Shown here: positions 1-64,000 of the stretch, piece by piece | Layout: each line of letters opens with the position of its first letter | Position numbering within the stretch: the stretch's first letter is position 1 | Source: Candidatus Multivoradales bacterium | GTDB taxonomy: Bacteria > Acidobacteriota > Thermoanaerobaculia > Multivoradales > JAHEKO01 | DNA: 64,000 nt | Assembly (NCBI GenBank): GCA_965223855.1 | Contig: CBDCXM010000009.1 | Span: 1,888,001 to 1,952,000, forward strand | Reading direction: 5' to 3' | Notes under the pieces: model-generated | Seen by the model: only the letters and a program-made list of their open reading frames with translations | Database searches by the model: none | Told to the model about the DNA's origin: nothing | Program-made: the position numbers and the translations under genes

Positions 1-2041
1 TGCCGAGAGCGTAGAGGAAGGCGAGGTGGGTATAGCTCTCCAACTGGTCGGGAAAGCGTTCGATCTCGCCGCGAAACGCGCTCTCCGCCTCTTCGAGCCG
101 ATCGAGCTCGGCCAGCGCCCTGCCGCGGATGAAATCGACCCCGCGCAGGATCTCGGCGTTCTCGGGGTCCTCGACGCCGGCGAACGCCCGGTCGGCGAAG
201 TCGAGCGCCTCGGCGGCCCGTCCCTGCGCCAGTCGGAGCTCCGCGGCCGTGATGAGCGGACTGACCCGGCTGCCGCGCTGTTCGAGAAGTCGATCGATCA
301 GTTCTTCTGCCGCTTCCAAGTTGCCCAGCCGGAGCTGAGCTTGCGCTGTCACGTCGAGTGCGATCGGCATCCCTTCGCCGGCGAGCTCGGCGTGGGCGAG
401 GGCATCCTCGAACCGGCCCAGTCGAAGCAGGGTGCTGGCGATCGGGATGGCGGCGTGGGGCGGCCGGCCGCCGAGCTCGAACGCCTGCCGGTAGGCGGTC
501 AGCGCCTCCTCCGGCCGGCCCTCGGCGAGGCGGGCGTCTCCCAGATACTTCCAGGCATCGACGAGTCGCGGCTCTTCCCGGGCGACCGTTTCGATCAGCC
601 TTGAAGCTTCGGCGGTGCGGCCGGCGGTGAGTGCGCGAACCCCCTCGGCCAGCGCTTCCAGGACATGGACGCGGCTCTTGGGATCGGGGAGGGCTCCTTC
701 GAGGATGTCGGGCGCGGCGCCGACGTAGCCGAGAGCGGCGAGCTGGCGCAGCGTCTCCTCGTCTTCGCTGCCGGGCGGCGCGAGTTCGCGGTCGATCGCG
801 TCGAGGGCCTTGCGCAGCTGGGTCGTCCTCTGGCGACGCTCGCGGACGAGGTTGCGCGTCTGTCCCGGATCGTTCGACAGGTCGTAGAGTTCCGGATCGG
901 GCCCATGGATGTACTGCTCGGGATAGCGGACGATCGAGGCGAGGTCGTTCCAGCCGAAGTGGAGGCGCGGGAAGAAGGTCTCGGCGTAGATGTCGCGACT
1001 CGCCGCGCCGTCCTCCAGGCGGAGCAGTGAGGTTCCTGCCTGCGGTGCATCCTTGGTGTCGCCGTCGTCGAGTCCCAGCACCTCCAACACGGTCGGCAGG
1101 ATGTCGATGTGTTGCGAGGGTGCGTCGACCGTCTCGCCCGCCCGCCGGTTGCCGGGCAGCTTGACCAGCAGCGGCACCTGAAGTGCCTCCCGGTAGAGGA
1201 ACGGCCCGTGCTCGAGGTAGCCGTGTTCTCCGAGTCCCTCGCCATGGTCGGAGGTGAGGAGGATGAACGAGTCTTCGTAGACTCCCAGACTCCGAAGCTC
1301 CTCGAGGAGAGCGCCGACCACCGCATCGGCGGCCGCTACCTCGCCGTCGTAGGCCGATTCGTAGCGGGAACGGTAAGGCTCCGGCGGGCTGAACGGCGTG
1401 TGCGGCTCGTAGAGGTGGAAGAAGAGGAAGAACGGGCCGTCCGCCGCGTCCGCGAGCCACGGCAGGGTCCGCTCCAGCGTCTCCATCCCCGACCGTTGGA
1501 CCCTTCCGAGATCGTCCGACTCCCAACCCTGAGCGATCTGATCCTCGAAGAAGTCGAAGTCGCTGGAGATTCCGCTCGCACCGCGCAGGACGAAGGAAGA
1601 GACGGCGGCTCCGGTCGCGTAGCCGTGCTCGCGGAGGATCCGGGGCAGGTAGGGGATCCCCTGCGGGTCGAACGGATAGCCGACGTTGTCTCTCACACCG
1701 TGGTCGGGCGGCAGCGCTCCCGTCAGCATCGACGCGTGGCTCGGCAGCGTCAGCGGAATGTGGCTGTAGGCGTGCCGGTACAGGATCGCGTCGGCGCGGA
1801 AACGGTCGAGGTGAGGGGTGTCGACCTCCTCGTAGCCGTAAGCCGGAAGCCGGTCGGATCTCAGCGTGTCGATCGAGATCAGGACGACCGGCGGGCGACC
1901 CCGCTCCGTGCCGATGCGGTCGGATTCGGGTACAGAGTCGCCGCCGCAGCCGACGAGTCCTGCCGCCAGCAGAATGCCGACAGCGGCAGCGACCGCCGGA
2001 CGGACCACGCTCCTGCCCGCGCCGGCAGCGGGTTCAAGCAT
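1..2041 (-). CDS. Sulfatase-fold (alkaline phosphatase superfamily) lipoprotein with C-terminal TPRs; 3' end runs off the window
   Basis: Manual translation from ATG 2041: MLEPAAGAGRSVVRPAVAAAVGILLAAGLVGC (lipobox), VVLISIDTLRSD, HAYSHIPLTLPSHASMLTG, FFFHLYEPH, SDHGEGLGEHG. Absent from the ORF track, consistent with no stop before the window edge. Confidence 0.85.
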   Translation of the reverse strand, partial: MLEPAAGAGRSVVRPAVAAAVGILLAAGLVGCGGDSVPESDRIGTERGRPPVVLISIDTLRSDRLPAYGYEEVDTPHLDRFRADAILYRHAYSHIPLTLPSHASMLTGALPPDHGVRDNVGYPFDPQGIPYLPRILREHGYATGAAVSSFVLRGASGISSDFDFFEDQIAQGWESDDLGRVQRSGMETLERTLPWLADAADGPFFLFFHLYEPHTPFSPPEPYRSRYESAYDGEVAAADAVVGALLEELRSLGVYEDSFILLTSDHGEGLGEHGYLEHGPFLYREALQVPLLVKLPGNRRAGETVDAPSQHIDILPTVLEVLGLDDGDTKDAPQAGTSLLRLEDGAASRDIYAETFFPRLHFGWNDLASIVRYPEQYIHGPDPELYDLSNDPGQTRNLVRERRQRTTQLRKALDAIDRELAPPGSEDEETLRQLAALGYVGAAPDILEGALPDPKSRVHVLEALAEGVRALTAGRTAEASRLIETVAREEPRLVDAWKYLGDARLAEGRPEEALTAYRQAFELGGRPPHAAIPIASTLLRLGRFEDALAHAELAGEGMPIALDVTAQAQLRLGNLEAAEELIDRLLEQRGSRVSPLITAAELRLAQGRAAEALDFADRAFAGVEDPENAEILRGVDFIRGRALAELDRLEEAESAFRGEIERFPDQLESYTHLAFLYALG

Positions 2042-2067
2042 CGTGCGAACCCTCGAAGACCGCGCGG

Positions 2068-3207
2068 TCAGCTGCCCGATTCGAGGAACGCGAGGAAGTC
2101 GCGAGCCTCCTGCGCCCGCTCCCCTTCGGGATCGAGCTCCAGGAGCTTGTTGAGGTCCGCCGCAGCCTGCTCGTTGGCACCCTTGCTCAGATGCACCAGC
2201 CCCCGGTAGTAGTAGACGTCGGCGAGAGCCGGATTGTCCTCGACGGCGCGATCGAAGAGCGAGAGCGCCTCGTCCATCTCGTTCTCGTTGTAGTGCCGGA
2301 TGCCCATGTTGAGGAGCATGTCGGCGGGGAGCTTCGTCCCCTCCGGAAGTTGCGCCAGATAGGCCTGCGCTTCCTCCTCGCGTCCCTCCCTGGAGAGGAG
2401 GTCGGCGATCACCTGCAGGATGGCGGGATCGCCCGGTGTGGCCTCTAGGGCCCGCTCGAGAAGCGCCACCGCCTCGGAGCGTCGGTCGACCTGGTCGTAG
2501 GCGCGCGCCATCGCCATCAGCACCTGGGAGCTGCCGTCGGCGCCGAGCAACGGCAGGGTGTCTTCGTAGGCGGTCATCGCCTCGTCCAGGAGCCCTTCGC
2601 GCTGGTAGCTCGAGGCGAGCTGCAGCCGCACTGCGACCTGTTCCGCCGGCGGGATGACCGGAATGGCCATCTGGTACTGCTCCCGCGCCGCGACGTAGTT
2701 GCCCTCTTCCAGGTAGGTGTCGCCGATGCGGGTGCGCAGCCTGGCCGCGCCTTCCTCGTTCATGTTCGGCAGCGCCCGCTCGTACTCGGCACGGGCCTCT
2801 GCATACTGACCGGCTTCGAGCATCGCCTCGGCCTCGTTGATGAAGGCGTAGGGATCGGGCGTGAGCGCCACGGTCACCGGCTTGGAGGCGCTGAACTCGT
2901 TGACGCGGACCGAGCCCTGCGACGGAAGATAGCCCTCCGTGTCGATGAGGACGTTCCACAGGCCCCCCTTGAGGCCTCCGACGACCCACCGGCCCTTCTT
3001 GTCCGTCCGGGTCGCTTCCGGGCCTTTGCCGTCTGCATCGACGCCGGGCTGGCGCATGCGGATCAGTACGCCCTCCATCGGCTCGCCCTTTTCATTGTTG
3101 ACGACGCCCTGAGCCCTGCCCTTGCCGGTCCAGTCCTGGGCGACCGCGGGGACGGCGACGAGAAGAGCGACGGCTACGAGCAGAGACGATACGGATCGAA
3201 GGAGCAT
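2068..3207 (-). CDS. Exported TPR protein with N-terminal carboxypeptidase-regulatory-like domain
   Basis: Signal peptide (MLLRSVSSLLVAVALLVAVPAVAQ), G-x-V-N-NEKGEP...TDKKGRW motif, multiple TPRs; ATG 3207 preceded by AGAGGA. Confidence 0.8.
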   Translation of the reverse strand: MLLRSVSSLLVAVALLVAVPAVAQDWTGKGRAQGVVNNEKGEPMEGVLIRMRQPGVDADGKGPEATRTDKKGRWVVGGLKGGLWNVLIDTEGYLPSQGSVRVNEFSASKPVTVALTPDPYAFINEAEAMLEAGQYAEARAEYERALPNMNEEGAARLRTRIGDTYLEEGNYVAAREQYQMAIPVIPPAEQVAVRLQLASSYQREGLLDEAMTAYEDTLPLLGADGSSQVLMAMARAYDQVDRRSEAVALLERALEATPGDPAILQVIADLLSREGREEEAQAYLAQLPEGTKLPADMLLNMGIRHYNENEMDEALSLFDRAVEDNPALADVYYYRGLVHLSKGANEQAAADLNKLLELDPEGERAQEARDFLAFLESGS

Positions 3208-3480
3208 TGGAGTTCCTCTTGGGACATGAGCTCTTGAGACAGCGTGCTCTCGAGACAAGGGCTCTTGGTAGCGATTGGCGTTGAGTTCTCGGGAACCCGG
3301 CTCGCCGGAGAGCGACGGTGGATGGCCGGGGACGGCCGCTGCCGGGGACGTTCGAGCTGGCCGGGCCAGCCGGGCGCTCTCGATTGTAACAGCAGCGGCG
3401 ATCCGGGCATGCCCAGGCGATCGGGTCCGGACGACGCGCGATCGCTCCGGGGGCCGCGTCCTGCGGCCGTCTTTCGGAGC

Positions 3481-3513
3481 AAGAAAAAAGCCGGGGGGTT
3501 GCCCCCCCGGCTT
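3481..3513 (-). terminator. Rho-independent terminator of the TonB receptor gene
   Basis: Minus strand reads AAGCCGGGGGG-GCAA-CCCCCCGGCTT followed by a T-rich tract, about 30 bp after the stop at 3546. Confidence 0.85.
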
Positions 3514-3545
3514 CGGATCACTTCGCTAACGAAGTGGGAACCGGC

Positions 3546-6536
3546 TTACCGCCAGTTCACCCGGACGCCGAAGCGGTAGATGCGCGGCGACAGGGTCTCC
3601 GTGAGGTTGTCCGCAGTCGAGGCGTCGAGACGACGGCGACGCTGCAGGACAGTGGTCTCGTCGAGCACGTTGAAAATGTCGATCGAGGCCGAGAAACCGA
3701 CGTTACCGGTCGACGCGAACTCCTTCTCGAGTCGCAGGTCGAACGTGGTGATGTCGGGGGCGCGGAACGAATCCAGATTGGACGTGACCTGAACGTCACG
3801 GCTGAGGCCGTCCGCCGGGCGCACGTTGTCGTAGTACGGCAGCGGAGTGCCCTCACGACTGTACAGGTTACCGGCGACGTTGAAGCCCCACGGCTGGTCC
3901 GGAGCAACCTGGTACATACCGTTCAGGTTGAACTGGAAGCCGCTCTCGAGGAAGACGTCCTGCTTGGCGCCAGAACCGGCAGCCTGGACAGCGAAGAGAC
4001 CACCCTCGTTGTCGAAGCCACCCTCTTCGTCAGTGGGATCGTAGTTGGCGATGTAGCTCGAGCCAAGGCTGTAGGTGCCCTCACCGGAGGTGAAGTAACC
4101 ACGCAGCATCCACTGGTTGGAGAGGCGCTTGGTGAAGTTGACGCTGATCCCCTCGTACTCCACCGAACGGTCGGTGTTCTCGAGGAGGGTGCCGCCCGTA
4201 CGGGAACCCGCGGGAAGCGAGTAGTACGGGGCGCTGTACGGCGTGCCGTCCGGCAGGATGCCGTTCAGCGTGCCGGCGAGCTCGTAGTCGGCCGCCGTCG
4301 AAGGACGGGGACCGTTGCCGAGGTCGATCATCTCGCGAGTGCCGAGAAGGTCATCGGTCTCACGCAGGGTGACCGTCGCACCGGCGACGAACTCAGGCGC
4401 GAAGGCGTGCTCGACGCCAACGATGAGCTCGGTGATCATCGACGGATCCAGACCCGGGTCCGTGACGTTCACGCTCTCGATGGAGGTCGGGTCCGAAGGA
4501 TCGAAACCGACGTTGCCGGCGAAGAGAAGGTCCGACTCGTTGAAGTCGTCCCAGATGCCGTTGCCGTTGACGTCATCGAAGATGAACGTGGCGTAGGCAC
4601 GGCCGGCGGGGTTGGTGCGGTTGATGTTGGCCGTCGACAGCTGCTCCGGGAACTGCGAGAAGCTACCGCGGAGAAGCGTCTTGCGCTCCTCACCGAGGGC
4701 GTAGGTCACACCAACGCGCGGGGTGATGGTCGACCACTCGAACGGAGCGGCCGCACCCGGGTACGAGAACGCCGGGAGGATGTTCGGAACCTCGACCGCG
4801 GCCGGGACCGAAGCAGGCAGGTTCTCACCGTCCTGGAGGTCGTAGCGCAGGCCGACGTTGACCGTCAGGTTGCCCGTGGAGATCGTGTCCTGCACCCACG
4901 CCGACTGGTAGGACGTCGTGTTGGGCGGGCCATCGATACCGCGGAAGTGCACGGTCAGCGGAACACCGAAGAAGTTCTCGTTGATGTGGAAGAGATCACG
5001 GCCCGGCCAGAAGAAGTCGGAGCGCTGGTCGAAGTCACGCTGACGAGCACCGAACTTGATCTCGTGGCCGGCGTTGCCGGTGTTGAAGAAGTAGGAGCCG
5101 TCGATCTTGACTTCCTCGGACGGGCGGCTGGAGCTACCCGAGAGGTAGCTGCCACCCCAGCTCTCCGCGGTCCAGAAGGTCTCGGGAGCCGCGGTGATGG
5201 AACCCGCGCCGATGACCGCCTTGGACGTCAGCGAGAAACCGCCGTCGACCTTCGACAGGGTACCGCCGATGAAGAAGTTGGAGTTCACGACGTGCGTGTC
5301 CTCGAACTTGATGATGGCGGACGGACCACGCTGATCCCACGTCGTGGGCTGCGGGCGCGTCGGGCCGGCGTTACGGCCGAACTTCTTCTTGTCGCCGTTG
5401 TTCCACGAACCGGTGAACGAGTTCGAGCTGCCGAGCTGACCGTTGATCTTCAGCGCGGTGTTCTCGAGGATCGTGTCATCAGCCTGGACGGCGTCGGGCG
5501 AAGCAGCACCAGTGCGGTTCTTGATGTCGTTCGAACCGAACGAACCCCAGAACCACAGCTTGTCCTTGACGGCGGGGCCACCGGCCTCGAAACCGTACTC
5601 CTGGACCTGGTTGATGGTGTTGCCGATGAAGCGCGTCTGCGGCGCGCCCTGCGGCGAGCCGGTGCCGTCGCCGGTGTTACCGACGTTGTCGCCGCCAAGA
5701 ATGCCGCTCGAGGCGTTGAAGTCCGGCACGTTCTGCTCCAGGGCACCGTTGAAGAAGTTGTCATCGGTGCGGAGGAACCGGGCGCTGCCACGGAACTCGT
5801 TGGTGCCGCGCTTCGTCACGAGGTTCACGGAGACGCCGGCGTTCGACTTGGTGACGTCGGTGCCGCCGGTGGTGAACTGCATCTCGGTGAACTGGTCGAA
5901 GTCGTAGTACGTCGCCGAAGCGCCGACTGCGGCCATGTCGGTGGTCTCGACACCGTCGATGAGGAAAGCGTTCTCATCGTCGCCGACGCCGGGGCCGGTG
6001 AAGGTGGACTGCTGCCCACTCTCGTTACCGCCGACGTTGATGCGATCGACCATGACGCCCGGGGTCTGAGAAAGCACAGACCAGGGGTCGCGGGCCGTCG
6101 GGATCTTCTCGAGCTCGACCTGACTGATCGTTGTACCGGTGGTGAGCTTACGCTCGTCGAGGAGCGGGCTCTCCGAGGTGACGGTGATCGTCTCCTCGAC
6201 GGCCGGGGACATCGACAGTTCGATGGTCGTGTTGAGACCGACACGAATGTTGACGTTGGGATACTCGATGGTCGAGAAACCCTCGAGCTCCGAAGTGAGC
6301 TGGACGTTACCGGGGTCGATCGCCAGGAAGCGAGTCTGACCGTTTCCGTCGGTGACCTGGACACGCGGCGCGCCTGCGCCAGTCATCGTCACCGTAACGC
6401 CCGGCAGGGGAGCACCCTCGTTGTCCACGGCGCGGACGTAGAGGTTACCCGTAGCCGACTGTGCCGACACCATACCGACGGTGCCGAGCAGCAGGACAAA
6501 GCCCGCGGCCACGATCTGCCATTTACTGCGATTCAT
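3546..6536 (-). CDS. TonB-dependent receptor, Oar-like, with N-terminal carboxypeptidase-regulatory-like domain
   Basis: Signal peptide, EETITVT TonB-box-like segment, plug motifs (IPTARDPW, NLVTKRGTN), barrel strands, C-terminal PRIYRFGVRVNW; RBS AAGGAGG before ATG 6536. Confidence 0.92.
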   Translation of the reverse strand: MNRSKWQIVAAGFVLLLGTVGMVSAQSATGNLYVRAVDNEGAPLPGVTVTMTGAGAPRVQVTDGNGQTRFLAIDPGNVQLTSELEGFSTIEYPNVNIRVGLNTTIELSMSPAVEETITVTSESPLLDERKLTTGTTISQVELEKIPTARDPWSVLSQTPGVMVDRINVGGNESGQQSTFTGPGVGDDENAFLIDGVETTDMAAVGASATYYDFDQFTEMQFTTGGTDVTKSNAGVSVNLVTKRGTNEFRGSARFLRTDDNFFNGALEQNVPDFNASSGILGGDNVGNTGDGTGSPQGAPQTRFIGNTINQVQEYGFEAGGPAVKDKLWFWGSFGSNDIKNRTGAASPDAVQADDTILENTALKINGQLGSSNSFTGSWNNGDKKKFGRNAGPTRPQPTTWDQRGPSAIIKFEDTHVVNSNFFIGGTLSKVDGGFSLTSKAVIGAGSITAAPETFWTAESWGGSYLSGSSSRPSEEVKIDGSYFFNTGNAGHEIKFGARQRDFDQRSDFFWPGRDLFHINENFFGVPLTVHFRGIDGPPNTTSYQSAWVQDTISTGNLTVNVGLRYDLQDGENLPASVPAAVEVPNILPAFSYPGAAAPFEWSTITPRVGVTYALGEERKTLLRGSFSQFPEQLSTANINRTNPAGRAYATFIFDDVNGNGIWDDFNESDLLFAGNVGFDPSDPTSIESVNVTDPGLDPSMITELIVGVEHAFAPEFVAGATVTLRETDDLLGTREMIDLGNGPRPSTAADYELAGTLNGILPDGTPYSAPYYSLPAGSRTGGTLLENTDRSVEYEGISVNFTKRLSNQWMLRGYFTSGEGTYSLGSSYIANYDPTDEEGGFDNEGGLFAVQAAGSGAKQDVFLESGFQFNLNGMYQVAPDQPWGFNVAGNLYSREGTPLPYYDNVRPADGLSRDVQVTSNLDSFRAPDITTFDLRLEKEFASTGNVGFSASIDIFNVLDETTVLQRRRRLDASTADNLTETLSPRIYRFGVRVNWR

Positions 6537-6714
6537 ACACAAACCTCCTTGTTTGTGAACGATGGAAACTCCGACAGTCGGAGTTCCACGCTTCTTACTT
6601 GGTTGCTGGATACGCTGAGGCCGAGCCGCATCGCCGAAGGCGAATGCGACGTTCCTGTGTCCGTCTCGCTACGGAGAGGCAGCGCGACGACACTCCAAAC
6701 CCGGCTTGCAGCGA

Positions 6715-6743
6715 AGCTTACAAATCCCACACCCCTAGGTCAA
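6715..6743 (-). promoter_or_regulatory. sigma70-type promoter for the TonB receptor
   Basis: Minus strand TTGACC-17 bp-TAAGCT. Confidence 0.6.
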
Positions 6744-7072
6744 GCAAGGGGGTTGCCAACTCGGCCGCTGGTGACTGGGGGCGAGAGCACCCAATGACTA
6801 GCTGGATAATCACTCGGCGCGATGGCGATCGGGGCCGTCCCGGGCAGGCCGGGATGCGGCAGTTTGGAGGCTGGAGTTCAATGCGTTGAATTCGCGGGCG
6901 CCCACCGCCCATCCCGGAAGCGACGACAGGCGTACCCACAAGGGATCGAACCGGAGGCTGGAATGTCGATCGGGCGGGCAGACGTTTTGCAGAGGTTAGG
7001 CTACAGACTCGACCACTACGGGCGGCCCGCGCTACCGGGGTCGGCCGAGAGGGACAACTTGTTGGAGGTCAG

Positions 7073-8218
7073 ATGAGTTCAGCGCGGTTCGCGGCGTGGA
7101 GGCCGTCGGCGGTGGTTGCCGTGGCGGCGATGACCGTTGCAGCGGGAGGTTGTTCGCAGTACCAGCCCTTCGATTCGAGGGCGCATGTCGTGTCCGATCT
7201 CGAGAGCCGCATTCCGGCCGAGCTCGCGGGATACGTCGAGGTTCCGTACTTCCTCGAGGAGGAGGCGAAGGTCGAGATCCGGGCCGAGCTCAACCCGACC
7301 GGGAGCGAGCGGCGGCGCACCGAGGAGATCGTCGACTACATCTTCAGCGGTATCGAGCTCGAGTACTCGCTCAACCCGACGCGGAACGCGACCGACACCT
7401 ACCGCGCTCGCCAGGGGAACTGCCTCTCGTTCGTCAACCTGTTCGTCGCCATGGCGCGGCTGCAGCGCCTCAACCCGTTCTACGTCGAGGTCGAGGACTA
7501 CCAGCGCTGGCACTACTCGGACGGTGTGGTCGTCAGTCGCGGGCACATCGTCGCCGGGATGACCGTCGACGGCGAACTGTCGACCTTCGATTTTCTGCCC
7601 TACCGCACCAAGGGCTACCGGGACTTCGAGCCGATCGACGACCTGATGGCGATGGCGCACTACTACAACAACCTCGGCGCCGAGGCGCTGATGGTGGGTG
7701 ACCTGCCGCGCGCGGAGCCGAATCTCAGGATCGCGACGACGCTCGCTCCCGATTTCGAGAAGGCCGTCAACAATCTCGGGGTCGTCTATCTGCGGCAGGG
7801 ACGCGCCGACAAGGCGCTCGAGCTCTACGAGGACGCCCTCGAACTGCACCCCGGCAACGTGCCGCTCCTGACCAACCTCGCCCGCGCCTACCAGGACCTC
7901 GGCCGCGGGGACGAGGCGATCGCCGTGATGGCCCAGATCGAGGACGTCAACCTCAGCAACCCCTTCTTCTTCGTCTATCGCGGCGAGCTCGCGCTGGGGA
8001 TGGGCGAGACGGCCGAGGCGCTCGACTACATGCGCCGGGCGCTCAAGATCGACAGCGAGCAGCCCGAGGTGCACGTCGGGCTTCTCAAGGTGTTCCTCGC
8101 CCTCGGAGACATGTCGAAAGCGCGCCACCATCTCCAGCGGGCTCTGCGGCTCGACGCGACGCACGACGAGGCACGCAAGTACGCCGCGATGCTCTCGGCG
8201 GGGGCCACCGGCCCGTGA
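7073..8218 (+). CDS. Transglutaminase-like domain plus TPR lipoprotein
   Basis: Lipobox AGGC; GNCLSF, GHIV and FDF give a candidate Cys-His-Asp triad; C-terminal TPRs (YYNNLG, AVNNLG). Confidence 0.8.
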   Translation: MSSARFAAWRPSAVVAVAAMTVAAGGCSQYQPFDSRAHVVSDLESRIPAELAGYVEVPYFLEEEAKVEIRAELNPTGSERRRTEEIVDYIFSGIELEYSLNPTRNATDTYRARQGNCLSFVNLFVAMARLQRLNPFYVEVEDYQRWHYSDGVVVSRGHIVAGMTVDGELSTFDFLPYRTKGYRDFEPIDDLMAMAHYYNNLGAEALMVGDLPRAEPNLRIATTLAPDFEKAVNNLGVVYLRQGRADKALELYEDALELHPGNVPLLTNLARAYQDLGRGDEAIAVMAQIEDVNLSNPFFFVYRGELALGMGETAEALDYMRRALKIDSEQPEVHVGLLKVFLALGDMSKARHHLQRALRLDATHDEARKYAAMLSAGATGP

Positions 8219-9693
8219 CGCGGCGTCGCGTGCGTGCCTTCACACGGGCTTTCGGCGCGGTGCTGGCGCTGATCGTGGCGCTCCCGGCGGGCGCCGCCGA
8301 ACTCTCGCCGTCGGAAGGCTACGGCCTGGTGGCCGATCTCCTCTCGCTCGACGGCAAGGTTCGCAAGGCGGCCGCGGACCGTCTCGTCGAGAGCGGCGAT
8401 CTTTCACTCGTCGCCGGCATCGTCGACGCGATCTTCTTCTCGCCCCGGTCCGCACGCGGCGAGCTCTATCGCGCTCTCGAGGGGATGACCGGCGAGGCGA
8501 TCGAGGGCTACCACGACTGGATCGAGTGGGTCGGCGCCCATGACGAGATCGACCCGAAGCCCGGCTACGGAGAGTGGAAGCAGATCCTCTTCTCCCGCAT
8601 CGACGAGGGGTACCGGGCGATCTTCGGCCCCGGAACGGTGTCCCGGATCCGGCTGGAAGAGATTCTCTCCGGCGGGGTCGGTGTGGCGGGGATTCCGTCG
8701 CTCGACCATCCGCCGACGATGCCGGCGGCCGAGGCCGGCTACCTGAAGAAGGACGAGCTGGTCTTCGGCATCGAGATCGGCGACCAGGCGCGGGCGTACC
8801 CGGTGCGGTTCCTCTCCTGGCACGAGATGTCGAACGACGTCGTCGGAGGTGAGCCGATCACGCTCTCCTTCTGCACGCTTTGCGGCTCGGGGATCGTCTA
8901 CTCCGGCCGACATCCGACGCTCGGCACGCTCACCTTCGACACCTCAGGGCTCCTCTACCGCAGCAACAAGCTGATGCTCGACCGTGAGCACGGATCGCTG
9001 TGGAGCAACCTGACCGGTGAGCCGGTGGTCGGCGAGCTCGCCAGATCGGCCGGGCCGCTCGAAGTGCTGCCGTCGACGCTCACCACCTGGTCGGCCTGGG
9101 TGGAGCGCCATCCCGACACCGACGTCCTCGACCTCAACGCGATCGAGAAGCAGGTGAGGCCGGAGTACGGCTTCCGCTACGTGCCGGGGGCGGCCGATCG
9201 GGCACGCTCCGGCGTCGCCTTCCCGGTGTGGCGCAAGAACGATCGGCTGGAACGCAATGCCGAGGTCTATGCGCTTCGCTGGAACGGCGTCGCCAAGGCC
9301 TATCCGCTGGAGGTCGTCTTCGACGAACGCGTCGTGAACGACGTGCTCGGCGGGAGCGGCCTCGTGCTCGTCGGCGACCGTGAGGCCGGCGCGATCCGGG
9401 CCTTCGAGCGCGGCGAGAAACGCTTCTCGGTCGATGGAGATGGAGCGCTCGTCGACGAGGCGGGCGGACGCTGGGAGGTCCTGGAAGATCGTCTGCAGCT
9501 CATCGGAGCCGACACGCGGCTGCCGAGGCTGCCCGGACACGTCGCCTTCTGGTTCGGCTGGTACGCCTTCTACCCGAAGACCGAGCTCTACGAAGGGGCG
9601 GACGAGTCGACTGTTAGCATTCGCGGCACCCAGGCGGAGGAACGCCGGGTGTCGTCGCAACCCCAACCCCGCTCAGAAGCGGGCCGGAGGTAG
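8215..9693 (+). CDS. DUF3179 domain-containing exported protein
   Basis: GIPSLDHP, ARAYP..L.WHE..ND, FCTLCGSG, SGLLYRSN, WFGW motifs; GTGA overlap with the upstream gene. Confidence 0.85.
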   Translation: MTRRRVRAFTRAFGAVLALIVALPAGAAELSPSEGYGLVADLLSLDGKVRKAAADRLVESGDLSLVAGIVDAIFFSPRSARGELYRALEGMTGEAIEGYHDWIEWVGAHDEIDPKPGYGEWKQILFSRIDEGYRAIFGPGTVSRIRLEEILSGGVGVAGIPSLDHPPTMPAAEAGYLKKDELVFGIEIGDQARAYPVRFLSWHEMSNDVVGGEPITLSFCTLCGSGIVYSGRHPTLGTLTFDTSGLLYRSNKLMLDREHGSLWSNLTGEPVVGELARSAGPLEVLPSTLTTWSAWVERHPDTDVLDLNAIEKQVRPEYGFRYVPGAADRARSGVAFPVWRKNDRLERNAEVYALRWNGVAKAYPLEVVFDERVVNDVLGGSGLVLVGDREAGAIRAFERGEKRFSVDGDGALVDEAGGRWEVLEDRLQLIGADTRLPRLPGHVAFWFGWYAFYPKTELYEGADESTVSIRGTQAEERRVSSQPQPRSEAGRR

Positions 9694-9696
9694 GAA

Positions 9697-11865
9697 ATGA
9701 AAGCGTTGCGCCGTTATCTGATCGTGCTGCTGGCCCCGGCCTTGTGGCTGGGGCCTTTCTGTCTGCAGGCGCAGGAGCTCGACGAGAGTTTCGATGCCGA
9801 GGCGGACGTGATCGAAGTCGAAATCCCGGTCAATGTGGTGGCGCGCAACGGCGAACCGTTGCGCGGTCTGACGGCGGAGGATTTCGAGATCGTCGACGAA
9901 GGAAAGAAACAGACGATCACCGGCTTCCGGGTCGTCGATCTCAGCCTGGTCGAGCCGGGCCGCACCCGCACCGAGGTCGAAGCCGCGGTGCCCGCTCTGG
10001 CGAGACGGCATTTTCTTTTTCTTTTCGATCTGAGCTTCTCGCGTCCTCCCGCTCTGCTCAGGGCACGCGAGGCGGCGCGCAAGTTCGTACTCGAGAATCT
10101 GCATCCGACGGATCTCGCGGCGGTGGCAACGCAGTCGGTCGAGGGAGGTACGAAGCTACTCGTCACCTTTACTCCCGACCGGGCTCAGATCGCACGCGCT
10201 CTCGACACCCTCGGTGCTCCGCGCCTGCTGAATCTGGCGCGTAGGGATCCGCTGCGTTTCTTCATCGAGGACCCCGAGACCGATTCCCTGCGAGCGAGTC
10301 AGGAGCTCAACGATCTCTCCAACATCCAACAGACGACGGGCCTGCAGCAGAGCGTGCTGGCCCACTTGCGGGTGATCGGCAAGGAGATGGCGAAGCAGGA
10401 GAAGAACTTCGCCCGCGGCCGGATCGGTTCGTGGTCTCGCTCGATGGGGGAACTCGCCCGCTACCTCGACAGCATCCAGGGCCGCAAGCATGTGGTGCTG
10501 TTTTCAGAAGGCTTCGACGGACGTTTGCTGCTCGGGCGCCAGCCTAACGCCGAAGACCGCGATGCCGTAGAAGATCAGCAGAATCTGCTGCGTGGTGACC
10601 ACTTTCTGGTCGACACGGACGACCTGTATGGCAATACCGATCTGCAGTCGTCGTTCCGCGACATGCTCGACGAGTTCCGGCGTGCCGATTGTGTGATCCA
10701 GTCGGTCGATATCTCGGGTTTGCGCGCCGACACCGGTGCGCAAACCCGAGTCGCCAACACCGGTCAGGACGCTTTGTTTTACATTGCAAACGACACCGGC
10801 GGGACGCTGTTCGAGGATGCCAACAATTTCGGCGACCAGTTGGAGGATGTTCTCGAGCGATCGAACGTGACCTATCTATTGAGTTTCGAGCCGAGCCACA
10901 TCGAGTACGACGGTGCCTATCATCGGTTGAAGGTCAAGGCGGACCTTCCGCGAGGCGCCAAGATCGCAGCTCGCGCGGGCTACTACGCGCCGCGGCCCTA
11001 CGATCAGCTCCATCCGCTCGAGAAGGGACTCATGGCGTCCGATGCGATCGCGAAGGTCGAAGAGGTCGACGACGTCGAACTCAACGTGCTGACGGCGGCG
11101 TTTCGCGCGAGCGACTCGGAGGCCTACGTGCCGGTCATCATCGAGGCGCGCGGAGCCGGACTTCTCGAAGGCCACGACCAGGATGAGCTGCCGGTCGAGA
11201 TCTTCACCTACGTGACCAACGAACACGGCGAGATGAAGGATTTCTTCACCCAGCGCGTGGCTCTCGACCTGTCGCGGACGCGCGAAGTTTTCGCCGAGAC
11301 CGGCCTCAAGTACTACGGCCACCTCGAGCTGCCGCCCGGGGAGTACCGGGTGCGCGTGATGACGAGGAACGCCGTCACCGGCCGCGCCGGCGTGACCGCC
11401 GTGCCGCTCTCGGTGCCTGCCTATGCAACCGCCGAGGCGGTGCTCCTGCCGCCGTTCTTCCTCGAGAGTCAGGGACAGTGGTTCCTGGTGCGCGAGCAGT
11501 TGCAGAGCGACTACCAGAAGTCGGTGGTCTACCCCTTCACGGTGAACGGCGAGCCTTATGTCCCGGCGGCGCGACCGGAGTTCTCGCAGCCCGAGGAGAA
11601 GCAGGTCTGCGTCGTGGCGTACAACCTCACCAGCGAGAGCCCGAAGCTCGACGGCACCATCGTCGACGAACAGGGGAAGGTGGTGAGGAGCGTGTCGCTC
11701 AACGGCGCGGAACGCACGGTCACCGGGATCGACGGCCTGGACAAGTTCCTTGCGACCTTCAGCCCCGGCGGTCTCGACGTCGGCAGCTACACGCTGCAGG
11801 TCGCCGTGACCGACATGGGCAACGGGAGCACCCAGACGGCGTCGATTCCCTTCGACGTCAACTGA
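9697..11865 (+). CDS. Acidobacterial-type VWA domain protein (paralog 1)
   Basis: Signal peptide, GLTAEDFEIVDEG, MIDAS-like DLSFS, GRKHVVLFSEG, ANDTGG, RAGYYAP, Ig-like C-terminus. Confidence 0.85.
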   Translation: MKALRRYLIVLLAPALWLGPFCLQAQELDESFDAEADVIEVEIPVNVVARNGEPLRGLTAEDFEIVDEGKKQTITGFRVVDLSLVEPGRTRTEVEAAVPALARRHFLFLFDLSFSRPPALLRAREAARKFVLENLHPTDLAAVATQSVEGGTKLLVTFTPDRAQIARALDTLGAPRLLNLARRDPLRFFIEDPETDSLRASQELNDLSNIQQTTGLQQSVLAHLRVIGKEMAKQEKNFARGRIGSWSRSMGELARYLDSIQGRKHVVLFSEGFDGRLLLGRQPNAEDRDAVEDQQNLLRGDHFLVDTDDLYGNTDLQSSFRDMLDEFRRADCVIQSVDISGLRADTGAQTRVANTGQDALFYIANDTGGTLFEDANNFGDQLEDVLERSNVTYLLSFEPSHIEYDGAYHRLKVKADLPRGAKIAARAGYYAPRPYDQLHPLEKGLMASDAIAKVEEVDDVELNVLTAAFRASDSEAYVPVIIEARGAGLLEGHDQDELPVEIFTYVTNEHGEMKDFFTQRVALDLSRTREVFAETGLKYYGHLELPPGEYRVRVMTRNAVTGRAGVTAVPLSVPAYATAEAVLLPPFFLESQGQWFLVREQLQSDYQKSVVYPFTVNGEPYVPAARPEFSQPEEKQVCVVAYNLTSESPKLDGTIVDEQGKVVRSVSLNGAERTVTGIDGLDKFLATFSPGGLDVGSYTLQVAVTDMGNGSTQTASIPFDVN

Positions 11866-11941
11866 GTCGGGCAGAGGCTTTCGAGGTTTCCCGGCGTCGC
11901 CACGCCGGCGGAATCGGGCGTAGGATGGGACTGTTGTGAAG

Positions 11942-12126
11942 CTAGCTCGGACTTCTCACGCCGCTGCAGCCTGGTAGGCCGTATGTCACTGAATCTACTT
12001 CGTTTTCCGGTCGCTGCGCTCCTCGACGTAGCTACGGCTATGTCTCCAGTGCTCGCGACCGGAAGCCTCGCATCTTCAGCAACCTACGACCTACCAGACC
12101 ACTCCGGCGTGAGAAGTCCGGGCTAG
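11942..12126. mobile_element. MITE-like fold-back element A (185 bp) bounded by CTAG
   Basis: CTAG-CTCGGACTTCTCACGCCG ... CGGCGTGAGAAGTCCGGG-CTAG terminal inverted repeat (1 mismatch); nested pairs CTGGTAGG/CCTACCAG, TTCCGGTCGC/GCGACCGGAA, apical GTAGC-TACG-GCTAT. Confidence 0.75.
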
Positions 12127-12155
12127 CAACGAACCGAACTCGGGAGGATTTCGCC

Positions 12156-14273
12156 ATGCCGCGTAGCTCGTTTTCTCTGGCGCTCGCCGCCATCACGCTC
12201 TCGGCGTCCATTGTCGTCGCTCAGGACCGCTTCGGGGACGCCACCGACGTCGTCGTCGTCGAGGTTCCCGTACAGGTGCTGCGCGACGGCAAGCCGGTGC
12301 GAGGGCTGACGAAAGACGACTTCGAGGTTCTCGACGGTCGCAAGGAGGTCGACATCATCGCCTTCGACGTCATCGACCTCACGATCAGCGAGCCCGGGAG
12401 CGACGACTGGGAGCCCCAGACGGTACCCGCCGCCGGCCGGCGGCACTTCCTCCTTTTCTTCGATCTCTCGTTCTCGAACCCGGCGTCGATCGTCAAGGCG
12501 AGGGAGGCGGCGAAATCGCTCGTGAGGACTTCGATGCACCCCTCGGACCTGATCGGCGTGGCGACCTACTCCGCCTCAGAAGGGGTACGCTTCCCGCTCG
12601 GTTTCACTTCGGACCGGCGCCAGGTCGTCGTCGCGATCGACACCCTCGGGCTGCCGCAGATGGTCGAAACGGTGCGTGATCCGCTCGGCATCATCCTCGC
12701 CGACAACGAGGGGCTAAGGGAGGTCGAGATCTTCGGCCAGGACGCCGGCGGCGGCAATGCCGCCGGCATCGACGCCGAGGCGGAGATCCGTGAGGTTCTC
12801 GAGAGAATCGAGCGCGACGAGCAGGCGGCCACGAGCCGCAACGAGATCCTTGCTCTGTCGAGCGCGATGGGTGGCCTCGCCGATGCCCTCAACAGCATCG
12901 ACGGCCGCAAGCACGTCCTCTTCCTGTCGGAAGGCTTCGACAGCACCGTGGTGGTGGGCAGCGCCCGCGGAGCGACCTTCGAAGAGCAGCGACGGATCCA
13001 GCAGGTCAACGAGGCGGCGGCGTCGGGCCGTGTGTGGGAGGTGCAGTCGGACGAGCGCTTCGGCAATACCCAGACCCAGAACCAGCTCACCCAGATGCTC
13101 GACGAGTTCGTGCGGGCCGACGCGACGATCGAGGCGATCGACATCGGCGGGCTGCGCGACGCCTCCAACACTCGCAACGAGGACGGGCTCTTCCTGATGG
13201 CGAACGAGACCGGCGGCCAGTTCGTGAGCAATTTCAACGATCTGGGAGAGGCGATCGGAACGGTGCTGGAACGCACCAGCGTCACGTACCTGCTGGCCTT
13301 CTCGCCGCGGGAGGTGCGCTACGACGGCAAGTTCCGTGAGATCAAGGTGAAGCTCACGGACGGCGGTCGTGGCACGCGGGTCGTGCACCGCCCGGGCTAC
13401 TTCGATCCGCAGCCGATGTCCGCGATGTCTGGGATCGAGCGCCAGCTGTCCGCCGCGAACGCGATCATGGCGGGCCGGGCGGGGGGCGCGGTTTCCACCG
13501 CGGCGATCGCCGGCGCCTTCCCCCACGACGGCGACGTCTCCTACGTGCCGGTGCTCGTCGAGGCGGACGGACGCTCCCTGATCGGCAAGTTGAAGGGCAA
13601 GGTCCTGCCGACCGAGGTGTTCGCCTACGCCATCGACTCGAGCGGCGAGGTGCGCGACTACTTCTCGCAGACTCTCGGCCTCGACCTCGCCAAGGCGAGA
13701 GCGGCGCTCGAACAGACCGGCTTCAAGTTCTGGGGCAACCTCGAGCTGCCGCCGGGCGACTACGAGATCAAGGTGCTCGTCCGCAATGCCGAGACCGGCG
13801 ATTCCGGTCTGAGCATCGCTGCCGTCACCGTGCCGGGTAACGAAGCGGGCATGTCCCTGCTGCCGCCTTTCCTGCCGGAGCCCGGTGGGAAGTGGCTGCT
13901 GGCGCGCGAGCAGGGGGTCGACCCTTCGACCTACAGCTACCCCTACATGCTCGGTGATCAGGCGTTCATCCCCGCAGCCCGCCCGGCGCTGGGCGGCAGC
14001 GGCGCGCAGACCGTGAGCCTCGTCGGCTACCGGCTCGGGGGGGAGTCGATCGCAGCGCGTGCGGAACTGATCGATGCGAGTGGCAACAGCATCGAAGGTG
14101 TCGCCTTCCAGCTCACCGGCCGCTTCGCCGGCCGCGACGGGCTCGAGCAGCTCGTCGGTGATCTGTCGCTGGAGTCGATCCCGGCCGGCAGCTACGAGCT
14201 GAGGATGTCGGTGCGCGACATGGAGAGCGGTGCCACCGTGTCGAGTTCGGTCCCGGTCGACGTAGCGCTCTGA
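12156..14273 (+). CDS. Acidobacterial-type VWA domain protein (paralog 2)
   Basis: Same architecture as 9697-11865: GLTKDDFEVLDG, DLSFS, GRKHVLFLSEG, ANETGG, RPGYF; RBS GGAGG. Confidence 0.85.
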   Translation: MPRSSFSLALAAITLSASIVVAQDRFGDATDVVVVEVPVQVLRDGKPVRGLTKDDFEVLDGRKEVDIIAFDVIDLTISEPGSDDWEPQTVPAAGRRHFLLFFDLSFSNPASIVKAREAAKSLVRTSMHPSDLIGVATYSASEGVRFPLGFTSDRRQVVVAIDTLGLPQMVETVRDPLGIILADNEGLREVEIFGQDAGGGNAAGIDAEAEIREVLERIERDEQAATSRNEILALSSAMGGLADALNSIDGRKHVLFLSEGFDSTVVVGSARGATFEEQRRIQQVNEAAASGRVWEVQSDERFGNTQTQNQLTQMLDEFVRADATIEAIDIGGLRDASNTRNEDGLFLMANETGGQFVSNFNDLGEAIGTVLERTSVTYLLAFSPREVRYDGKFREIKVKLTDGGRGTRVVHRPGYFDPQPMSAMSGIERQLSAANAIMAGRAGGAVSTAAIAGAFPHDGDVSYVPVLVEADGRSLIGKLKGKVLPTEVFAYAIDSSGEVRDYFSQTLGLDLAKARAALEQTGFKFWGNLELPPGDYEIKVLVRNAETGDSGLSIAAVTVPGNEAGMSLLPPFLPEPGGKWLLAREQGVDPSTYSYPYMLGDQAFIPAARPALGGSGAQTVSLVGYRLGGESIAARAELIDASGNSIEGVAFQLTGRFAGRDGLEQLVGDLSLESIPAGSYELRMSVRDMESGATVSSSVPVDVAL

Positions 14274-14283
14274 GCCGGCGGGA

Positions 14284-16245
14284 TCAACGCCAGGGCGACC
14301 GGACGGGAGAGCCGTTGCGGTAGCGGTCGAGGTCTTCGGAGAGGGCGGCCGCCAGCCCTTCGTCGCCCGCGTTCCGTGATTCGACGAGCAGCCTCTCGGC
14401 CAGCCCGACGGCCTCCTCGAGCTGGCCGACCTCCGCGAGCGCCATCGCCAGGGTGCGGCCACGATCGAGGGTCGGTGCCGAGCGGATGAGTCCGCCGGCG
14501 ATCTCGAGCGCCCCTGGGCCGTCGCGCACGGAGTCGTCGTCGGAGGTGGCCAGCAGACGTGCGAGGGTGTTCTGCACCTCCGGCTGTCCGGGTTCGAGCC
14601 GAAGGCTCGATTCGAGGTGACTCCGGGCGTCGCGGTCGCGGCCGGCGAGCAGGAGGGCGATGGTGCGTCCGAGGCGACTCTCCCGGTCGCCAGGGTCGAT
14701 TTCCAGTGCGGCCGCGAAATGGTCCGCGGCCTCCGAGAAGCGCTGTTCGCGCCCTGCGATCGTCGCCAGCAGCCGGTGCGCGTCGATGAGTTGCGGTGTC
14801 AGCTCGAGGGCTCGCTCCAGACTGCCGCGGGCCGCGCCCAGATCACCCCGGCGCATGGCGATCGTCGCCAGCTGGAACTGCGCCGCCGCCTGCGACGGCT
14901 CGTCTGCCGTCGGCGCCAGATCCCGGAGGGCCCGAGCGGCGTCGTCGTCGCGTCCGATGGCGGACAGCACCTGGGCGATCCCGAGCACGACCTCGGCGTC
15001 GCCGGGGGCGCGTGCCAGGAGCGCGTCGAGGTCCTCGAGGGCGTCGTCGCTGCGGCCGAGGCGCGCCCATAGGAGATTGCGCTGCACCCGGCTCGAACGG
15101 TCCTGCGGGTCGATCGCGATGGCCGATTCGTAGTGCGTCAGCGCCTCCTCGAACTCGCCCTGTGTCGCCAGCAGTCCGGCGAGATTGACGTGCGAGTCCG
15201 AGTGGTTCGGGTCGAGTGCCAGGGCACCTTCGAGGTGCTCCCGTGCCTCTCCGAGCCGACCCACCCGACCGAGAAGGGTGCCGAGGTTGTAGCGCGCGCT
15301 GATGTCTTGCGGGGCACGTCGAATCGCTTCCTCGAACTGTGCGATCGCCTCGTCGACCGCACCGAGCTCGGCGAGAACGTCGGCGAGGGCGAGCCGGGCG
15401 TCGAGCAGGTCGGGTCGCTCCCGCAGCGCCAGCCGGTAGGCATCGATCGCCGTTTCGAGGTCGCCGGCGATCCGCGACTGCGCTGCCAGGGTGACGTAAC
15501 GCGAAGCGCCTCTCATCAGTGAGCCGAGCACCTCGATCGGCGGGTCGGGGAACCTCACCGGCTCGCGCCCCTGCCGGGAGAGCAGCTCGCGGGCGCGTTC
15601 GCGATCGCCGAGAGCCCGGTAGGCGAGGCCGAGCTGATAGGCCGCGGCGGTGGCCTGAGGCTGTTCCCTGAGGACCTCCTCGAGCAGGGGGGCAGCGATC
15701 TCCGGCTCCCCCTGCATCGTCGCGATCTGGGCGATGCCGTATCGGGCCGCGGCGGTTCCCGGCACCCGCTCCAGCACCGCCTCGAACTGCAGGCGAGCGT
15801 CTTCGAGCCGGCCGGCAGTGAGCAGAACCCGGGCGAGTCGGATCTGTGCCGGCAACCAGTCCGGCCGCAGTTCCAACGCGCGACGGAACCTCGCCTCGGC
15901 AGCCGCCGGGCGGCCGTCCTGCTCGTCGAGCACGCCGAGGTAGTACTCCCACAGAGGGTCGTCCGGCGCGCCCTTCGCCGCCTCCTCGAAGGCATCCCGA
16001 GCCGCGTCGAGCAGTTCGTAGGCGAGGAGCACGCGGCCGAGCTCGCCGTGGGCTCTAGCAGCGTCGTCGGCCTCGGCGCCGCTCGCGAGGGCGAGCATCT
16101 CCTCGACATGAGCCCGGATCGCCGGCTCCATGAGAGACAGGTCGGGTCGCGGGACGTCGGCCACCGCCAGGGTGGCAGACGCGATCCACGCGACGGCAGC
16201 GGCGCAGATCCGGCCCATCCGGGTGAAGGGGCGCCTGCCGGTCAC
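14284..16245 (-). CDS. Exported TPR protein
   Basis: Long TPR array; likely start GTG 16245 overlapping the upstream stop (GTGA), followed by a signal-like segment. The track start at 16824 is over-extended. Confidence 0.8.
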   Translation of the reverse strand: MTGRRPFTRMGRICAAAVAWIASATLAVADVPRPDLSLMEPAIRAHVEEMLALASGAEADDAARAHGELGRVLLAYELLDAARDAFEEAAKGAPDDPLWEYYLGVLDEQDGRPAAAEARFRRALELRPDWLPAQIRLARVLLTAGRLEDARLQFEAVLERVPGTAAARYGIAQIATMQGEPEIAAPLLEEVLREQPQATAAAYQLGLAYRALGDRERARELLSRQGREPVRFPDPPIEVLGSLMRGASRYVTLAAQSRIAGDLETAIDAYRLALRERPDLLDARLALADVLAELGAVDEAIAQFEEAIRRAPQDISARYNLGTLLGRVGRLGEAREHLEGALALDPNHSDSHVNLAGLLATQGEFEEALTHYESAIAIDPQDRSSRVQRNLLWARLGRSDDALEDLDALLARAPGDAEVVLGIAQVLSAIGRDDDAARALRDLAPTADEPSQAAAQFQLATIAMRRGDLGAARGSLERALELTPQLIDAHRLLATIAGREQRFSEAADHFAAALEIDPGDRESRLGRTIALLLAGRDRDARSHLESSLRLEPGQPEVQNTLARLLATSDDDSVRDGPGALEIAGGLIRSAPTLDRGRTLAMALAEVGQLEEAVGLAERLLVESRNAGDEGLAAALSEDLDRYRNGSPVRSPWR

Positions 16246-18047
16246 GGCGCCGCGAGGTCGGCCCACACGAGCACCCTGGCGGACGGAACTCCGCTCAGCC
16301 GGATCGAGCGCGCTCCCGGCCGGGTCAGTGTGACGCTCTCGATCGGAGTCGAAGCGCCGAGAAACACGCGCGGATCCCGTGCCGAAGCGTAGCTGCCGTC
16401 TCGCCTCGAGCGGCGCCACAGGGTCTCTCCCGAGGCGGTCTCGGCGCGAGCCTTCCAGCCGGTGCCGCCATCGCGCGAAGAGATGCCGAGCCATGGATTG
16501 GCAGGTGGAGCGCCGAGGAGGAGTCGGACCGGGCCGTCGTTGTTGCTGACCGCGATGTCCTCGTCGCCGTCGTTGTCGACGTCGCCGAAAGCGGAGCCGC
16601 GGCTGACCTCCGAGACGGCGAAGGCGGGCGCCGTGCCGCTGACCTCCTCGAATCGCCCGTCCCTCAGATTGCGGAAGATCTGGTTCGGCTGGTGGAGCGG
16701 GAACGGGTCTCCCGCCTCGACGAGCTCCTCGATCGCCCGAACGGCACCGTTGGCGACGAACAGATCGAGCCGGCCGTCGCGGTCGAAATCGATCCAGCCG
16801 GTGCCGAAGCCGGTGGCGACCCAACTGGTGCTGCCGAGGCCGGAGGTGACTGTCGCGTCATCGAAGACGCCCGTGCCGTCGTTGACGTACAGGGTGTTCG
16901 TCTCCCCTGTGAGGTGCGCCATGAAGAGGTCTTCGTCGCCGTCGCCGTCGAAGTCCCCGGCATCGACCCCCATCGACGCCTCGGGCTTGCCTTCCCAGTT
17001 GACGGCGGCACCGGCGAAGACCGCGTCGTTGAGAAACGAGCCGTCGCGCTGGTTGATCCGCAACTGGTTGGCCGTCATGTCGTTGGCGACGTAGAGGTCG
17101 ATCCAGTCGTCGCCGTTGAAGTCGGTGGCGACGACCCCCAGGGCGCCGCCGAACTCCTCCAATGCGCCTGAGGCAGGCGTGCCGTCCTCGAAGGTGCCGT
17201 CGCCGCGGTTGCGCAACAGACGGTCGGGAAAGGGACGGAAGGCGAGCGGCCCGCAATAGTCGGGTGCCCCGGTCGCATTGGTGCACGACGAGCCGGAAGT
17301 GAAGCGCTGGTCGACGTAGTTGCCGACGTAGAGGTCGAGGTGCCCGTCCCGATCGAAATCGGCGAAGGCTGCGGAGACGCTCCACCGGATGTCTCCGGCG
17401 CCGGAGGTCTCGGTGACGTCGGAGAAGGTGCCGTCGCCGTTGTTGCGCAGCAACTGATTGGGGCCGAAGTTGGTGACGTAGAGGTCGGTGTCGCCATCCC
17501 CGTCGTAGTCGCCGGCCGCGACGCCCATGCCGTAGTGAGGGGCGTCGATCGCGCTCGCCTCGGTCCGATCGACAAAGGCCAGCCGCAGCGCACCGTCGGC
17601 GTCGGCCCAGGCGTCGTTGCGATAGAGCCGGTCGGTCAGGGGCAACGAGCCGTCCGCCGGGGAGACGAGGGCGTCCTCGAGGGACTCTTCCGGGTTGGGA
17701 ATCCCCCCCTGGACGAGATAGAGATCGAGGTCACCGTCGCCGTCGAAGTCGAGCAGGCCGAGACCCGAACCGGTCACCTCGACGAGGTAGAGCCCGCCCG
17801 TGCGACCGTTGAAGTGGCGAAAGTCGAGGCCGGCCGTCTCGCCGACCTCCTCGAAGAGCGGTTTCGCCGCGCCTTCGGCGCGAGCGACTCCGGAGCCCAC
17901 GCCGGTGATGATCGCGAGAAGGGCCGCCAGCGCAAGTCGGGCCGGGCCTCGGGGGCGGGTCGCCCGCGACTGCGTCCGGGGGGACTGCGACTGCGACTGG
18001 GGCTGTGGCTGGGGCTGGGGCTGGGGCTGCGAGACGGGCTCCGACAC
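16242..18047 (-). CDS. CRTAC1-family FG-GAP repeat protein with ASPIC/UnbV-like C-terminus
   Basis: Repeated DFDGDGDLDLY / DYDGDGDTDLYVTN motifs, SRGSAFGDVDNDG, DGSYASARDPRVFLG. Confidence 0.9.
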   Translation of the reverse strand: MSEPVSQPQPQPQPQPQSQSQSPRTQSRATRPRGPARLALAALLAIITGVGSGVARAEGAAKPLFEEVGETAGLDFRHFNGRTGGLYLVEVTGSGLGLLDFDGDGDLDLYLVQGGIPNPEESLEDALVSPADGSLPLTDRLYRNDAWADADGALRLAFVDRTEASAIDAPHYGMGVAAGDYDGDGDTDLYVTNFGPNQLLRNNGDGTFSDVTETSGAGDIRWSVSAAFADFDRDGHLDLYVGNYVDQRFTSGSSCTNATGAPDYCGPLAFRPFPDRLLRNRGDGTFEDGTPASGALEEFGGALGVVATDFNGDDWIDLYVANDMTANQLRINQRDGSFLNDAVFAGAAVNWEGKPEASMGVDAGDFDGDGDEDLFMAHLTGETNTLYVNDGTGVFDDATVTSGLGSTSWVATGFGTGWIDFDRDGRLDLFVANGAVRAIEELVEAGDPFPLHQPNQIFRNLRDGRFEEVSGTAPAFAVSEVSRGSAFGDVDNDGDEDIAVSNNDGPVRLLLGAPPANPWLGISSRDGGTGWKARAETASGETLWRRSRRDGSYASARDPRVFLGASTPIESVTLTRPGARSIRLSGVPSARVLVWADLAAP

Positions 18048-18083
18048 GGCGGGACTCTACCAGCCGTCGGCTATCATGCCGGG

Positions 18084-20297
18084 GTGACGCCGAAGGCTCT
18101 TGCACTGGTCGTCGGGGGCTTCGCAGCGACGCTGTGTGGGGGCTTCGGCTGCGGCTCCGGGGACGCGCCGCCCTCCGCATCCGACGCCGTGGACAGCTCC
18201 TCCGAGCTTGCGTCGCCGGCAGCTGCCGAGTCGAGCGAATCGGGCGGGATCGTGGCTGCGCCCTTGCCGAGCATCGAGGTCGAGAACCTGGTGCTGATCA
18301 CGATCGACACCCTGCGCGCGGACCGGCTCGGCTTCGCCGGCCACGAGACCGCATCGACGCCGTGGCTCGACCGGCTCGCGTCCGCCGGCTGGGTGTTCGA
18401 CTATGCGCATTCTCACGGTGTCATGACCTTGCCCACCCACACCTCCATACTGACCGGGCGCTTGCCCTACGAGCACGGGGTGAGGGACAACAGCGGCTTC
18501 GTGCTCTCCGCTGAGGTTCCGACGGCGGCGACGCTTCTCGGGGCCGCCGGGTTTTCAACAGCGGCAGTGGTCGGAGCCTTCCCGCTCGACCGGCGGTACG
18601 GTCTCGCCCGTGGCTTCGACCTCTACGACGACGCTTATCCCGAGGGCGGCGGGCCGGGAGCGGTCGATCCCCAGAGGCCCGGATCGGAGGTCGTCGGCCG
18701 GGGCCTCGAATGGTGGCGCGACAACGTCGGGAAGCGGCGTTACCTCTGGCTTCACCTCTACGACCCGCACGCGCCCTACACGCCGCCCGCTGACGCTGCC
18801 GCCCGCGCCGGGGGAGACGCCTACGACGGCGAGGTCACGGTCGTAGACGATGCGCTGGCGCCGCTTCTGAGTCTCTTTCTCGACGGGGAGGAGCCGTCGA
18901 CCCTCATCGTCGTGACGTCGGACCATGGTGAGGCGCTCGGCGAGCACGGCGAGGTCACACACGGCCTCTTCGCCTACGAACCGACCCTCAGAGTGCCGCT
19001 CGTCCTGTGGGCGCCCGGGCTCGGATCCGGCCGGTCGAGCCGTCAGGTGCGGCACGTCGATCTGCTGCCGACGATGCTCGAGGCGGCCGGGGTCGAGGCC
19101 TCCGGGGTGCAGGCCGCCGAGCTGGCGCCGGGCGCCGCGGCAGGCGCCGGCGAGCTGGCCGGGACCTCGCTCTTCGAGCCGCCCTCCTCGTCGACGGCCA
19201 CCTACTTCGAGGCAATCACGGCGAGTCTCGACCGTGGATGGGCGCCGCTGCGGGGCGTGGTGCGCGGCTCGCGCAAGTTCATCGAGCTGCCGATCACGGA
19301 GCTCTACGATCTGTCGAGCGATACCTCCGAGAAGGACAACCTCGCCCCGGAGCGCCCGGAGGAGGTGGCCGGCCTCAGGACGGTGCTCCCGCCGGCTTCG
19401 GCCTGGCCGCCGGAGCGCGGCTCGGTCTCGGCGGAAGAGGAGCGCAAGCTTCGGAGTCTCGGCTATCTCGGAGGCTCGGCGGCGCCGAAGAAGGACTACA
19501 CGGCCGACGACGACCCGAAGCGGCTCGTGCATCTCGACCGTCAGGTGCACACCGCCATCGACCGCTACCATCGCGGCCGCCTCGACGAGGCGGAGCGGCT
19601 GTTGCGCGGAGTGCTGGCGGAGCGCCCCGACATGGGTGTGGCGTCGTACTACCTGGCGCAGACGCTGCTGGAGGACGGCCGTCTGAACGAGGCGGTGGAG
19701 GTGATGTCTCGGGCTCAGCGCCGGGGCTCGGCGACCACCGCGCTGCGCCGCCAGCTCGGACTCTCCCTCGGCGCCCTCGGACGGTTCGACGAAGCGATCG
19801 ACGCCCTCGAGCCGTTGGCGGAGGCCGGGGAGACGGAAGCGATGCGGGCGCTCGGACAGGTGCTTTCGGATGCCGGGCGGCTGAGGGAGGCGGAGGCGAT
19901 CCTCAACCGCATCTTCGAGATCGACTCTCGCTCCCCCGAAGCTCACGAAACGCTCGCCCTGAACGCTCTGCGCGCCGGCGACTGGCCGACGGCCCAGCGG
20001 CAGGCACGGCTGGCGCTCGATCTCAACGACCGCCTCGACCAGTCCTGGAACTACCTGGGATCGGCGCGCTATCAGCTCGGGGATCGGCGCGGTGCGTTCG
20101 AGGCGTGGCGTCGTGCGGTGGAGCAGGGAATCGAGAATTTCGACGCGCTCTACAACCTCGCGATCGTCGCGCGCGAACTGGGGGAGAGTGACGCGGCCCG
20201 CTCCGCGCTGCGGCGCTTCCTCGCCGGTGCGCCCCGTGGGCAGTACGGCGAGGACCTCGCGACGGCGCGGCGGTGGCTCGACGAACTGGGCGGATGA
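18084..20297 (+). CDS. Sulfatase-fold lipoprotein with C-terminal TPRs
   Basis: GTG 18084 then signal ending in Cys; LVLITIDTLRAD, HSHGVMTLPTHTSILTG, WLHLYDPH, TSDHGEALGEHGE, LRSLGYL, TPRs. The track start at 17340 is over-extended. Confidence 0.85.
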   Translation: MTPKALALVVGGFAATLCGGFGCGSGDAPPSASDAVDSSSELASPAAAESSESGGIVAAPLPSIEVENLVLITIDTLRADRLGFAGHETASTPWLDRLASAGWVFDYAHSHGVMTLPTHTSILTGRLPYEHGVRDNSGFVLSAEVPTAATLLGAAGFSTAAVVGAFPLDRRYGLARGFDLYDDAYPEGGGPGAVDPQRPGSEVVGRGLEWWRDNVGKRRYLWLHLYDPHAPYTPPADAAARAGGDAYDGEVTVVDDALAPLLSLFLDGEEPSTLIVVTSDHGEALGEHGEVTHGLFAYEPTLRVPLVLWAPGLGSGRSSRQVRHVDLLPTMLEAAGVEASGVQAAELAPGAAAGAGELAGTSLFEPPSSSTATYFEAITASLDRGWAPLRGVVRGSRKFIELPITELYDLSSDTSEKDNLAPERPEEVAGLRTVLPPASAWPPERGSVSAEEERKLRSLGYLGGSAAPKKDYTADDDPKRLVHLDRQVHTAIDRYHRGRLDEAERLLRGVLAERPDMGVASYYLAQTLLEDGRLNEAVEVMSRAQRRGSATTALRRQLGLSLGALGRFDEAIDALEPLAEAGETEAMRALGQVLSDAGRLREAEAILNRIFEIDSRSPEAHETLALNALRAGDWPTAQRQARLALDLNDRLDQSWNYLGSARYQLGDRRGAFEAWRRAVEQGIENFDALYNLAIVARELGESDAARSALRRFLAGAPRGQYGEDLATARRWLDELGG

Positions 20298-21949
20298 GTC
20301 GAACGACGGCGATCGTGCGACTGGCCGCGCTCATGCTGGCCGTCGCCTGTGTCGCGGCGGGCGGCGCTGTCGAAGGCGCCGCAGCGTCGTCACGGCTCGG
20401 GGACGAGTTCGATGGCTGGATCGAGCAACGCCGCCGAGTCGCCGAAGCCCTCGCAGCCGGAGGGTCGCTCGCGCCTGAGCGGCTGGCGGCGATGTACGGG
20501 GCGTTGGCTCGCACCTACCTGCTACGGGCGGATCTTGCCGCGGCACGAGCGCACTTCGACAGGGCCGCCGACCTCGCGCCGGGGGACTTCCGCTGGGCTC
20601 ACTACCTCGGCGTCGTGGCGGCCCGGATGGAGGATCGCGCCGCCGCCGTGAGGCGCTTCACGAGCTCTTCAGAACTCGCCCCGTGGTTCGAACCGTCTCG
20701 GGAGTGGCTGTCGAGGCTCGAAGGCGATGGGGTGGTCGATGCGCCGACGCATGCGACCTCCGACCCTCTCATCGACGGGTTGGCCGCCTTCGGGCGGCGA
20801 CTGCGGGTCGAGTTCGCGCAGGACAAGCTGGAAACAGGTGACGTCGACGGGGCGCTCGCGGAGCTCGAGACGGTGTTGACCTTCGATCCCGGAGACTCGA
20901 GGGCGCGCTACCAGCTCGCGGTGGCGCAGTTTCGCGCCGGCAGAGCCGCGGAAGCCCTCGCCAACGTCCGACGGGTGGTGGAGGAGGAGCCCGACTTCGG
21001 CGAGGCGCACTTCAGCCTCGCGTCGGTGCTCGCGGCTCGCGGCGAGCGCGACGAAGCGCTCCTTCACTTTCGCCACGCTTTCGCCGCGGACCGGGGCAAC
21101 TCCGCGGTCCACGAGCGTCTGGCGAGCGAGCTCGCTGCCAGAGGCGAGGTCGAAGAGTCCGTGGCGCTTTACTCGACCCTCGTCGCCCGCGAGCCGCATC
21201 GGGTGGGCGCGGTGCGCGACTACGCGAGCCTCCTTGCAGGCGCGGGCCGGGCGGAAGAGGCGGTCCGCCAGCTCCGGCGTTCGGTCGAGGCCGTTTCGGC
21301 GGCGGAGGCTCGAGCGGTCCTGCTGCTCGACGCCGGACGGATCGGCGATGCGGCGGGACACGGCGATGCGGCGATCGCGGACCTCGAGCAGGTCGTCGCC
21401 CTCGTCCCTCGGCAGGCGACGGGTCATGCCGAGCTGGCGGCCGCGCTGGCCCGATCCGGTCGCTTCGACGAAGCCGCCGAGAGCTACGGCCGGTGGATCG
21501 AGATCGAGCCGGAGAGCGTCACGCCGTGGTTCTCGAGGGCGCTGGCTCTGCTGCTGGCCGGCCGGGACGCTCCGGCTCGCGAGACCCTGGAGGCGGCGCT
21601 CGACCGACTGCCCGGGGAGACATCGCTGACTCACCTGCTGGCGCGATTGCTGGCCACGAGCGAGGACGCGGCGGTACGCGACGGCGCCAGAGCGCTGATT
21701 CTCGCGCGATCGGTTCTCGCCGGCGCATCCTCGCCCGAGCATGCCGAGACGGTCGCCATGGCGCTCGCCGAGACCGGGAGCTTCGACGAAGCGGTTCGGT
21801 GGCAGGAGCGGATCGTCGAGACCCTCGGCGGGGCGGAAAGCCCTGCCGCGAGTGCGGCCGCCGGACGGCTGGAGCTCTACCGGCGCGGCGAGGCTGCCCG
21901 ATCGCCCTGGGCGCCGCCGGCAACCTCCACCGGCGCTGCCGGACGGTAG
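20294..21949 (+). CDS. Exported TPR protein (paralogous to 14284-16245)
   Basis: ATGA overlap with the upstream stop; signal peptide; TPRs; shared C-terminal LARLLATSxD..VRDG..A...SPW module. Confidence 0.8.
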   Translation: MSRTTAIVRLAALMLAVACVAAGGAVEGAAASSRLGDEFDGWIEQRRRVAEALAAGGSLAPERLAAMYGALARTYLLRADLAAARAHFDRAADLAPGDFRWAHYLGVVAARMEDRAAAVRRFTSSSELAPWFEPSREWLSRLEGDGVVDAPTHATSDPLIDGLAAFGRRLRVEFAQDKLETGDVDGALAELETVLTFDPGDSRARYQLAVAQFRAGRAAEALANVRRVVEEEPDFGEAHFSLASVLAARGERDEALLHFRHAFAADRGNSAVHERLASELAARGEVEESVALYSTLVAREPHRVGAVRDYASLLAGAGRAEEAVRQLRRSVEAVSAAEARAVLLLDAGRIGDAAGHGDAAIADLEQVVALVPRQATGHAELAAALARSGRFDEAAESYGRWIEIEPESVTPWFSRALALLLAGRDAPARETLEAALDRLPGETSLTHLLARLLATSEDAAVRDGARALILARSVLAGASSPEHAETVAMALAETGSFDEAVRWQERIVETLGGAESPAASAAAGRLELYRRGEAARSPWAPPATSTGAAGR

Positions 21950-23115
21950 CCGACGCCGCCGTACCCCTCGGCTCGCGGCACCCACGCATCATCGAAGTCC
22001 GGCGCCAAAGGCTGGAAGCGGTTGAGTGTTTCCGAGACGGTCCCGCGGAGGTCGGGCGTCGCACCCCCGAGCACGCAGCCGGTGACGGTAGCGGAGGGCG
22101 GCACGTCCAGTTCGTAGCGGCTTCCCGGCGCGCTCCCGCCCGCGAGCGTGTTGTCCCAGAAGATGCTCTCCTCGAAGACGCTGCCGTTCCCCCGGTCGTC
22201 GACGCCGTTCCAGTTGCCGGTGAAGGTCGATCGACGGACCTCGACCCGCGAACCCTCGAAGACGGTGAGCGCCCCCGAGCCGTGTTCGCGGTTGTAGACC
22301 GAGGTGAAGTCGGGCCGCGGTCCGTCGATCAGCGGGACGGGGGCGACGTTCGAGATGTTGCCGACGAACAGGCAGTTCTCGAACACCGCGGCACTGCCGT
22401 GGAGCAGATCGACCGCCGAGCCGGTCAGCCTCGCCCGGTTGCCCTGAAAGATCACGTTGCGGAAGGTCGCCGCCTGCTCGTCGAAGCCCCGATGCTCGAC
22501 GGAGACGCCCGCTCCGCACGGGCTGGCGAAGTTGTCGCGGATCACCACGTTCTCGACGGTCGGGTACGAGCGTCCGAAGATCTTGATCGCGCCGCCGTCG
22601 GAATGGATGTAGAGGTGGTGCGAGAGTTCGGGGATCGAGTCGATCGCGGGGTCGAAATCGGTCGGCTGGTCGCCTGCGTCGGCGTGGTAGTTGTTGGCCC
22701 CGGTCAGGGTGACCCCTCGAAGCACGGTACGCGGCGAAATGCCGTCACCGAAATAGACGACGTGATTCACCACCGCCGGGAAGCTGGCGGCGAACGGGTC
22801 GGCGATTCGCGGATTGGCGGCGGTCAGCACGGCCTCTCCCTCACCCTCGAGCACCAGCCCGTCATGCCGGGCGACGAAGGTCACGAGCGCCTGACCGGGT
22901 TCGGCCGGCCGGTGGACGCCCGCCTCGAGCACGACCCGGTCGATGTCCGGGTCGGCGGCCGCCGCGTCGAGAGCCGCCTGAATCGACTCGCCCGGCCGCA
23001 CCCTCAGAGGGGAAGAAGCGGCGCCGGGCGCCGAAGCGGCAAGGAGGGCGATCGGCAGCCAGAAGCTGACCGCCTTCCTGGAGGGCGCGCGCCCTCGGAA
23101 CCTCGGGATTGACAC
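21877..23115 (-). CDS. Exported right-handed parallel beta-helix (pectin lyase-like fold) protein
   Basis: Signal peptide, PGESIQAALDAA, GGAI/GAGV/GSAV plus FxGN repeats; start position uncertain. Confidence 0.7.
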   Translation of the reverse strand: MSIPRFRGRAPSRKAVSFWLPIALLAASAPGAASSPLRVRPGESIQAALDAAAADPDIDRVVLEAGVHRPAEPGQALVTFVARHDGLVLEGEGEAVLTAANPRIADPFAASFPAVVNHVVYFGDGISPRTVLRGVTLTGANNYHADAGDQPTDFDPAIDSIPELSHHLYIHSDGGAIKIFGRSYPTVENVVIRDNFASPCGAGVSVEHRGFDEQAATFRNVIFQGNRARLTGSAVDLLHGSAAVFENCLFVGNISNVAPVPLIDGPRPDFTSVYNREHGSGALTVFEGSRVEVRRSTFTGNWNGVDDRGNGSVFEESIFWDNTLAGGSAPGSRYELDVPPSATVTGCVLGGATPDLRGTVSETLNRFQPLAPDFDDAWVPRAEGYGGVGYRPAAPVEVAGGAQGDRAASPRR

Positions 23116-23138
23116 TCTTTCTCGCCCCTTGCTAACGT
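23109..23138 (+). promoter_or_regulatory. sigma70-type promoter for tRNA-Val/thrS
   Basis: TTGACA-18 bp-TAACGT with TG of an extended -10. Confidence 0.55.
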
Positions 23139-23182
23139 CTGCGCCCCGGCGGTGCCGGAAGGCTTTGCCGGAGCCATTCTAA

Positions 23183-23259
23183 AGGCCCGTAGCTCAGATG
23201 GTTAGAGCGCTACGTTGACATCGTAGAGGTCAGCGGTTCAAGTCCGCTCGGGCCTACCA
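23183..23259 (+). tRNA. tRNA-Val(GAC)
   Basis: Acceptor AGGCCCG/CGGGCCT, anticodon arm CTACG-TTGACAT-CGTAG, GGTTCAAGTCC T arm, encoded CCA. Confidence 0.97.
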
Positions 23260-23377
23260 GGCTCTCCCCGAGAGCCCCCAGAGACAGAAGCAGACGACGA
23301 CGAGCGAGCCCCAGGATGGAAGCATGGACTACCCACGCCGGCTCCGCGTCCGCCGAGAGTCCGTCTGCAGCAACAGC

Positions 23378-23454
23378 AGGCGCTTAGCTCAGCTGGTTAG
23401 AGCGCTACCTTCACACGGTAGAGGTCAGCGGTTCGAGTCCGCTAGCGCCTACCA
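23378..23454 (+). tRNA. tRNA-Val(CAC)
   Basis: Acceptor AGGCGCT/AGCGCCT, anticodon arm CTACC-TTCACAC-GGTAG, GGTTCGAGTCC T arm, encoded CCA. Confidence 0.97.
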
Positions 23455-23478
23455 AACTCCGCTCTCCGGAGGTTGGAC

Positions 23479-25398
23479 ATGATCGAACTGACCCTTCCCG
23501 ACGGGTCGGTGCGCGAGGTCGCGCCCGGCCAGACACCCCTCGACGTCGCGACCGCTATCGGCCCCGGCCTGGCGAAGGCGGCGATCGGCGCCGAACTCAA
23601 CGGTGTGCCCGTCGACCTGCGTCAGCCGCTTGTCGAAGGAGGCGCCTTCCGCATCTTCACCAACCGCAATCCGGAGGCGGGCGACTTCCTCCGCCACAGT
23701 GCCGAACACGTGATGGCCGATGCGGTGAAGCGACTGTGGCCGGAGGTCGAGATCGACGCCGGGCGGCAGGACCACTCCGAGAAGTTTCAGTACGACTTCC
23801 GCTTCCCGCGGGCGTTCACCCCCGAAGACCTCGAGGCGATCGAGGAGAAGATGCGCGAGATCCTCGCCGAAGACAGCGCCTTCGAGCGCATCGAGGTGAC
23901 CCGCGACGAGGCGCGCGAGACCTTCCGTGAGATGGGGGAGACGCTCAAGCTCGAGCGCCTCGAGGACATTCCGGAAGGCGAGGCGATCACCCTCTACCGG
24001 CACGGCGACTTCGTCGACCTGTGCCGCGGGCCGCATGCGCAACGGGCGTCCCAGATCGGCGCCGTCAAGCTGCTGGAGGCGTCCGGGGTCTACTGGAAGG
24101 GCGACGAGTCGAACGAGCGCCTGCAGCGGATCTACGGCACCGCCTTCGCCTCCGAAAAGGAGATGAAGGCGTGGGAAGAGCAGCTCGAACAGGCCAACGC
24201 GCGCGACCACCGGCGCCTCGGCCCTGAGCTCGATCTCTTCAGCTTCAGCGATCTGGCGCCGGCGAACCCGTTCTTCCACCCCAAAGGGGCGGTGGTCTAC
24301 AACGAACTGATGGACTTCGTCCGTGAGGTGCAGGAGGAGAACGGTTTCGAAGAGGTGATCACGCCGCAGATCCTCGACGTCGATCTGTGGCACACGTCGG
24401 GCCACTACGCGAACTACAAGGAGAACATGTTCTTCACCGAGCTCGACGAGCGGGAGTTCGCCGTCAAGCCGATGAACTGCCCGACGCACTGCCTGATCTA
24501 TTCGACCGGGCTGCGCTCGTACCGCGACCTGCCGATCCGCTACGCCGACTTCGGGCGGCTGCACCGCTACGAGCGAAGCGGTGTCACCTCGGGCCTCACC
24601 CGGGTGCGCTCCTTCTGCCAGGACGACGCGCACGTCTTCTGCACCCCCGAGCAGGTCGAGGAGGAGGTGCTCACGATGGCGTCGATGATCCGCCGGATCT
24701 ACGACACCTTCGGCTTCGAGGAGCTGCTGATCGAGCTCTCGACCCGGCCGGAGAAACGGCTCGGCTCCGAGGAGCTGTGGGACCGCGCTGAGGCGGCGCT
24801 GGCGGCGGCTCTCGACAGCCAGGGGATCGACTACGAGGTCAACGCCGGCGACGGTGCCTTCTACGGCCCCAAGATCGATTTCCAGGTCAAGGACGCGATC
24901 GGACGCTCCTGGCAGCTCGGCACGATCCAGCTCGACTACCAGCTGCCGGAGCGCTTCGAACTCGAGTACATCGGCGACGACGGCGCCGAGCACCGCCCGG
25001 TGATGATCCATCGCGCCATGCTCGGCTCACTCGAGCGCTTCATGGGGATCCTGATCGAGCACACCGGCGGCGCGTTCCCGGTGTGGCTGGCGCCGGTGCA
25101 GGCGCGGGTGATTCCGGTGTCGGAGAAGCAGGCCGGCTACGCCGACAAGGTGCGGCAGGAACTCGCCGCCTCGGGGGCGCGGGTCGAGGCCGATCTGCGC
25201 AACGAGAAGCTCGGCTACAAGATCCGCGAGGCGCAGGTGAACAAGGTGCCGTACATGATCGTCGTCGGCGGGCGCGAAGAGGAGGCGGGCCAGGTGGCGC
25301 CGCGCCTGCGCACCGGCGAGGATCTGGGCGCGATGGCGGTCGACGATTTCCTGGACCGCCTCCGCGATCGCACCGCCACAAGGTCCCTGGAGCTCTAG
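23479..25398 (+). CDS. thrS: Threonine--tRNA ligase
   Basis: TGS domain, LRHSAEH, DLCRGPH, RDHRRLG, KPMNCP, GAFYGPKID, MIHRA; GGAGG 6 nt before ATG 23479. Confidence 0.98.
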   Translation: MIELTLPDGSVREVAPGQTPLDVATAIGPGLAKAAIGAELNGVPVDLRQPLVEGGAFRIFTNRNPEAGDFLRHSAEHVMADAVKRLWPEVEIDAGRQDHSEKFQYDFRFPRAFTPEDLEAIEEKMREILAEDSAFERIEVTRDEARETFREMGETLKLERLEDIPEGEAITLYRHGDFVDLCRGPHAQRASQIGAVKLLEASGVYWKGDESNERLQRIYGTAFASEKEMKAWEEQLEQANARDHRRLGPELDLFSFSDLAPANPFFHPKGAVVYNELMDFVREVQEENGFEEVITPQILDVDLWHTSGHYANYKENMFFTELDEREFAVKPMNCPTHCLIYSTGLRSYRDLPIRYADFGRLHRYERSGVTSGLTRVRSFCQDDAHVFCTPEQVEEEVLTMASMIRRIYDTFGFEELLIELSTRPEKRLGSEELWDRAEAALAAALDSQGIDYEVNAGDGAFYGPKIDFQVKDAIGRSWQLGTIQLDYQLPERFELEYIGDDGAEHRPVMIHRAMLGSLERFMGILIEHTGGAFPVWLAPVQARVIPVSEKQAGYADKVRQELAASGARVEADLRNEKLGYKIREAQVNKVPYMIVVGGREEEAGQVAPRLRTGEDLGAMAVDDFLDRLRDRTATRSLEL

Positions 25399-25403
25399 TC
25401 GAA

Positions 25404-26105
25404 GTGGACCCGAACCAGCTCATCGACGGCCTCGTCTTCTACGTCGTCTTCCTGTTCTCGGTCACTCTCCACGAGGCGGCTCACGCCTGGGCCGCCAAGC
25501 GGGGCGGCGACCTGACGGCCTATCTCGGCGGCCAGGTGAGTCTCGACCCGATGCCGCACATCCGGCGCGAGCCGTTCGGCATGGTGCTGCTGCCGCTCCT
25601 GTCGGTGTTCCTGATCGGCTGGCCGTTCGGCTTCGCCAGCGCCCCCTACGATCGCAACTGGGCGGTGCGCTACCCGAACCGCGCCGCCTGGATGGCGCTC
25701 GCCGGCCCCGGAGCCAACCTCTTGCTGGTCGCCGTCGCCGCGATCCTGATCTTCGTCGGCACCCTCGCCGGCCTCTTCGGCCCGCCGGAGGCGGTCAGCT
25801 TCAGCCGCGTCGCCGTCGCCGAAGGGGCGCTCTCGCCCCTGGCCTTCTTCTTCAGCGCCCTGCTGTCGATGAACCTGCTGCTGGCGATCCTCAACCTCGT
25901 CCCGGTACCGCCGCTCGACGGCAGCGCCGCCCTGACGTTGTTGATGCCCTCCAGCGTGGTGCCGAAATACCAGCAGTTCCTGTGGACCAACCCGATCCTC
26001 GGCTGGGTCGGGATTCTCGTCGCCTGGCGGGCACTTGACTACGTCTTCCAGCCGGTCTGGCTGGCGCTCGTGAACCTGATCTATCCCGGCGTCTCCTACG
26101 GCTAG
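25404..26105 (+). CDS. Site-2 protease (peptidase M50) family membrane protein
   Basis: HEAAH zinc motif, LAGPGAN, NLVPVPPLDG, hydrophobic helices; GTG 5 bp after the thrS stop. Confidence 0.92.
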   Translation: MDPNQLIDGLVFYVVFLFSVTLHEAAHAWAAKRGGDLTAYLGGQVSLDPMPHIRREPFGMVLLPLLSVFLIGWPFGFASAPYDRNWAVRYPNRAAWMALAGPGANLLLVAVAAILIFVGTLAGLFGPPEAVSFSRVAVAEGALSPLAFFFSALLSMNLLLAILNLVPVPPLDGSAALTLLMPSSVVPKYQQFLWTNPILGWVGILVAWRALDYVFQPVWLALVNLIYPGVSYG

Positions 26106-26119
26106 ACCTCGGAACAGCC

Positions 26120-26584
26120 CGGTAGTGCCCGGCCCTCCTCCCGCGCTCGGGCTGTTGTCCCCGAGGGGGACGTCGCGCGTACTCGGTTGGACGACCGGCA
26201 GCGCGCGCTCTCTCACCTTCGGGCGACGACCTGCTCGAGAAACACGGAGTGCTTTCGGCCCTCGGCATCGCCGGCCGCAGGTCGGCGCGGGAACACAGCC
26301 CCTGGGCTGGCTTGGCCAGCCCCCTCGGCCGACAACACCCCGAACGCGGGAGAGAGCGCCTATCGTTGTCGCAGTAGCGAGACGACGGGGGTCTCGTGGC
26401 AGAGCTTGTGGCTAGGCGCCCGGGAGGCGGAATGCCCTTGCAGGGGGGCTCTCGCCGAGGCCCGAAGGCATCTCACTAGCCTGCAGCGGCTGTCGGCCGA
26501 CGGCGAGAGAGCGCGCGCTGCCGGTCGTCCAACCGAGTACGCGCGACGTCCCCCCTGCGGGGGCATTTCGCCTCCCGAGGCGCC
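26120..26584. repeat. Inverted pair of structured repeat modules with an identical 50-bp core
   Basis: 26165-26214 is the exact reverse complement of 26505-26554; each copy lies inside its own long outer stem. Confidence 0.85.
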
Positions 26585-26628
26585 GGCGGAAGCACCCCGA
26601 TCTCTCAGCGACGGTCCACACAGGGGGG

Positions 26629-26657
26629 TTGTCTGGCTTCCCACACCCCCCTATAAT
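26629..26657 (+). promoter_or_regulatory. sigma70 promoter for rpmI-rplT-pheST
   Basis: TTGTCT-17 bp-TATAAT, 26 bp upstream of the rpmI GTG; RBS AAGGAG. Confidence 0.75.
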
Positions 26658-26683
26658 CAGCGGCCGTTTGGAAGGAGTACGCC

Positions 26684-26878
26684 GTGCCGAAGATCAAATC
26701 CCATCGTGGCGCCAGCAAGCGCTTCAAGACCACCGGAACCGGCAAGGTCCGGCGCCATCACGCGGGACATTCCCACATCCTCACCAAGAAGACCCAGAAG
26801 CGGAAGCGCAAGCTGCGTTCGAGCACGCTCGTCAAGGGCAAGTTTGCCCATGACATCAAAGAGCGCATCAGCGACTGA
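26684..26878 (+). CDS. rpmI: 50S ribosomal protein L35
   Basis: [22 protein letters not shown]...[17 protein letters not shown]. Confidence 0.98.
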
Positions 26879-26992
26879 CGCTTCGGTAGCTGTACGAACC
26901 GACGGCGGAACGAACCTGTCCGTCGCGGTCGCCATCGGCTTCGCCCTGAAGCCTGAACCGCCCACCCCGGGCGAGATGAAACGAGGTTCACG

Positions 26993-27397
26993 ATGAGAGT
27001 CAAGCGCGGAAACAAGCGCACGAACAAGCGCAAGAAGGTCCTGAAGCTAGCCAAGGGCTACTACGGACGGAAGTCGAAGGCCTACAGGGTCGCCAAGGAG
27101 GCGGTCGATCGGGCGGGGCAGTTCGCCTATCGCGACCGCCGCAACAAGAAGCGGTCGTTCCGGCGGCTGTGGATCGTGCGCATCAACGCCGCGGCGCGCC
27201 TCAACGGCATTTCCTACAACCGCCTGATCGAGGGACTCAGGAAGGCGGGCGTCGAGGTCAACCGCAAGATGCTCGCCGATCTCGCGGTGCGCGACCCGCA
27301 GGGCTTTACGCAGTTGGCCGAGATCGCCAAGAAAGAGGTGAGCTCGACGGCGAGCTCCCCGGCGATCGCGGCGGACGCGAGCTCCGAGGAGGAGTAG
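26993..27397 (+). CDS. rplT: 50S ribosomal protein L20
   Basis: MRVKRG...LAKGYYG...[25 protein letters not shown]...[10 protein letters not shown]; short acidic C-terminal extension. Confidence 0.98.
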
Positions 27398-27400
27398 CCG

Positions 27401-28471
27401 ATGGCCGGAGGTGAGACTCCGGACCTTCTGGCGACGATCGAAGCGGATCGCGACCTGTTCGACCAGGAGGTCGAAGAGGCGACGGCTGCGCTCGACGGCG
27501 ACGCTGCCGAGGCCGCTGCCGGCCGCGAGGCGCTGCGCCTTCGCTGGATGGGGCGGAAGAACGGCCGGGTACGGCAGCACCTGAAATCCCTCGGCGCTGC
27601 GGCTCCGGAAGAGCGAGCTGCCCTCGGCAAGGCGATCAATGACCTCAAGACGGAGGTCGACCGCAAGCTCTTCCTCCTGGAGGAGCTTGCGAGTTCCGGC
27701 TCCGGCGGGGCAGAAGCCGGCCTCGACGTCACGCTACCCGGTCGGCGCCCACAGCTCGGCTCGCTCCACCCGGTCTCGATCGTCACCCAGGAGATCGTCG
27801 AGATTTTCGCCTCGATGGGCTACTCGGTCGCCGAGGGGCCGGAGGTGGAAGAGGACTACTACAACTTCGAGGCGCTCAACTTTCCGCCGGATCACCCGGC
27901 GCGCGACACCCAGGACACCTTCTTCGTCGAGGGTGGGAAGCTGCTGCGCACCCACACCTCGCCGGTGCAGATCCGCACGTTGCTCGAGCGCGGCTCGCCG
28001 CCGATCCGGGTGATCTGCCCGGGGCGGGTGTTCCGCAACGACAACGACCTGCGGCACTCGCCGATGTTCCACCAGGTCGAGTGCCTGGTGGTCGATCGGG
28101 GCATCACCTTCGGGCACCTCAAGGGGACGCTCGAGGCGTTCGTCCAGAAGCTCTTCCGGCCCGACACCGGGGTGCGCCTGCGCCCGAGCTACTTCCCGTT
28201 CACCGAGCCGTCGGCGGAAGTCGACATCACCTGTCCCTTCTGCCAGGGGGGCGGCTGCCAGACCTGCTCGAACTCGGGCTGGATGGAGATCCTCGGTTCC
28301 GGGATGGTCGATCCCCGAGTGCTGGTGGAGTGCGGGGTCGATCCTCGCGAGTACAGCGGCTTCGCCTTCGGCCTCGGTCTCGACCGGGTGGCGATGATCC
28401 GCTTCGGTATCCCGAACATCCGGACGCTCTTCGACAACGACGAGCGGCTGTTGCGGCAGGTGAGGGGGTAG
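27401..28471 (+). CDS. pheS: Phenylalanine--tRNA ligase alpha subunit
   Basis: HPARDTQDTF, LLRTHTSPVQIR, RPSYFPFTEPS, CPFC..GC..C insert, GFAFGLGLDR. Confidence 0.98.
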   Translation: MAGGETPDLLATIEADRDLFDQEVEEATAALDGDAAEAAAGREALRLRWMGRKNGRVRQHLKSLGAAAPEERAALGKAINDLKTEVDRKLFLLEELASSGSGGAEAGLDVTLPGRRPQLGSLHPVSIVTQEIVEIFASMGYSVAEGPEVEEDYYNFEALNFPPDHPARDTQDTFFVEGGKLLRTHTSPVQIRTLLERGSPPIRVICPGRVFRNDNDLRHSPMFHQVECLVVDRGITFGHLKGTLEAFVQKLFRPDTGVRLRPSYFPFTEPSAEVDITCPFCQGGGCQTCSNSGWMEILGSGMVDPRVLVECGVDPREYSGFAFGLGLDRVAMIRFGIPNIRTLFDNDERLLRQVRG

Positions 28472-28474
28472 GCG

Positions 28475-30537
28475 ATGGATCTGTCGCGTAACTGGATCGG
28501 CCGCTACGTCGAGCTGCCTTCGCTCGACGAGCTGTGCGACGCGCTCACCACCGTCGGCCTGGCGGTCGAGGGGCGCGAGGAGCGGGGTGACGACGTGCTG
28601 CTCGACGTCGACGTGACGACGAACCGGCCGGACTGCATGTGCCATCTCGGTCTCGCGCGCGAAGTGGCGGTGCACCGGGATCTTGCGCTCCAGGTGCCGG
28701 AGGTCGAACTGCACGGAGACCGACGAACAGGCCGCCGACGTGGTGCGGGTGTCGATCGAGGACGGCGAAGGGTGCCGCCGCTTCGTCGCCCGGGTGGTGC
28801 GGGGTGAAGGTCGGGCCGAGCCCGGACTGGCTGCGTGAGGCGCTCGAGTCGATCGGCCAGCGGTCGATCAACAACGTCGTCGACGTCACCAACTTCGTCC
28901 TCTGGGAGAGCGGTCAACCGGTGCACGCGTTCGATCTCGGCAAGCTCGGTGGTGGCGAAATCCGTGTACGTCGGGCGGGAGCCGGAGAGACCCTGACCAC
29001 CCTCGACGGCGAGGAGCGCGAGCTCGACGGCGACCTCGTGGTCGTTGCCGACGCCGAACGCCCCGTGGCGCTCGCAGGCATCATGGGTGGTCTCGACAGC
29101 GAGGTGACGGAGGGGACGGCCGACGTCCTGATCGAGTGCGCCCACTTCGACCCGACCCTGATCGGCAAGGGAGCGCGCAAGCTCGGCATGCACACCGACG
29201 CGAGCCACAGGTTCGAGCGTGGTGCCGACCCGGAGGCGCCGGTGTGGGCCAGCGCCCGCGTCGCCCAGCTGGTTCTCGAAGTCGCAGGCGGAGAGGTTTG
29301 CGCCGGCGCGGTCGACGTCCGCTCCGAGCAGTATCCGCCGGTGCTTGCCGGGCGGCTCGACTTCGACCGACTGCAGGCGTTCTGCGGGCTCGAGCTCGAG
29401 CGTTCGGAGGTGGTGCGGATCCTGACCGGCCTCGGTTTCGGGCTCGACGATCTCGACTCGGAAGGTGGAGACGGCTGGCACGTATCGGTCCCCTCCTGGC
29501 GCTATCACGACATGCGCTACACCTCCGCCGACGGCTCGGTCTACGAGGCCGATCTCTTCGAAGAGGTGCTTCGTCAGGTCAGTTTCGATCGGGTTCCTTC
29601 GGCCCTGCCGCCGTTCGACCTTCCCGACCCGGGCAGCAGCGAGGCGCACCACCGGCGGCAGACGATCCGCCGTCAGCTCGCCGCCAGCGGCCTGGCGGAG
29701 ACGATCAGCTACGCCTTCCACGCCGGCGCCGCCGACGGCAGCTACGGCATCTGGTCGAGGGCGAGCCGGTGCGGCTGGCGAATCCGCTCTCCGAGCTCTA
29801 CGACGTCATGCGGCGCTCGCTTGATGGTGGGGCTGGCGGATCGGGCGCGGTACAACCTTCATCGCCAGGCCGACGCCGTGCGGCTCTTCGAGTGCGGGGT
29901 GGTCTTCCCCGGCCCCGACCTTCCCGAGGTCGAAGTGGTCGGTGTCGTGATGGGCGGCGCGCCCGGCTTCGAGTGGCAGTATCCGCGGACCGAACCGCGG
30001 GTTTTCGACCTCTACGATCTCAAGGGGTGTTTCGAGTCGCTCGCGGAGCGTTTCGGCACACGGTTGGAGGTGGAGCCGGCGGCGCTCCCCGGTGTGATCG
30101 ACGGCACCGGTGGAAGGCTGTCGACCCCCGGAGGAGCCGTGTGCGGCTGGATCGGCCACCTCGATCTCGGCGATGCGCCCTTCCCCGTCTTCGGCGGTGA
30201 ACTCGAAGTCGCGCCGCTCGCCGCGGGCGACCGTTTCGTCGCCGTCGAGACGCCCTCGCGGTTCCCGGCCGTGACGATGGACCTCACCCTCACGCACTCC
30301 GGGAGCACGCCATGGAGTGACTTGCGGGCCGCGGTCGAGCATGCCGGGCAGGAGGACCTCGTCGACTGCCTGTTGAAGGACCGCTACGAGGGCAAGGGTG
30401 TCCCGGAAGGCGCCGTCAACACCACGATCCACTTCGTCTACAATTCAGTCGATCGCTCGCTGACCCAGGAGGAGGTCAACGAGCGGCACCAGCGGCTCTC
30501 GAAGGCCCTCGAAGAGAGGTTCGGCTGGAGCGGCTGA
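28475..30537 (+). CDS. pheT: Phenylalanine--tRNA ligase beta subunit, short form lacking the B2 OB-fold; four apparent frameshifts
   Basis: TNRPDCM.HLGLAREVA, INNVVDVTNFV, DASHRFERG, DLFEEV, NPLSELYDVMRRSL (in an alternate frame), anticodon-binding C-terminus; frame breaks near 28714, 28800, 29750 and 29822. Confidence 0.93.
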
Positions 30538-30572
30538 CCTACGACGCTCGCGCGAACAGGTGGGAGGCAACG

Positions 30573-30842
30573 ATGGCGGCGAACCCCAAGTGGCTCAAGG
30601 ATCTCGACTCGAACGTCGCGGCAGCCGTCAAGGAGCTCGCCAACCTCCGGCGGCAGAACAAGAGCCTCAAGACGCAGCTCGACAAGGCCAAGGCGGCGAC
30701 CTCGGCGGCCGAGAAGAAGGCCAAGGCAGCCGCTGCAACCGCTGCAGAGCCCGACCCGCAGATCGAGGCGTGGAAGACCGAGCGCAAGGAAGTGCGGCGC
30801 AGAGTCGTGCGGCTGGCGAAGAAGCTCGAAGAGCTGGCCTGA
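30573..30842 (+). CDS. Small coiled-coil protein, ZapB-like
   Basis: 89 aa heptad-rich protein ending ERKEVRRRVVRL; RBS GGAGG; sits after pheT where zapB-like genes commonly precede zapA. Confidence 0.6.
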   Translation: MAANPKWLKDLDSNVAAAVKELANLRRQNKSLKTQLDKAKAATSAAEKKAKAAAATAAEPDPQIEAWKTERKEVRRRVVRLAKKLEELA

Positions 30843-31029
30843 CGGCCCTCCGCTGAATCCGGCGCGCTGAGATCGGACGCCGAGGCCAGGCGGCTGACTC
30901 GTTCGCCCGAGGCCGGTCCGCGCATGCCGGGAGGCTGCGTGAGCTCCCTGGTGGAGCAGGGCCTACCCGAAGCCGTTCGGAACTTCCGTTCTCCTGACTG
31001 CGTAGATTGCCTCAGAGGAGGAACGTCCG

Positions 31030-31989
31030 ATGCCTGAATCACGCCTGTCCCGACTTCGCCCGGCCGCCCGGCTGATCGTCCTGTCCGCCTTGCTGCCGGT
31101 CGTCCCGGCGACGGCCGCCGTCGCCGGTACCGTCGACCGCGAGTACTCCGAGTCGTTCGACGTCTCCCCGGGAGCGACCCTGCGGCTCTTCCACGACGAC
31201 GGCGACGCGACGATCACGCCATGGTCCGAGGATCGGCTCGAGGTCGTCGTCCGCTACCACGTCGTATCGCGCGGCATCGGAGGGCCGCGCGACTTCGAGG
31301 TCGACTTCGACCGCTCGGGCGACACGATCACCGTGGAGGGGCGGGAGATCGGTAGCAACCTGTCGTTCGGCAGCTCCCGGACCCACGAGTACACGTACGC
31401 GGTGAAGGCGCCGTCGTACGTCACCCTCGAGCTCTCGGGCGACGACGGGGACGTCGCCGTCCGTGGCTGGGAGGCTCCGATCGACATCGACATCGAGGAC
31501 GGCGACGTCAGGATCGACGGCCTCGACGGCGACCTATCGGTGAAGAGCGACGACGGCGATCTCGAGCTGTCGGACATCCGCGCCGGCAGCGCGACGGTGA
31601 TGCTGCAGGACGGCGACGTATTCCTGCGCGGAGGCTCCGGAGAATGGAGGCTCACCCTCGATGATGGCGATTTCGACGCCACCGGGCTGGAGGCGACCGC
31701 GCTCGACATCGAGACGTCCGACGGCGACGTGGACATCGAACTCGCTCCGACCGCGAGACTCGAGGCCAGCGTTCGCACCAGCGACGGCGATGTGACGATC
31801 GTCCTTCCGCCGTCAGCGGCACTCGAGTTCGAGATCGAAGTCGACGACGGCCGGGTCTCGCTGCCGGACTCGGGGGCGATCGTCGGCAGTCGCAGCGGGG
31901 ACCGCACTCTCGGGCGAGTTGGCGACGGCAGCGGCGGCCGGCTCGACATCCGCACCCGCGACGGGAACGTCACACTGCGGGATCAGTAG
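31030..31989 (+). CDS. DUF4097-family beta-strand repeat exported protein
   Basis: Signal peptide; repeated (T/S/D)DGDV motifs. Confidence 0.8.
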   Translation: MPESRLSRLRPAARLIVLSALLPVVPATAAVAGTVDREYSESFDVSPGATLRLFHDDGDATITPWSEDRLEVVVRYHVVSRGIGGPRDFEVDFDRSGDTITVEGREIGSNLSFGSSRTHEYTYAVKAPSYVTLELSGDDGDVAVRGWEAPIDIDIEDGDVRIDGLDGDLSVKSDDGDLELSDIRAGSATVMLQDGDVFLRGGSGEWRLTLDDGDFDATGLEATALDIETSDGDVDIELAPTARLEASVRTSDGDVTIVLPPSAALEFEIEVDDGRVSLPDSGAIVGSRSGDRTLGRVGDGSGGRLDIRTRDGNVTLRDQ

Positions 31990-32048
31990 TCGGCTGCACT
32001 GTAGCCGGTGCCACAGACCGGCGGCCGCTGTCGGCTTAGCGTCAGGAG

Positions 32049-35030
32049 GTGATTACAGGAGAGGTGATTCCAGGCAGGTATGCGTGGTTCGCCCTGGCCG
32101 TCGCGTGCGCGGGGGCGCTGACGCCCGCGGCGCTCGCGGCCGGCGCCGTCGATTTCGACATCGTCTACGTCCGGCAGCCGCGCTTCGGCGATCTCGTGAA
32201 CACGACCTGGCCGGAGATCTTCCATCCGGCGCGCGCCGACCCGGGCGCCGACCTGATGCTGCTCCACCCCGACGGCAGCGAGGAGGTGCTGGTCGATTGC
32301 ACGGTCTGCTCGGTGACCGACCCGTTTGTCTCCTTCGACGGAGAGGCGGTCTACTACGCGCTCTTCCATGACCTCACCCAGGTCAACGGACAGCGAAACG
32401 ACCTGCCGCTCCTCGGGGCCGATCTCTTCCGCATCGATCTCGAGACACGGGTGATCACCCAGCTGACCTTCGGGGAGTTCACCCCCAACACCGGCGCCGG
32501 CAACTGGGACGAGTCGAACCCGCTCGACCCCGATCCACAGTTCAATCGCCTCGGCTACGGCGTCCTCAACCTCGGGCCGGTGCCGGTGGCCGGCGGGCGG
32601 ATCGCGTTCACCTCGAACCGCAACGGCTTCACTCCGCCGAAGACGTTCACCGCGCCGACGATGCAGCTCTACGTGATGGACGAGGACGGCTCGAACGTCG
32701 AGGCGATCGCGCCGATGTCGATCAACTCGGCTCTCCATCCGACGCCGCTCGTCGACGGTCGACTGATGTTCTCGAGCTACGAGAGTCAGGGTTTGCGGGA
32801 TCGGCGCCTCTGGGGCATCTGGACGATCCAGCCCGACGGTCGGAACTGGGCGCCGATGGTGAGCGCCTTCCGCTCGCCCCAGGCCTTCCACTTCATGACC
32901 CAACTCTCGGGCGGCGACATCGTCGTCGTCGACTACTACAACCTCAACAACAACGGGTTCGGAGCGCTCCTGCGCTTTCCGGTCGATCCACCGCCGGGTG
33001 AGCCGCCGTTTCACAGCGCCTTCCCCGACGAGAACCCGGCGATCAACCAGACGGTCGGCGGGGGATTCCTCTACCCCTACCGGATGTCGTTCACTCCCAA
33101 AGGGGCCTACTCGATCTCGCCGTTCACGCACGGCAACGACGAGGCGGCTCCGGAGGGGAGCGGTGGGGTCAGGGTGGGGAAGTTCACCCACCCGTCGGCC
33201 GCACCGGCGAACGACCTGCTGGTGGTGTGGACTCCCGGCCCGGCGAACGATCTCAACCGGCCGACACCGCTGCCGTACTACGACGGCGGCCTCTACCTGC
33301 TGCCGGGAGGGGACGAGATCTGGGATCCGGCGGCGCTCGTGGAACTCAGGAACGACCCTGCCTACAACGAGGCGTGGCCGCGGGCGGTCCTCTCCTATGC
33401 GGACCTCTACGGAGTCGCCGAGCCCGCCGAGCTGCCGTGGCTTCCGAACGACGGCTCGCTCCATGCCGAGCTGCCGCCAGGTACCCCGTACGGCCTCGTC
33501 GGCTCGAGTTCGCTCTACCACCGCGAGAGCTTCCCGGGTCACGTCAAACCGTGGGCCGACACCTTCGACGGGCTCGACGCCTTCAACACCTCCGAGAACG
33601 GCCAGTCGAGCAACTGGAGCTTCCAGGGCGCGGACGCCGGCAGCTACGACGACAGCGAGATCTGGGCGCTCAGGATCGTCGCTCTCGAGCCCAATACTCA
33701 CCGCAGCTACGGGCCCAACGACGGGCGGCACTTTCACAACCATGCCAACGAGCGTCATCGGATCCTTGGCGAGATCCCGGTGCGAAAGTTCGACGGTGAC
33801 GGCGATCCTGTGCTCGACCCGCACGGCAACCCCGACACGAGCTTCCTGGCGAAGATCCCGGCGGATACGCCCTTCACCTTCCAGACCCTCGACCGCAAGG
33901 GGAGGATGCTCAACATGGCGCAGACGTGGCACCAGGTCCGGCCGGGGGAGATGAGGGTCAACTGCGGCGGCTGCCACGCTCACAGCCGACAGCCGCTCGC
34001 TTTCGAGAGCACGGCGGCCGGCCAGGCGGGCTATCCGGTCTGGGATCTGACGGAGGAGACTCCGCTGGTCACCGCCGACGGTGCCGGCGACCCCGATCTG
34101 CTGGTGGTGCCGGCTTCGCTGGTCGACGTCGAGTTCCACCGCGACATCCGTCCGATCCTCCAGAGCCGCTGCGTGAGCTGCCACACGCAGACCGACGCCA
34201 CGCCGCCCGCCGATCTGGTGCTCGACGACCTCGCCTTCTACGACGGACTGCCGGGCGATTACAAGCGCCTTGCCGACGACAGCGACGCCGACTTCGGCCT
34301 GCCACCTGTGATCTCGAACGGCACCTGGCGTCAGACCAACGCCAGCCGGTACGTGCGCAAGTTCCAGAGCCGTCGCAGCCTGCTGGTGTGGAAGATCCTC
34401 GGCGAGCGTAGCGACGGCTGGACCAACGCCGACCATCCGACCGAGTCGATCCCGGGAGACCCGTCCACCCTGCCGCCTGGAGCGGAGGCGAACGAGGCCG
34501 ACCTGGACTTCGTCGGCTCTGCGATGCCGCCGCCCGGCCATCCGCAGCTGACCGAGGAGGAGAAGCGGGCGTTCGTCCGCTGGATCGACCTCGGTGCGCC
34601 GATCGACACGGCGGAGGGCTCGGCCGACGACGCCTTCGGCTGGTTCCTCGACGACCTCCGCCCGACCCTGACGATCCACGAGCCGGCGGCGGGGGTCATC
34701 CATGACGCGGGTCTCTTCCGGATCGGAATGGCGGACGCCAACAGCGGCCTCGACCTCGCGAGCTTCTCGCTGCGCGCCGACTTCACGGTCGAGGGCAGAT
34801 CGCCGGGGAGCGAGCTTGCGGATCTGGCGGTGCTCGAGGACACCGGGGTGTGGGTCGTGCCGTTGTCGCAGCCGCTGCCCGGGCTCGCCGAGGCGCATCT
34901 CTTCGCCGAGGTCCGGGACCTCCAAGGCAACGTCGTCAGGGTCGATCGCAGGTTCGCCACTACCGAGACGGTGTTCGCCGACGGCTTCGAGTCGGGCGAC
35001 ACCTCGGCGTGGTCGGTGACCCGGCCCTGA
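32049..35030 (+). CDS. Large exported c-type heme protein with a hydrazine synthase alpha middle-domain-like region
   Basis: Signal peptide, propeller-like N-terminus (DPFVSFDG, IAFTSNRNG), SFLAKIPADTPFTFQTLD...WHQVRPGE..NCGGCH, second CVSCH, C-terminal VFADGFESGDTSAWS. Confidence 0.75.
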   Translation: MITGEVIPGRYAWFALAVACAGALTPAALAAGAVDFDIVYVRQPRFGDLVNTTWPEIFHPARADPGADLMLLHPDGSEEVLVDCTVCSVTDPFVSFDGEAVYYALFHDLTQVNGQRNDLPLLGADLFRIDLETRVITQLTFGEFTPNTGAGNWDESNPLDPDPQFNRLGYGVLNLGPVPVAGGRIAFTSNRNGFTPPKTFTAPTMQLYVMDEDGSNVEAIAPMSINSALHPTPLVDGRLMFSSYESQGLRDRRLWGIWTIQPDGRNWAPMVSAFRSPQAFHFMTQLSGGDIVVVDYYNLNNNGFGALLRFPVDPPPGEPPFHSAFPDENPAINQTVGGGFLYPYRMSFTPKGAYSISPFTHGNDEAAPEGSGGVRVGKFTHPSAAPANDLLVVWTPGPANDLNRPTPLPYYDGGLYLLPGGDEIWDPAALVELRNDPAYNEAWPRAVLSYADLYGVAEPAELPWLPNDGSLHAELPPGTPYGLVGSSSLYHRESFPGHVKPWADTFDGLDAFNTSENGQSSNWSFQGADAGSYDDSEIWALRIVALEPNTHRSYGPNDGRHFHNHANERHRILGEIPVRKFDGDGDPVLDPHGNPDTSFLAKIPADTPFTFQTLDRKGRMLNMAQTWHQVRPGEMRVNCGGCHAHSRQPLAFESTAAGQAGYPVWDLTEETPLVTADGAGDPDLLVVPASLVDVEFHRDIRPILQSRCVSCHTQTDATPPADLVLDDLAFYDGLPGDYKRLADDSDADFGLPPVISNGTWRQTNASRYVRKFQSRRSLLVWKILGERSDGWTNADHPTESIPGDPSTLPPGAEANEADLDFVGSAMPPPGHPQLTEEEKRAFVRWIDLGAPIDTAEGSADDAFGWFLDDLRPTLTIHEPAAGVIHDAGLFRIGMADANSGLDLASFSLRADFTVEGRSPGSELADLAVLEDTGVWVVPLSQPLPGLAEAHLFAEVRDLQGNVVRVDRRFATTETVFADGFESGDTSAWSVTRP

Positions 35031-35050
35031 CGTCCCACGGCGCCCGCCCT

Positions 35051-35330
35051 CTAGGGGCTTGCTGAAGAACCCTCGTGGGTCGCGCGCCAAGGGTTTGTGG
35101 TGCAGATCCAAGGCGCGAGGAGGAGGCGATGCCGTAGCATCGTCGACGACGAGCAACGCCGGAGATGTGCCGCAACCCCTTGGCGCCCTTCGGGTTGCGG
35201 CGGTGTGGAGGCTCCAGCTGCGTTGCTGCGGCTCAACGATGCCACCGCATCGCCTGCGCCGCAGACGCCTCGCTGGAGCCACCACAGCGTCCGCAACGCG
35301 ACCCACGAGGGTTCTTCAGCAAGCCCCTAG
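35051..35330. mobile_element. MITE-like element C (280 bp) bounded by CTAG
   Basis: Perfect 34-bp terminal inverted repeat CTAGGGGCTTGCTGAAGAACCCTCGTGGGTCGCG; two internal long hairpin arms; no transposase. Confidence 0.85.
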
Positions 35331-35353
35331 GTGCGCGGGCTATGCTCGCGGAC

Positions 35354-36245
35354 ATGAAGGCGCTCAGGACACCGGACGATCGTTTCGAGGGGCTCTCCGA
35401 CTACGACTTCGAGCCTCACTACCTGGAGCTCGGAGACGGCCTGCGGATGCACTATCTGGACGAGGGGCCGCGCGACGCGCGCCCGATCGTCATGCTCCAC
35501 GGCGAACCGTCGTGGTCGTACCTCTACCGCTTCATGGTTCCGCCCTGCGCCGAACGCTACCGGGTGCTCGCACCCGACCTCGTCGGCTTCGGCCGCTCCG
35601 ACAAGCCGTCGCGGATCGACGACTACAGCTATCAGTCTCACATCGACTGGCTTCGTGAGTGGTTCGAGGCGCTCGAACTTCGCGAGGTCACTCTGGTCTG
35701 CCAGGACTGGGGCTCTCTCCTCGGTCTGCGGCTCGCCGCCGAGAACGAGGCCTGGTTCTCACGCATCACCGTCGGCAACGGCTTCCTTTCGACCGGCGAG
35801 CGGAAGATGCCGGGTGTCTTCCAGTGGTGGAAGCGCTTCGCCCGCTGGTCGCCGTGGTTCCCGATCGCGCGCATCGTCGATGCGGGCACCCGTCGCAAGC
35901 TGAGCGCCGCCGAGAGGGCGGCCTACGACGCGCCGTTCCCGTCGTCGGCCTACAAGGCGGGTACGCGAGCCTTTCCGCGCCTGGTACCGGCAAGCCCCGA
36001 CGACCCCGCCGCGCCCGCCTGCCGCGCGGCATGGGAGCGGCTCGGGCGGTGGGAGAAGCCCTTCCTCACCTTCTTCGGCGCCGGCGACCCGATCCTCGGC
36101 CGCGCCGACCGGCCGCTTCAGGAGCACATCCCCGGCTGCCAGGGGCAGCCCCACCAGAGGGTTCGCGCCGGCCACTTCCTGCAGGAGGACGTCGGCGCCG
36201 AATGGGCGCAGGCGATCCTCGACTGGCTCCGCCTGAACGAGGTAG
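35354..36245 (+). CDS. Haloalkane dehalogenase (alpha/beta hydrolase); end approximate because no in-frame stop follows the domain
   Basis: [35 protein letters not shown] nucleophile, AYDAPFP, GHFLQED. Confidence 0.88.
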
Positions 36246-36250
36246 CCGGG

Positions 36251-37246
36251 CTAGAACTCGAGCAGCAGCCCGGCCCAGTGGAAGCCGGCGCCGAACGAGA
36301 CGAGGAGCACCAGGTCGCCGGCGGAGATCCGCCTCTCGTCGCGCGCCTGGGTGAGGGCGAGCGGCACCGAAGCGGAACCGGTGTTGCCGAAGCTCGCGAC
36401 GTTCGAGAAGAGCTGCCCGGGAGCGAGTTCCAGGCGCCTGGCCACCGCGTCGAGGATGCGCTGATTGGCCTGGTGGGGCACGACCAGCGCGACCTCCTCG
36501 AGAGTCCGATCCGCCTCCCGCAGGAGGTCGACGGCGACGTCGCTCATCCGCTTCACCGCCTCCTTGAAGACCTCGCGACCGTTCATGACCAGCCGGCGGT
36601 GAAGGCCGGCGGTCGCGACCTCGACGGAGAACGGCAGCCGCGTACCGCCCGCTTCGAGACCGAGGATGTCGGCCCTGCTGCCGTCGGTCCCCGCCGCCGC
36701 TGCGAGCATGCGGACAGGGTCGTCACCCGGGCCGACGACGGCGGCCCCTGCCGCGTCGCCGAACAGCACGCAGGTGTTGCGGTCCTCCCAGTCCATCAGA
36801 CGGGTGATGAGCTCGACGGCCACGACGAGAACGTTGCCTCCCCGTTGCGCGGCGCGGCCGCGGGCGATGTCGAGGGCGAGCACGAACCCGGCGCAGCCGC
36901 TGCCGGCGAGGTCGAACGCCGGGATCTCACGGGCGCCGAGGCGATGCTGGAGGAACGCCGCCGTGTCCGGCGAGTAGGTCTCCGGCGTGTCGGTGGCGAC
37001 GATGATCTCGTCGACCTCGCCGATGCCGATCCCGGCATCGTCGAGCGCCGCACGGGCCGCCGCCTCGGCGAAGTCGACGGTCGTCTCGTCCTCGGCGGCG
37101 AAGCGGCGCTCGCGGATCCCCGTGCGGGCGCGGATCCACTCGTCGGTGGTGTCGATCCGGGCCTCCCAGTCGGCATTGGTCATCACCCGCTCGGGCACAT
37201 AGGCGCCCAGGCCGAGGAGGCCGATCGATCGTTCAGGAGGGCTCAT
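36251..37246 (-). CDS. fabH: 3-oxoacyl-ACP synthase III
   Basis: [18 protein letters not shown] catalytic Cys, [33 protein letters not shown]. Confidence 0.93.
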
Positions 37247-37410
37247 CACGGCGAGACGCGAGTCTAGCCCGAACGTCCTACGGCCCGGTCGAGCCGACCC
37301 TTCGCGGAGCGCCGGCTTCCACCGAGGGGTACCCGAAGCCTGTGTTACGATCCCGCGTCTAAGCCGTTGGAAGATCGGCACTTGAGCCGAGCGGACGACG
37401 GTCTCAGTGG

Positions 37411-37716
37411 ATGAATCCGATGGCCAAGAAGACCCCGACGACAGCAGAGATCGAGATCTTCGGCGCCGTCTATCCTGTTCGAGGACACAAGGATCCCGAG
37501 CACCTGGAGCATCTGGCGACCCTGGTCGACGAGAAGATGCGCGAGATCGCGCGTCAGGTTCATACCGTCGACACGGGAAAGATCGCGGTGCTCGCGGCGC
37601 TCAATCTGGCGGACGAACTGGTCCAATGCCGCGAGCGGCAGGATGGGGACCGGGGTAACGTTCACGAAACGGTGACCGCTCTGGCCGAGAAACTCGGCAA
37701 GGCAGTTCAGGGTTAG
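37411..37716 (+). CDS. zapA: Cell division protein ZapA
   Basis: IEIFGAVY, VDEKMREI, IAVLAALNLADE; synteny with 6S RNA and rny. Confidence 0.9.
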   Translation: MNPMAKKTPTTAEIEIFGAVYPVRGHKDPEHLEHLATLVDEKMREIARQVHTVDTGKIAVLAALNLADELVQCRERQDGDRGNVHETVTALAEKLGKAVQG

Positions 37717-37763
37717 CTCTTTTTCTACGGGAGCGGTCGCGTGACGAGACTTGATTTGGAACA

Positions 37764-37954
37764 GGCATCCCCTGCGGAGTTCGTGATGAGTCGATGCGTT
37801 TTAGAACCTACCCCAACGTCTAGGGAGCCTCACTTCGGCGCGGCCTGTGCCAGCCCCGCGAGCACGGGGACGCTGATGGCTCGCAGAGAGGGCACCCACC
37901 TGGTACAAGCCAGGTTCTAGACTTGAGACTCACACGGCTCGTGCGGGGGATGCC
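37764..37954 (+). ncRNA. ssrS: 6S RNA
   Basis: About 190-nt rod closed by GGCATCCCC/GGGGATGCC with AGAACCT/AGGTTCT flanking a central bubble; canonical position between zapA and rny. Confidence 0.88.
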
Positions 37955-38006
37955 GGTTTCTTCCTGACCCCGAGACCCACCTGAGGCTTCTTGAGGAGGC
38001 ACGAAG

Positions 38007-39566
38007 GTGGAACCGACAACCTGGATTGCGATTGCGGTCGTTCTGGCGGTCGCGTTGGCGCTGTGGTGGTGGCTGATCCGCCGCAAGGCCCATGCGGCGA
38101 TCGGCGAGGCCGAGCGGCGGGCGGGCGAGATCGTCCGCCAGGCGGAGCGTGACGGCGACGCAAAGATGCGCGAGGCGGAGGTCGCCGCGAAGGAGAAGCT
38201 CCTTCAGGCGCGCGGCGAGTTCGAGAAGGCGTCGCGCAAGCGCCGCTCGGAACTCGAGGCTCAGGAGCAACGGCTCACGCAGCGCGAGGACAAGCTCGAC
38301 CGTCGGCTCGAGGAGACGCGCTCGCGGGAAAAGGCGGTCGAGGGGCGCGAGAAGGCCGCCGGCAAGCTCGAACGCCGGCTCGAAACCAGGGTCGCCGAGC
38401 TCGACGGCGCGATCGCCGAGCAGCGCACCCGCCTCGAGCAGATCGCCGGGCTGACCGCACAGCAGGCGTCCGACGAGCTGCGTCGCTCGATGGAGGAGGA
38501 GGCCCGTCTGGACGCGGCTCACCTCGTCAAGCGGATCGAGGACGAGGCGCGCGAGAAGGCCGACCGCGAAGCGCAGCGCATCATCGGCACGGCGGTCCAG
38601 CGCTCGGCCTCCGACTACATCTCAGAGACCACGGTGTCGGTGGTCCATCTGCCGAGCGACGACATGAAGGGACGGGTCATCGGGCGCGAGGGCCGCAACA
38701 TCCGTGCTCTCGAGCTCGCCACGGGCGTCGATCTGATCGTCGACGACACGCCGGAGGCGGTGATCCTCTCGGGCTTCGACCCGTACCGGCGCGAAATCGC
38801 CCGCGTCAGCCTCGAGCGGCTGGTCAAGGACGGCCGCATTCATCCGGCGCGCATCGAAGAGGTGGTCGAGAAGGTCAAGGCCGACTTCGAGAAGCGGGTC
38901 CGGCAGGAGGGAGAGGCGGCACTGCTCGAGCTCAACATCCCGAGTGTGCACCCGGAGCTGGTCAAGCTGCTCGGTCGGCTGCGCTACCGCACCTCCTACG
39001 GCCAGAACGTGCTCCATCACTCCAAGGAGGTCGCCTTCCTCGCCGCGACCATGGCCGGTGAGCTCAAGGCGAACGTGCCGGTGGCCAAAAGGGCGGGCCT
39101 CTTCCACGACATCGGCAAGGCGGTCGACCGCGAGATGGAGGGGACCCACGTCGAACTGGGGATCGACCTGCTGCGCAAGTACGGCGAGAGCGAGGAGGTC
39201 GTTCACGGGATGGCCTGCCACCACGGCGACTACGATCCCGAGACGGTCGAGGCGGTGCTGGTGACGGCGTCGGACGCGCTCTCGGCGGCGCGCCCCGGCG
39301 CCCGTCGGGAGGTCCTCGAGACCTATGTCAAGCGACTCGAGAAGCTCGAGGAGATCGCGCGTGGCTTCAAGGGGGTGCAGAAGACCTACGCCATCCAGGC
39401 TGGGCGCGAGGTGCGGGTGATCGCCGATTGCAAGCGGGTGAGCGACGAGCAGGCGATCTGGCTGTCGAAGGACATCGCCAAGAAGGTCGAGTCCGAGCTT
39501 ACCTATCCGGGGCAGATCAAGATCACCGTCATCCGCGAGAACCGAGCGGTCGAGTACGCCAAGTGA
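38007..39566 (+). CDS. rny: Ribonuclease Y
   Basis: N-terminal TM, coiled coil, KH (KGRVIGREGRNIR), HD (FHDIGK), SAARPGAR. Confidence 0.97.
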   Translation: MEPTTWIAIAVVLAVALALWWWLIRRKAHAAIGEAERRAGEIVRQAERDGDAKMREAEVAAKEKLLQARGEFEKASRKRRSELEAQEQRLTQREDKLDRRLEETRSREKAVEGREKAAGKLERRLETRVAELDGAIAEQRTRLEQIAGLTAQQASDELRRSMEEEARLDAAHLVKRIEDEAREKADREAQRIIGTAVQRSASDYISETTVSVVHLPSDDMKGRVIGREGRNIRALELATGVDLIVDDTPEAVILSGFDPYRREIARVSLERLVKDGRIHPARIEEVVEKVKADFEKRVRQEGEAALLELNIPSVHPELVKLLGRLRYRTSYGQNVLHHSKEVAFLAATMAGELKANVPVAKRAGLFHDIGKAVDREMEGTHVELGIDLLRKYGESEEVVHGMACHHGDYDPETVEAVLVTASDALSAARPGARREVLETYVKRLEKLEEIARGFKGVQKTYAIQAGREVRVIADCKRVSDEQAIWLSKDIAKKVESELTYPGQIKITVIRENRAVEYAK

Positions 39567-40348
39567 AGCTGCTCTTCGTCGGCGACGTCGTCGGCAAGCC
39601 GGGCCGGCGGGCGCTCGCCACGATCCTCCCGCGGCTCATCGACGAGCACCGGGTCGACTACACGGTAGTCAACGTCGAGAACGCGGCCGGCGGGTTCGGC
39701 GTCACCGTGCCGGTGCTGGCCGAGCTCGATCAGCTGCCGATCGACTGCTACACCAGCGGCAACCACATCTGGGACAAGAAGGACGGCGTCGCCGAACTCG
39801 ACGAGGAGCCCCGCCTGCTGCGCCCCGCCAACTACCCGGAGGGGAGCGCCGGCTCCGGTCTGCACGTCGGGGAGACGGCGGCGGGTATCCGCGTGGCGAC
39901 GATCAACCTCGAGGGGCAGGTCTTCATGAAGCCGCTCGAGTCGCCGTTCCGGGTCGCCGAGCGGCTGCTCGCCGAGCTCGACGACCGGGTGAAGGTGGTG
40001 TTCGTCGACTTCCACTGCGAGGCGACGAGCGAGAAGCAGGCGTTGGGCTTCTTCCTCGACGGCCGGGTCAGCGCTGTCGTCGGGACCCACACGCACGCGC
40101 CGACGGCCGACGAGCGGATCCTCCCCGCAGGCACCGCCTTTCAGACCGACGCCGGGATGACCGGTCCCTACGAGTCGGTCATCGGCATGCGGCACGATAA
40201 GGTCGTGAAGAGATTCCTCACCCACATGCGGGAAGGGTTCGAAGTGGCGAAACGCGACGTCCGCCTCGCGGGCACCCTGATCGACATCGACGAGACCACC
40301 GGCAAGGCTCGCTCCATCGAGAGAGTGCTGGTCCCCTATGAAGGCTGA
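39563..40348 (+). CDS. TIGR00282/YmdB-family metallophosphoesterase
   Basis: GDVVGKPG, NVENAAGG, SGNHIWD, DFHCEATSEK, GTHTH, GMTGP; GTGA overlap with rny. Confidence 0.95.
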   Translation: MKLLFVGDVVGKPGRRALATILPRLIDEHRVDYTVVNVENAAGGFGVTVPVLAELDQLPIDCYTSGNHIWDKKDGVAELDEEPRLLRPANYPEGSAGSGLHVGETAAGIRVATINLEGQVFMKPLESPFRVAERLLAELDDRVKVVFVDFHCEATSEKQALGFFLDGRVSAVVGTHTHAPTADERILPAGTAFQTDAGMTGPYESVIGMRHDKVVKRFLTHMREGFEVAKRDVRLAGTLIDIDETTGKARSIERVLVPYEG

Positions 40349-40396
40349 GCGCAAGGAGGCCGGCGAGGATGAAGGGGTAAGCATGAAGGGGCGAGC

Positions 40397-41275
40397 ATGA
40401 AGACAAGGCGCTCCCTCGCGGAGCTGATCGACCACCCGGACCGGCGCAAGGTGTCGGTCATCATCACCACCTTCAACGAGGAGGTGAACATCGCCGACTG
40501 CATCGAATCGGTGCAGTGGGCCGACGAGGTGCTCGTCGTCGACTCCTTCTCGAGCGACCGGACGGTGGAGATTGCCGGTCAGTATCCGGTGCAGGTGCTG
40601 CAGCGCCAGTACTTCGGCTCGGCGGCGCAGAAGAACTGGTCGATCGACCGCGTCGCCCACGACTGGGTCTTCATTCTCGATGCCGACGAGCGGGTCACCG
40701 AGCCGCTGGCGACCGAGATGCTCGAGCTGCTGCTCGAAGAGCCGAAGGCACTCGGCTACTCGGTGCGCCGGCGCAACATCGTCTTCGATCGCGAGATCAA
40801 GCACTCCGGCTGGTCGACCGACACGGTGATCCGCCTCTTCCATCGCGAGCACGGCCGCTACCCGAACCGCCGTGTGCACGCCGACCTGGACGTTCCGGGG
40901 ACCGTGCCGATCCTCAAGCACGCCCTCCTGCACTACACCTATCGCTCGCTCGGCCAGTACATCGAGAAACTGATGAACTACGCCGAATGGGGCGCCGCGC
41001 AGGCCTTTCGAGAGGGCAGGAAGGCCGGCTTCGTCGAACTCGGCATCCGGCCGCTCTACCGCTTCATCCGCACCTACTTCCTCCAGCTGGGGATCCTCGA
41101 CGGGCTCCACGGCCTGGTCGTCTGCGGCCTCCAGGCCTACGGCACCTTCCTCAAGTACGTGACCCTGTGGGACTACCGGGTGCGCGAGCGGAAGGGCGAG
41201 AAGGTCGATCTGCCCGCCTTCGACGACAGCGCCGAGACGTGGGAGAAGCCGGCGGTCGAGCCGCCGGTGTCGTGA
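40397..41275 (+). CDS. Glycosyltransferase family 2 (KdtX/WaaE-like)
   Basis: SVIITTFNEE, VVDSFSSDRT, ILDADE, RVHA, GILDG. Confidence 0.9.
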   Translation: MKTRRSLAELIDHPDRRKVSVIITTFNEEVNIADCIESVQWADEVLVVDSFSSDRTVEIAGQYPVQVLQRQYFGSAAQKNWSIDRVAHDWVFILDADERVTEPLATEMLELLLEEPKALGYSVRRRNIVFDREIKHSGWSTDTVIRLFHREHGRYPNRRVHADLDVPGTVPILKHALLHYTYRSLGQYIEKLMNYAEWGAAQAFREGRKAGFVELGIRPLYRFIRTYFLQLGILDGLHGLVVCGLQAYGTFLKYVTLWDYRVRERKGEKVDLPAFDDSAETWEKPAVEPPVS

Positions 41276-41310
41276 GGCAGGCCTCTTTCGACCGCACTGC
41301 TGGCTAGCCG

Positions 41311-41952
41311 TTGGACCTCAGGCGAGCAGGGTCGATCTTGGGCCGGGCCGTTCTTCTTGCGCTCTTTTCGGCGCTGTCGGCGCTGCCGATCGAAGCGGCG
41401 GAGCCGGAACGGCCCATCGAGCCCATCGTGCATCTGAACACCGATGAAGTCCTCGAGAGCCTGCCGCCGGAGTTGAGACGGAAGGAAGGGGAGCGACTGG
41501 CGCACCCGGACTTCCTGCGCATCGCCTATGTGACGCTCGATCCTTCCGAGCTCTACGCTATCGAGCAGACGGTCGTCGAGACCCGGCGGCCGGCATCGGC
41601 CCTAGTCCGCTTCACCCTTTTCCCCGACGCCGAGTACACCTACCGCCTGAACCTGAGTTGGGAACAGGACTGGAAGATCGCCAACTGGACGTTCGTCGAC
41701 CCTCACACCGCCACAGCAGCTTGGTTCGTGTGTCCGAGCGTGCGCTACCCGAAGAGCGAGCCGGGCGAGGGCAGGGTGTACCGGACTGAGGCCTGCGGTT
41801 TCAGGGTCATGCCCACGGGCCTGCCTCCGGCCTACAAGGCACGGAGGATCCATGCGGTCGAACACCTCTGGGCCATCGACGAGTACATTCCCCGTGGCAC
41901 TCACGACCAGCTGCTACGTGCGCCGGAGCAGCAAGATGAGCCGGATCGGTAG
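41311..41952 (+). CDS. Hypothetical exported protein
   Basis: Signal-like N-terminus; fills the gap before a convergent gene; start uncertain. Confidence 0.5.
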   Translation: MDLRRAGSILGRAVLLALFSALSALPIEAAEPERPIEPIVHLNTDEVLESLPPELRRKEGERLAHPDFLRIAYVTLDPSELYAIEQTVVETRRPASALVRFTLFPDAEYTYRLNLSWEQDWKIANWTFVDPHTATAAWFVCPSVRYPKSEPGEGRVYRTEACGFRVMPTGLPPAYKARRIHAVEHLWAIDEYIPRGTHDQLLRAPEQQDEPDR

Positions 41953-41974
41953 CTGACGCCTAGGTCGGCCACTC

Positions 41975-43105
41975 TCAGGTCAACGGCGTCGCTGCGGCTC
42001 CGATCGCCGAGTCGAGATCCCGCCACAGGTCCTCCACGTCCTCGACGCCGACGCTCAAGCGCAGGAGAGAAGGCGGAAGGTGCTCCTGTCCCGGCACGGC
42101 CGCGCGGCGCTCGATGGTCGACTCGACCGCACCCAGGCTCGTTGCGTGTCGGACGAGTCGCACGGAGCTGCAAACGGTGTCCGCCAGTCCAGCGCCACCG
42201 TCGAGATCGAACGAGATGACTGCTCCGAAGCCGCGGAGCAGCCGACGGGCGACCTCGTGCGTCGGGTGAGACTCGAGCCCGGGATAGCGAACGGTCGTGA
42301 CCCTGGGGTGCGCCGCGAGCCTCCGGGCGAGAACGCCGGCGCTCTCCTGACTGCGGGCCAGTCTCAGAGAGAGAGTTCTGATTCCGCGAAGCGTCAGGAA
42401 CGTCTCCAGGCTGCCGGGCGTAGCGCCGTTCAGTTCCCGAGCCTTTCTGAGGGCACTCAGTAGGCTCTCGTCTCTGGTGGTCGCGATGCCCGCCAGGAGA
42501 TCGGAGTGTCCTCCCAGGAACTTCGTCGCAGACTGCAGCGAGACGGTGGCGCCGAGGTCGAGAGGCCTTTGGTTCAGTGCGGTGGCGAAGGTGTTGTCCA
42601 CAGCCAGAATGGCGGTCGGCTTGCGTGGTGCCGCGCCGATGCGCTCGAGGTCGGCCACCGCAAGCAACGGGTTCGATGGCGACTCGATCCAGAGAAGGTC
42701 AGCCTGAGCGCTCGCCTCCAACCAGCTCGAGGTGTCTTCGACCGGTAGACGCTCCGCGGTCCATCGGCCGCGAGCTTCGCCGGCGTCGGCGAGACCGCTC
42801 ACCCCCTGATAGCACCCTTCCGACAGCAGGATGGAGGATCCTTCGGGAAGCTGTTCGAAGACCGCTGCCATCGCGGCCATTCCCGAGGCGAAGGCGACCG
42901 AGCTCGCGCGTTCGAGGCCGCCCACTACCTGTTCGAGAGCCTCCCAGGCGGGGGTTCCGTCGTCTCGCGAGTAGGCACGCCCGCCTCCGAGCTCGAAATT
43001 GGACGCGGGGATCGGAGGGACGTTCAACGGAGCGCCGGGTTCTTCGCTTCGACCGGCTGCCACCAGCCAGGAGTCAGCCTTCACCGTCCGATCACGATGC
43101 TCCAT
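41975..43105 (-). CDS. Cys/Met metabolism PLP enzyme (cystathionine gamma-synthase/lyase family)
   Basis: FASGMAA, ESPSNP, VDNTFAT, SATKFLGGHSD, SLGAVES, RLSVGVE. Confidence 0.92.
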   Translation of the reverse strand: MEHRDRTVKADSWLVAAGRSEEPGAPLNVPPIPASNFELGGGRAYSRDDGTPAWEALEQVVGGLERASSVAFASGMAAMAAVFEQLPEGSSILLSEGCYQGVSGLADAGEARGRWTAERLPVEDTSSWLEASAQADLLWIESPSNPLLAVADLERIGAAPRKPTAILAVDNTFATALNQRPLDLGATVSLQSATKFLGGHSDLLAGIATTRDESLLSALRKARELNGATPGSLETFLTLRGIRTLSLRLARSQESAGVLARRLAAHPRVTTVRYPGLESHPTHEVARRLLRGFGAVISFDLDGGAGLADTVCSSVRLVRHATSLGAVESTIERRAAVPGQEHLPPSLLRLSVGVEDVEDLWRDLDSAIGAAATPLT

Positions 43106-43144
43106 CAGCCGAATCCTGTCACGACGGCGGAGCGTCGATGTCGA

Positions 43145-46100
43145 CTACTCCCAGGTCAGTAGCGTCGCCGCGAAGAGCTTGATGCCCGGGCTGTCGGGCA
43201 GGGTGAGGGTCCGGTCGGCGGTCTCGAGGTCGAGTCGGTAGCGGAAGACGTAGCCGTAGTCGTAGACGAGGTCGTCGCCGTTGCGGTCGTGGCGATGGGT
43301 CGACCACCAGGCGACACGGTCCCGCCGGAGGTGGCCGGTACCGGGGCGGGCCCAACGCAGTCCGCGCAGACCGCGCCGCCAGCCGCGGAAGCCGCCGAGG
43401 AAGCCGTCCCAGGCGTCGATCTCGACGCGAAAGGTGCGGTCGCGAATGCCGAGGGCCGCCGAGCGTCGCTCACCGCAGACCGACGCCGCGAGATAGATCG
43501 CATCGGCCGGCTCCTCCCAGGTGAGTGTCTGGCCGGCACAGGAGACGACGTTGTCCTCGTCGGCCGGACCGAACTCGAAGCGGATCGCGCCGGACTGCAC
43601 CGCTCGCGGCCACAGCTCCGCCGGGAAGCTCTCGCCCGAGGGGCCAAACGGGATCGACTCCCCCTGGAGGCTGGTGGCCCGGGTATCCCAGGGGAGCTGG
43701 ACCGGCACCGTCCGCTCACGGATCAGGGGTGCGGGCGGAGGCTCCACCTCGACGCCCAGCGTTGCCAGTTCGAAGGATCCGAGCGCGAGATCGACGCGGC
43801 CGCCGCTGTCGAGCTCTTCGACGGACCGCTCGCGGCCGTCGAGGCGCCGCGCCGCCGCCACCGGAGCCGAGAACGAGAAATTGACCACCGAACGCGCCTT
43901 GCCTCCCGATTCCTGCAGACGCAGCACGATCTCGTCACGGTCTTCGGCCTTCTTGAGCGCGCGTACGACGGCGCCGCGGCCGACGTCGAGGAACGAGCGA
44001 GCGCGGCCGAACTCGCCGTCGTGAGCCCCGGTCGCGAAGGCGCGCGGCGGGTTCGAGAAGCGACGGGCCGCCTCCTCGACCGTCGCGGTGGCGTCCCAGT
44101 CGGCGGTCGAGAAGAGGGCATAGCGCAGCTCGTGGCGGCCGTGGTCCTGGTCTCCCTGGTGGCGGAACTTGCGGGTGACTTTCGGGGACCTCAACAGGCT
44201 GAGTCGTAGCGTCCCCTCGTCCGGCCGGTCCCAGCCGTAGCTGCCGTCGGTCAGCACGGCGGTCGTGCCGCGCTCGTCGGATTGCGCCGCCCAGGATTCG
44301 CCCGGCACTTCGTAGCTGGCGCGCTCGTTGATGCCGCGGTCGATGGTGCCGCAGCCGAGGCCGTAGCGTGCCGTCGGAGAACCTGCCGTCAAGGGGAAGC
44401 GGACCTTGAGCAATTTGCCCTTGGTCCGCCAGTCGATCTCGTGTTCGAAGTCGAGCCGGTCACCGGCCGAGCCGGCGGCGAGAACGATGCGCTGGCGGAA
44501 GGTCGAATCGTGAGCCTTCCAGGTCGATTCGAGGACGGCACGCACGGGACCGCGCTCGACCACCGTCCAGTCGGCGCCCGCTCCCAGCGGCTCGGGGACC
44601 GCATTCACGTCTTCGTAGCGGATCTCCCACGCCGGCCAGCGCGCCGAAAGATCGGGCAGCAGCTCGAGCTGCGCCGGGCCGGACAGCAACTCGCGCCCGG
44701 TAGGTCGGTCGATCACGCTGACCAGTTGCCCGTCGTCGTTCCAGGTGAGGCGGAAGTGCGCGTTGGTGATCGAAGACGGCGCGACGACGAGGTCGGTCGC
44801 CGGCCGGTTGTCCGAGGCGGGTCGCAAGCGCCAGGCCGCCATGCCGAGGGAGGGCAGCGACGGGGCGAAGACGATGCGCAGCCGGTCGGCCGCGCGCTCG
44901 ACCACCTGGACCGGAACGATCTCGTCCTGCGGACCGACGGCTTCGATCTCCATCGGCGCTCCCGGCCAGTGCAGCTCGACCTCGACGAGATCGCGACGCG
45001 GCTTCTCGAGCGGGTTGAACAGGACGAGCGCCCGTCCCTTGCCGGAGGTGTCGAGGTTGCGCGCCAGGGCGCCGAGCGCGTCGGCGGCGACGGTGTCGAA
45101 CGTGTTCTGCGCCAGAAGCTGATCGTTCCAGGTGTAGCGGTAGGCCTCAGGCAGGCTCGTGCCGGTGAGGTCGTCGTGCATCTGGTGCCAGAGGAAGTGC
45201 TCCCACGCGGTGCGGAGCCGCTCTTCCGGATAGTCCATGACCCCGAACCAGTGGGCGACCGTCGCCGCCCGCTCGGCGGTGTCGGCCATCCGCTCGCACC
45301 GCCGGTTCCAGCGCTTGGTGACGGCCTGTGAGGTCCAGCAGCCGGTGCCGTGGGTCGGCAGCAGCAGCTCACCCTGATGGCGCGGCAGGCGCTCGATCTG
45401 CGTCGGGCCGAGGCGGCGGAACATCTCGTCGGAGGCGACCTGCTCGACACCGATCGGCCCCGTTCCCTCGACGCTCTTCTCGATCCACGAGAGCGACTCG
45501 TCGTCGAGGTGGCCCCCGCGGTCGCCGAGTCCGACGTACATGAAGGCGATGCGCAGCCGGCTCGAGGTGAACTGGCGCTCGGTACGCTCGAGCCATCGCT
45601 CGGCCGTACTCAGATCCTCGTGCAGCCCCTCGCCGTACCCTTCCGGCCGGAAGGCGGCGACGACCCCCCGTCCGTCGGGGCCGAGCCATCTGCCGATCTC
45701 GAAGGGGAGCGTCGCGGGAGCGCCCCAATTGCCGAACTTCTGGCCGGAGAAGCCGGTCAGGCCGCAGTGGGCGGCGATCGTCGGCAGGGCATGGCCGTAG
45801 CCGAAGCAGTCGGGCAGGAAGATGTCGTCCGAGGTTGTGCCGAGCGACTGTTCGAAGTAGCGCTGGCCGTAGAGGATGTGCCGCAGCAGCGACTCCGGCG
45901 CGACGCAGTTGACATCCGGAGCGTCGAGCATCGCGCCCGCCGGCCGCCAGTTGCCCCCTTCCACCGCTTCGCGCAACCGGTCGAAGCGCTCGGGGTAGTA
46001 CTCCTCGATCCAGCGGTAGCGGATCGCTCCTTCGAAGGAGAGCACGCGGTCGGGATGGCGCTCGAAGAGCTCCAGGTTGCCATCGACCGTCGCCGGCAGG

Positions 46101-46225
46101 AACTCGGCGATGGTCTGCCGCACCGTCCACCGCCACTGGGTGTCGAGGTGGACGGTGTAGACGAGAAAGAGCGTCGGATGGCGCTCGAGCCCCGGAGGGG
46201 GCGCCTCTCGGGATTCCGGATTCAA
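43145..46225 (-). CDS. Glycoside hydrolase family 38 alpha-mannosidase
   Basis: HLDTQWRW, FLPDCFG, GDRGG, QMHDDLTGTS, LRLSLLRSP, DHGRH. Confidence 0.9.
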   Translation of the reverse strand: MNPESREAPPPGLERHPTLFLVYTVHLDTQWRWTVRQTIAEFLPATVDGNLELFERHPDRVLSFEGAIRYRWIEEYYPERFDRLREAVEGGNWRPAGAMLDAPDVNCVAPESLLRHILYGQRYFEQSLGTTSDDIFLPDCFGYGHALPTIAAHCGLTGFSGQKFGNWGAPATLPFEIGRWLGPDGRGVVAAFRPEGYGEGLHEDLSTAERWLERTERQFTSSRLRIAFMYVGLGDRGGHLDDESLSWIEKSVEGTGPIGVEQVASDEMFRRLGPTQIERLPRHQGELLLPTHGTGCWTSQAVTKRWNRRCERMADTAERAATVAHWFGVMDYPEERLRTAWEHFLWHQMHDDLTGTSLPEAYRYTWNDQLLAQNTFDTVAADALGALARNLDTSGKGRALVLFNPLEKPRRDLVEVELHWPGAPMEIEAVGPQDEIVPVQVVERAADRLRIVFAPSLPSLGMAAWRLRPASDNRPATDLVVAPSSITNAHFRLTWNDDGQLVSVIDRPTGRELLSGPAQLELLPDLSARWPAWEIRYEDVNAVPEPLGAGADWTVVERGPVRAVLESTWKAHDSTFRQRIVLAAGSAGDRLDFEHEIDWRTKGKLLKVRFPLTAGSPTARYGLGCGTIDRGINERASYEVPGESWAAQSDERGTTAVLTDGSYGWDRPDEGTLRLSLLRSPKVTRKFRHQGDQDHGRHELRYALFSTADWDATATVEEAARRFSNPPRAFATGAHDGEFGRARSFLDVGRGAVVRALKKAEDRDEIVLRLQESGGKARSVVNFSFSAPVAAARRLDGRERSVEELDSGGRVDLALGSFELATLGVEVEPPPAPLIRERTVPVQLPWDTRATSLQGESIPFGPSGESFPAELWPRAVQSGAIRFEFGPADEDNVVSCAGQTLTWEEPADAIYLAASVCGERRSAALGIRDRTFRVEIDAWDGFLGGFRGWRRGLRGLRWARPGTGHLRRDRVAWWSTHRHDRNGDDLVYDYGYVFRYRLDLETADRTLTLPDSPGIKLFAATLLTWE

Positions 46226-46343
46226 GGTGGGGGGAGTCTATTGCAAGCGGGCGATGGTGGCGGGAGTCGACCGACCTTCTCGCACGCTCGAGGGTGCCGG
46301 GAGGTCGGGCGGTGCCGGGTGGCCTCGACTAGAATCTGCGCCC

Positions 46344-46856
46344 ATGAGTCGCACAATCCTCGTCGTATCGGTCCTCGTCCTCGGAGTGCTGTGTGCCCCA
46401 GCGACGCGGGCCCAGCAGGCTCCCGCCGTCGCCTTCGGTGCCGGCCTCTTCGATACCGCCGCCTGGTTCGACGACCGCGGGGACTTCGACGCTCTCGAGG
46501 CGGGCGTCGAGTGGAGAGGCGCTTCGACCTCGTTTCTCGGCATCGGCCCGATCGCCGGGGCCACGATCACCGACGACTCGGCCTTCTGGGCATACGTCGG
46601 CGGCCGGCGGCCGTTTCGCGTCGCGACTCGGTGGGAGGTCGCCCTGAGCTTCGGCGCCGCCTACTACGAACAGGGGGACGGCAAGGATCTCGGCCACGAG
46701 CTCGAGTTCAGGAGCGGGATCGAGCTCGGGCGGTCGATGGCGCGCGGCAGGTGGCTCTCGGTCGAGCTCTACCACCTGTCGAACGCCAGCATTTCGGACG
46801 TCAATCCGGGGTCCAATTCGCTGCGCGTGCTGTACTCGTTGCCGCTGGCGCAGTGA
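46344..46856 (+). CDS. Lipid A 3-O-deacylase (PagL-like) outer-membrane beta-barrel
   Basis: Signal peptide, GKDLG..LEFRS, HLSNASI..NPGSN. Confidence 0.8.
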   Translation: MSRTILVVSVLVLGVLCAPATRAQQAPAVAFGAGLFDTAAWFDDRGDFDALEAGVEWRGASTSFLGIGPIAGATITDDSAFWAYVGGRRPFRVATRWEVALSFGAAYYEQGDGKDLGHELEFRSGIELGRSMARGRWLSVELYHLSNASISDVNPGSNSLRVLYSLPLAQ

Positions 46857-46987
46857 CAAGTCGCCGAAAGTTCGGAGCCGGATATGTCAATTCTTTTCAA
46901 TCTGACTGTGGAATTTGTCACACTCCCTGTGCTACGGTCTGCCCTCGCAGAGATTGTTTCCTGTTGATTCTCAGAGAGGGACCTGCA

Positions 46988-47494
46988 ATGAAGACCAAGA
47001 TCGCTCTGACCGTGGCAGCTCTGGCGCTGATGGCAGCGGGAGCCGCGACCGCCCAGGCTTTCACCACCACGATCTACGCCGGTCAGTACATCGAGGCCGG
47101 GACGCTCACCGTCGATTCGGTCCTGCTGCCCGATGGCAGCGGGGAGGTCGTCTTCGTCATCGAGGCGAACGACGACTGGCTCATCGAACTGGTGCACATC
47201 TACATCGGAACGGATCCCGTGCCGACCAACGGTGGCGGACATCCCAATCCGGGTGGGTTCCCGCACCACAGCGACTTCTCGAGCCCCACCGACTACTTCG
47301 TCTTCAGCCTTCCGCTGGAGTCGATCGGCGGCGCGACATGCTACGACCCTGAGACTTTCAACGTAGCCGTCCATCTCGACATGGTCACCGCCGGTGGCGG
47401 ACCGATGGAGACGGCCTGGGCGTTCGGCCCCAACCCTTTCGACAAGGCGTGGGGCTGGTGGTTCGAGTACACCGCCGACTGTGGCCTGCGCTGA
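46988..47494 (+). CDS. Exported hypothetical protein (AGQ...HxYxG...GxPxPGxFP...ETxxA...WG domain), paralog 1
   Basis: MKTKIALTVAALALMAAGAATAQ signal; C-terminal part of track ORF 45350-47494; RBS GAGAGG. Confidence 0.75.
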   Translation: MKTKIALTVAALALMAAGAATAQAFTTTIYAGQYIEAGTLTVDSVLLPDGSGEVVFVIEANDDWLIELVHIYIGTDPVPTNGGGHPNPGGFPHHSDFSSPTDYFVFSLPLESIGGATCYDPETFNVAVHLDMVTAGGGPMETAWAFGPNPFDKAWGWWFEYTADCGLR

Positions 47495-47550
47495 TCGCAT
47501 TGCGACGTGGACCCGGTGATACCCGGGATCCGCGCCTGATCTAGAATGCC

Positions 47551-47581
47551 AGCCGGGACTGCGATCGTCCCGGCTCTTTTT
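47551..47581 (+). terminator. Intrinsic terminator-like hairpin
   Basis: AGCCGGGAC-7 nt-GTCCCGGCT followed by CTTTTT. Confidence 0.6.
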
Positions 47582-47605
47582 CTACTGTTCCGGGGGGACC
47601 ACGAG

Positions 47606-48229
47606 ATGAACCGAACCTTTCTGAGTCTTGCCGCGCTCTTGTTCGCTGCCTCACCTGTACTCGCCGGGGGGATGTGCGTGCCGGAGATCTGCACGTCCGG
47701 TGACTGCACCGTAGATCTGTTCGGCGGTCAGACGATCGACGCCGGAGACGTCACTTACTCCAACGACGACCAGTTCCTCTTCATCCAGATCAACACCGAG
47801 GACGACTGGCAGTTCGACACGCTCCACATCTACGTCGGCGTCGACCCGGTGCCGACGAACGGTGGCGGCAACCCGAGCCCCGGGCAGTTTCCGGTGAAGC
47901 TCGAGTTCAGCAGCCCGATGACGTCGCACACCCAGATGTTCCAGCTCAGCGAGTTCGCCATCGACCCCACCGACCCGAATTGCGACGAAGCTTCACTCCA
48001 CATCGTCGTCCACGCCGAGCTCGAGAACTCCGTCACCGGCCAGGAAGAGACCGGCTTCGCCTGGGGCGACATCGAGTTCCCCGGCAAGCGCTGGGGGTGG
48101 TCCGCCTGCTACGGCGTGCCGTGCGACGAGCCGCCGACCGACTGCGATCCGTTCACCCAGACCGACGAAGAGTTCGATCTGTGCTGCGAGCTCAATCCGA
48201 CGGACCCGGACTGTGAGGACCTGCGCTGA
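47606..48229 (+). CDS. Exported hypothetical protein, paralog 2, Cys-rich acidic C-terminus
   Basis: MNRTFLSLAALLFAASPVLA signal; same domain motifs as 46988-47494. Confidence 0.75.
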   Translation: MNRTFLSLAALLFAASPVLAGGMCVPEICTSGDCTVDLFGGQTIDAGDVTYSNDDQFLFIQINTEDDWQFDTLHIYVGVDPVPTNGGGNPSPGQFPVKLEFSSPMTSHTQMFQLSEFAIDPTDPNCDEASLHIVVHAELENSVTGQEETGFAWGDIEFPGKRWGWSACYGVPCDEPPTDCDPFTQTDEEFDLCCELNPTDPDCEDLR

Positions 48230-48379
48230 GGTAGGTCGCCTACGGGCTGGATGCGAACTCGGCCCGATCGATCTGGAGACTCCTGACGAGCCCGGCGCGC
48301 TGAGGCATCGACGAGCGAGCTGCACTCACGGCGGGCGCCTCAGACACCGGCATCAGCGCCGAGGGATAGCAGCCGACGG

Positions 48380-49183
48380 CTACCAGGTTTTCCAGGGCAC
48401 CTCACCCGAGTTCCACACCTCGTTGAGGTGCAGATAGTCGCGGTAGGTGTCCATCGAGTGCCAGTACTCCTCGTGCGGATAGACGGCGAGTTCGCGCTCG
48501 CGCGCCATGTCGCGCAGCGGCTCGATCTCGAGCAGCAGTGACGCCTTGTCGCTCATGTAGTCGAAGACGCCGCGGTTGAAGACGAAGAAGCCGCCGGAGA
48601 CGAAGCCGTCGGCCACGGTCGGCTTTTCGTTGAACTCGGTCGCCAGTCCGTCTTCGAGGTGCAGCTCGCCGTAGCGTGACGTCGGGTGGACCCCCGTCAC
48701 CGTGGCGACCTTCCCCTTCTCGTAGTGGTAGGCGATCAGGCGGTCGATGTCGACCCGCCCGACGGCATCGCCGTAGGTGAAGAGGAAGGTGTCGGTGTCG
48801 ATGTAATCCTGCACCCGCCAGAGGCGCCCGCCGGTTCCGGTCTCGGCGCCGGTCTCGACGCAGGTGATCTCCCAATCCTCGACGCCGACCTCGTTGTGGA
48901 ACACCGGCGGCGAGGCGTCCATGCGGACGGTGAAGTCGCGCATCATCTCGTGGAAGCGCAGGAAGTACTGCTTGATCACCCACCCCTTGTAGCCGAGGCA
49001 GAGGATGAAGCGTCGCAGCCCGAACTGACCGTAGATCTTCATGATGTGCCACAGGATCGGCATGCCGCCGATCTCGACCATCGGCTTCGGTCGGTACTCG
49101 GTCTCCTCGCGCAGGCGCGTCCCCTGGCCGCCGCACAGGATGACGACCGGCATGTCGGCCTTCGCAGGGCGTTGTGAACTCAT
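48380..49183 (-). CDS. rfbF: Glucose-1-phosphate cytidylyltransferase
   Basis: ILCGGQGTRLREET..PKPMVEIGG.PILWHIMK, TGGRL, TYGD, WHSMDTYRD, PWKTW. Confidence 0.9.
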   Translation of the reverse strand: MSSQRPAKADMPVVILCGGQGTRLREETEYRPKPMVEIGGMPILWHIMKIYGQFGLRRFILCLGYKGWVIKQYFLRFHEMMRDFTVRMDASPPVFHNEVGVEDWEITCVETGAETGTGGRLWRVQDYIDTDTFLFTYGDAVGRVDIDRLIAYHYEKGKVATVTGVHPTSRYGELHLEDGLATEFNEKPTVADGFVSGGFFVFNRGVFDYMSDKASLLLEIEPLRDMARERELAVYPHEEYWHSMDTYRDYLHLNEVWNSGEVPWKTW

Positions 49184-49384
49184 GGAGACTCCGGAGGGTT
49201 GGTGGCCGGCGTAGTGGCGGTGACGGCGGGAGTTTCGGGGTGAACGGCCATGGGGAGGACCCGCGGGGCGGCCAGACGTTACCACGCTGCGACGGTGCTA
49301 CCATCGTCGGCGACGAGGCCTCCCGAGGCCCTCCGGCGGCGGCCGGAGCACGGCTCTCGGGACCCGCGAAAGGAACTCGGAGTC

Positions 49385-50260
49385 GTGGCGAACAAGGGGA
49401 TCATTCTGGCTGGTGGGGCGGGGACGCGCCTGCTGCCGCTGACGGCGTCGACCAGCAAGCAGCTGCTGCCGGTGTACGACAAACCGATGATCCACTATCC
49501 GTTGTCGACGCTGATGCTCGCCGGGATCCGCGACATCCTGGTGATTTCAACTCCACGTGACACGCCCGCGTTCGAAGCGCTCCTCGGGGACGGCGGCCGC
49601 TGGGGGCTGAACCTGAGTTACGCGGTGCAGCCGGAGCCCAAGGGGATCGCCCAGGCCTTCCTCATCGGCGAGTCCTTCATCGCCGGCGATCCGGTCTGTC
49701 TGATCCTGGGCGACAACATCTTCTATGCCGGCGGTTTCGCGAAGACGCTCCAGAGGGTCGCCGCCGAGCGCGAGGGGGCGACGGTCTTCGGCTACTACGT
49801 GCGCGACCCGCGCGCCTACGGAGTCGTCAGCTTCGACGCCGACGGTCGAGCGACGGAGATCGAGGAGAAGCCGGAGCGGCCGAAGTCTCACTACGCCGTG
49901 ACGGGGCTCTACTTCTACGACGAGCAGGTGGTGGACGTCGCCCGCTCGATGCGGCCGTCGGCGCGCGGCGAGCTCGAGATCACCGACGTCAACCGCGACT
50001 ATCTGGAGCGCGGCAAGCTCTCCGTCGAGATCCTGTCGCGCGGCACGGCGTGGCTCGACACCGGCACTCATTCGGCGTTGCTCGACGCCGCCAACTTCGT
50101 GCAGGTCATCGAAGAGCGACAGGGGCTCAAGATCGCCTGCCCGGAAGAAATCGCGTTTCGCATGGGCTACATCGATGCCGCGCGACTCGAGGAGCTTTCC
50201 GACGCCTTCGGCGCCAGCGCCTACGGCGACTATCTGCGAGAGGTCGCGCGGGAATCGTGA
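49385..50260 (+). CDS. rfbA: Glucose-1-phosphate thymidylyltransferase
   Basis: [50 protein letters not shown]. Confidence 0.97.
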
Positions 50261-50816
50261 ACTTCACCGTCGAGGCCTGCCCGCCGCTGCCGAAGTGTGC
50301 GTGGTGCGTCCGCGGGTGCACGGCGACGACCGGGGTTGCTTCCTCGAGACCTGGCGCGAGGACCAGTTCGAGGAGATCGGCCTCGGGGGCCGCTTCGTGC
50401 AGGACAATCAGTCGGTGTCGCGGCGCGGAGTGTTGCGCGGCCTTCACTACCAGCTTTCCCCCGCCGAGCAGGGAAAGCTGGTGCGGGTCGCCCACGGAGC
50501 GGTGTTCGACGTCGCTGTCGATCTGCGCCGTTCGTCGAACACCTTCGGAGCGTGGATCGGCCGGCGACTCGACGGGCAAAGCCACGAGATGCTGTGGATC
50601 CCGCCGGGCTTCGCGCACGGCTTCTACACGCTGTCCGAGACGGCGGTCCTGGTCTATCGCTGTACGGGGGGCTATTCGGCCGAGCACGACCGCTCTCTGC
50701 GCTGGGACGACCCCGGGATCGGGATCGACTGGCCGCTCGCGGACGATGTCGAACTCGAGCTGTCCGACAAGGACCGGGCGGCACCGGGTCTCGCCGACGC
50801 AGAGCTCTTCGCGTGA
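50257..50816 (+). CDS. rfbC: dTDP-4-dehydrorhamnose 3,5-epimerase; one apparent frameshift near 50292
   Basis: [36 protein letters not shown]; GTG 50257 to stop spans 560 bp, one base short of a full frame. Confidence 0.92.
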
Positions 50817-51703
50817 GAGTGCTCCTCACCGGGGCGGCGGGTCAGCTCGGGCGTGAGCTGGTCCGAGAGGCGCCCACCGCCGTCGACCTGGCGGCCTTCG
50901 ACCGGGTCGCCCTCGACCTGACCGACGCCGGGAGAGTGAAGCAACTGGTGACGTCGATCCGGCCGCACGTGATCCTCAATGCCGCCGCCTACACGGCCGT
51001 CGATCGGGCGGAGAAGGAGGTCGCGGCCGCCGAGGCGGCCAATCGCGACGGTGTGGGGGCACTGACGAAGGCGTGCGCAGCCGCAGGAGCACGACTGGTG
51101 CATGTCTCGACCGACTTCGTCTTCGACGGTTCGAAGGACACGCCCTACGTGCCGGGTGATCCCACGGGACCGCTGTCCGTGTACGGCCGCACCAAGCTGG
51201 AGGGCGAGAGGGAGGTAGAACGACTCGGGGAGGCGGGAGTGGTCGTGCGCACTGCGAGGGTCTACTCGGCGCTCGGCGGCAACTTCGTCACGACCATGCT
51301 GAGGCTGATGGCGGAGCGCGACGAATTGCAGGTGGTCGACGATCAGGTCGGCTCCCCGACCTGGGCTCGGGGGCTGGCGCGGACCCTGTGGCGCGCGGCG
51401 TCGGCATCGGTCGAGGGGCGACTCTCGGGGGTCCACCACTGGTGCGACAGTGGCGCTTGCTCGTTTCACGAGTTCGCCGTCGAGATCCGGGAGCTGGGCT
51501 TCGAGCGCGGGCTCACCGACCGAAAGCCCCCGGTCCGGGCGGTTGCGACCGCCGACTATCCGGCGGAGGCGACGCGGCCCACCTACAGTGTTCTCGACTG
51601 CTCGAGCCTCTCCGAGGCACTGGGGGTCGAGCAGCTTCCCTGGCGCGTCGCCCTCGGTAGGATGCTCGACGAAATGGGGGGAAAAGAGGTGCAGCGTGGC
51701 TAG
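50813..51703 (+). CDS. rfbD: dTDP-4-dehydrorhamnose reductase
   Basis: LLTGAAGQLG, NAAAYTAVD, STDFVFDG, YGRTK, DQVGSPT; GTGA overlap. Confidence 0.95.
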   Translation: MRVLLTGAAGQLGRELVREAPTAVDLAAFDRVALDLTDAGRVKQLVTSIRPHVILNAAAYTAVDRAEKEVAAAEAANRDGVGALTKACAAAGARLVHVSTDFVFDGSKDTPYVPGDPTGPLSVYGRTKLEGEREVERLGEAGVVVRTARVYSALGGNFVTTMLRLMAERDELQVVDDQVGSPTWARGLARTLWRAASASVEGRLSGVHHWCDSGACSFHEFAVEIRELGFERGLTDRKPPVRAVATADYPAEATRPTYSVLDCSSLSEALGVEQLPWRVALGRMLDEMGGKEVQRG

Positions 51704-52802
51704 GTTGCTGGTGACCGGAGGGGCCGGCTTCATCGGCGCCAACTTCGTTCACTACTGGCGGCGACGCCATCCGGAAGACCGCATCGTGGTCCTCGATGCG
51801 CTGACCTATGCCGGCCACCGCGCGAGTCTCCCCGATGAGGACCGGACGCTGCGCTTCGTGCATGGGGACATCGTCGATCGCGCCGCCGACGAGTCGCTGT
51901 TGCGCGAAGAGGCGATCGACACGGTCGTTCACTTCGCCGCCGAGTCCCACGTCGATCGCTCGATCGAGGGCCCGGAGAGGTTCGTCGAGGTGAACGTCAA
52001 CGGCACCTGCGCGCTCCTCGAGGCGGCCCGCCGGGTATGGGGCGACGACACGTCAGGTCGGCGCTTCCACCATGTCTCGACCGACGAGGTCTACGGCACA
52101 CTGGGACCGCGCGATGCCGCATTCACCGAGGCGACGCCGTACGCCCCAAACTCCCCGTACGCGGCGAGCAAGGCGGCGGCCGACCATCTCGTGCGCGCGT
52201 ACAACGAGACCTACGCGCTGCCGGTGACGCTCTCGAACTGCTCGAACAACTACGGGCCCTACCACTATCCCGAGAAGCTGATCCCACTCTTCATCGTCAA
52301 CCTTCTCGAGGGTCGTGAACTGCCGGTCTACGGCCAGGGGACCAACGTCCGCGACTGGCTGCACGTGGAAGACCATTGCAGCGGCATCGAAGCGATCCTC
52401 GAGCGCGGCACCGCCGGACGGACCTACAACATCGGCAGCCGCAACGAGAAGACCAATCTCGAAGTGGTCGAGCAGCTCTGCACCGCCGTCGATACCGCCT
52501 TCGAGGGCGACGGCGGACTTGCCGGCCGCTTCCCCGAGGCACCGCCTGCCGGCGGGAAGGCGTGTCGGGAGCGCATTCGCTTCGTCGCCGATCGCCCGGG
52601 ACATGACTTTCGCTACGCCATCGATGCGACGCGCCTCGAAGAGGAGCTCGAATGGCGCCCATCCGTCGGCTTCGCCGAGGGGCTCGAGGCGACGGTGAGG
52701 TGGTATCTCGACAACGAGCCGTGGTGGCGGTCGATTCTCGACGGTGGCGGCTATCGCGCCTGGATCGAGACACAGTATGGCGAGCGTAGCGGTGGCGGCT
52801 GA
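51696..52802 (+). CDS. rfbB: dTDP-glucose 4,6-dehydratase
   Basis: VTGGAGFIG, HFAAESHVDRSI, STDEVYG, YAASK, RPGHD.RY. Confidence 0.97.
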   Translation: MARLLVTGGAGFIGANFVHYWRRRHPEDRIVVLDALTYAGHRASLPDEDRTLRFVHGDIVDRAADESLLREEAIDTVVHFAAESHVDRSIEGPERFVEVNVNGTCALLEAARRVWGDDTSGRRFHHVSTDEVYGTLGPRDAAFTEATPYAPNSPYAASKAAADHLVRAYNETYALPVTLSNCSNNYGPYHYPEKLIPLFIVNLLEGRELPVYGQGTNVRDWLHVEDHCSGIEAILERGTAGRTYNIGSRNEKTNLEVVEQLCTAVDTAFEGDGGLAGRFPEAPPAGGKACRERIRFVADRPGHDFRYAIDATRLEEELEWRPSVGFAEGLEATVRWYLDNEPWWRSILDGGGYRAWIETQYGERSGGG

Positions 52803-54660
52803 GCGCCGCGCGCTGACTCGGTCACTGGCGGCGCTGGCGCTCGTGGCGCTCGCCGGTTGCGGGGCCGCGGCACCGCGAGACAACCCGCTTCCCGAAGCGG
52901 CGCTGGCCGGCGCCGACCGGCACGGCTTCGTCGTCTGGGAGTCGAACCGCTCGGGGAGCTGGAGGATCTGGCGCGCCGGCCTCGGCGGCGGCGACCCGGA
53001 GCAACTGAGCCCCGACGAGGACGGCCGCAGGCACTGCTGCGCGCACATCGCTCCCGATGGCGAGCGTCTCGTCTACCTGAGTCTTCCGTCGGGCCGCCAG
53101 CGCTACTTCGACGGCGACTCGATCGGGCCGCTGCGCTGGCTGGCGACCGACGGCTCGGAGGGCGGCACCCTCGCAGAGTCGGCGCGAACCTATTTCGAGC
53201 ATCGCGCCGCTGTGTGGCTCGACGAGCGCACGGTGAGCTTCATCGACGAGGACGGTGCGGTCAGGACCGTCGATCTCGACGGCGGATCGCGACGGACGCT
53301 GCTCGAATCGGCGGCCGACGGGCGACGCTGGCTCGTCGATCCACAGGGTCGCTGGGCGGCGAGCGGGCTCGCCGTGCTGGCTCCGGTAGAGGAGGGGGGA
53401 CGGCTCGGCGAGGCGGTGCCGCTGCCGGGGTGCCAGCCCTACTTCACCTCCGACGGCCGGTGGGCGTTCTGGACCGCCGGGGCCGGAGGCCCGATCGATC
53501 GCTTCGACCTCGTCGACGGAAGCGCGCAGACTCTCGTCGAGAAGAGCGACCCGAGGTTGCCCGACGATCGCGGCTACCTCTACTTCCCGATGGTCTCCGC
53601 CGACCGCACCCTGCTGGCCATGGCGGCCTCGGACGGCACGCACGACCACTTCCAGGCCGACTACGAGCTGCGGGTCGCGGAGATCGACACCGACACTCTC
53701 GAGTTGCTGGGGCGGGCCAGAGCGATCGCGCCGCATCCTGCGGTCGATCGCTTCCCCGACCTGTGGCGTGCGCCGCTCGCCCTCGGTCGCCGGACGGGCC
53801 AGGCACCGCTCGACGTCGAGTTCGCGGCGCCCGAGACCGTCGAGTGGGTCGTGGAGAAGACCCTGGAAGACGGTGAAGCTCCGGTCGAGCTGCTTCGCGA
53901 AAGCGGCGAGGAGTTGCGGACGACGCTCATTGAGCCGGGCCACTATCTCGTGACGGCCGGCGGCCCGGAGCGTAGCTGGACCGGGGTGGCCGTCGTCACC
54001 CGGACGGAGCCTCCGGAGCCGTTGAATGCCGGATGGCCGAGCTCGCGCCGGGGGTTGCTCTGGAGCTGGGATCCGGCTTCGGGTTCCACGACGCAGCTCG
54101 AGGGAGAGGCTCGGCGACGTCCCGACGGTACCCTCGATCTCTCGGCCGGCTCGATGCTGGCGCTCAAATCGGCCGACCGGCTTCACGCAGGCATGTGGCG
54201 GACCAATCGCTTCACGCTCGAGGTCGCCGCCGAGGGTCGATCGGGCGATGGCCGGTCGTGGCCTGACGGCGCGATCCTGTCGATCGGCCGCGATGCCGGC
54301 AGCGAGAACGTGATGCTCGGCGTCGAGAGCGGTCGTCTCGTGCTCCGGATGCGGGTCGGGCCGAAGCGCGAGCCGTTCGCTCAGGTCGACCTGGGACCCG
54401 CTCCCACCGGCAGCGCACACCTCACCGTCACCTACACGCCCGGGCGGCTGGCGCTCTACCGCGACGGCCGGTTGGCCTTGGAGACCACCGAGCTGCTCGG
54501 CCACTTCTTTCACTGGCGACCGTACCCGTTGTCACTCGGCGACCGGTGGCGCGGCGGGGCGGCCTGGTCCGGATCGCTGTCGCGAGTGGCGGTCTTCGAC
54601 CGCATGCTGCCGCCCGAAGAGATCGCCGGCAACGCACGACGTGCCGGCTTCGGCGGGTAG
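52777..54660 (+). CDS. Lipoprotein with TolB-like propeller and C-terminal LamG/concanavalin-like domain
   Basis: Lipobox LAGC; VWESNRSG, IAPDG, FTSDG repeats; HLTVTY..LYRDG..VAVFDRML LamG pattern. Confidence 0.65.
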   Translation: MASVAVAAERRALTRSLAALALVALAGCGAAAPRDNPLPEAALAGADRHGFVVWESNRSGSWRIWRAGLGGGDPEQLSPDEDGRRHCCAHIAPDGERLVYLSLPSGRQRYFDGDSIGPLRWLATDGSEGGTLAESARTYFEHRAAVWLDERTVSFIDEDGAVRTVDLDGGSRRTLLESAADGRRWLVDPQGRWAASGLAVLAPVEEGGRLGEAVPLPGCQPYFTSDGRWAFWTAGAGGPIDRFDLVDGSAQTLVEKSDPRLPDDRGYLYFPMVSADRTLLAMAASDGTHDHFQADYELRVAEIDTDTLELLGRARAIAPHPAVDRFPDLWRAPLALGRRTGQAPLDVEFAAPETVEWVVEKTLEDGEAPVELLRESGEELRTTLIEPGHYLVTAGGPERSWTGVAVVTRTEPPEPLNAGWPSSRRGLLWSWDPASGSTTQLEGEARRRPDGTLDLSAGSMLALKSADRLHAGMWRTNRFTLEVAAEGRSGDGRSWPDGAILSIGRDAGSENVMLGVESGRLVLRMRVGPKREPFAQVDLGPAPTGSAHLTVTYTPGRLALYRDGRLALETTELLGHFFHWRPYPLSLGDRWRGGAAWSGSLSRVAVFDRMLPPEEIAGNARRAGFGG

Positions 54661-54690
54661 CGCCACTCGAGGCCTGGCCTCCGCGACGGC

Positions 54691-56898
54691 TCAGTCGACG
54701 TAGCCGAGCGCCCGCAGGTTGCGGGTCACCTCGTCGCTGACCTCGGCGGCTTCGGTGCCGGGCTGGAGAGCCGCCGCCAGTTCGATCCACGCCCGCAGCC
54801 GGCCGCGCAGCCAGTCGGTCTCGAGCAAACGCTCCCCGGCGAGGTTCGACTGCTCGCCGGGATCGGCGGTCAGATCGAAGACGTACTCCGGCTCACGGTC
54901 GCGCCCCGGGCCGGTGCCCATGCCCCACTGGGTGTTGCGCCGCGGCGCCCAGACGAGCTTGTGCCCGGAGGTGAAGGAGGCGTAGATCCCGCCGTCGACT
55001 CCCGGAGCGGCAGCGAAGAGCACCTCCGGCGGCCCCGCGGGCCCGGTTCCTACTGATCCGGTGTTCCCCAGGAGCTCGGGCCAGAGCGAGCGGCCGGTGA
55101 GGGGCAGCGGCGCGTGAGCCTCGGCAAGCTGTCTCAACGTGACGTGGACGTCCTGGGTGCTCGTCGGGCGGTCGACGACGCCTGGCTTGAGCCGGCCGGG
55201 CCACCAGACCACCAGGGGGATCCTCAGTTGATGGCCGTAAAGCGAGAAGCCGTGCAGCAGGCCCTCGTGGTCGAAGAGCTCCTCTCCGTGGTCGGCGGTG
55301 ACGACGAGGAGCACCTCGCCCGGTTCGAAGCGTCGCTCGATCTCTGCGAGAAGCACTCCGAGCTGCTCGTCGCCATAGGCGACGCTGGCGCGATAGAGGT
55401 CGAGGATCCGTCTCCGGTCCGCCGTGCCGGCACGCCGCTCTCCCTTGCGCAACCGGATGAGCGTGGCGGAGCCGCCGTCGATCGTCGACGGTGCCGCGGG
55501 GTCGGGCTCCGGCTCGAGGCGGGGAGGCGGGGCGTAGGGGTTGTGCGGGTGCACCGGATGCACATAGAGGAAGCCCGGTCGCGCCAGGCCGTCGAGCCAC
55601 TCGAGGGCGGCCGGATGGACCCATTCGGCGTTGTCGTTGTAGGCGCCGCGCGGATGGGTGTCGTAGAGCACGTCCGGATCGTGGGCCTCGAAGCCGCGCG
55701 TCAACCCGTAGGCGTCCGAGACGTAGATGTTGCCCGAGAAGAGACCGGTCGCCCTGCCGGCCTCTGCGAACGCCTCCGCCAGGACCGGTGGGTCTGCGGC
55801 GAGTGCACCCGCGTCGCCGAGCACCGGCCGCCCCGTGAAGAGGGTGACGGTGGAGGGCAACGTGTTGGGCGCCAACGAATGGTGGGCGCGAAACGACACC
55901 CCTTCGCGAGCCAGTCGGTCGAGGGTGGGGGTGACGCTCGCCGCGCCCTCCCGGCCGCCGATCGCATCGGCTCGTAGCGCGTCGAAGACGTAGAGGACTA
56001 TCAGTCTTGGAGGATCCGGCAGCCGCGGAGGATCCGGCAGTCGCGGAGGATCCGGCAGTCGTGGAGGATCGGGAACGGTGGCCGCTCGTTCGGTGCGAGG
56101 CGGTTGGACGAACTCGAGATTCCGCCACGTGGCCTCATCGCCGGTGCCCCGAGCCAGCAGCCGGAGTCGCACCAGCCCCTCGCGGTTCGCGAGGTCCGCC
56201 TCGAAGTCGCTTCCGCGCCCCCAGGACGGACCCGTCCCGGGGCGGTGGAGAAGCTCGCGCACTTCGCCGTCCTCGTCCTCGACTCTCAGCGAGAAGGTCT
56301 GCTCCCGCCGCATCGTCTCCGGCAGCTCGAGGGTCCCTCGCAGTCTGGTGTCGGCCGGCAGCCAGCGGACGAAGTCGACGGCCGAGTTGCCGGCCTGCAA
56401 CACCGCGGAATCCTCAATTCGAACCCGGCCCGGCGGCAGCGCTTGATCGAAGGTCGCGCGCTCGATGCCGACCTCGCTCCCCTCCGGCCAGACGAAGTCG
56501 ACCGTCGCTCGTCCGATCGGCAGCGGCGGCAGTTCGACGGCCGTCGGGTCGAGCGGCAGCGTGGCGACGGAGCGCCCGCTCACCCGGACGTCGACCGCTC
56601 CCGACGCAGGGAGGGAGTGGACGCGGGTCGCGAAGCGCAGGGTCCTCTGCCGCGATTCGAGAGAGACGACCTCGATCCTCGCCGGCCGCCGGTAGGCGAC
56701 CATCCTCACAGTCCCGGCCTCGACCCACCCCCACCAGCCGTGGAGGAACCGGTTGCCCTCCTGGGAAGGAGGGAAGTCGAGGTCACGCGCCTCGACGAGA
56801 ATGTCAGGGCGCTGTAGCGGATCCAGGAGCGGCGTTCCCTCCGGCGGCTCGCCGCAGGCGAGGGCGAGGAGGAGGCCGGAGGCCGCGAGCGCTCGCAC
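54691..56898 (-). CDS. Sulfatase-fold lipoprotein with an N-terminal beta-rich region
   Basis: GTG 56898, LALAC lipobox; LYVFDALRAD, APNTLPS, HPVHPH, TADHGEE, LRALGYV. The track start at 57180 is over-extended. Confidence 0.8.
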   Translation of the reverse strand: MRALAASGLLLALACGEPPEGTPLLDPLQRPDILVEARDLDFPPSQEGNRFLHGWWGWVEAGTVRMVAYRRPARIEVVSLESRQRTLRFATRVHSLPASGAVDVRVSGRSVATLPLDPTAVELPPLPIGRATVDFVWPEGSEVGIERATFDQALPPGRVRIEDSAVLQAGNSAVDFVRWLPADTRLRGTLELPETMRREQTFSLRVEDEDGEVRELLHRPGTGPSWGRGSDFEADLANREGLVRLRLLARGTGDEATWRNLEFVQPPRTERAATVPDPPRLPDPPRLPDPPRLPDPPRLIVLYVFDALRADAIGGREGAASVTPTLDRLAREGVSFRAHHSLAPNTLPSTVTLFTGRPVLGDAGALAADPPVLAEAFAEAGRATGLFSGNIYVSDAYGLTRGFEAHDPDVLYDTHPRGAYNDNAEWVHPAALEWLDGLARPGFLYVHPVHPHNPYAPPPRLEPEPDPAAPSTIDGGSATLIRLRKGERRAGTADRRRILDLYRASVAYGDEQLGVLLAEIERRFEPGEVLLVVTADHGEELFDHEGLLHGFSLYGHQLRIPLVVWWPGRLKPGVVDRPTSTQDVHVTLRQLAEAHAPLPLTGRSLWPELLGNTGSVGTGPAGPPEVLFAAAPGVDGGIYASFTSGHKLVWAPRRNTQWGMGTGPGRDREPEYVFDLTADPGEQSNLAGERLLETDWLRGRLRAWIELAAALQPGTEAAEVSDEVTRNLRALGYVD
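56002..56073 (-). repeat. 18-bp tandem repeat x4 encoding (PDPPRL)4
   Basis: CAG(T/C)C(T/G)(T/C)GGAGGATC(C/G)GG four times. Confidence 0.95.
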
Positions 56899-56909
56899 CG
56901 GAGTCGCGA

Positions 56910-59135
56910 TCAGGCCGGCGGGACGACTTCCACCGTCGCCTCGCAGAGGGTCTCGCCGTTGCGGTTTGAGAACCACGCCACACCCTCCCGGACGATGTCG
57001 AACTGCAGGGTGTACGTCCCGGGCTCGGTCGGCGCCTCGACCTGAAGCAGGGCGCCGGTCCGATCGCCGACCTTCGCATTGCCGGGGAGGCGTGTCCGGA
57101 TCCCCTCGAAGTGAGTGACCTCGCCGTCTCTCACCCAGTGGTAGGAGAGGGTGACCCGGGTCAGCCCGTGGGCCGGCCATTCGATGACGCCGAGATTCCT
57201 GACGTGGGCCTCGGCGCGGAACTTGTCACCCGCGGTGACGATCGCCGGCGCCTCGCACGACAGCCACTCGACGGTGAACGCGTCGTCCGAATAGACCTTG
57301 GAGCGCGGGCCGAGATAGCGGACGCCGGCGCCGAAGTAGCTGCGCCACTGGAGCTGACCGTCGCGGCCCCTCGGAACGACGCCGCGAGCCGGGGTGACGG
57401 TGAGGTGGTAGAGCGCCGATGCCGGTTTGTCGTCGGGCACGATGTGGACGGGACGGTAGGGCTCCGGGTTCGAAGGTGTCAGCTCGACGATCTGCACATC
57501 GTCGGAGCGATCCTCCGGCGTGAAGAGGACGGTGACCTCTTCGTCGCCGATCGACAGGGTCACCTCGTTCTCTGCCGCCAGGCTCCGCACCTCGAACAGC
57601 ACCGGCTCGAGAATCGGCGCCCGGTTGACCATCCACACCTCGGCCGCGAGATTGCCGTAGAAAATCATCTCGTCGCCGGCGACCGTCATGGCGTCTTTGC
57701 GGCCGCGGAACCACACTCTGTCGACCGTCACCCCGCGATACCCGGGGATCGCCGACTGGATGGTCTTCTCGACCGGGAACAGCCGGTAGGCGGGGCCGCG
57801 GACGTGGGACTGCAGTGTCGCCTCGCGCACCGGAGAGCCGAGCGGCTGGAAGACGAGCACTCCGAGGAGCAGCCCGCCGGCGGCGAACCCCGGCAGCAGG
57901 GCCCACCGCGGCCGGATCTGCGTCACGAGGAAAAGGAAGGCGGGGTAGGCCGAGACGAAGTAGCGGTTGCCGACGAATCCCGCTCCGCCGTGCCAGTTGA
58001 ACGGAATCCAGACGAGATAGAAGGCCGCCAGCCCGGCCGCCGCGGCGAGGACCGACCAGCGCGTCGAGTCGCGCAGGCCGTGGACCAGGAACAGAATGAT
58101 CGCCAGCACGGCGAACGGCAGATAGACGACGAAGCCGGTGTGGCGCCCCCAGAGGAACGAGCCGAGACTGCTCAACGTCTTCTTCGCCTTGAACTCCGGC
58201 AGGCGCCACAGCCAGGACCACGACTTGTCGGTCTTGAGATCTTCCAACACCTCCTCGCTCTGCACCTGGAGTGGCTCTACCTCCGGGTCGGTGATCCGGA
58301 AGCCGGTGCGCTGAACGCCCAGGTAGGCGCTCGGGTGACCGGTCAGGGCGACCGCGAGGCCTGCGAAGATCCCCATCGAGATCGCCGCGGCCAGCAGCCA
58401 GCAGACGAGCTGTCGCCAGTTCCTCCTGCTCAGAAGAGCCCAGACGACGGGGACCCCCATGATCGCCATCATCGGCTTGTGGTAGGTGGCGGCGGCGATC
58501 CCCGCAGCGGAGAGCGACAGGCGCACGACGGGGTGGGCGACGGCGGCGAGCATCCGGCTCCACAGCCCGCCCCAGCTCGGCCTCGACGGCGCCGAGGTGA
58601 GGCCGAAGTAGAGGCCGACGCACACTCCGAACGCCATGAAGACCTCCGGGTGCATCCAGAAGACGTAGGGGAAGAGGCCGCTGACGACGAAGAACCCGGT
58701 CGAGAAGAGCGCCGCCAGCCCCTCGCCGTTGAACCGCCTGAGGTAGCAGGTCCCCATCCAGATCATCGCTGCGAAGAGCAGGACGTTGAATGCCACCATG
58801 CCGTCGGCGCCGAAGAAGTGGGCAAGCGGTGCGGCCAGCATCGAGTAGAGGTAGGGCTTGCCGAAGTAGGTCGTCCGCCAGCCGTCGTCGGTCATGACGA
58901 TCGTGTTGTCGATCGGCAGGAACGGGAAGTCGTTGACGGCGCGGCGGCGATCCTCGACGTTGCACTCGAGATCGCCGTCGTGGGTGAGGCTGAGCGCCAT
59001 CAGGTAGTACGACGGCTCGTCCGCCTTGAACGTCAGCGGCATGCCGGGCTTCCCGACGCCGAGCGGGAAGAGGAAGAGGAACGCCGTCAGGCAGGCGAAG
59101 ACGAGGGGGACGAGGCGTTGGCGGGAGGCGTTCAT
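56910..59135 (-). CDS. Polytopic membrane protein, probable GT-C glycosyltransferase with C-terminal Ig-like domain
   Basis: First-loop ADE..YY..A.SL..DGD, many TM helices, GNRY, C-terminal LSYHW...PGTYTLQFDIV.EGVAWF. Confidence 0.65.
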   Translation of the reverse strand: MNASRQRLVPLVFACLTAFLFLFPLGVGKPGMPLTFKADEPSYYLMALSLTHDGDLECNVEDRRRAVNDFPFLPIDNTIVMTDDGWRTTYFGKPYLYSMLAAPLAHFFGADGMVAFNVLLFAAMIWMGTCYLRRFNGEGLAALFSTGFFVVSGLFPYVFWMHPEVFMAFGVCVGLYFGLTSAPSRPSWGGLWSRMLAAVAHPVVRLSLSAAGIAAATYHKPMMAIMGVPVVWALLSRRNWRQLVCWLLAAAISMGIFAGLAVALTGHPSAYLGVQRTGFRITDPEVEPLQVQSEEVLEDLKTDKSWSWLWRLPEFKAKKTLSSLGSFLWGRHTGFVVYLPFAVLAIILFLVHGLRDSTRWSVLAAAAGLAAFYLVWIPFNWHGGAGFVGNRYFVSAYPAFLFLVTQIRPRWALLPGFAAGGLLLGVLVFQPLGSPVREATLQSHVRGPAYRLFPVEKTIQSAIPGYRGVTVDRVWFRGRKDAMTVAGDEMIFYGNLAAEVWMVNRAPILEPVLFEVRSLAAENEVTLSIGDEEVTVLFTPEDRSDDVQIVELTPSNPEPYRPVHIVPDDKPASALYHLTVTPARGVVPRGRDGQLQWRSYFGAGVRYLGPRSKVYSDDAFTVEWLSCEAPAIVTAGDKFRAEAHVRNLGVIEWPAHGLTRVTLSYHWVRDGEVTHFEGIRTRLPGNAKVGDRTGALLQVEAPTEPGTYTLQFDIVREGVAWFSNRNGETLCEATVEVVPPA

Positions 59136-59143
59136 CGGCGGGG

Positions 59144-60580
59144 TCAGGCGGTGTCACCCTCGGTGGCGGCGACCGGATCCCGCAGGAACGCCTTGAAGTG
59201 CGGGCCGTGCCGGAGCCAGGAGAATGCCAGGACGGCGACGAGCGCCACGAGTGAGACGGCGAAGCGTGTCCAGGGATCGTCCACGAGCCGGGTGACGAGC
59301 AGAAATACTAGCGTCGGGACGAGATAAATCAAGGCGATGTCGGAGGCGAGACGACGGAAGCCGGCCGGCGCCAGCCGGTAGAGAAAGACGGCGATCACGA
59401 CGCTGCCGATCGGCAGGTAGTTGGCCCACGCCATCCCGATCGGCCCGAAGCGCAGCGTCGCCCAGGCGCCGCCGATGCCGAACGCGGCGAGGGTGAGCAG
59501 GTTGGAGACGATCCACACCCGGTCCTTGTGGAGGGTCTTGAGCACCTCGCCTCCGAGACGGCCGATCGGCTCGATCAGCGGGGCGAAACACAGCACCGTG
59601 AGGAAGGTCGGCGCGATCTCCCACTGAGGGCCACCGAGGATGCGGAGCGTCGTCGTCGGATTGGCGAACAGAAACCAGGCGATCGGTGCCTGGATGGAGA
59701 CGACCAACACGGTCGCCAGGCGGTAGGCCTCGAACAACTGCTTCGGGTAGCGGCGGAAGGCGACCAGCGCCGGGTATAGGGTCCGGGTGATCGCCGGCGT
59801 CAGGATCGTGTGGGCTAGGAAGGCGCGCGAATAGGCGAACTCATACTGTCCGAGGGTCCCGGCGTCGCTGAGGTTGCCGACGATGAAGACGTCGATACGA
59901 TCGATGAGGATGATGAGGAACCAGATGAGGGCGAGCGGCCAGCTTCTGGCGACGAGCGACCAGGTGCCGGAGCTTCCCAGGGTGAGCGGCATCACCCCCC
60001 AGGCGCGGCGCCACAGCAGGGCGGCATAGACCGCCGCCGCTGCGATCTGGGCGATGACGAGGCTCCAGACACCATAGTCGAGCCGGGCGGCGGTGACGGC
60101 GACGACCGCCATCGTGAGATTGCGGACGATCTCGGGCATGACCGCGCGGCCGACGGCGAGCTCGCTTTCGAACCACACCTTCGGCACCTGCGACAGCCCC
60201 TCGAGGAAGAGGAACACGGTCATCGCCCTCAGCACCGGGATGACGTCCGGGCGCGCCTCCCGGAACCCTTCGGCGAGCCACGGGGCGGCGAACCAGACGC
60301 CGACCACCAGGGCAGCGCCCCACACCAGTTCGAGCCGCAGGAGGCTGCCGAACGGCCGCTCGTCGTCCCGGACGACGTGGTAGACGAGGCCGAGGTCGCG
60401 CACCGCCCCGAGGACGAGGAAGGCGGTGAACGCCCACTGGTAGAGGCCGTGATCGGCGTCCGGGATCCAACGTCTGAGAAGGAGATCGACCCCGAACGCG
60501 ACGCCGACGCGCACGAACAGCGACAGCGCCGCCGCGCCGGCGGAGCGGTAGAAGCGCTCGGCGGTGTTGCGCGAGTTCAA
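59144..60580 (-). CDS. Oligosaccharide flippase (Wzx-like)
   Basis: Many TM helices; DLGL, YGVWSLV.AQ, D.FIVG...LGQY.FAY, LYPA. Confidence 0.85.
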   Translation of the reverse strand: MNSRNTAERFYRSAGAAALSLFVRVGVAFGVDLLLRRWIPDADHGLYQWAFTAFLVLGAVRDLGLVYHVVRDDERPFGSLLRLELVWGAALVVGVWFAAPWLAEGFREARPDVIPVLRAMTVFLFLEGLSQVPKVWFESELAVGRAVMPEIVRNLTMAVVAVTAARLDYGVWSLVIAQIAAAAVYAALLWRRAWGVMPLTLGSSGTWSLVARSWPLALIWFLIILIDRIDVFIVGNLSDAGTLGQYEFAYSRAFLAHTILTPAITRTLYPALVAFRRYPKQLFEAYRLATVLVVSIQAPIAWFLFANPTTTLRILGGPQWEIAPTFLTVLCFAPLIEPIGRLGGEVLKTLHKDRVWIVSNLLTLAAFGIGGAWATLRFGPIGMAWANYLPIGSVVIAVFLYRLAPAGFRRLASDIALIYLVPTLVFLLVTRLVDDPWTRFAVSLVALVAVLAFSWLRHGPHFKAFLRDPVAATEGDTA

Positions 60581-60616
60581 GGGGTCCGCAGCGGCGAGCT
60601 GGTGAGAAGGCCCGGG

Positions 60617-60997
60617 CTAGCCGGGAAGACTTCTGCGCACGGCCTTGTAGGTGCCGTAGCTTTCCATCGTGTCGCGGAAGTGGCCGTTGACGGCGACGAT
60701 GTCGTCCTCGTTGCCGAAGGCGCCGTCGGGGCCGGCGGAGATCAGCAGATAGAGGTCGCTGCGGGGGGTCATGTAGAAGAGGTCCTTGCCCCAGGCGTCG
60801 GTGCGCGACAGGTGAGCGCGCATCGCCGGGTCGATGTCCGCCAGTCGCTCGGGGAACTTGTTGTGCTTGGAGGTTGCGACCTCGACCTGCAGCACCTCTG
60901 CCCAGCCGTCGATCACCACTCTCGTGCTCCGGTCCGCGCCGCCGCATGCCGCGAGCAGCGCCAGGCTCGCCACTGCCGCGAAAGTCGTCTTCTTCAT
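60617..60997 (-). CDS. Lipoprotein with a GspG (T2SS pseudopilin) C-terminal-like domain
   Basis: MKKTTFAAVASLALLAAC lipobox; DAWG..LFY...LISAGPDG.FG.EDDI; RBS GGAAAGGA. Confidence 0.7.
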   Translation of the reverse strand: MKKTTFAAVASLALLAACGGADRSTRVVIDGWAEVLQVEVATSKHNKFPERLADIDPAMRAHLSRTDAWGKDLFYMTPRSDLYLLISAGPDGAFGNEDDIVAVNGHFRDTMESYGTYKAVRRSLPG

Positions 60998-61028
60998 CGT
61001 GTCGGTCCTTTCCGTAGGCCGGCGCCGG

Positions 61029-62516
61029 TCAGGCATGGGTCCTCACCAGCTCCAGCAGTTCCCGTTTCTGTTCTTCCGGCAGCTCGGGATCGCGGCTGAG
61101 CTTCGCACACAAATCGACCGCGCCGGGGATCGACGCGTGGACGGCTGTCCTGACGAATCGCAGGTAGAGCCCCTGAGGGGGGTCGGCGCCGAGAGCCCGT
61201 TGAGCCACCAGGAGGAGACGAACCGCTTCTGCGTGCTCTCCTTCGAACTGCAGCAGCGCTTCGGCCATGCGGACGGCGAAGTCGGCCGGCGGCTCGAAGT
61301 CGGGCAGCTCGTGCGTAAGATCGAGCCAGGCGGGGACGGCGATCTCGAGCTCCCTGCGCTGGAGCTGCCCATGGAGCACCCGCAGAAGCGCCGGGGCCAC
61401 TTCAGCCGTCCGTCCTGCGTCTCGCGCGAGGTCCCACCAGCGAAGGACGAGGTCGGCGCTCGCTCCCGGCTTCGCGGCTTCGTTTGCCAGAAACGCCCAG
61501 GCGGCGTCTCCGCCATCGCGCTCCTCGAGTTGGAAGGAGGCCTCGATGGCGCGTTCCTCGATGTCTCCGGTGTCGGCGGCGATCGCGTCTTCGACCCACC
61601 GCTCCTCGATCTTCGACACTCTGATGACGAGCGCCGCCACCGCGCCGAAGCCGAAACCGTAGAGATGCGCCCACGTGGCGACGCCGCCTCCGGTCATCGT
61701 GTGGGGCTCGATCCACGTCGCCATCGCCAGTTCGCGCGCCGCCCACAGGCCGAGCATCAACCAGGCGGGCGCGTAGAAGGTCCCGGTGCGGATCCGGAGG
61801 ATGATCCACAGCACGTAGAAGAAGCGCATGCGCGTCTTCCAGAAGCGCACCATGAAGGCGCCCATGAGTCCGGCGATGGCGCCGGAGGCGCCGATCACCG
61901 GCACCGGCGAGCTCGGGTAGCGCGCTACCCAAAGGGCCGCCGCCGCCAGGCCGCAGAGAAGGTAGAAGGCGGCGAAGAGCGGGCGGCCCCAGACGTCCTC
62001 GAGCGGTGAGGCGAGCAGCCAGAAGAAGAGGAGGTTGCCCGCCAGGTGGAGGATTCCGGCGTGGACGAACATGTAGGTGACGAACGTCGCGGGTCGTGAC
62101 TCCGCGGGCGTCAGCCCGAGGGCGTAGGCGGGCACTCTCCTGCGTTGGCGTCGCCACTCGGCTGTCAGCTCGTCGAGGCGCCGCTGGTCCGCCTCACGCT
62201 CTTCCGCCGTCGGGCCCTCTTCGCCGTAGCTCGAGGCCTCGTAGTCGCTCCAGTCCCACGACTCCCAGGCCTCGCGACGTTCTTCGAGTATCACTTCGGT
62301 GCTGTCGAAGAGGAACCGCTCGTCCGGGACGACGTGCGGGTGGGACCCCGCGAAGTCGAGGACGGCGACGGCAGCTTCCCGGGTGCGGTTCTCGGCGGCC
62401 CGTCCGAGGAGGGCGGTGAGGGCGAAGACGGCAAGGCAGAGTGCAGCGATCGTCGTCGAGACGATCGGCCAGCGCCGCAGTTCGTCTTCTTCGTGGCCTA
62501 TCGGCAGCAGGAACAC
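61029..62516 (-). CDS. Rhomboid-family intramembrane serine protease with extra soluble domains
   Basis: MFVHAG.LHLAGN, IGASGA catalytic Ser, AHLYGF catalytic His. Confidence 0.9.
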   Translation of the reverse strand: MFLLPIGHEEDELRRWPIVSTTIAALCLAVFALTALLGRAAENRTREAAVAVLDFAGSHPHVVPDERFLFDSTEVILEERREAWESWDWSDYEASSYGEEGPTAEEREADQRRLDELTAEWRRQRRRVPAYALGLTPAESRPATFVTYMFVHAGILHLAGNLLFFWLLASPLEDVWGRPLFAAFYLLCGLAAAALWVARYPSSPVPVIGASGAIAGLMGAFMVRFWKTRMRFFYVLWIILRIRTGTFYAPAWLMLGLWAARELAMATWIEPHTMTGGGVATWAHLYGFGFGAVAALVIRVSKIEERWVEDAIAADTGDIEERAIEASFQLEERDGGDAAWAFLANEAAKPGASADLVLRWWDLARDAGRTAEVAPALLRVLHGQLQRRELEIAVPAWLDLTHELPDFEPPADFAVRMAEALLQFEGEHAEAVRLLLVAQRALGADPPQGLYLRFVRTAVHASIPGAVDLCAKLSRDPELPEEQKRELLELVRTHA

Positions 62517-62580
62517 GGCTGGAACTCTCTAGCCTGAGCTTCTCACCGGGTTGCTGGTGTGGAGGTTCAGGCTGGTCTTC

Positions 62581-62616
62581 TTGTGGGACGAAGACTGTTT
62601 GTGGGGTGAAGACTGT
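62581..62616. promoter_or_regulatory. 18-bp direct repeat in a divergent intergenic region (candidate operator)
   Basis: TTGTGGGACGAAGACTGT followed by TTGTGGGGTGAAGACTGT (16/18 identical). Confidence 0.45.
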
Positions 62617-62655
62617 CACACAACCGGCTGCTACCATCCCGCCGGAGCCGGATCG

Positions 62656-63207
62656 ATGCCGTCGAACCTCGCCGAGGACACGCGCCGTCTGCGCGAGATC
62701 AAGAGCAAGCCGTTCCCCTGGTACGTGCTCGAGTCGTTGCTGTTCGAGAACGGCTACCAGGCGGTGGTGCTCCACCGGATCGCCCACTGGTTCCGCAGCC
62801 GCGGGATCCCGGTCCTGGGGCCGCTCTTCGCCAGGCTTTCGCTTTTCCTCACCGGCGTCGACATCGCGCCGGAGGCGGTGATCGGTCCCGGTTTCCGGAT
62901 CGCTCACGGCAACGGGCTGGTGATCGGCAACAAGGCGAGGATCGGAGCGCGGGCGACGCTGCTGCACCGGGTGACGATCGGGGCGCCTTCGACCCGGCGT
63001 CGCGGCGAGATGCCGACGGTGGGGGACGACGCCTTCATCGCCGCCGGAGCCTGCCTGATCGGCGGGATCGAGGTCGGAGACCGGGTCTTCATCGGCGTCA
63101 ACACGCTGGTTGCGGAGGACGTCCCGAGCGACGCCAAGGTGACGCAGCAAGGGCGGGCCGAGATCGAAGTGAGGCGTTCCGACTCCGACACCGCCCAGGC
63201 CGAATAG
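62656..63207 (+). CDS. Serine O-acetyltransferase-like hexapeptide-repeat acetyltransferase
   Basis: HRIAHW, TGVDIAPEAVIGPG..IAHG.G.VIG, VTIG, PTVGD; lacks the long CysE N-terminus. Confidence 0.8.
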   Translation: MPSNLAEDTRRLREIKSKPFPWYVLESLLFENGYQAVVLHRIAHWFRSRGIPVLGPLFARLSLFLTGVDIAPEAVIGPGFRIAHGNGLVIGNKARIGARATLLHRVTIGAPSTRRRGEMPTVGDDAFIAAGACLIGGIEVGDRVFIGVNTLVAEDVPSDAKVTQQGRAEIEVRRSDSDTAQAE

Positions 63208-63462
63208 CCGAGACGACTGCCGGAATACTCTTCGGCCGGGTGGCAGCCTCGAGCGGGTCGTCGCTTTCCGGGTAGACCGGCTATCAGGGGTCGCCATCGC
63301 CGGAGAGAGGGAGGATGGACTCCCCTCGATCAGGAAGGCGCTGTTTCAGCTTGTGGGCCTACTTGGAGCCCTTCGCCGCGAAGGTGCCGGAGTGTCCCCT
63401 AGTCCAGTCGAGAGTCGTCATCAGAATGAGCGCTCCTGCTCGACTTCAGGAAAGAGATCCCC

Positions 63463-64000
63463 ATGAGACGAATATGCCGCCCTTCTTCCCTCCGCGCGAC
63501 GCTGGCCGTCGCGCTCTTCTTCACCCCTCTTCTCGGAGCCGAGACGCCAACTGTCGACGTGCTCTCCCTAGCCGACGGGGAGCAGAGCCCGCGCGCTTCG
63601 ATCGGGGAGCTGTCGTGGCTCGCCGGCTACTGGCGCGGCTCGGGTCTCGGCGGCGATTGCGAGGAGCTCTGGACCGAGCCGATCGGCGACCGGATGATGG
63701 GGCTCTTCCACCTCGCCAGGGAGGGTGAAGCGGTCTTCTCCGAGCACATGATGCTCGTCGAGACCGGCGGCTCACTGGCGCTCTACGTCAAGCACTTCAG
63801 CGGCGATTTCGTCGCCTGGGAGGACAAGGAGGGGAAAGTCGTCTTCCCGCTCGTCCGTATGGGGGAGCGCACCGCCTGGTTCAGCGGTCTGACGCTCCAC
63901 CAGCCCGATCCGGACTCGCTGATCGTCGTCGTGCGCCTGCACCGGGGTGAGTCGGTCAGCGACGAGCGCTTCGTTTTCGAACGAATCCGAGTGGACGGCT
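63463..64000 (+). CDS. DUF6265-like exported protein (stop beyond the window edge)
   Basis: Manual translation: signal peptide then LSWLAGYWRG.GLGG.CEELW..P.GD.MMG, VKHF..D...WE. Confidence 0.7.
   Translation, partial: MRRICRPSSLRATLAVALFFTPLLGAETPTVDVLSLADGEQSPRASIGELSWLAGYWRGSGLGGDCEELWTEPIGDRMMGLFHLAREGEAVFSEHMMLVETGGSLALYVKHFSGDFVAWEDKEGKVVFPLVRMGERTAWFSGLTLHQPDPDSLIVVVRLHRGESVSDERFVFERIRVDG

Follow-up and report, generated by a model that had tools for sequence, protein, structure and literature searches.

CTAG-bounded fold-back elements resembling MITEs in a probably acidobacterial lineage, and a hairpin cassette that their interiors may share

Our analysis of a 64-kb stretch of DNA (the window) leads us to favor, at a probability of about 0.6, a model in which two of its repeats, A and C, belong to two families of MITE-like, non-coding fold-back elements that target CTAG in an IS630-like or IS5-like manner, in an uncultured and probably acidobacterial lineage. 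The model holds that the interiors of the two families are related by descent or recombination and that their palindromes are kept at the level of DNA. The class assignment draws on several observed features, namely size, terminal inverted repeats, the lack of recognizable coding capacity, placement between genes, copies scattered through other genomes amid unrelated flanking sequence, and derivatives that have lost whole arms. The original prediction had described two CTAG-flanked, non-autonomous elements with unrelated ends and a common, structure-selected internal hairpin. Its anatomy is accurate, with every coordinate, string and CTAG boundary present in the sequence, and its view of A and C as repeats is borne out by further copies of C in three other MAGs and by one relative of A. 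Its account of the hairpin as a covarying module is one that we revise below.

Both elements are intergenic and lie within gene pairs that are likely co-transcribed, A between + strand genes at 9697-11865 and 12156-14273, C between + strand genes at 32049-35030 and from 35342 onward, and the gene ends or starts are only 12-76 nt from the elements. The fold of A is a single hairpin (-109.8 kcal/mol, z -13.8) that 0 of 200 shuffles equaled, and that of C is a Y with two arms (-213.2 kcal/mol, z -16.2). Apart from CTAG itself the ends of A and C are unrelated. The third, degenerate hairpin tip that had been reported in C is real and forms the apex of arm 2, a paralogue of arm 1. Both elements are too short to accommodate a transposase. 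The sole open frame of A (60 aa) found no relative among the 33-105 aa proteins of the protein collection searched, a search that is uninformative because it rests on spurious gene calls. The features of both elements, and the forms of C found in other genomes, are collected in Table 1.

Table 1. Positions and strands of the features of elements A and C in the window, and C-family copies at other loci
Feature	Position	Strand	Remarks
Element A, CTAG-bounded fold-back repeat, 185 nt	11942..12126	no strand	sequence and fold
A left terminal inverted repeat	11942..11963	+	CTAG plus 18 nt
A right terminal inverted repeat	12105..12126	-	1 mismatch versus the left one
A 5' cassette motif ATCT-N4-CGTT	11993..12004	+	surrounding 16-mer 15/16 identical in A'
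A apex hairpin	12025..12044	+	8 bp including one G.T; loop TACG on +
A 3' cassette motif GCCTCG-C-ATCT	12065..12075	+	
Element C, CTAG-bounded Y-shaped fold-back repeat, 280 nt	35051..35330	no strand	sequence and fold
C left terminal inverted repeat	35051..35084	+	34 nt, perfect
C right terminal inverted repeat	35297..35330	-	
C arm 1, hairpin cassette	35084..35186	-	orientation CGTT...TACG...GCCTTG on -
C arm 1 apex hairpin	35125..35144	-	TACG on -, CGTA on +; 19/25 partner of the A apex
C arm 2, paralogous cassette	35192..35300	+	opposite orientation to arm 1
C arm 2 apex CGATGC-CACC-GCATCG	35237-35252	+	
C copy L018			full, 279 nt
C copy L003			arm 2 shortened
C copy L007			arm 2 only
C copy L009			collapsed, 60 nt
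C-type copy L021	110-395		C ends, unrelated interior

CTAG is scarce in the window, with 30 sites where 107 would be expected from a Markov model and 189 from mononucleotide composition, and the presence of four CTAGs at four element ends is therefore not a matter of chance. The same tetranucleotide lies at both junctions of A, of its relative A', of the window copy of C and of copies L003, L009 and L018, and beyond it no further duplication is found at the element junctions. Judged from the letters alone, CTAG could be a target duplication or could be part of the element itself. Two diverged or solo ends differ in the first base of the junction (GTAG and ATAG), as would be expected if TA alone is duplicated. 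Members of the IS630 family duplicate TA on insertion (PMC2170065), and a title in the reference list of the same paper includes the phrase "to TA in the 5'-CTAG-3' sequence". The junctions of A and C are compatible with an IS630-type duplication of TA and with an IS5-type duplication of 4 nt, two outcomes that only empty sites can tell apart.

Evidence that C is a dispersed repeat comes from other genomes. The sequence searched comprised the 64-kb window and 294 kb of other loci (358 kb in all, rather than whole genomes). An 18-mer scan yielded 24 loci, and C-type ends were found at 13 of these, in the three MAGs JAPUJD01, JAOTZA01 and JAZDDE01, two of them labeled Acidobacteriota and one Gemmatimonadota. 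The terminal ends of both elements are conserved in other genomes, and none of the C-family copies recovered (L003, L007, L009, L017, L018, L021 and L023) reproduces the window element. The family occurs as full, one-armed, collapsed and solo-end forms. JAPUJD01 carries C element bodies at at least five places with different flanks (L003, L007, L009/L023, L017 and L018), and to within a few bases the similarity between C loci stops at the borders of the element. In four of the C-type matches a contig end is no more than about 150 nt away. Repeats interrupt MAG assemblies, and the solo ends and some of the variants could be assembly artefacts.

Element A was seen as a single copy in each of two genomes in the sequence examined. 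Its relative A' (L001, 5035-5217) is 183 nt long, CTAG-bounded and collinear with A, and the two are identical in 106 of 185 aligned columns (57%). A' was found through an inverted-repeat scan only; neither A nor B had a blastn match among the 24 loci, and blastn of A and C against plasmid and phage collections likewise gave none. The region around ATCT-N4-CGTT (15/16) is better conserved between A and A' than the terminal repeats are, which is not accounted for if the element is purely selfish. The lower stem of the hairpin is preserved in A', but where A has the C(UACG)G cap A' has a loop of 7 nt.

We next consider whether the interiors of A and C are in fact related. The similarity on which the original prediction was built is present exactly as described: the A 25-mer and the reverse complement of the C arm 1 25-mer agree at 19 of 25 positions, and the six differences consist of two swapped pairs (TA/AT), one G.T to G-C change and one A-T to A.C change that breaks a pair. 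Local alignment of A with the reverse complement of C scores 34, a value reached by 0 of 2,931 random window pieces aligned to A (maximum 28) and by 0 of 2,920 aligned to C (maximum 32). When the A 25-mer was ranked against all 3,997 apexes in the 358 kb (hairpins with an 8-bp stem and a 4-nt loop), its closest partners were C arm 1 apexes, with scores of 19, 18, 17 and 17; a single unrelated apex, inside a HAMP-repeat coding sequence, also scored 18, and the next best scored 15. By both the pairwise and the apex-anchored nulls, the odds of such a match are roughly 1 in 3,000-4,000. The window has two occurrences of ATCT-N4-CGTT...GCCTYG, the flanking motif correctly reported as common to both elements, one on + within A and the other on - within C arm 1; shuffled sequence predicts 0.03 occurrences, and 0 of 100 shuffles gave two. 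Across the 358 kb the two-part motif is confined to A, A' and two C arm 1 copies, one of them from another genome.

The most serious rival holds that A and C are unrelated MITE-like elements and that the 19/25 match and the flanking motifs reflect coincidence or convergence of GC-rich hairpin tips. Several observations speak for it. A covariance model built from 10 C-family arms scored A at 10.5 bits (E = 6.6, rank 43 of 59), and two nhmmer profiles from the same arms placed it at noise level (E = 8.7 and 6.8); across the 358 kb, none of the three picked up the cassette anywhere but in C-type elements. The apex hairpin was missing from the RNAalifold prediction for the 10 C-arm cores, and the structure for the covariance model was therefore given by hand. 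A' matches C at background, 938 of 1,936 null pieces scoring as well. Further fragments of the C family had entered that null (maxima 59 and 93), and the significance of the A/C match accordingly relies on the random window pieces. In addition, the A/C comparison was chosen after the fact, an unrelated coding hairpin comes as close as 18/25, and the 25 positions are not independent, since the two arms of a hairpin are complementary and agreement along one entails agreement along its partner. Set against these points are the roughly 2,900 random pieces that all fall short of the pairwise score, the C apexes that rank 1-4 of 3,997 with one tie at 18, the alignment of one apex with the other, each bordered left and right by the flanking motif in matching order, and the conservation of that motif in A', an independent copy. 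On balance, we regard coincidence as a real but unlikely account. The evidence for a shared module is mixed: the nulls and the motif in A' favor it, and the C-arm profiles, which miss A, and A', which lacks the UACG cap, do not. The interiors of A and C may share an old hairpin cassette, and the A family probably carries a diverged copy of it that arose through common descent or through recombination between element families.

The original prediction went further and proposed a cassette selected for its structure, an RNA or ssDNA module carried by more than one kind of non-autonomous element. On this reading the hairpin with its UNCG cap would be carried because it has a function, perhaps in processing, in stability or in protein binding. 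The apex similarity above matched nulls, the retention of ATCT-N4-CGTT and GCCTYG in A' in the face of 57% identity overall, the two-sided changes that preserve hairpins and the location of both window copies inside likely co-transcribed gene pairs are all in keeping with this idea. So is the fold of C arm 1 as RNA, in which the + (sense) strand, at -64.4 kcal/mol, is 18 kcal/mol better than the - strand, at -46.3. The pattern of substitutions, however, argues against selection on a module. In the C family, 0 of the 6 apex pairs of arm 1 have changed on both sides, the changes being one-sided or pair-breaking, and the single change in the arm 2 apex, read from the alignment, is one-sided as well. 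Two-sided changes do occur in 4 of the 38 pairs of the whole arm 1 hairpin, none of them among the 6 apex pairs, and between A and A' they occur in 10 of 68 pairs, 3 of which lie inside the terminal repeat. Changes spread along whole hairpins in this way are a property of the palindrome and not of the module.

Loop and strand point in the same direction. TACG caps 6 of the 10 C arms, the others carrying TATG, GACG, GATG or CACC, and is absent from A'. Its strand is sense in A and antisense in C arm 1, and in both elements the UACG-bearing strand is the one that folds less well. Nor is strand preference consistent: relative to the flanking genes the better-folding strand is antisense in A (-126.0 kcal/mol versus -108.0 for sense) and sense in C (-213.2 versus -197.6 for antisense). 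The marks of a UNCG-capped RNA motif, namely a conserved loop on a consistent, transcribed strand and a covarying stem, were not found. At the gathering threshold, Rfam matches in the window were 6S RNA and two tRNAs, with none in A, B or C, so neither element has a full match to a described Rfam family; a relaxed scan produced only long-hairpin plant miRNA-precursor models far below threshold, the best being MIR918, whose 47.3 bits compare with a threshold of 268. The covariance model, as noted, was confined to C-type elements. Promoter and terminator scans of both element regions returned 0 sites, from which we conclude that the elements are not intrinsic terminators. In a separate comparison with the IHF consensus, ATCT-N4-CGTT was rejected as an IHF site, its spacing being off by one and one core base differing. 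Taken together, these results make a structure-selected RNA or ssDNA module improbable.

A related proposal is that the cassette, with its symmetric ATCT/ATCT internal loop, CGTT...GCCTYG and short capped stem, is a functional unit under selection of its own, which two or more transposon families with different ends have taken up. A host or transposition factor might then dock on it in extruded DNA, or it might serve as an RNA processing signal, and the proposal would explain why the 15/16 conservation of the unpaired motif between A and A' exceeds that of the terminal repeats. We hold this to be a long shot. More doubtful still, to the point of being very hard to credit, is a REPIN-like system in which the hairpins act as ssDNA for a RAYT-type or IS200/IS605-type tyrosine (HUH) transposase, with conserved stem-side tetranucleotides as cleavage or guide sites. 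In its favor, motifs conserved across the families sit at the hairpin foot, C holds the cassette as inverted doublets, and tyrosine transposases associated with terminal inverted repeats are reported in Acidobacteria (PMC3733652). Against it, such systems have neither the extended terminal inverted repeats nor the CTAG that A and C show at each end, the elements measure 185-280 nt against 20-40 nt for REPs (PMC3733652), inspection found no GTAG or CGTC tag at any stem foot, and no Y1 transposase domain was detected in 54 ORFs (41 from the window and 13 from the loci).

How would MITE-like elements of this kind move and diverge? Under our preferred model, a transposase acting in trans would bind the 22-34 bp ends and cut and paste the element into CTAG, duplicating either the central TA, in the style of IS630/Tc1-mariner, or the whole CTAG, in the style of IS5. 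The interiors would be built from a cassette of ~60-100 nt, made up of ATCT-N4-CGTT, a stem capped by a short loop and GCCTYG, which C would hold twice in inverted orientation. Compensatory changes would then reflect upkeep of the DNA palindrome, through templated correction between its halves and co-evolution of the ends, instead of selection on an RNA fold. If co-transcribed with their same-strand neighbors, the elements would form very stable RNA hairpins, and a side effect on processing or stability is possible. The autonomous transposase with matching ends that the original prediction suggested looking for did not turn up among the 41 window ORFs scanned or the 13 ORFs adjoining solo ends. 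The ORFs adjoining solo ends are housekeeping genes, among them a tyrosine recombinase of the XerC/D type that neighbors an HslV-like gene. No autonomous IS whose ends match was seen in the 64 kb and 294 kb, and because the search covered that much only, this is weak evidence against one.

The A and C families appear to be undescribed MITE-like repeats of little-studied soil and sediment bacteria, in MAGs labeled Acidobacteriota and Gemmatimonadota. In literature listings we found no paper with the four end sequences and none on such MITEs in Acidobacteria/Acidobacteriota, the catalogue of PMC11602168 standing outside this comparison. C-type elements break MAG assemblies, and the closeness of the elements to gene ends and starts makes them relevant to annotation and, possibly, to the expression of operons. 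With its arm-wise deletions, and with the same ends around different interiors, the series shows cleanly, in a natural setting, how elements of the fold-back type are rebuilt. Compensatory changes arise even in protein-bound transposon ends and must not be counted as proof of RNA structure. Should the cassette prove functional, it would represent a portable structured signal spread by transposons.

It is instructive to compare these elements with known systems. Bacterial MITEs span about 50-800 bp (PMC11602168), a range that takes in A (185 nt), A' (183 nt) and the C copies (60-280 nt), and the terminal repeats of A (22 nt including CTAG, 1 mismatch) and C (34/34 complementary) exceed the 10-15 bp that a MITE should have at least. 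Both are non-coding, and C resides at several unrelated sites of one genome, JAPUJD01, as a multi-copy MITE should. REPs, as outlined in PMC3733652, measure 20-40 bp, bear GTAG or CGTC as a tag and are without terminal inverted repeats. A and C resemble REP/REPIN-RAYT systems as intergenic palindromes with inverted, hairpin-forming doublets and possible mobilization in trans, and differ from them in length, in their terminal inverted repeats and in the lack of a RAYT among the 54 ORFs. ERIC and NEMIS/Correia are fold-back bacterial MITEs of 70-300 bp with terminal inverted repeats that lie beside coding sequences and fold into robust secondary structures that can stabilize or destabilize mRNA (PMC3733652). 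Set side by side by description only, they share with A and C their size, terminal inverted repeats, gene-adjacent position and robust folds, but their hosts are Proteobacteria, and the two-arm Y and arm-wise deletion series of C have no citable counterpart among them.

MITEPsy1 of Pseudomonas syringae pv. phaseolicola is an IS5-related MITE of 100 nt with 18-nt terminal inverted repeats that targets CTAG or YTAA and duplicates those 4 nt (PMC3189936). Like A and C it is small and non-coding, and by our own count its printed left end agrees with the C end after CTAG at 11 of 18 positions, including a CTGAA run. This agreement is weak, at about 1e-3 for one fixed alignment by our own arithmetic, in a comparison picked after the table had been seen, and the ends of A bear no likeness to MITEPsy1. 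In PMC3189936, MITEPsy1 is not described as a full-length or Y-shaped hairpin, and its parent IS, ISPsy2, is known, whereas none was found for A or C. The IS630 family likewise has a named MITE, MITEEc1_IS630 (PMC11602168). Although no IS630-type transposase or matching end was seen in the 358 kb searched, the preference of IS630 for the TA inside CTAG would give exactly the CTAG...CTAG junctions of A, A' and C, and on this likeness to IS630/Tc1-mariner MITEs the element proper would begin with G and end with C.

Element A and element C are two CTAG-bounded fold-back elements, each lying between two open reading frames on the plus strand. A follows a 722-aa ORF, from whose stop it is separated by 76 nt, and precedes a 705-aa ORF that starts 30 nt farther on. 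Its inverted ends span 22 nt with a single mismatch, and it folds as one end-to-end hairpin (−109.8 kcal/mol, z = −13.8). C sits 21 nt 3′ of a 993-aa ORF and 12 nt 5′ of an alpha/beta-hydrolase ORF and takes a Y-shaped fold (−213.2 kcal/mol, z = −16.2), in which two hairpin arms branch from a terminal stem. CTAG is strongly under-represented in the window (30 sites observed vs 107–189 expected), which makes its presence at all four ends meaningful. An identical 10-mer, TCTTCAGCAA, lies in the right arm of A (12072–12081) and in the core of the right end of C (35311–35320); by our arithmetic ~0.1 chance matches of this kind are expected between the two elements.

Coordinates of elements, relatives and neighboring genes (window positions unless a scanned locus, L001 to L023, is named)
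Feature	Coordinates	Length	Description
Element A	11942–12126	185 nt	CTAG at start and end
Element B	26165–26554		third fold-back; 63-nt arms 95% complementary
Element C	35051–35330	280 nt	perfect 34-nt inverted ends starting with CTAG
C arm 1	35084–35186
C arm 2	35192–35300
ORF upstream of C	32049–35030	993 aa	hydrazine-synthase-alpha middle domain (PF18582, E 1.2e-13)
ORF after C	35342–37267	641 open codons	alpha/beta-hydrolase domain, residues 48–282 only
FabH-like gene	36251–37381
6S RNA gene	37766–37953		84.6 bits
RNase Y gene	38007–39566
A′ (second A-type element)	L001 5035–5217	183 nt	CTAG at both ends
Collapsed C copy	L009 93–152	60 nt
Mini-palindrome	L014 14283–14307	25 nt	C-type end with CTAG on both sides
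C-type ends, unrelated interior	L021 110–395	286 nt	single long hairpin, −216 kcal/mol
C copy cut by contig end	L023 1–144		full copy up to the cut

The window as a whole is chromosomal DNA of 68% G+C that carries housekeeping genes (thrS, rplT, pheS, pheT, RNase Y, 6S RNA and two tRNAs) and numerous TPR, sulfatase and polysaccharide genes. The 6S RNA gene stands immediately 5′ of that for RNase Y. The two large ORFs either side of A have no Pfam match. The last ~1 kb of the ORF after C runs antisense through the FabH-like gene, which probably reflects a frameshift or an antisense frame that stays open without coding. Element B, located between an M50 peptidase gene and rpmI/rplT, does not end in CTAG; its region (26150–26575) folds at −301 kcal/mol (z −13.9), and B had no relatives in the 24 loci of our genome scan.

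That scan used an 18-mer of the C end as query and returned 24 loci, none from the window's own genome. C-type ends were present at 13, from three MAGs, two of them labelled Acidobacteria/Acidobacteriota (JAPUJD01 and JAOTZA01) and one labelled Gemmatimonadota (JAZDDE01). The remaining 11 had no similarity past the 18–21-mer, about the chance number expected for an 18-mer in that genome collection by our arithmetic. Matches between loci stopped at the borders of the C element, to within a few bases. The C-type sequences include a 279-nt copy in opposite orientation that is 84% identical (L018), its near-twin at a different site (L017), a copy with a shortened arm 2 (L003), one reduced to arm 2 only (L007), one collapsed to 60 nt (L009), two cut by contig ends (L023 and L021), and several solo or truncated ends. 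C is a dispersed family. In the MAG labelled Gemmatimonadota, C-type ends surround an unrelated hairpin (L021), and the same 5.7-kb contig also ends in a normal C copy. The collapsed copy and the L023 copy share the same flank on two contigs of one MAG; the difference is either a population polymorphism in which both arms were deleted or an assembly effect. The L014 mini-palindrome directly follows another CTAG and may be a remnant or footprint. A′ surfaced by chance in an inverted-repeat scan of the 24 loci; it folds at −92.5 kcal/mol (z = −8.5) and on the reverse strand is collinear with A, with 106 of 185 columns identical. Further genomic copies therefore exist, the elements are repeat families, and the phenomenon itself is real.

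The original prediction, that A and C share an internal hairpin module, or cassette, proved accurate in all its strings and coordinates. At the hairpin apex, A 12023–12047 and the reverse complement of C 35122–35146 agree at 19 of 25 positions, a figure that overstates the evidence because the two arms of a hairpin are not independent; of the six mismatched positions, four come from two swapped pairs, one from a G.T to G-C change and one from a lost pair. The window contains exactly two matches to the flanking motif ATCT-N4-CGTT...GCCTYG, one in A on the plus strand and one in C arm 1 on the minus strand, vs 0.03 expected. The proposed third copy is also present, as the apex of arm 2, and alignment identifies this arm as a paralogue of arm 1 in opposite orientation. 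A aligned with reverse-complemented C scores 34; none of 2,931 random window pieces compared with A, and none of 2,920 compared with C, scored as high. Of the 3,997 apexes with matching hairpin geometry in 358 kb, those nearest to the A 25-mer are C arm-1 apexes (19, 18, 17 and 17); one unrelated coding hairpin scores 18 and the next best 15. The two-part motif was found in the 24 loci in A′ and L023 arm 1 only, and A′ and A agree at 15 of 16 positions in the 16-mer around ATCT-N4-CGTT, vs 57% identity over the whole elements. A covariance model trained on 10 C-family arm cores only gave its own arms 60–86 bits and A 10.5 bits (E = 6.6, rank 43 of 59), and did not find the cassette in B. Local nhmmer profiles placed A at E = 8.7 and 6.8 and left A′ unmatched, and A′ scored at background against C. 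We consider common descent of the cassette in A and C plausible, with a probability of about one half or slightly more, but not established. The conservation of a shared unpaired motif across two element families is of modest interest.

The further proposal, that this module covaries and is selected for its structure as RNA or single-stranded DNA, is not supported by the new copies, and for the module itself there is effectively no significant covariation. The six apex pairs of the C family hardly vary in sequence. Three of those in arm 1 are invariant, one has a one-sided change (U-A to U.G) and two are disrupted in one copy; no arm-1 apex pair shows a two-sided change, and the sole change in arm 2 is one-sided. 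TACG forms the loop in 6 of 10 C arms; the other loops are TATG, GACG, GATG or CACC. A′ keeps the lower apex stem, in which two pairs show two-sided changes and the G.T is retained; the two G-C pairs that close the stem in A, and its tetraloop, give way in A′ to a 7-nt loop, partly by our own reading of the sequence. Two-sided changes are not peculiar to the module. A and A′ differ in this way at 10 of 68 pairs (six in the outer helix, three of these in the terminal repeat, two in the middle and two in the apex), and C arm 1 has such changes at 4 of 38 (three in the outer stem, one immediately beneath the six apex pairs). Terminal repeats are under constraint as double-stranded sites for protein binding, and the paired changes inside them indicate co-evolution of the two halves of A- and C-type elements at the level of DNA. 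Templated correction in quasi-palindromes is a known mutational route. As RNA, A folds at −126.0 on the strand antisense to the flanking genes vs −108.0 on the sense strand, and C at −213.2 sense vs −197.6 antisense; in both, the weaker-folding strand bears TACG.

A and C are most likely bacterial MITEs: they are small, intergenic, non-coding and bounded by inverted repeats, and the dispersed copies and the series of deletion derivatives likewise fit the definition in PMC3733652 and PMC11602168. Only one A-type copy was seen per genome. The ORFs beside solo C-type ends are housekeeping genes (such as those for UvrB, an HslV-like protein beside a XerC/D-type recombinase, and malonyl-CoA decarboxylase) and include no transposase, and no parent IS with ends matching A or C was found in the window or the scanned loci. 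No Rfam family matches either element, plasmid and phage collections gave no match, and the end strings were absent from the literature searched by string; on these limited checks, both families appear to be undescribed.

The simplest account of CTAG at both junctions in two families whose ends are otherwise unrelated is a common target. PMC2170065 describes IS630-family insertion into TA, which is duplicated, and a title in its reference list states a preference for TA in 5′-CTAG-3′. The IS5-related MITEPsy1 duplicates CTAG or YTAA (PMC3189936). By analogy, the predicted target rule of A and C would be either IS630-type duplication of TA or IS5-type duplication of CTAG; the left end of MITEPsy1, as printed in PMC3189936, agrees with the C end at 11 of 18 positions.
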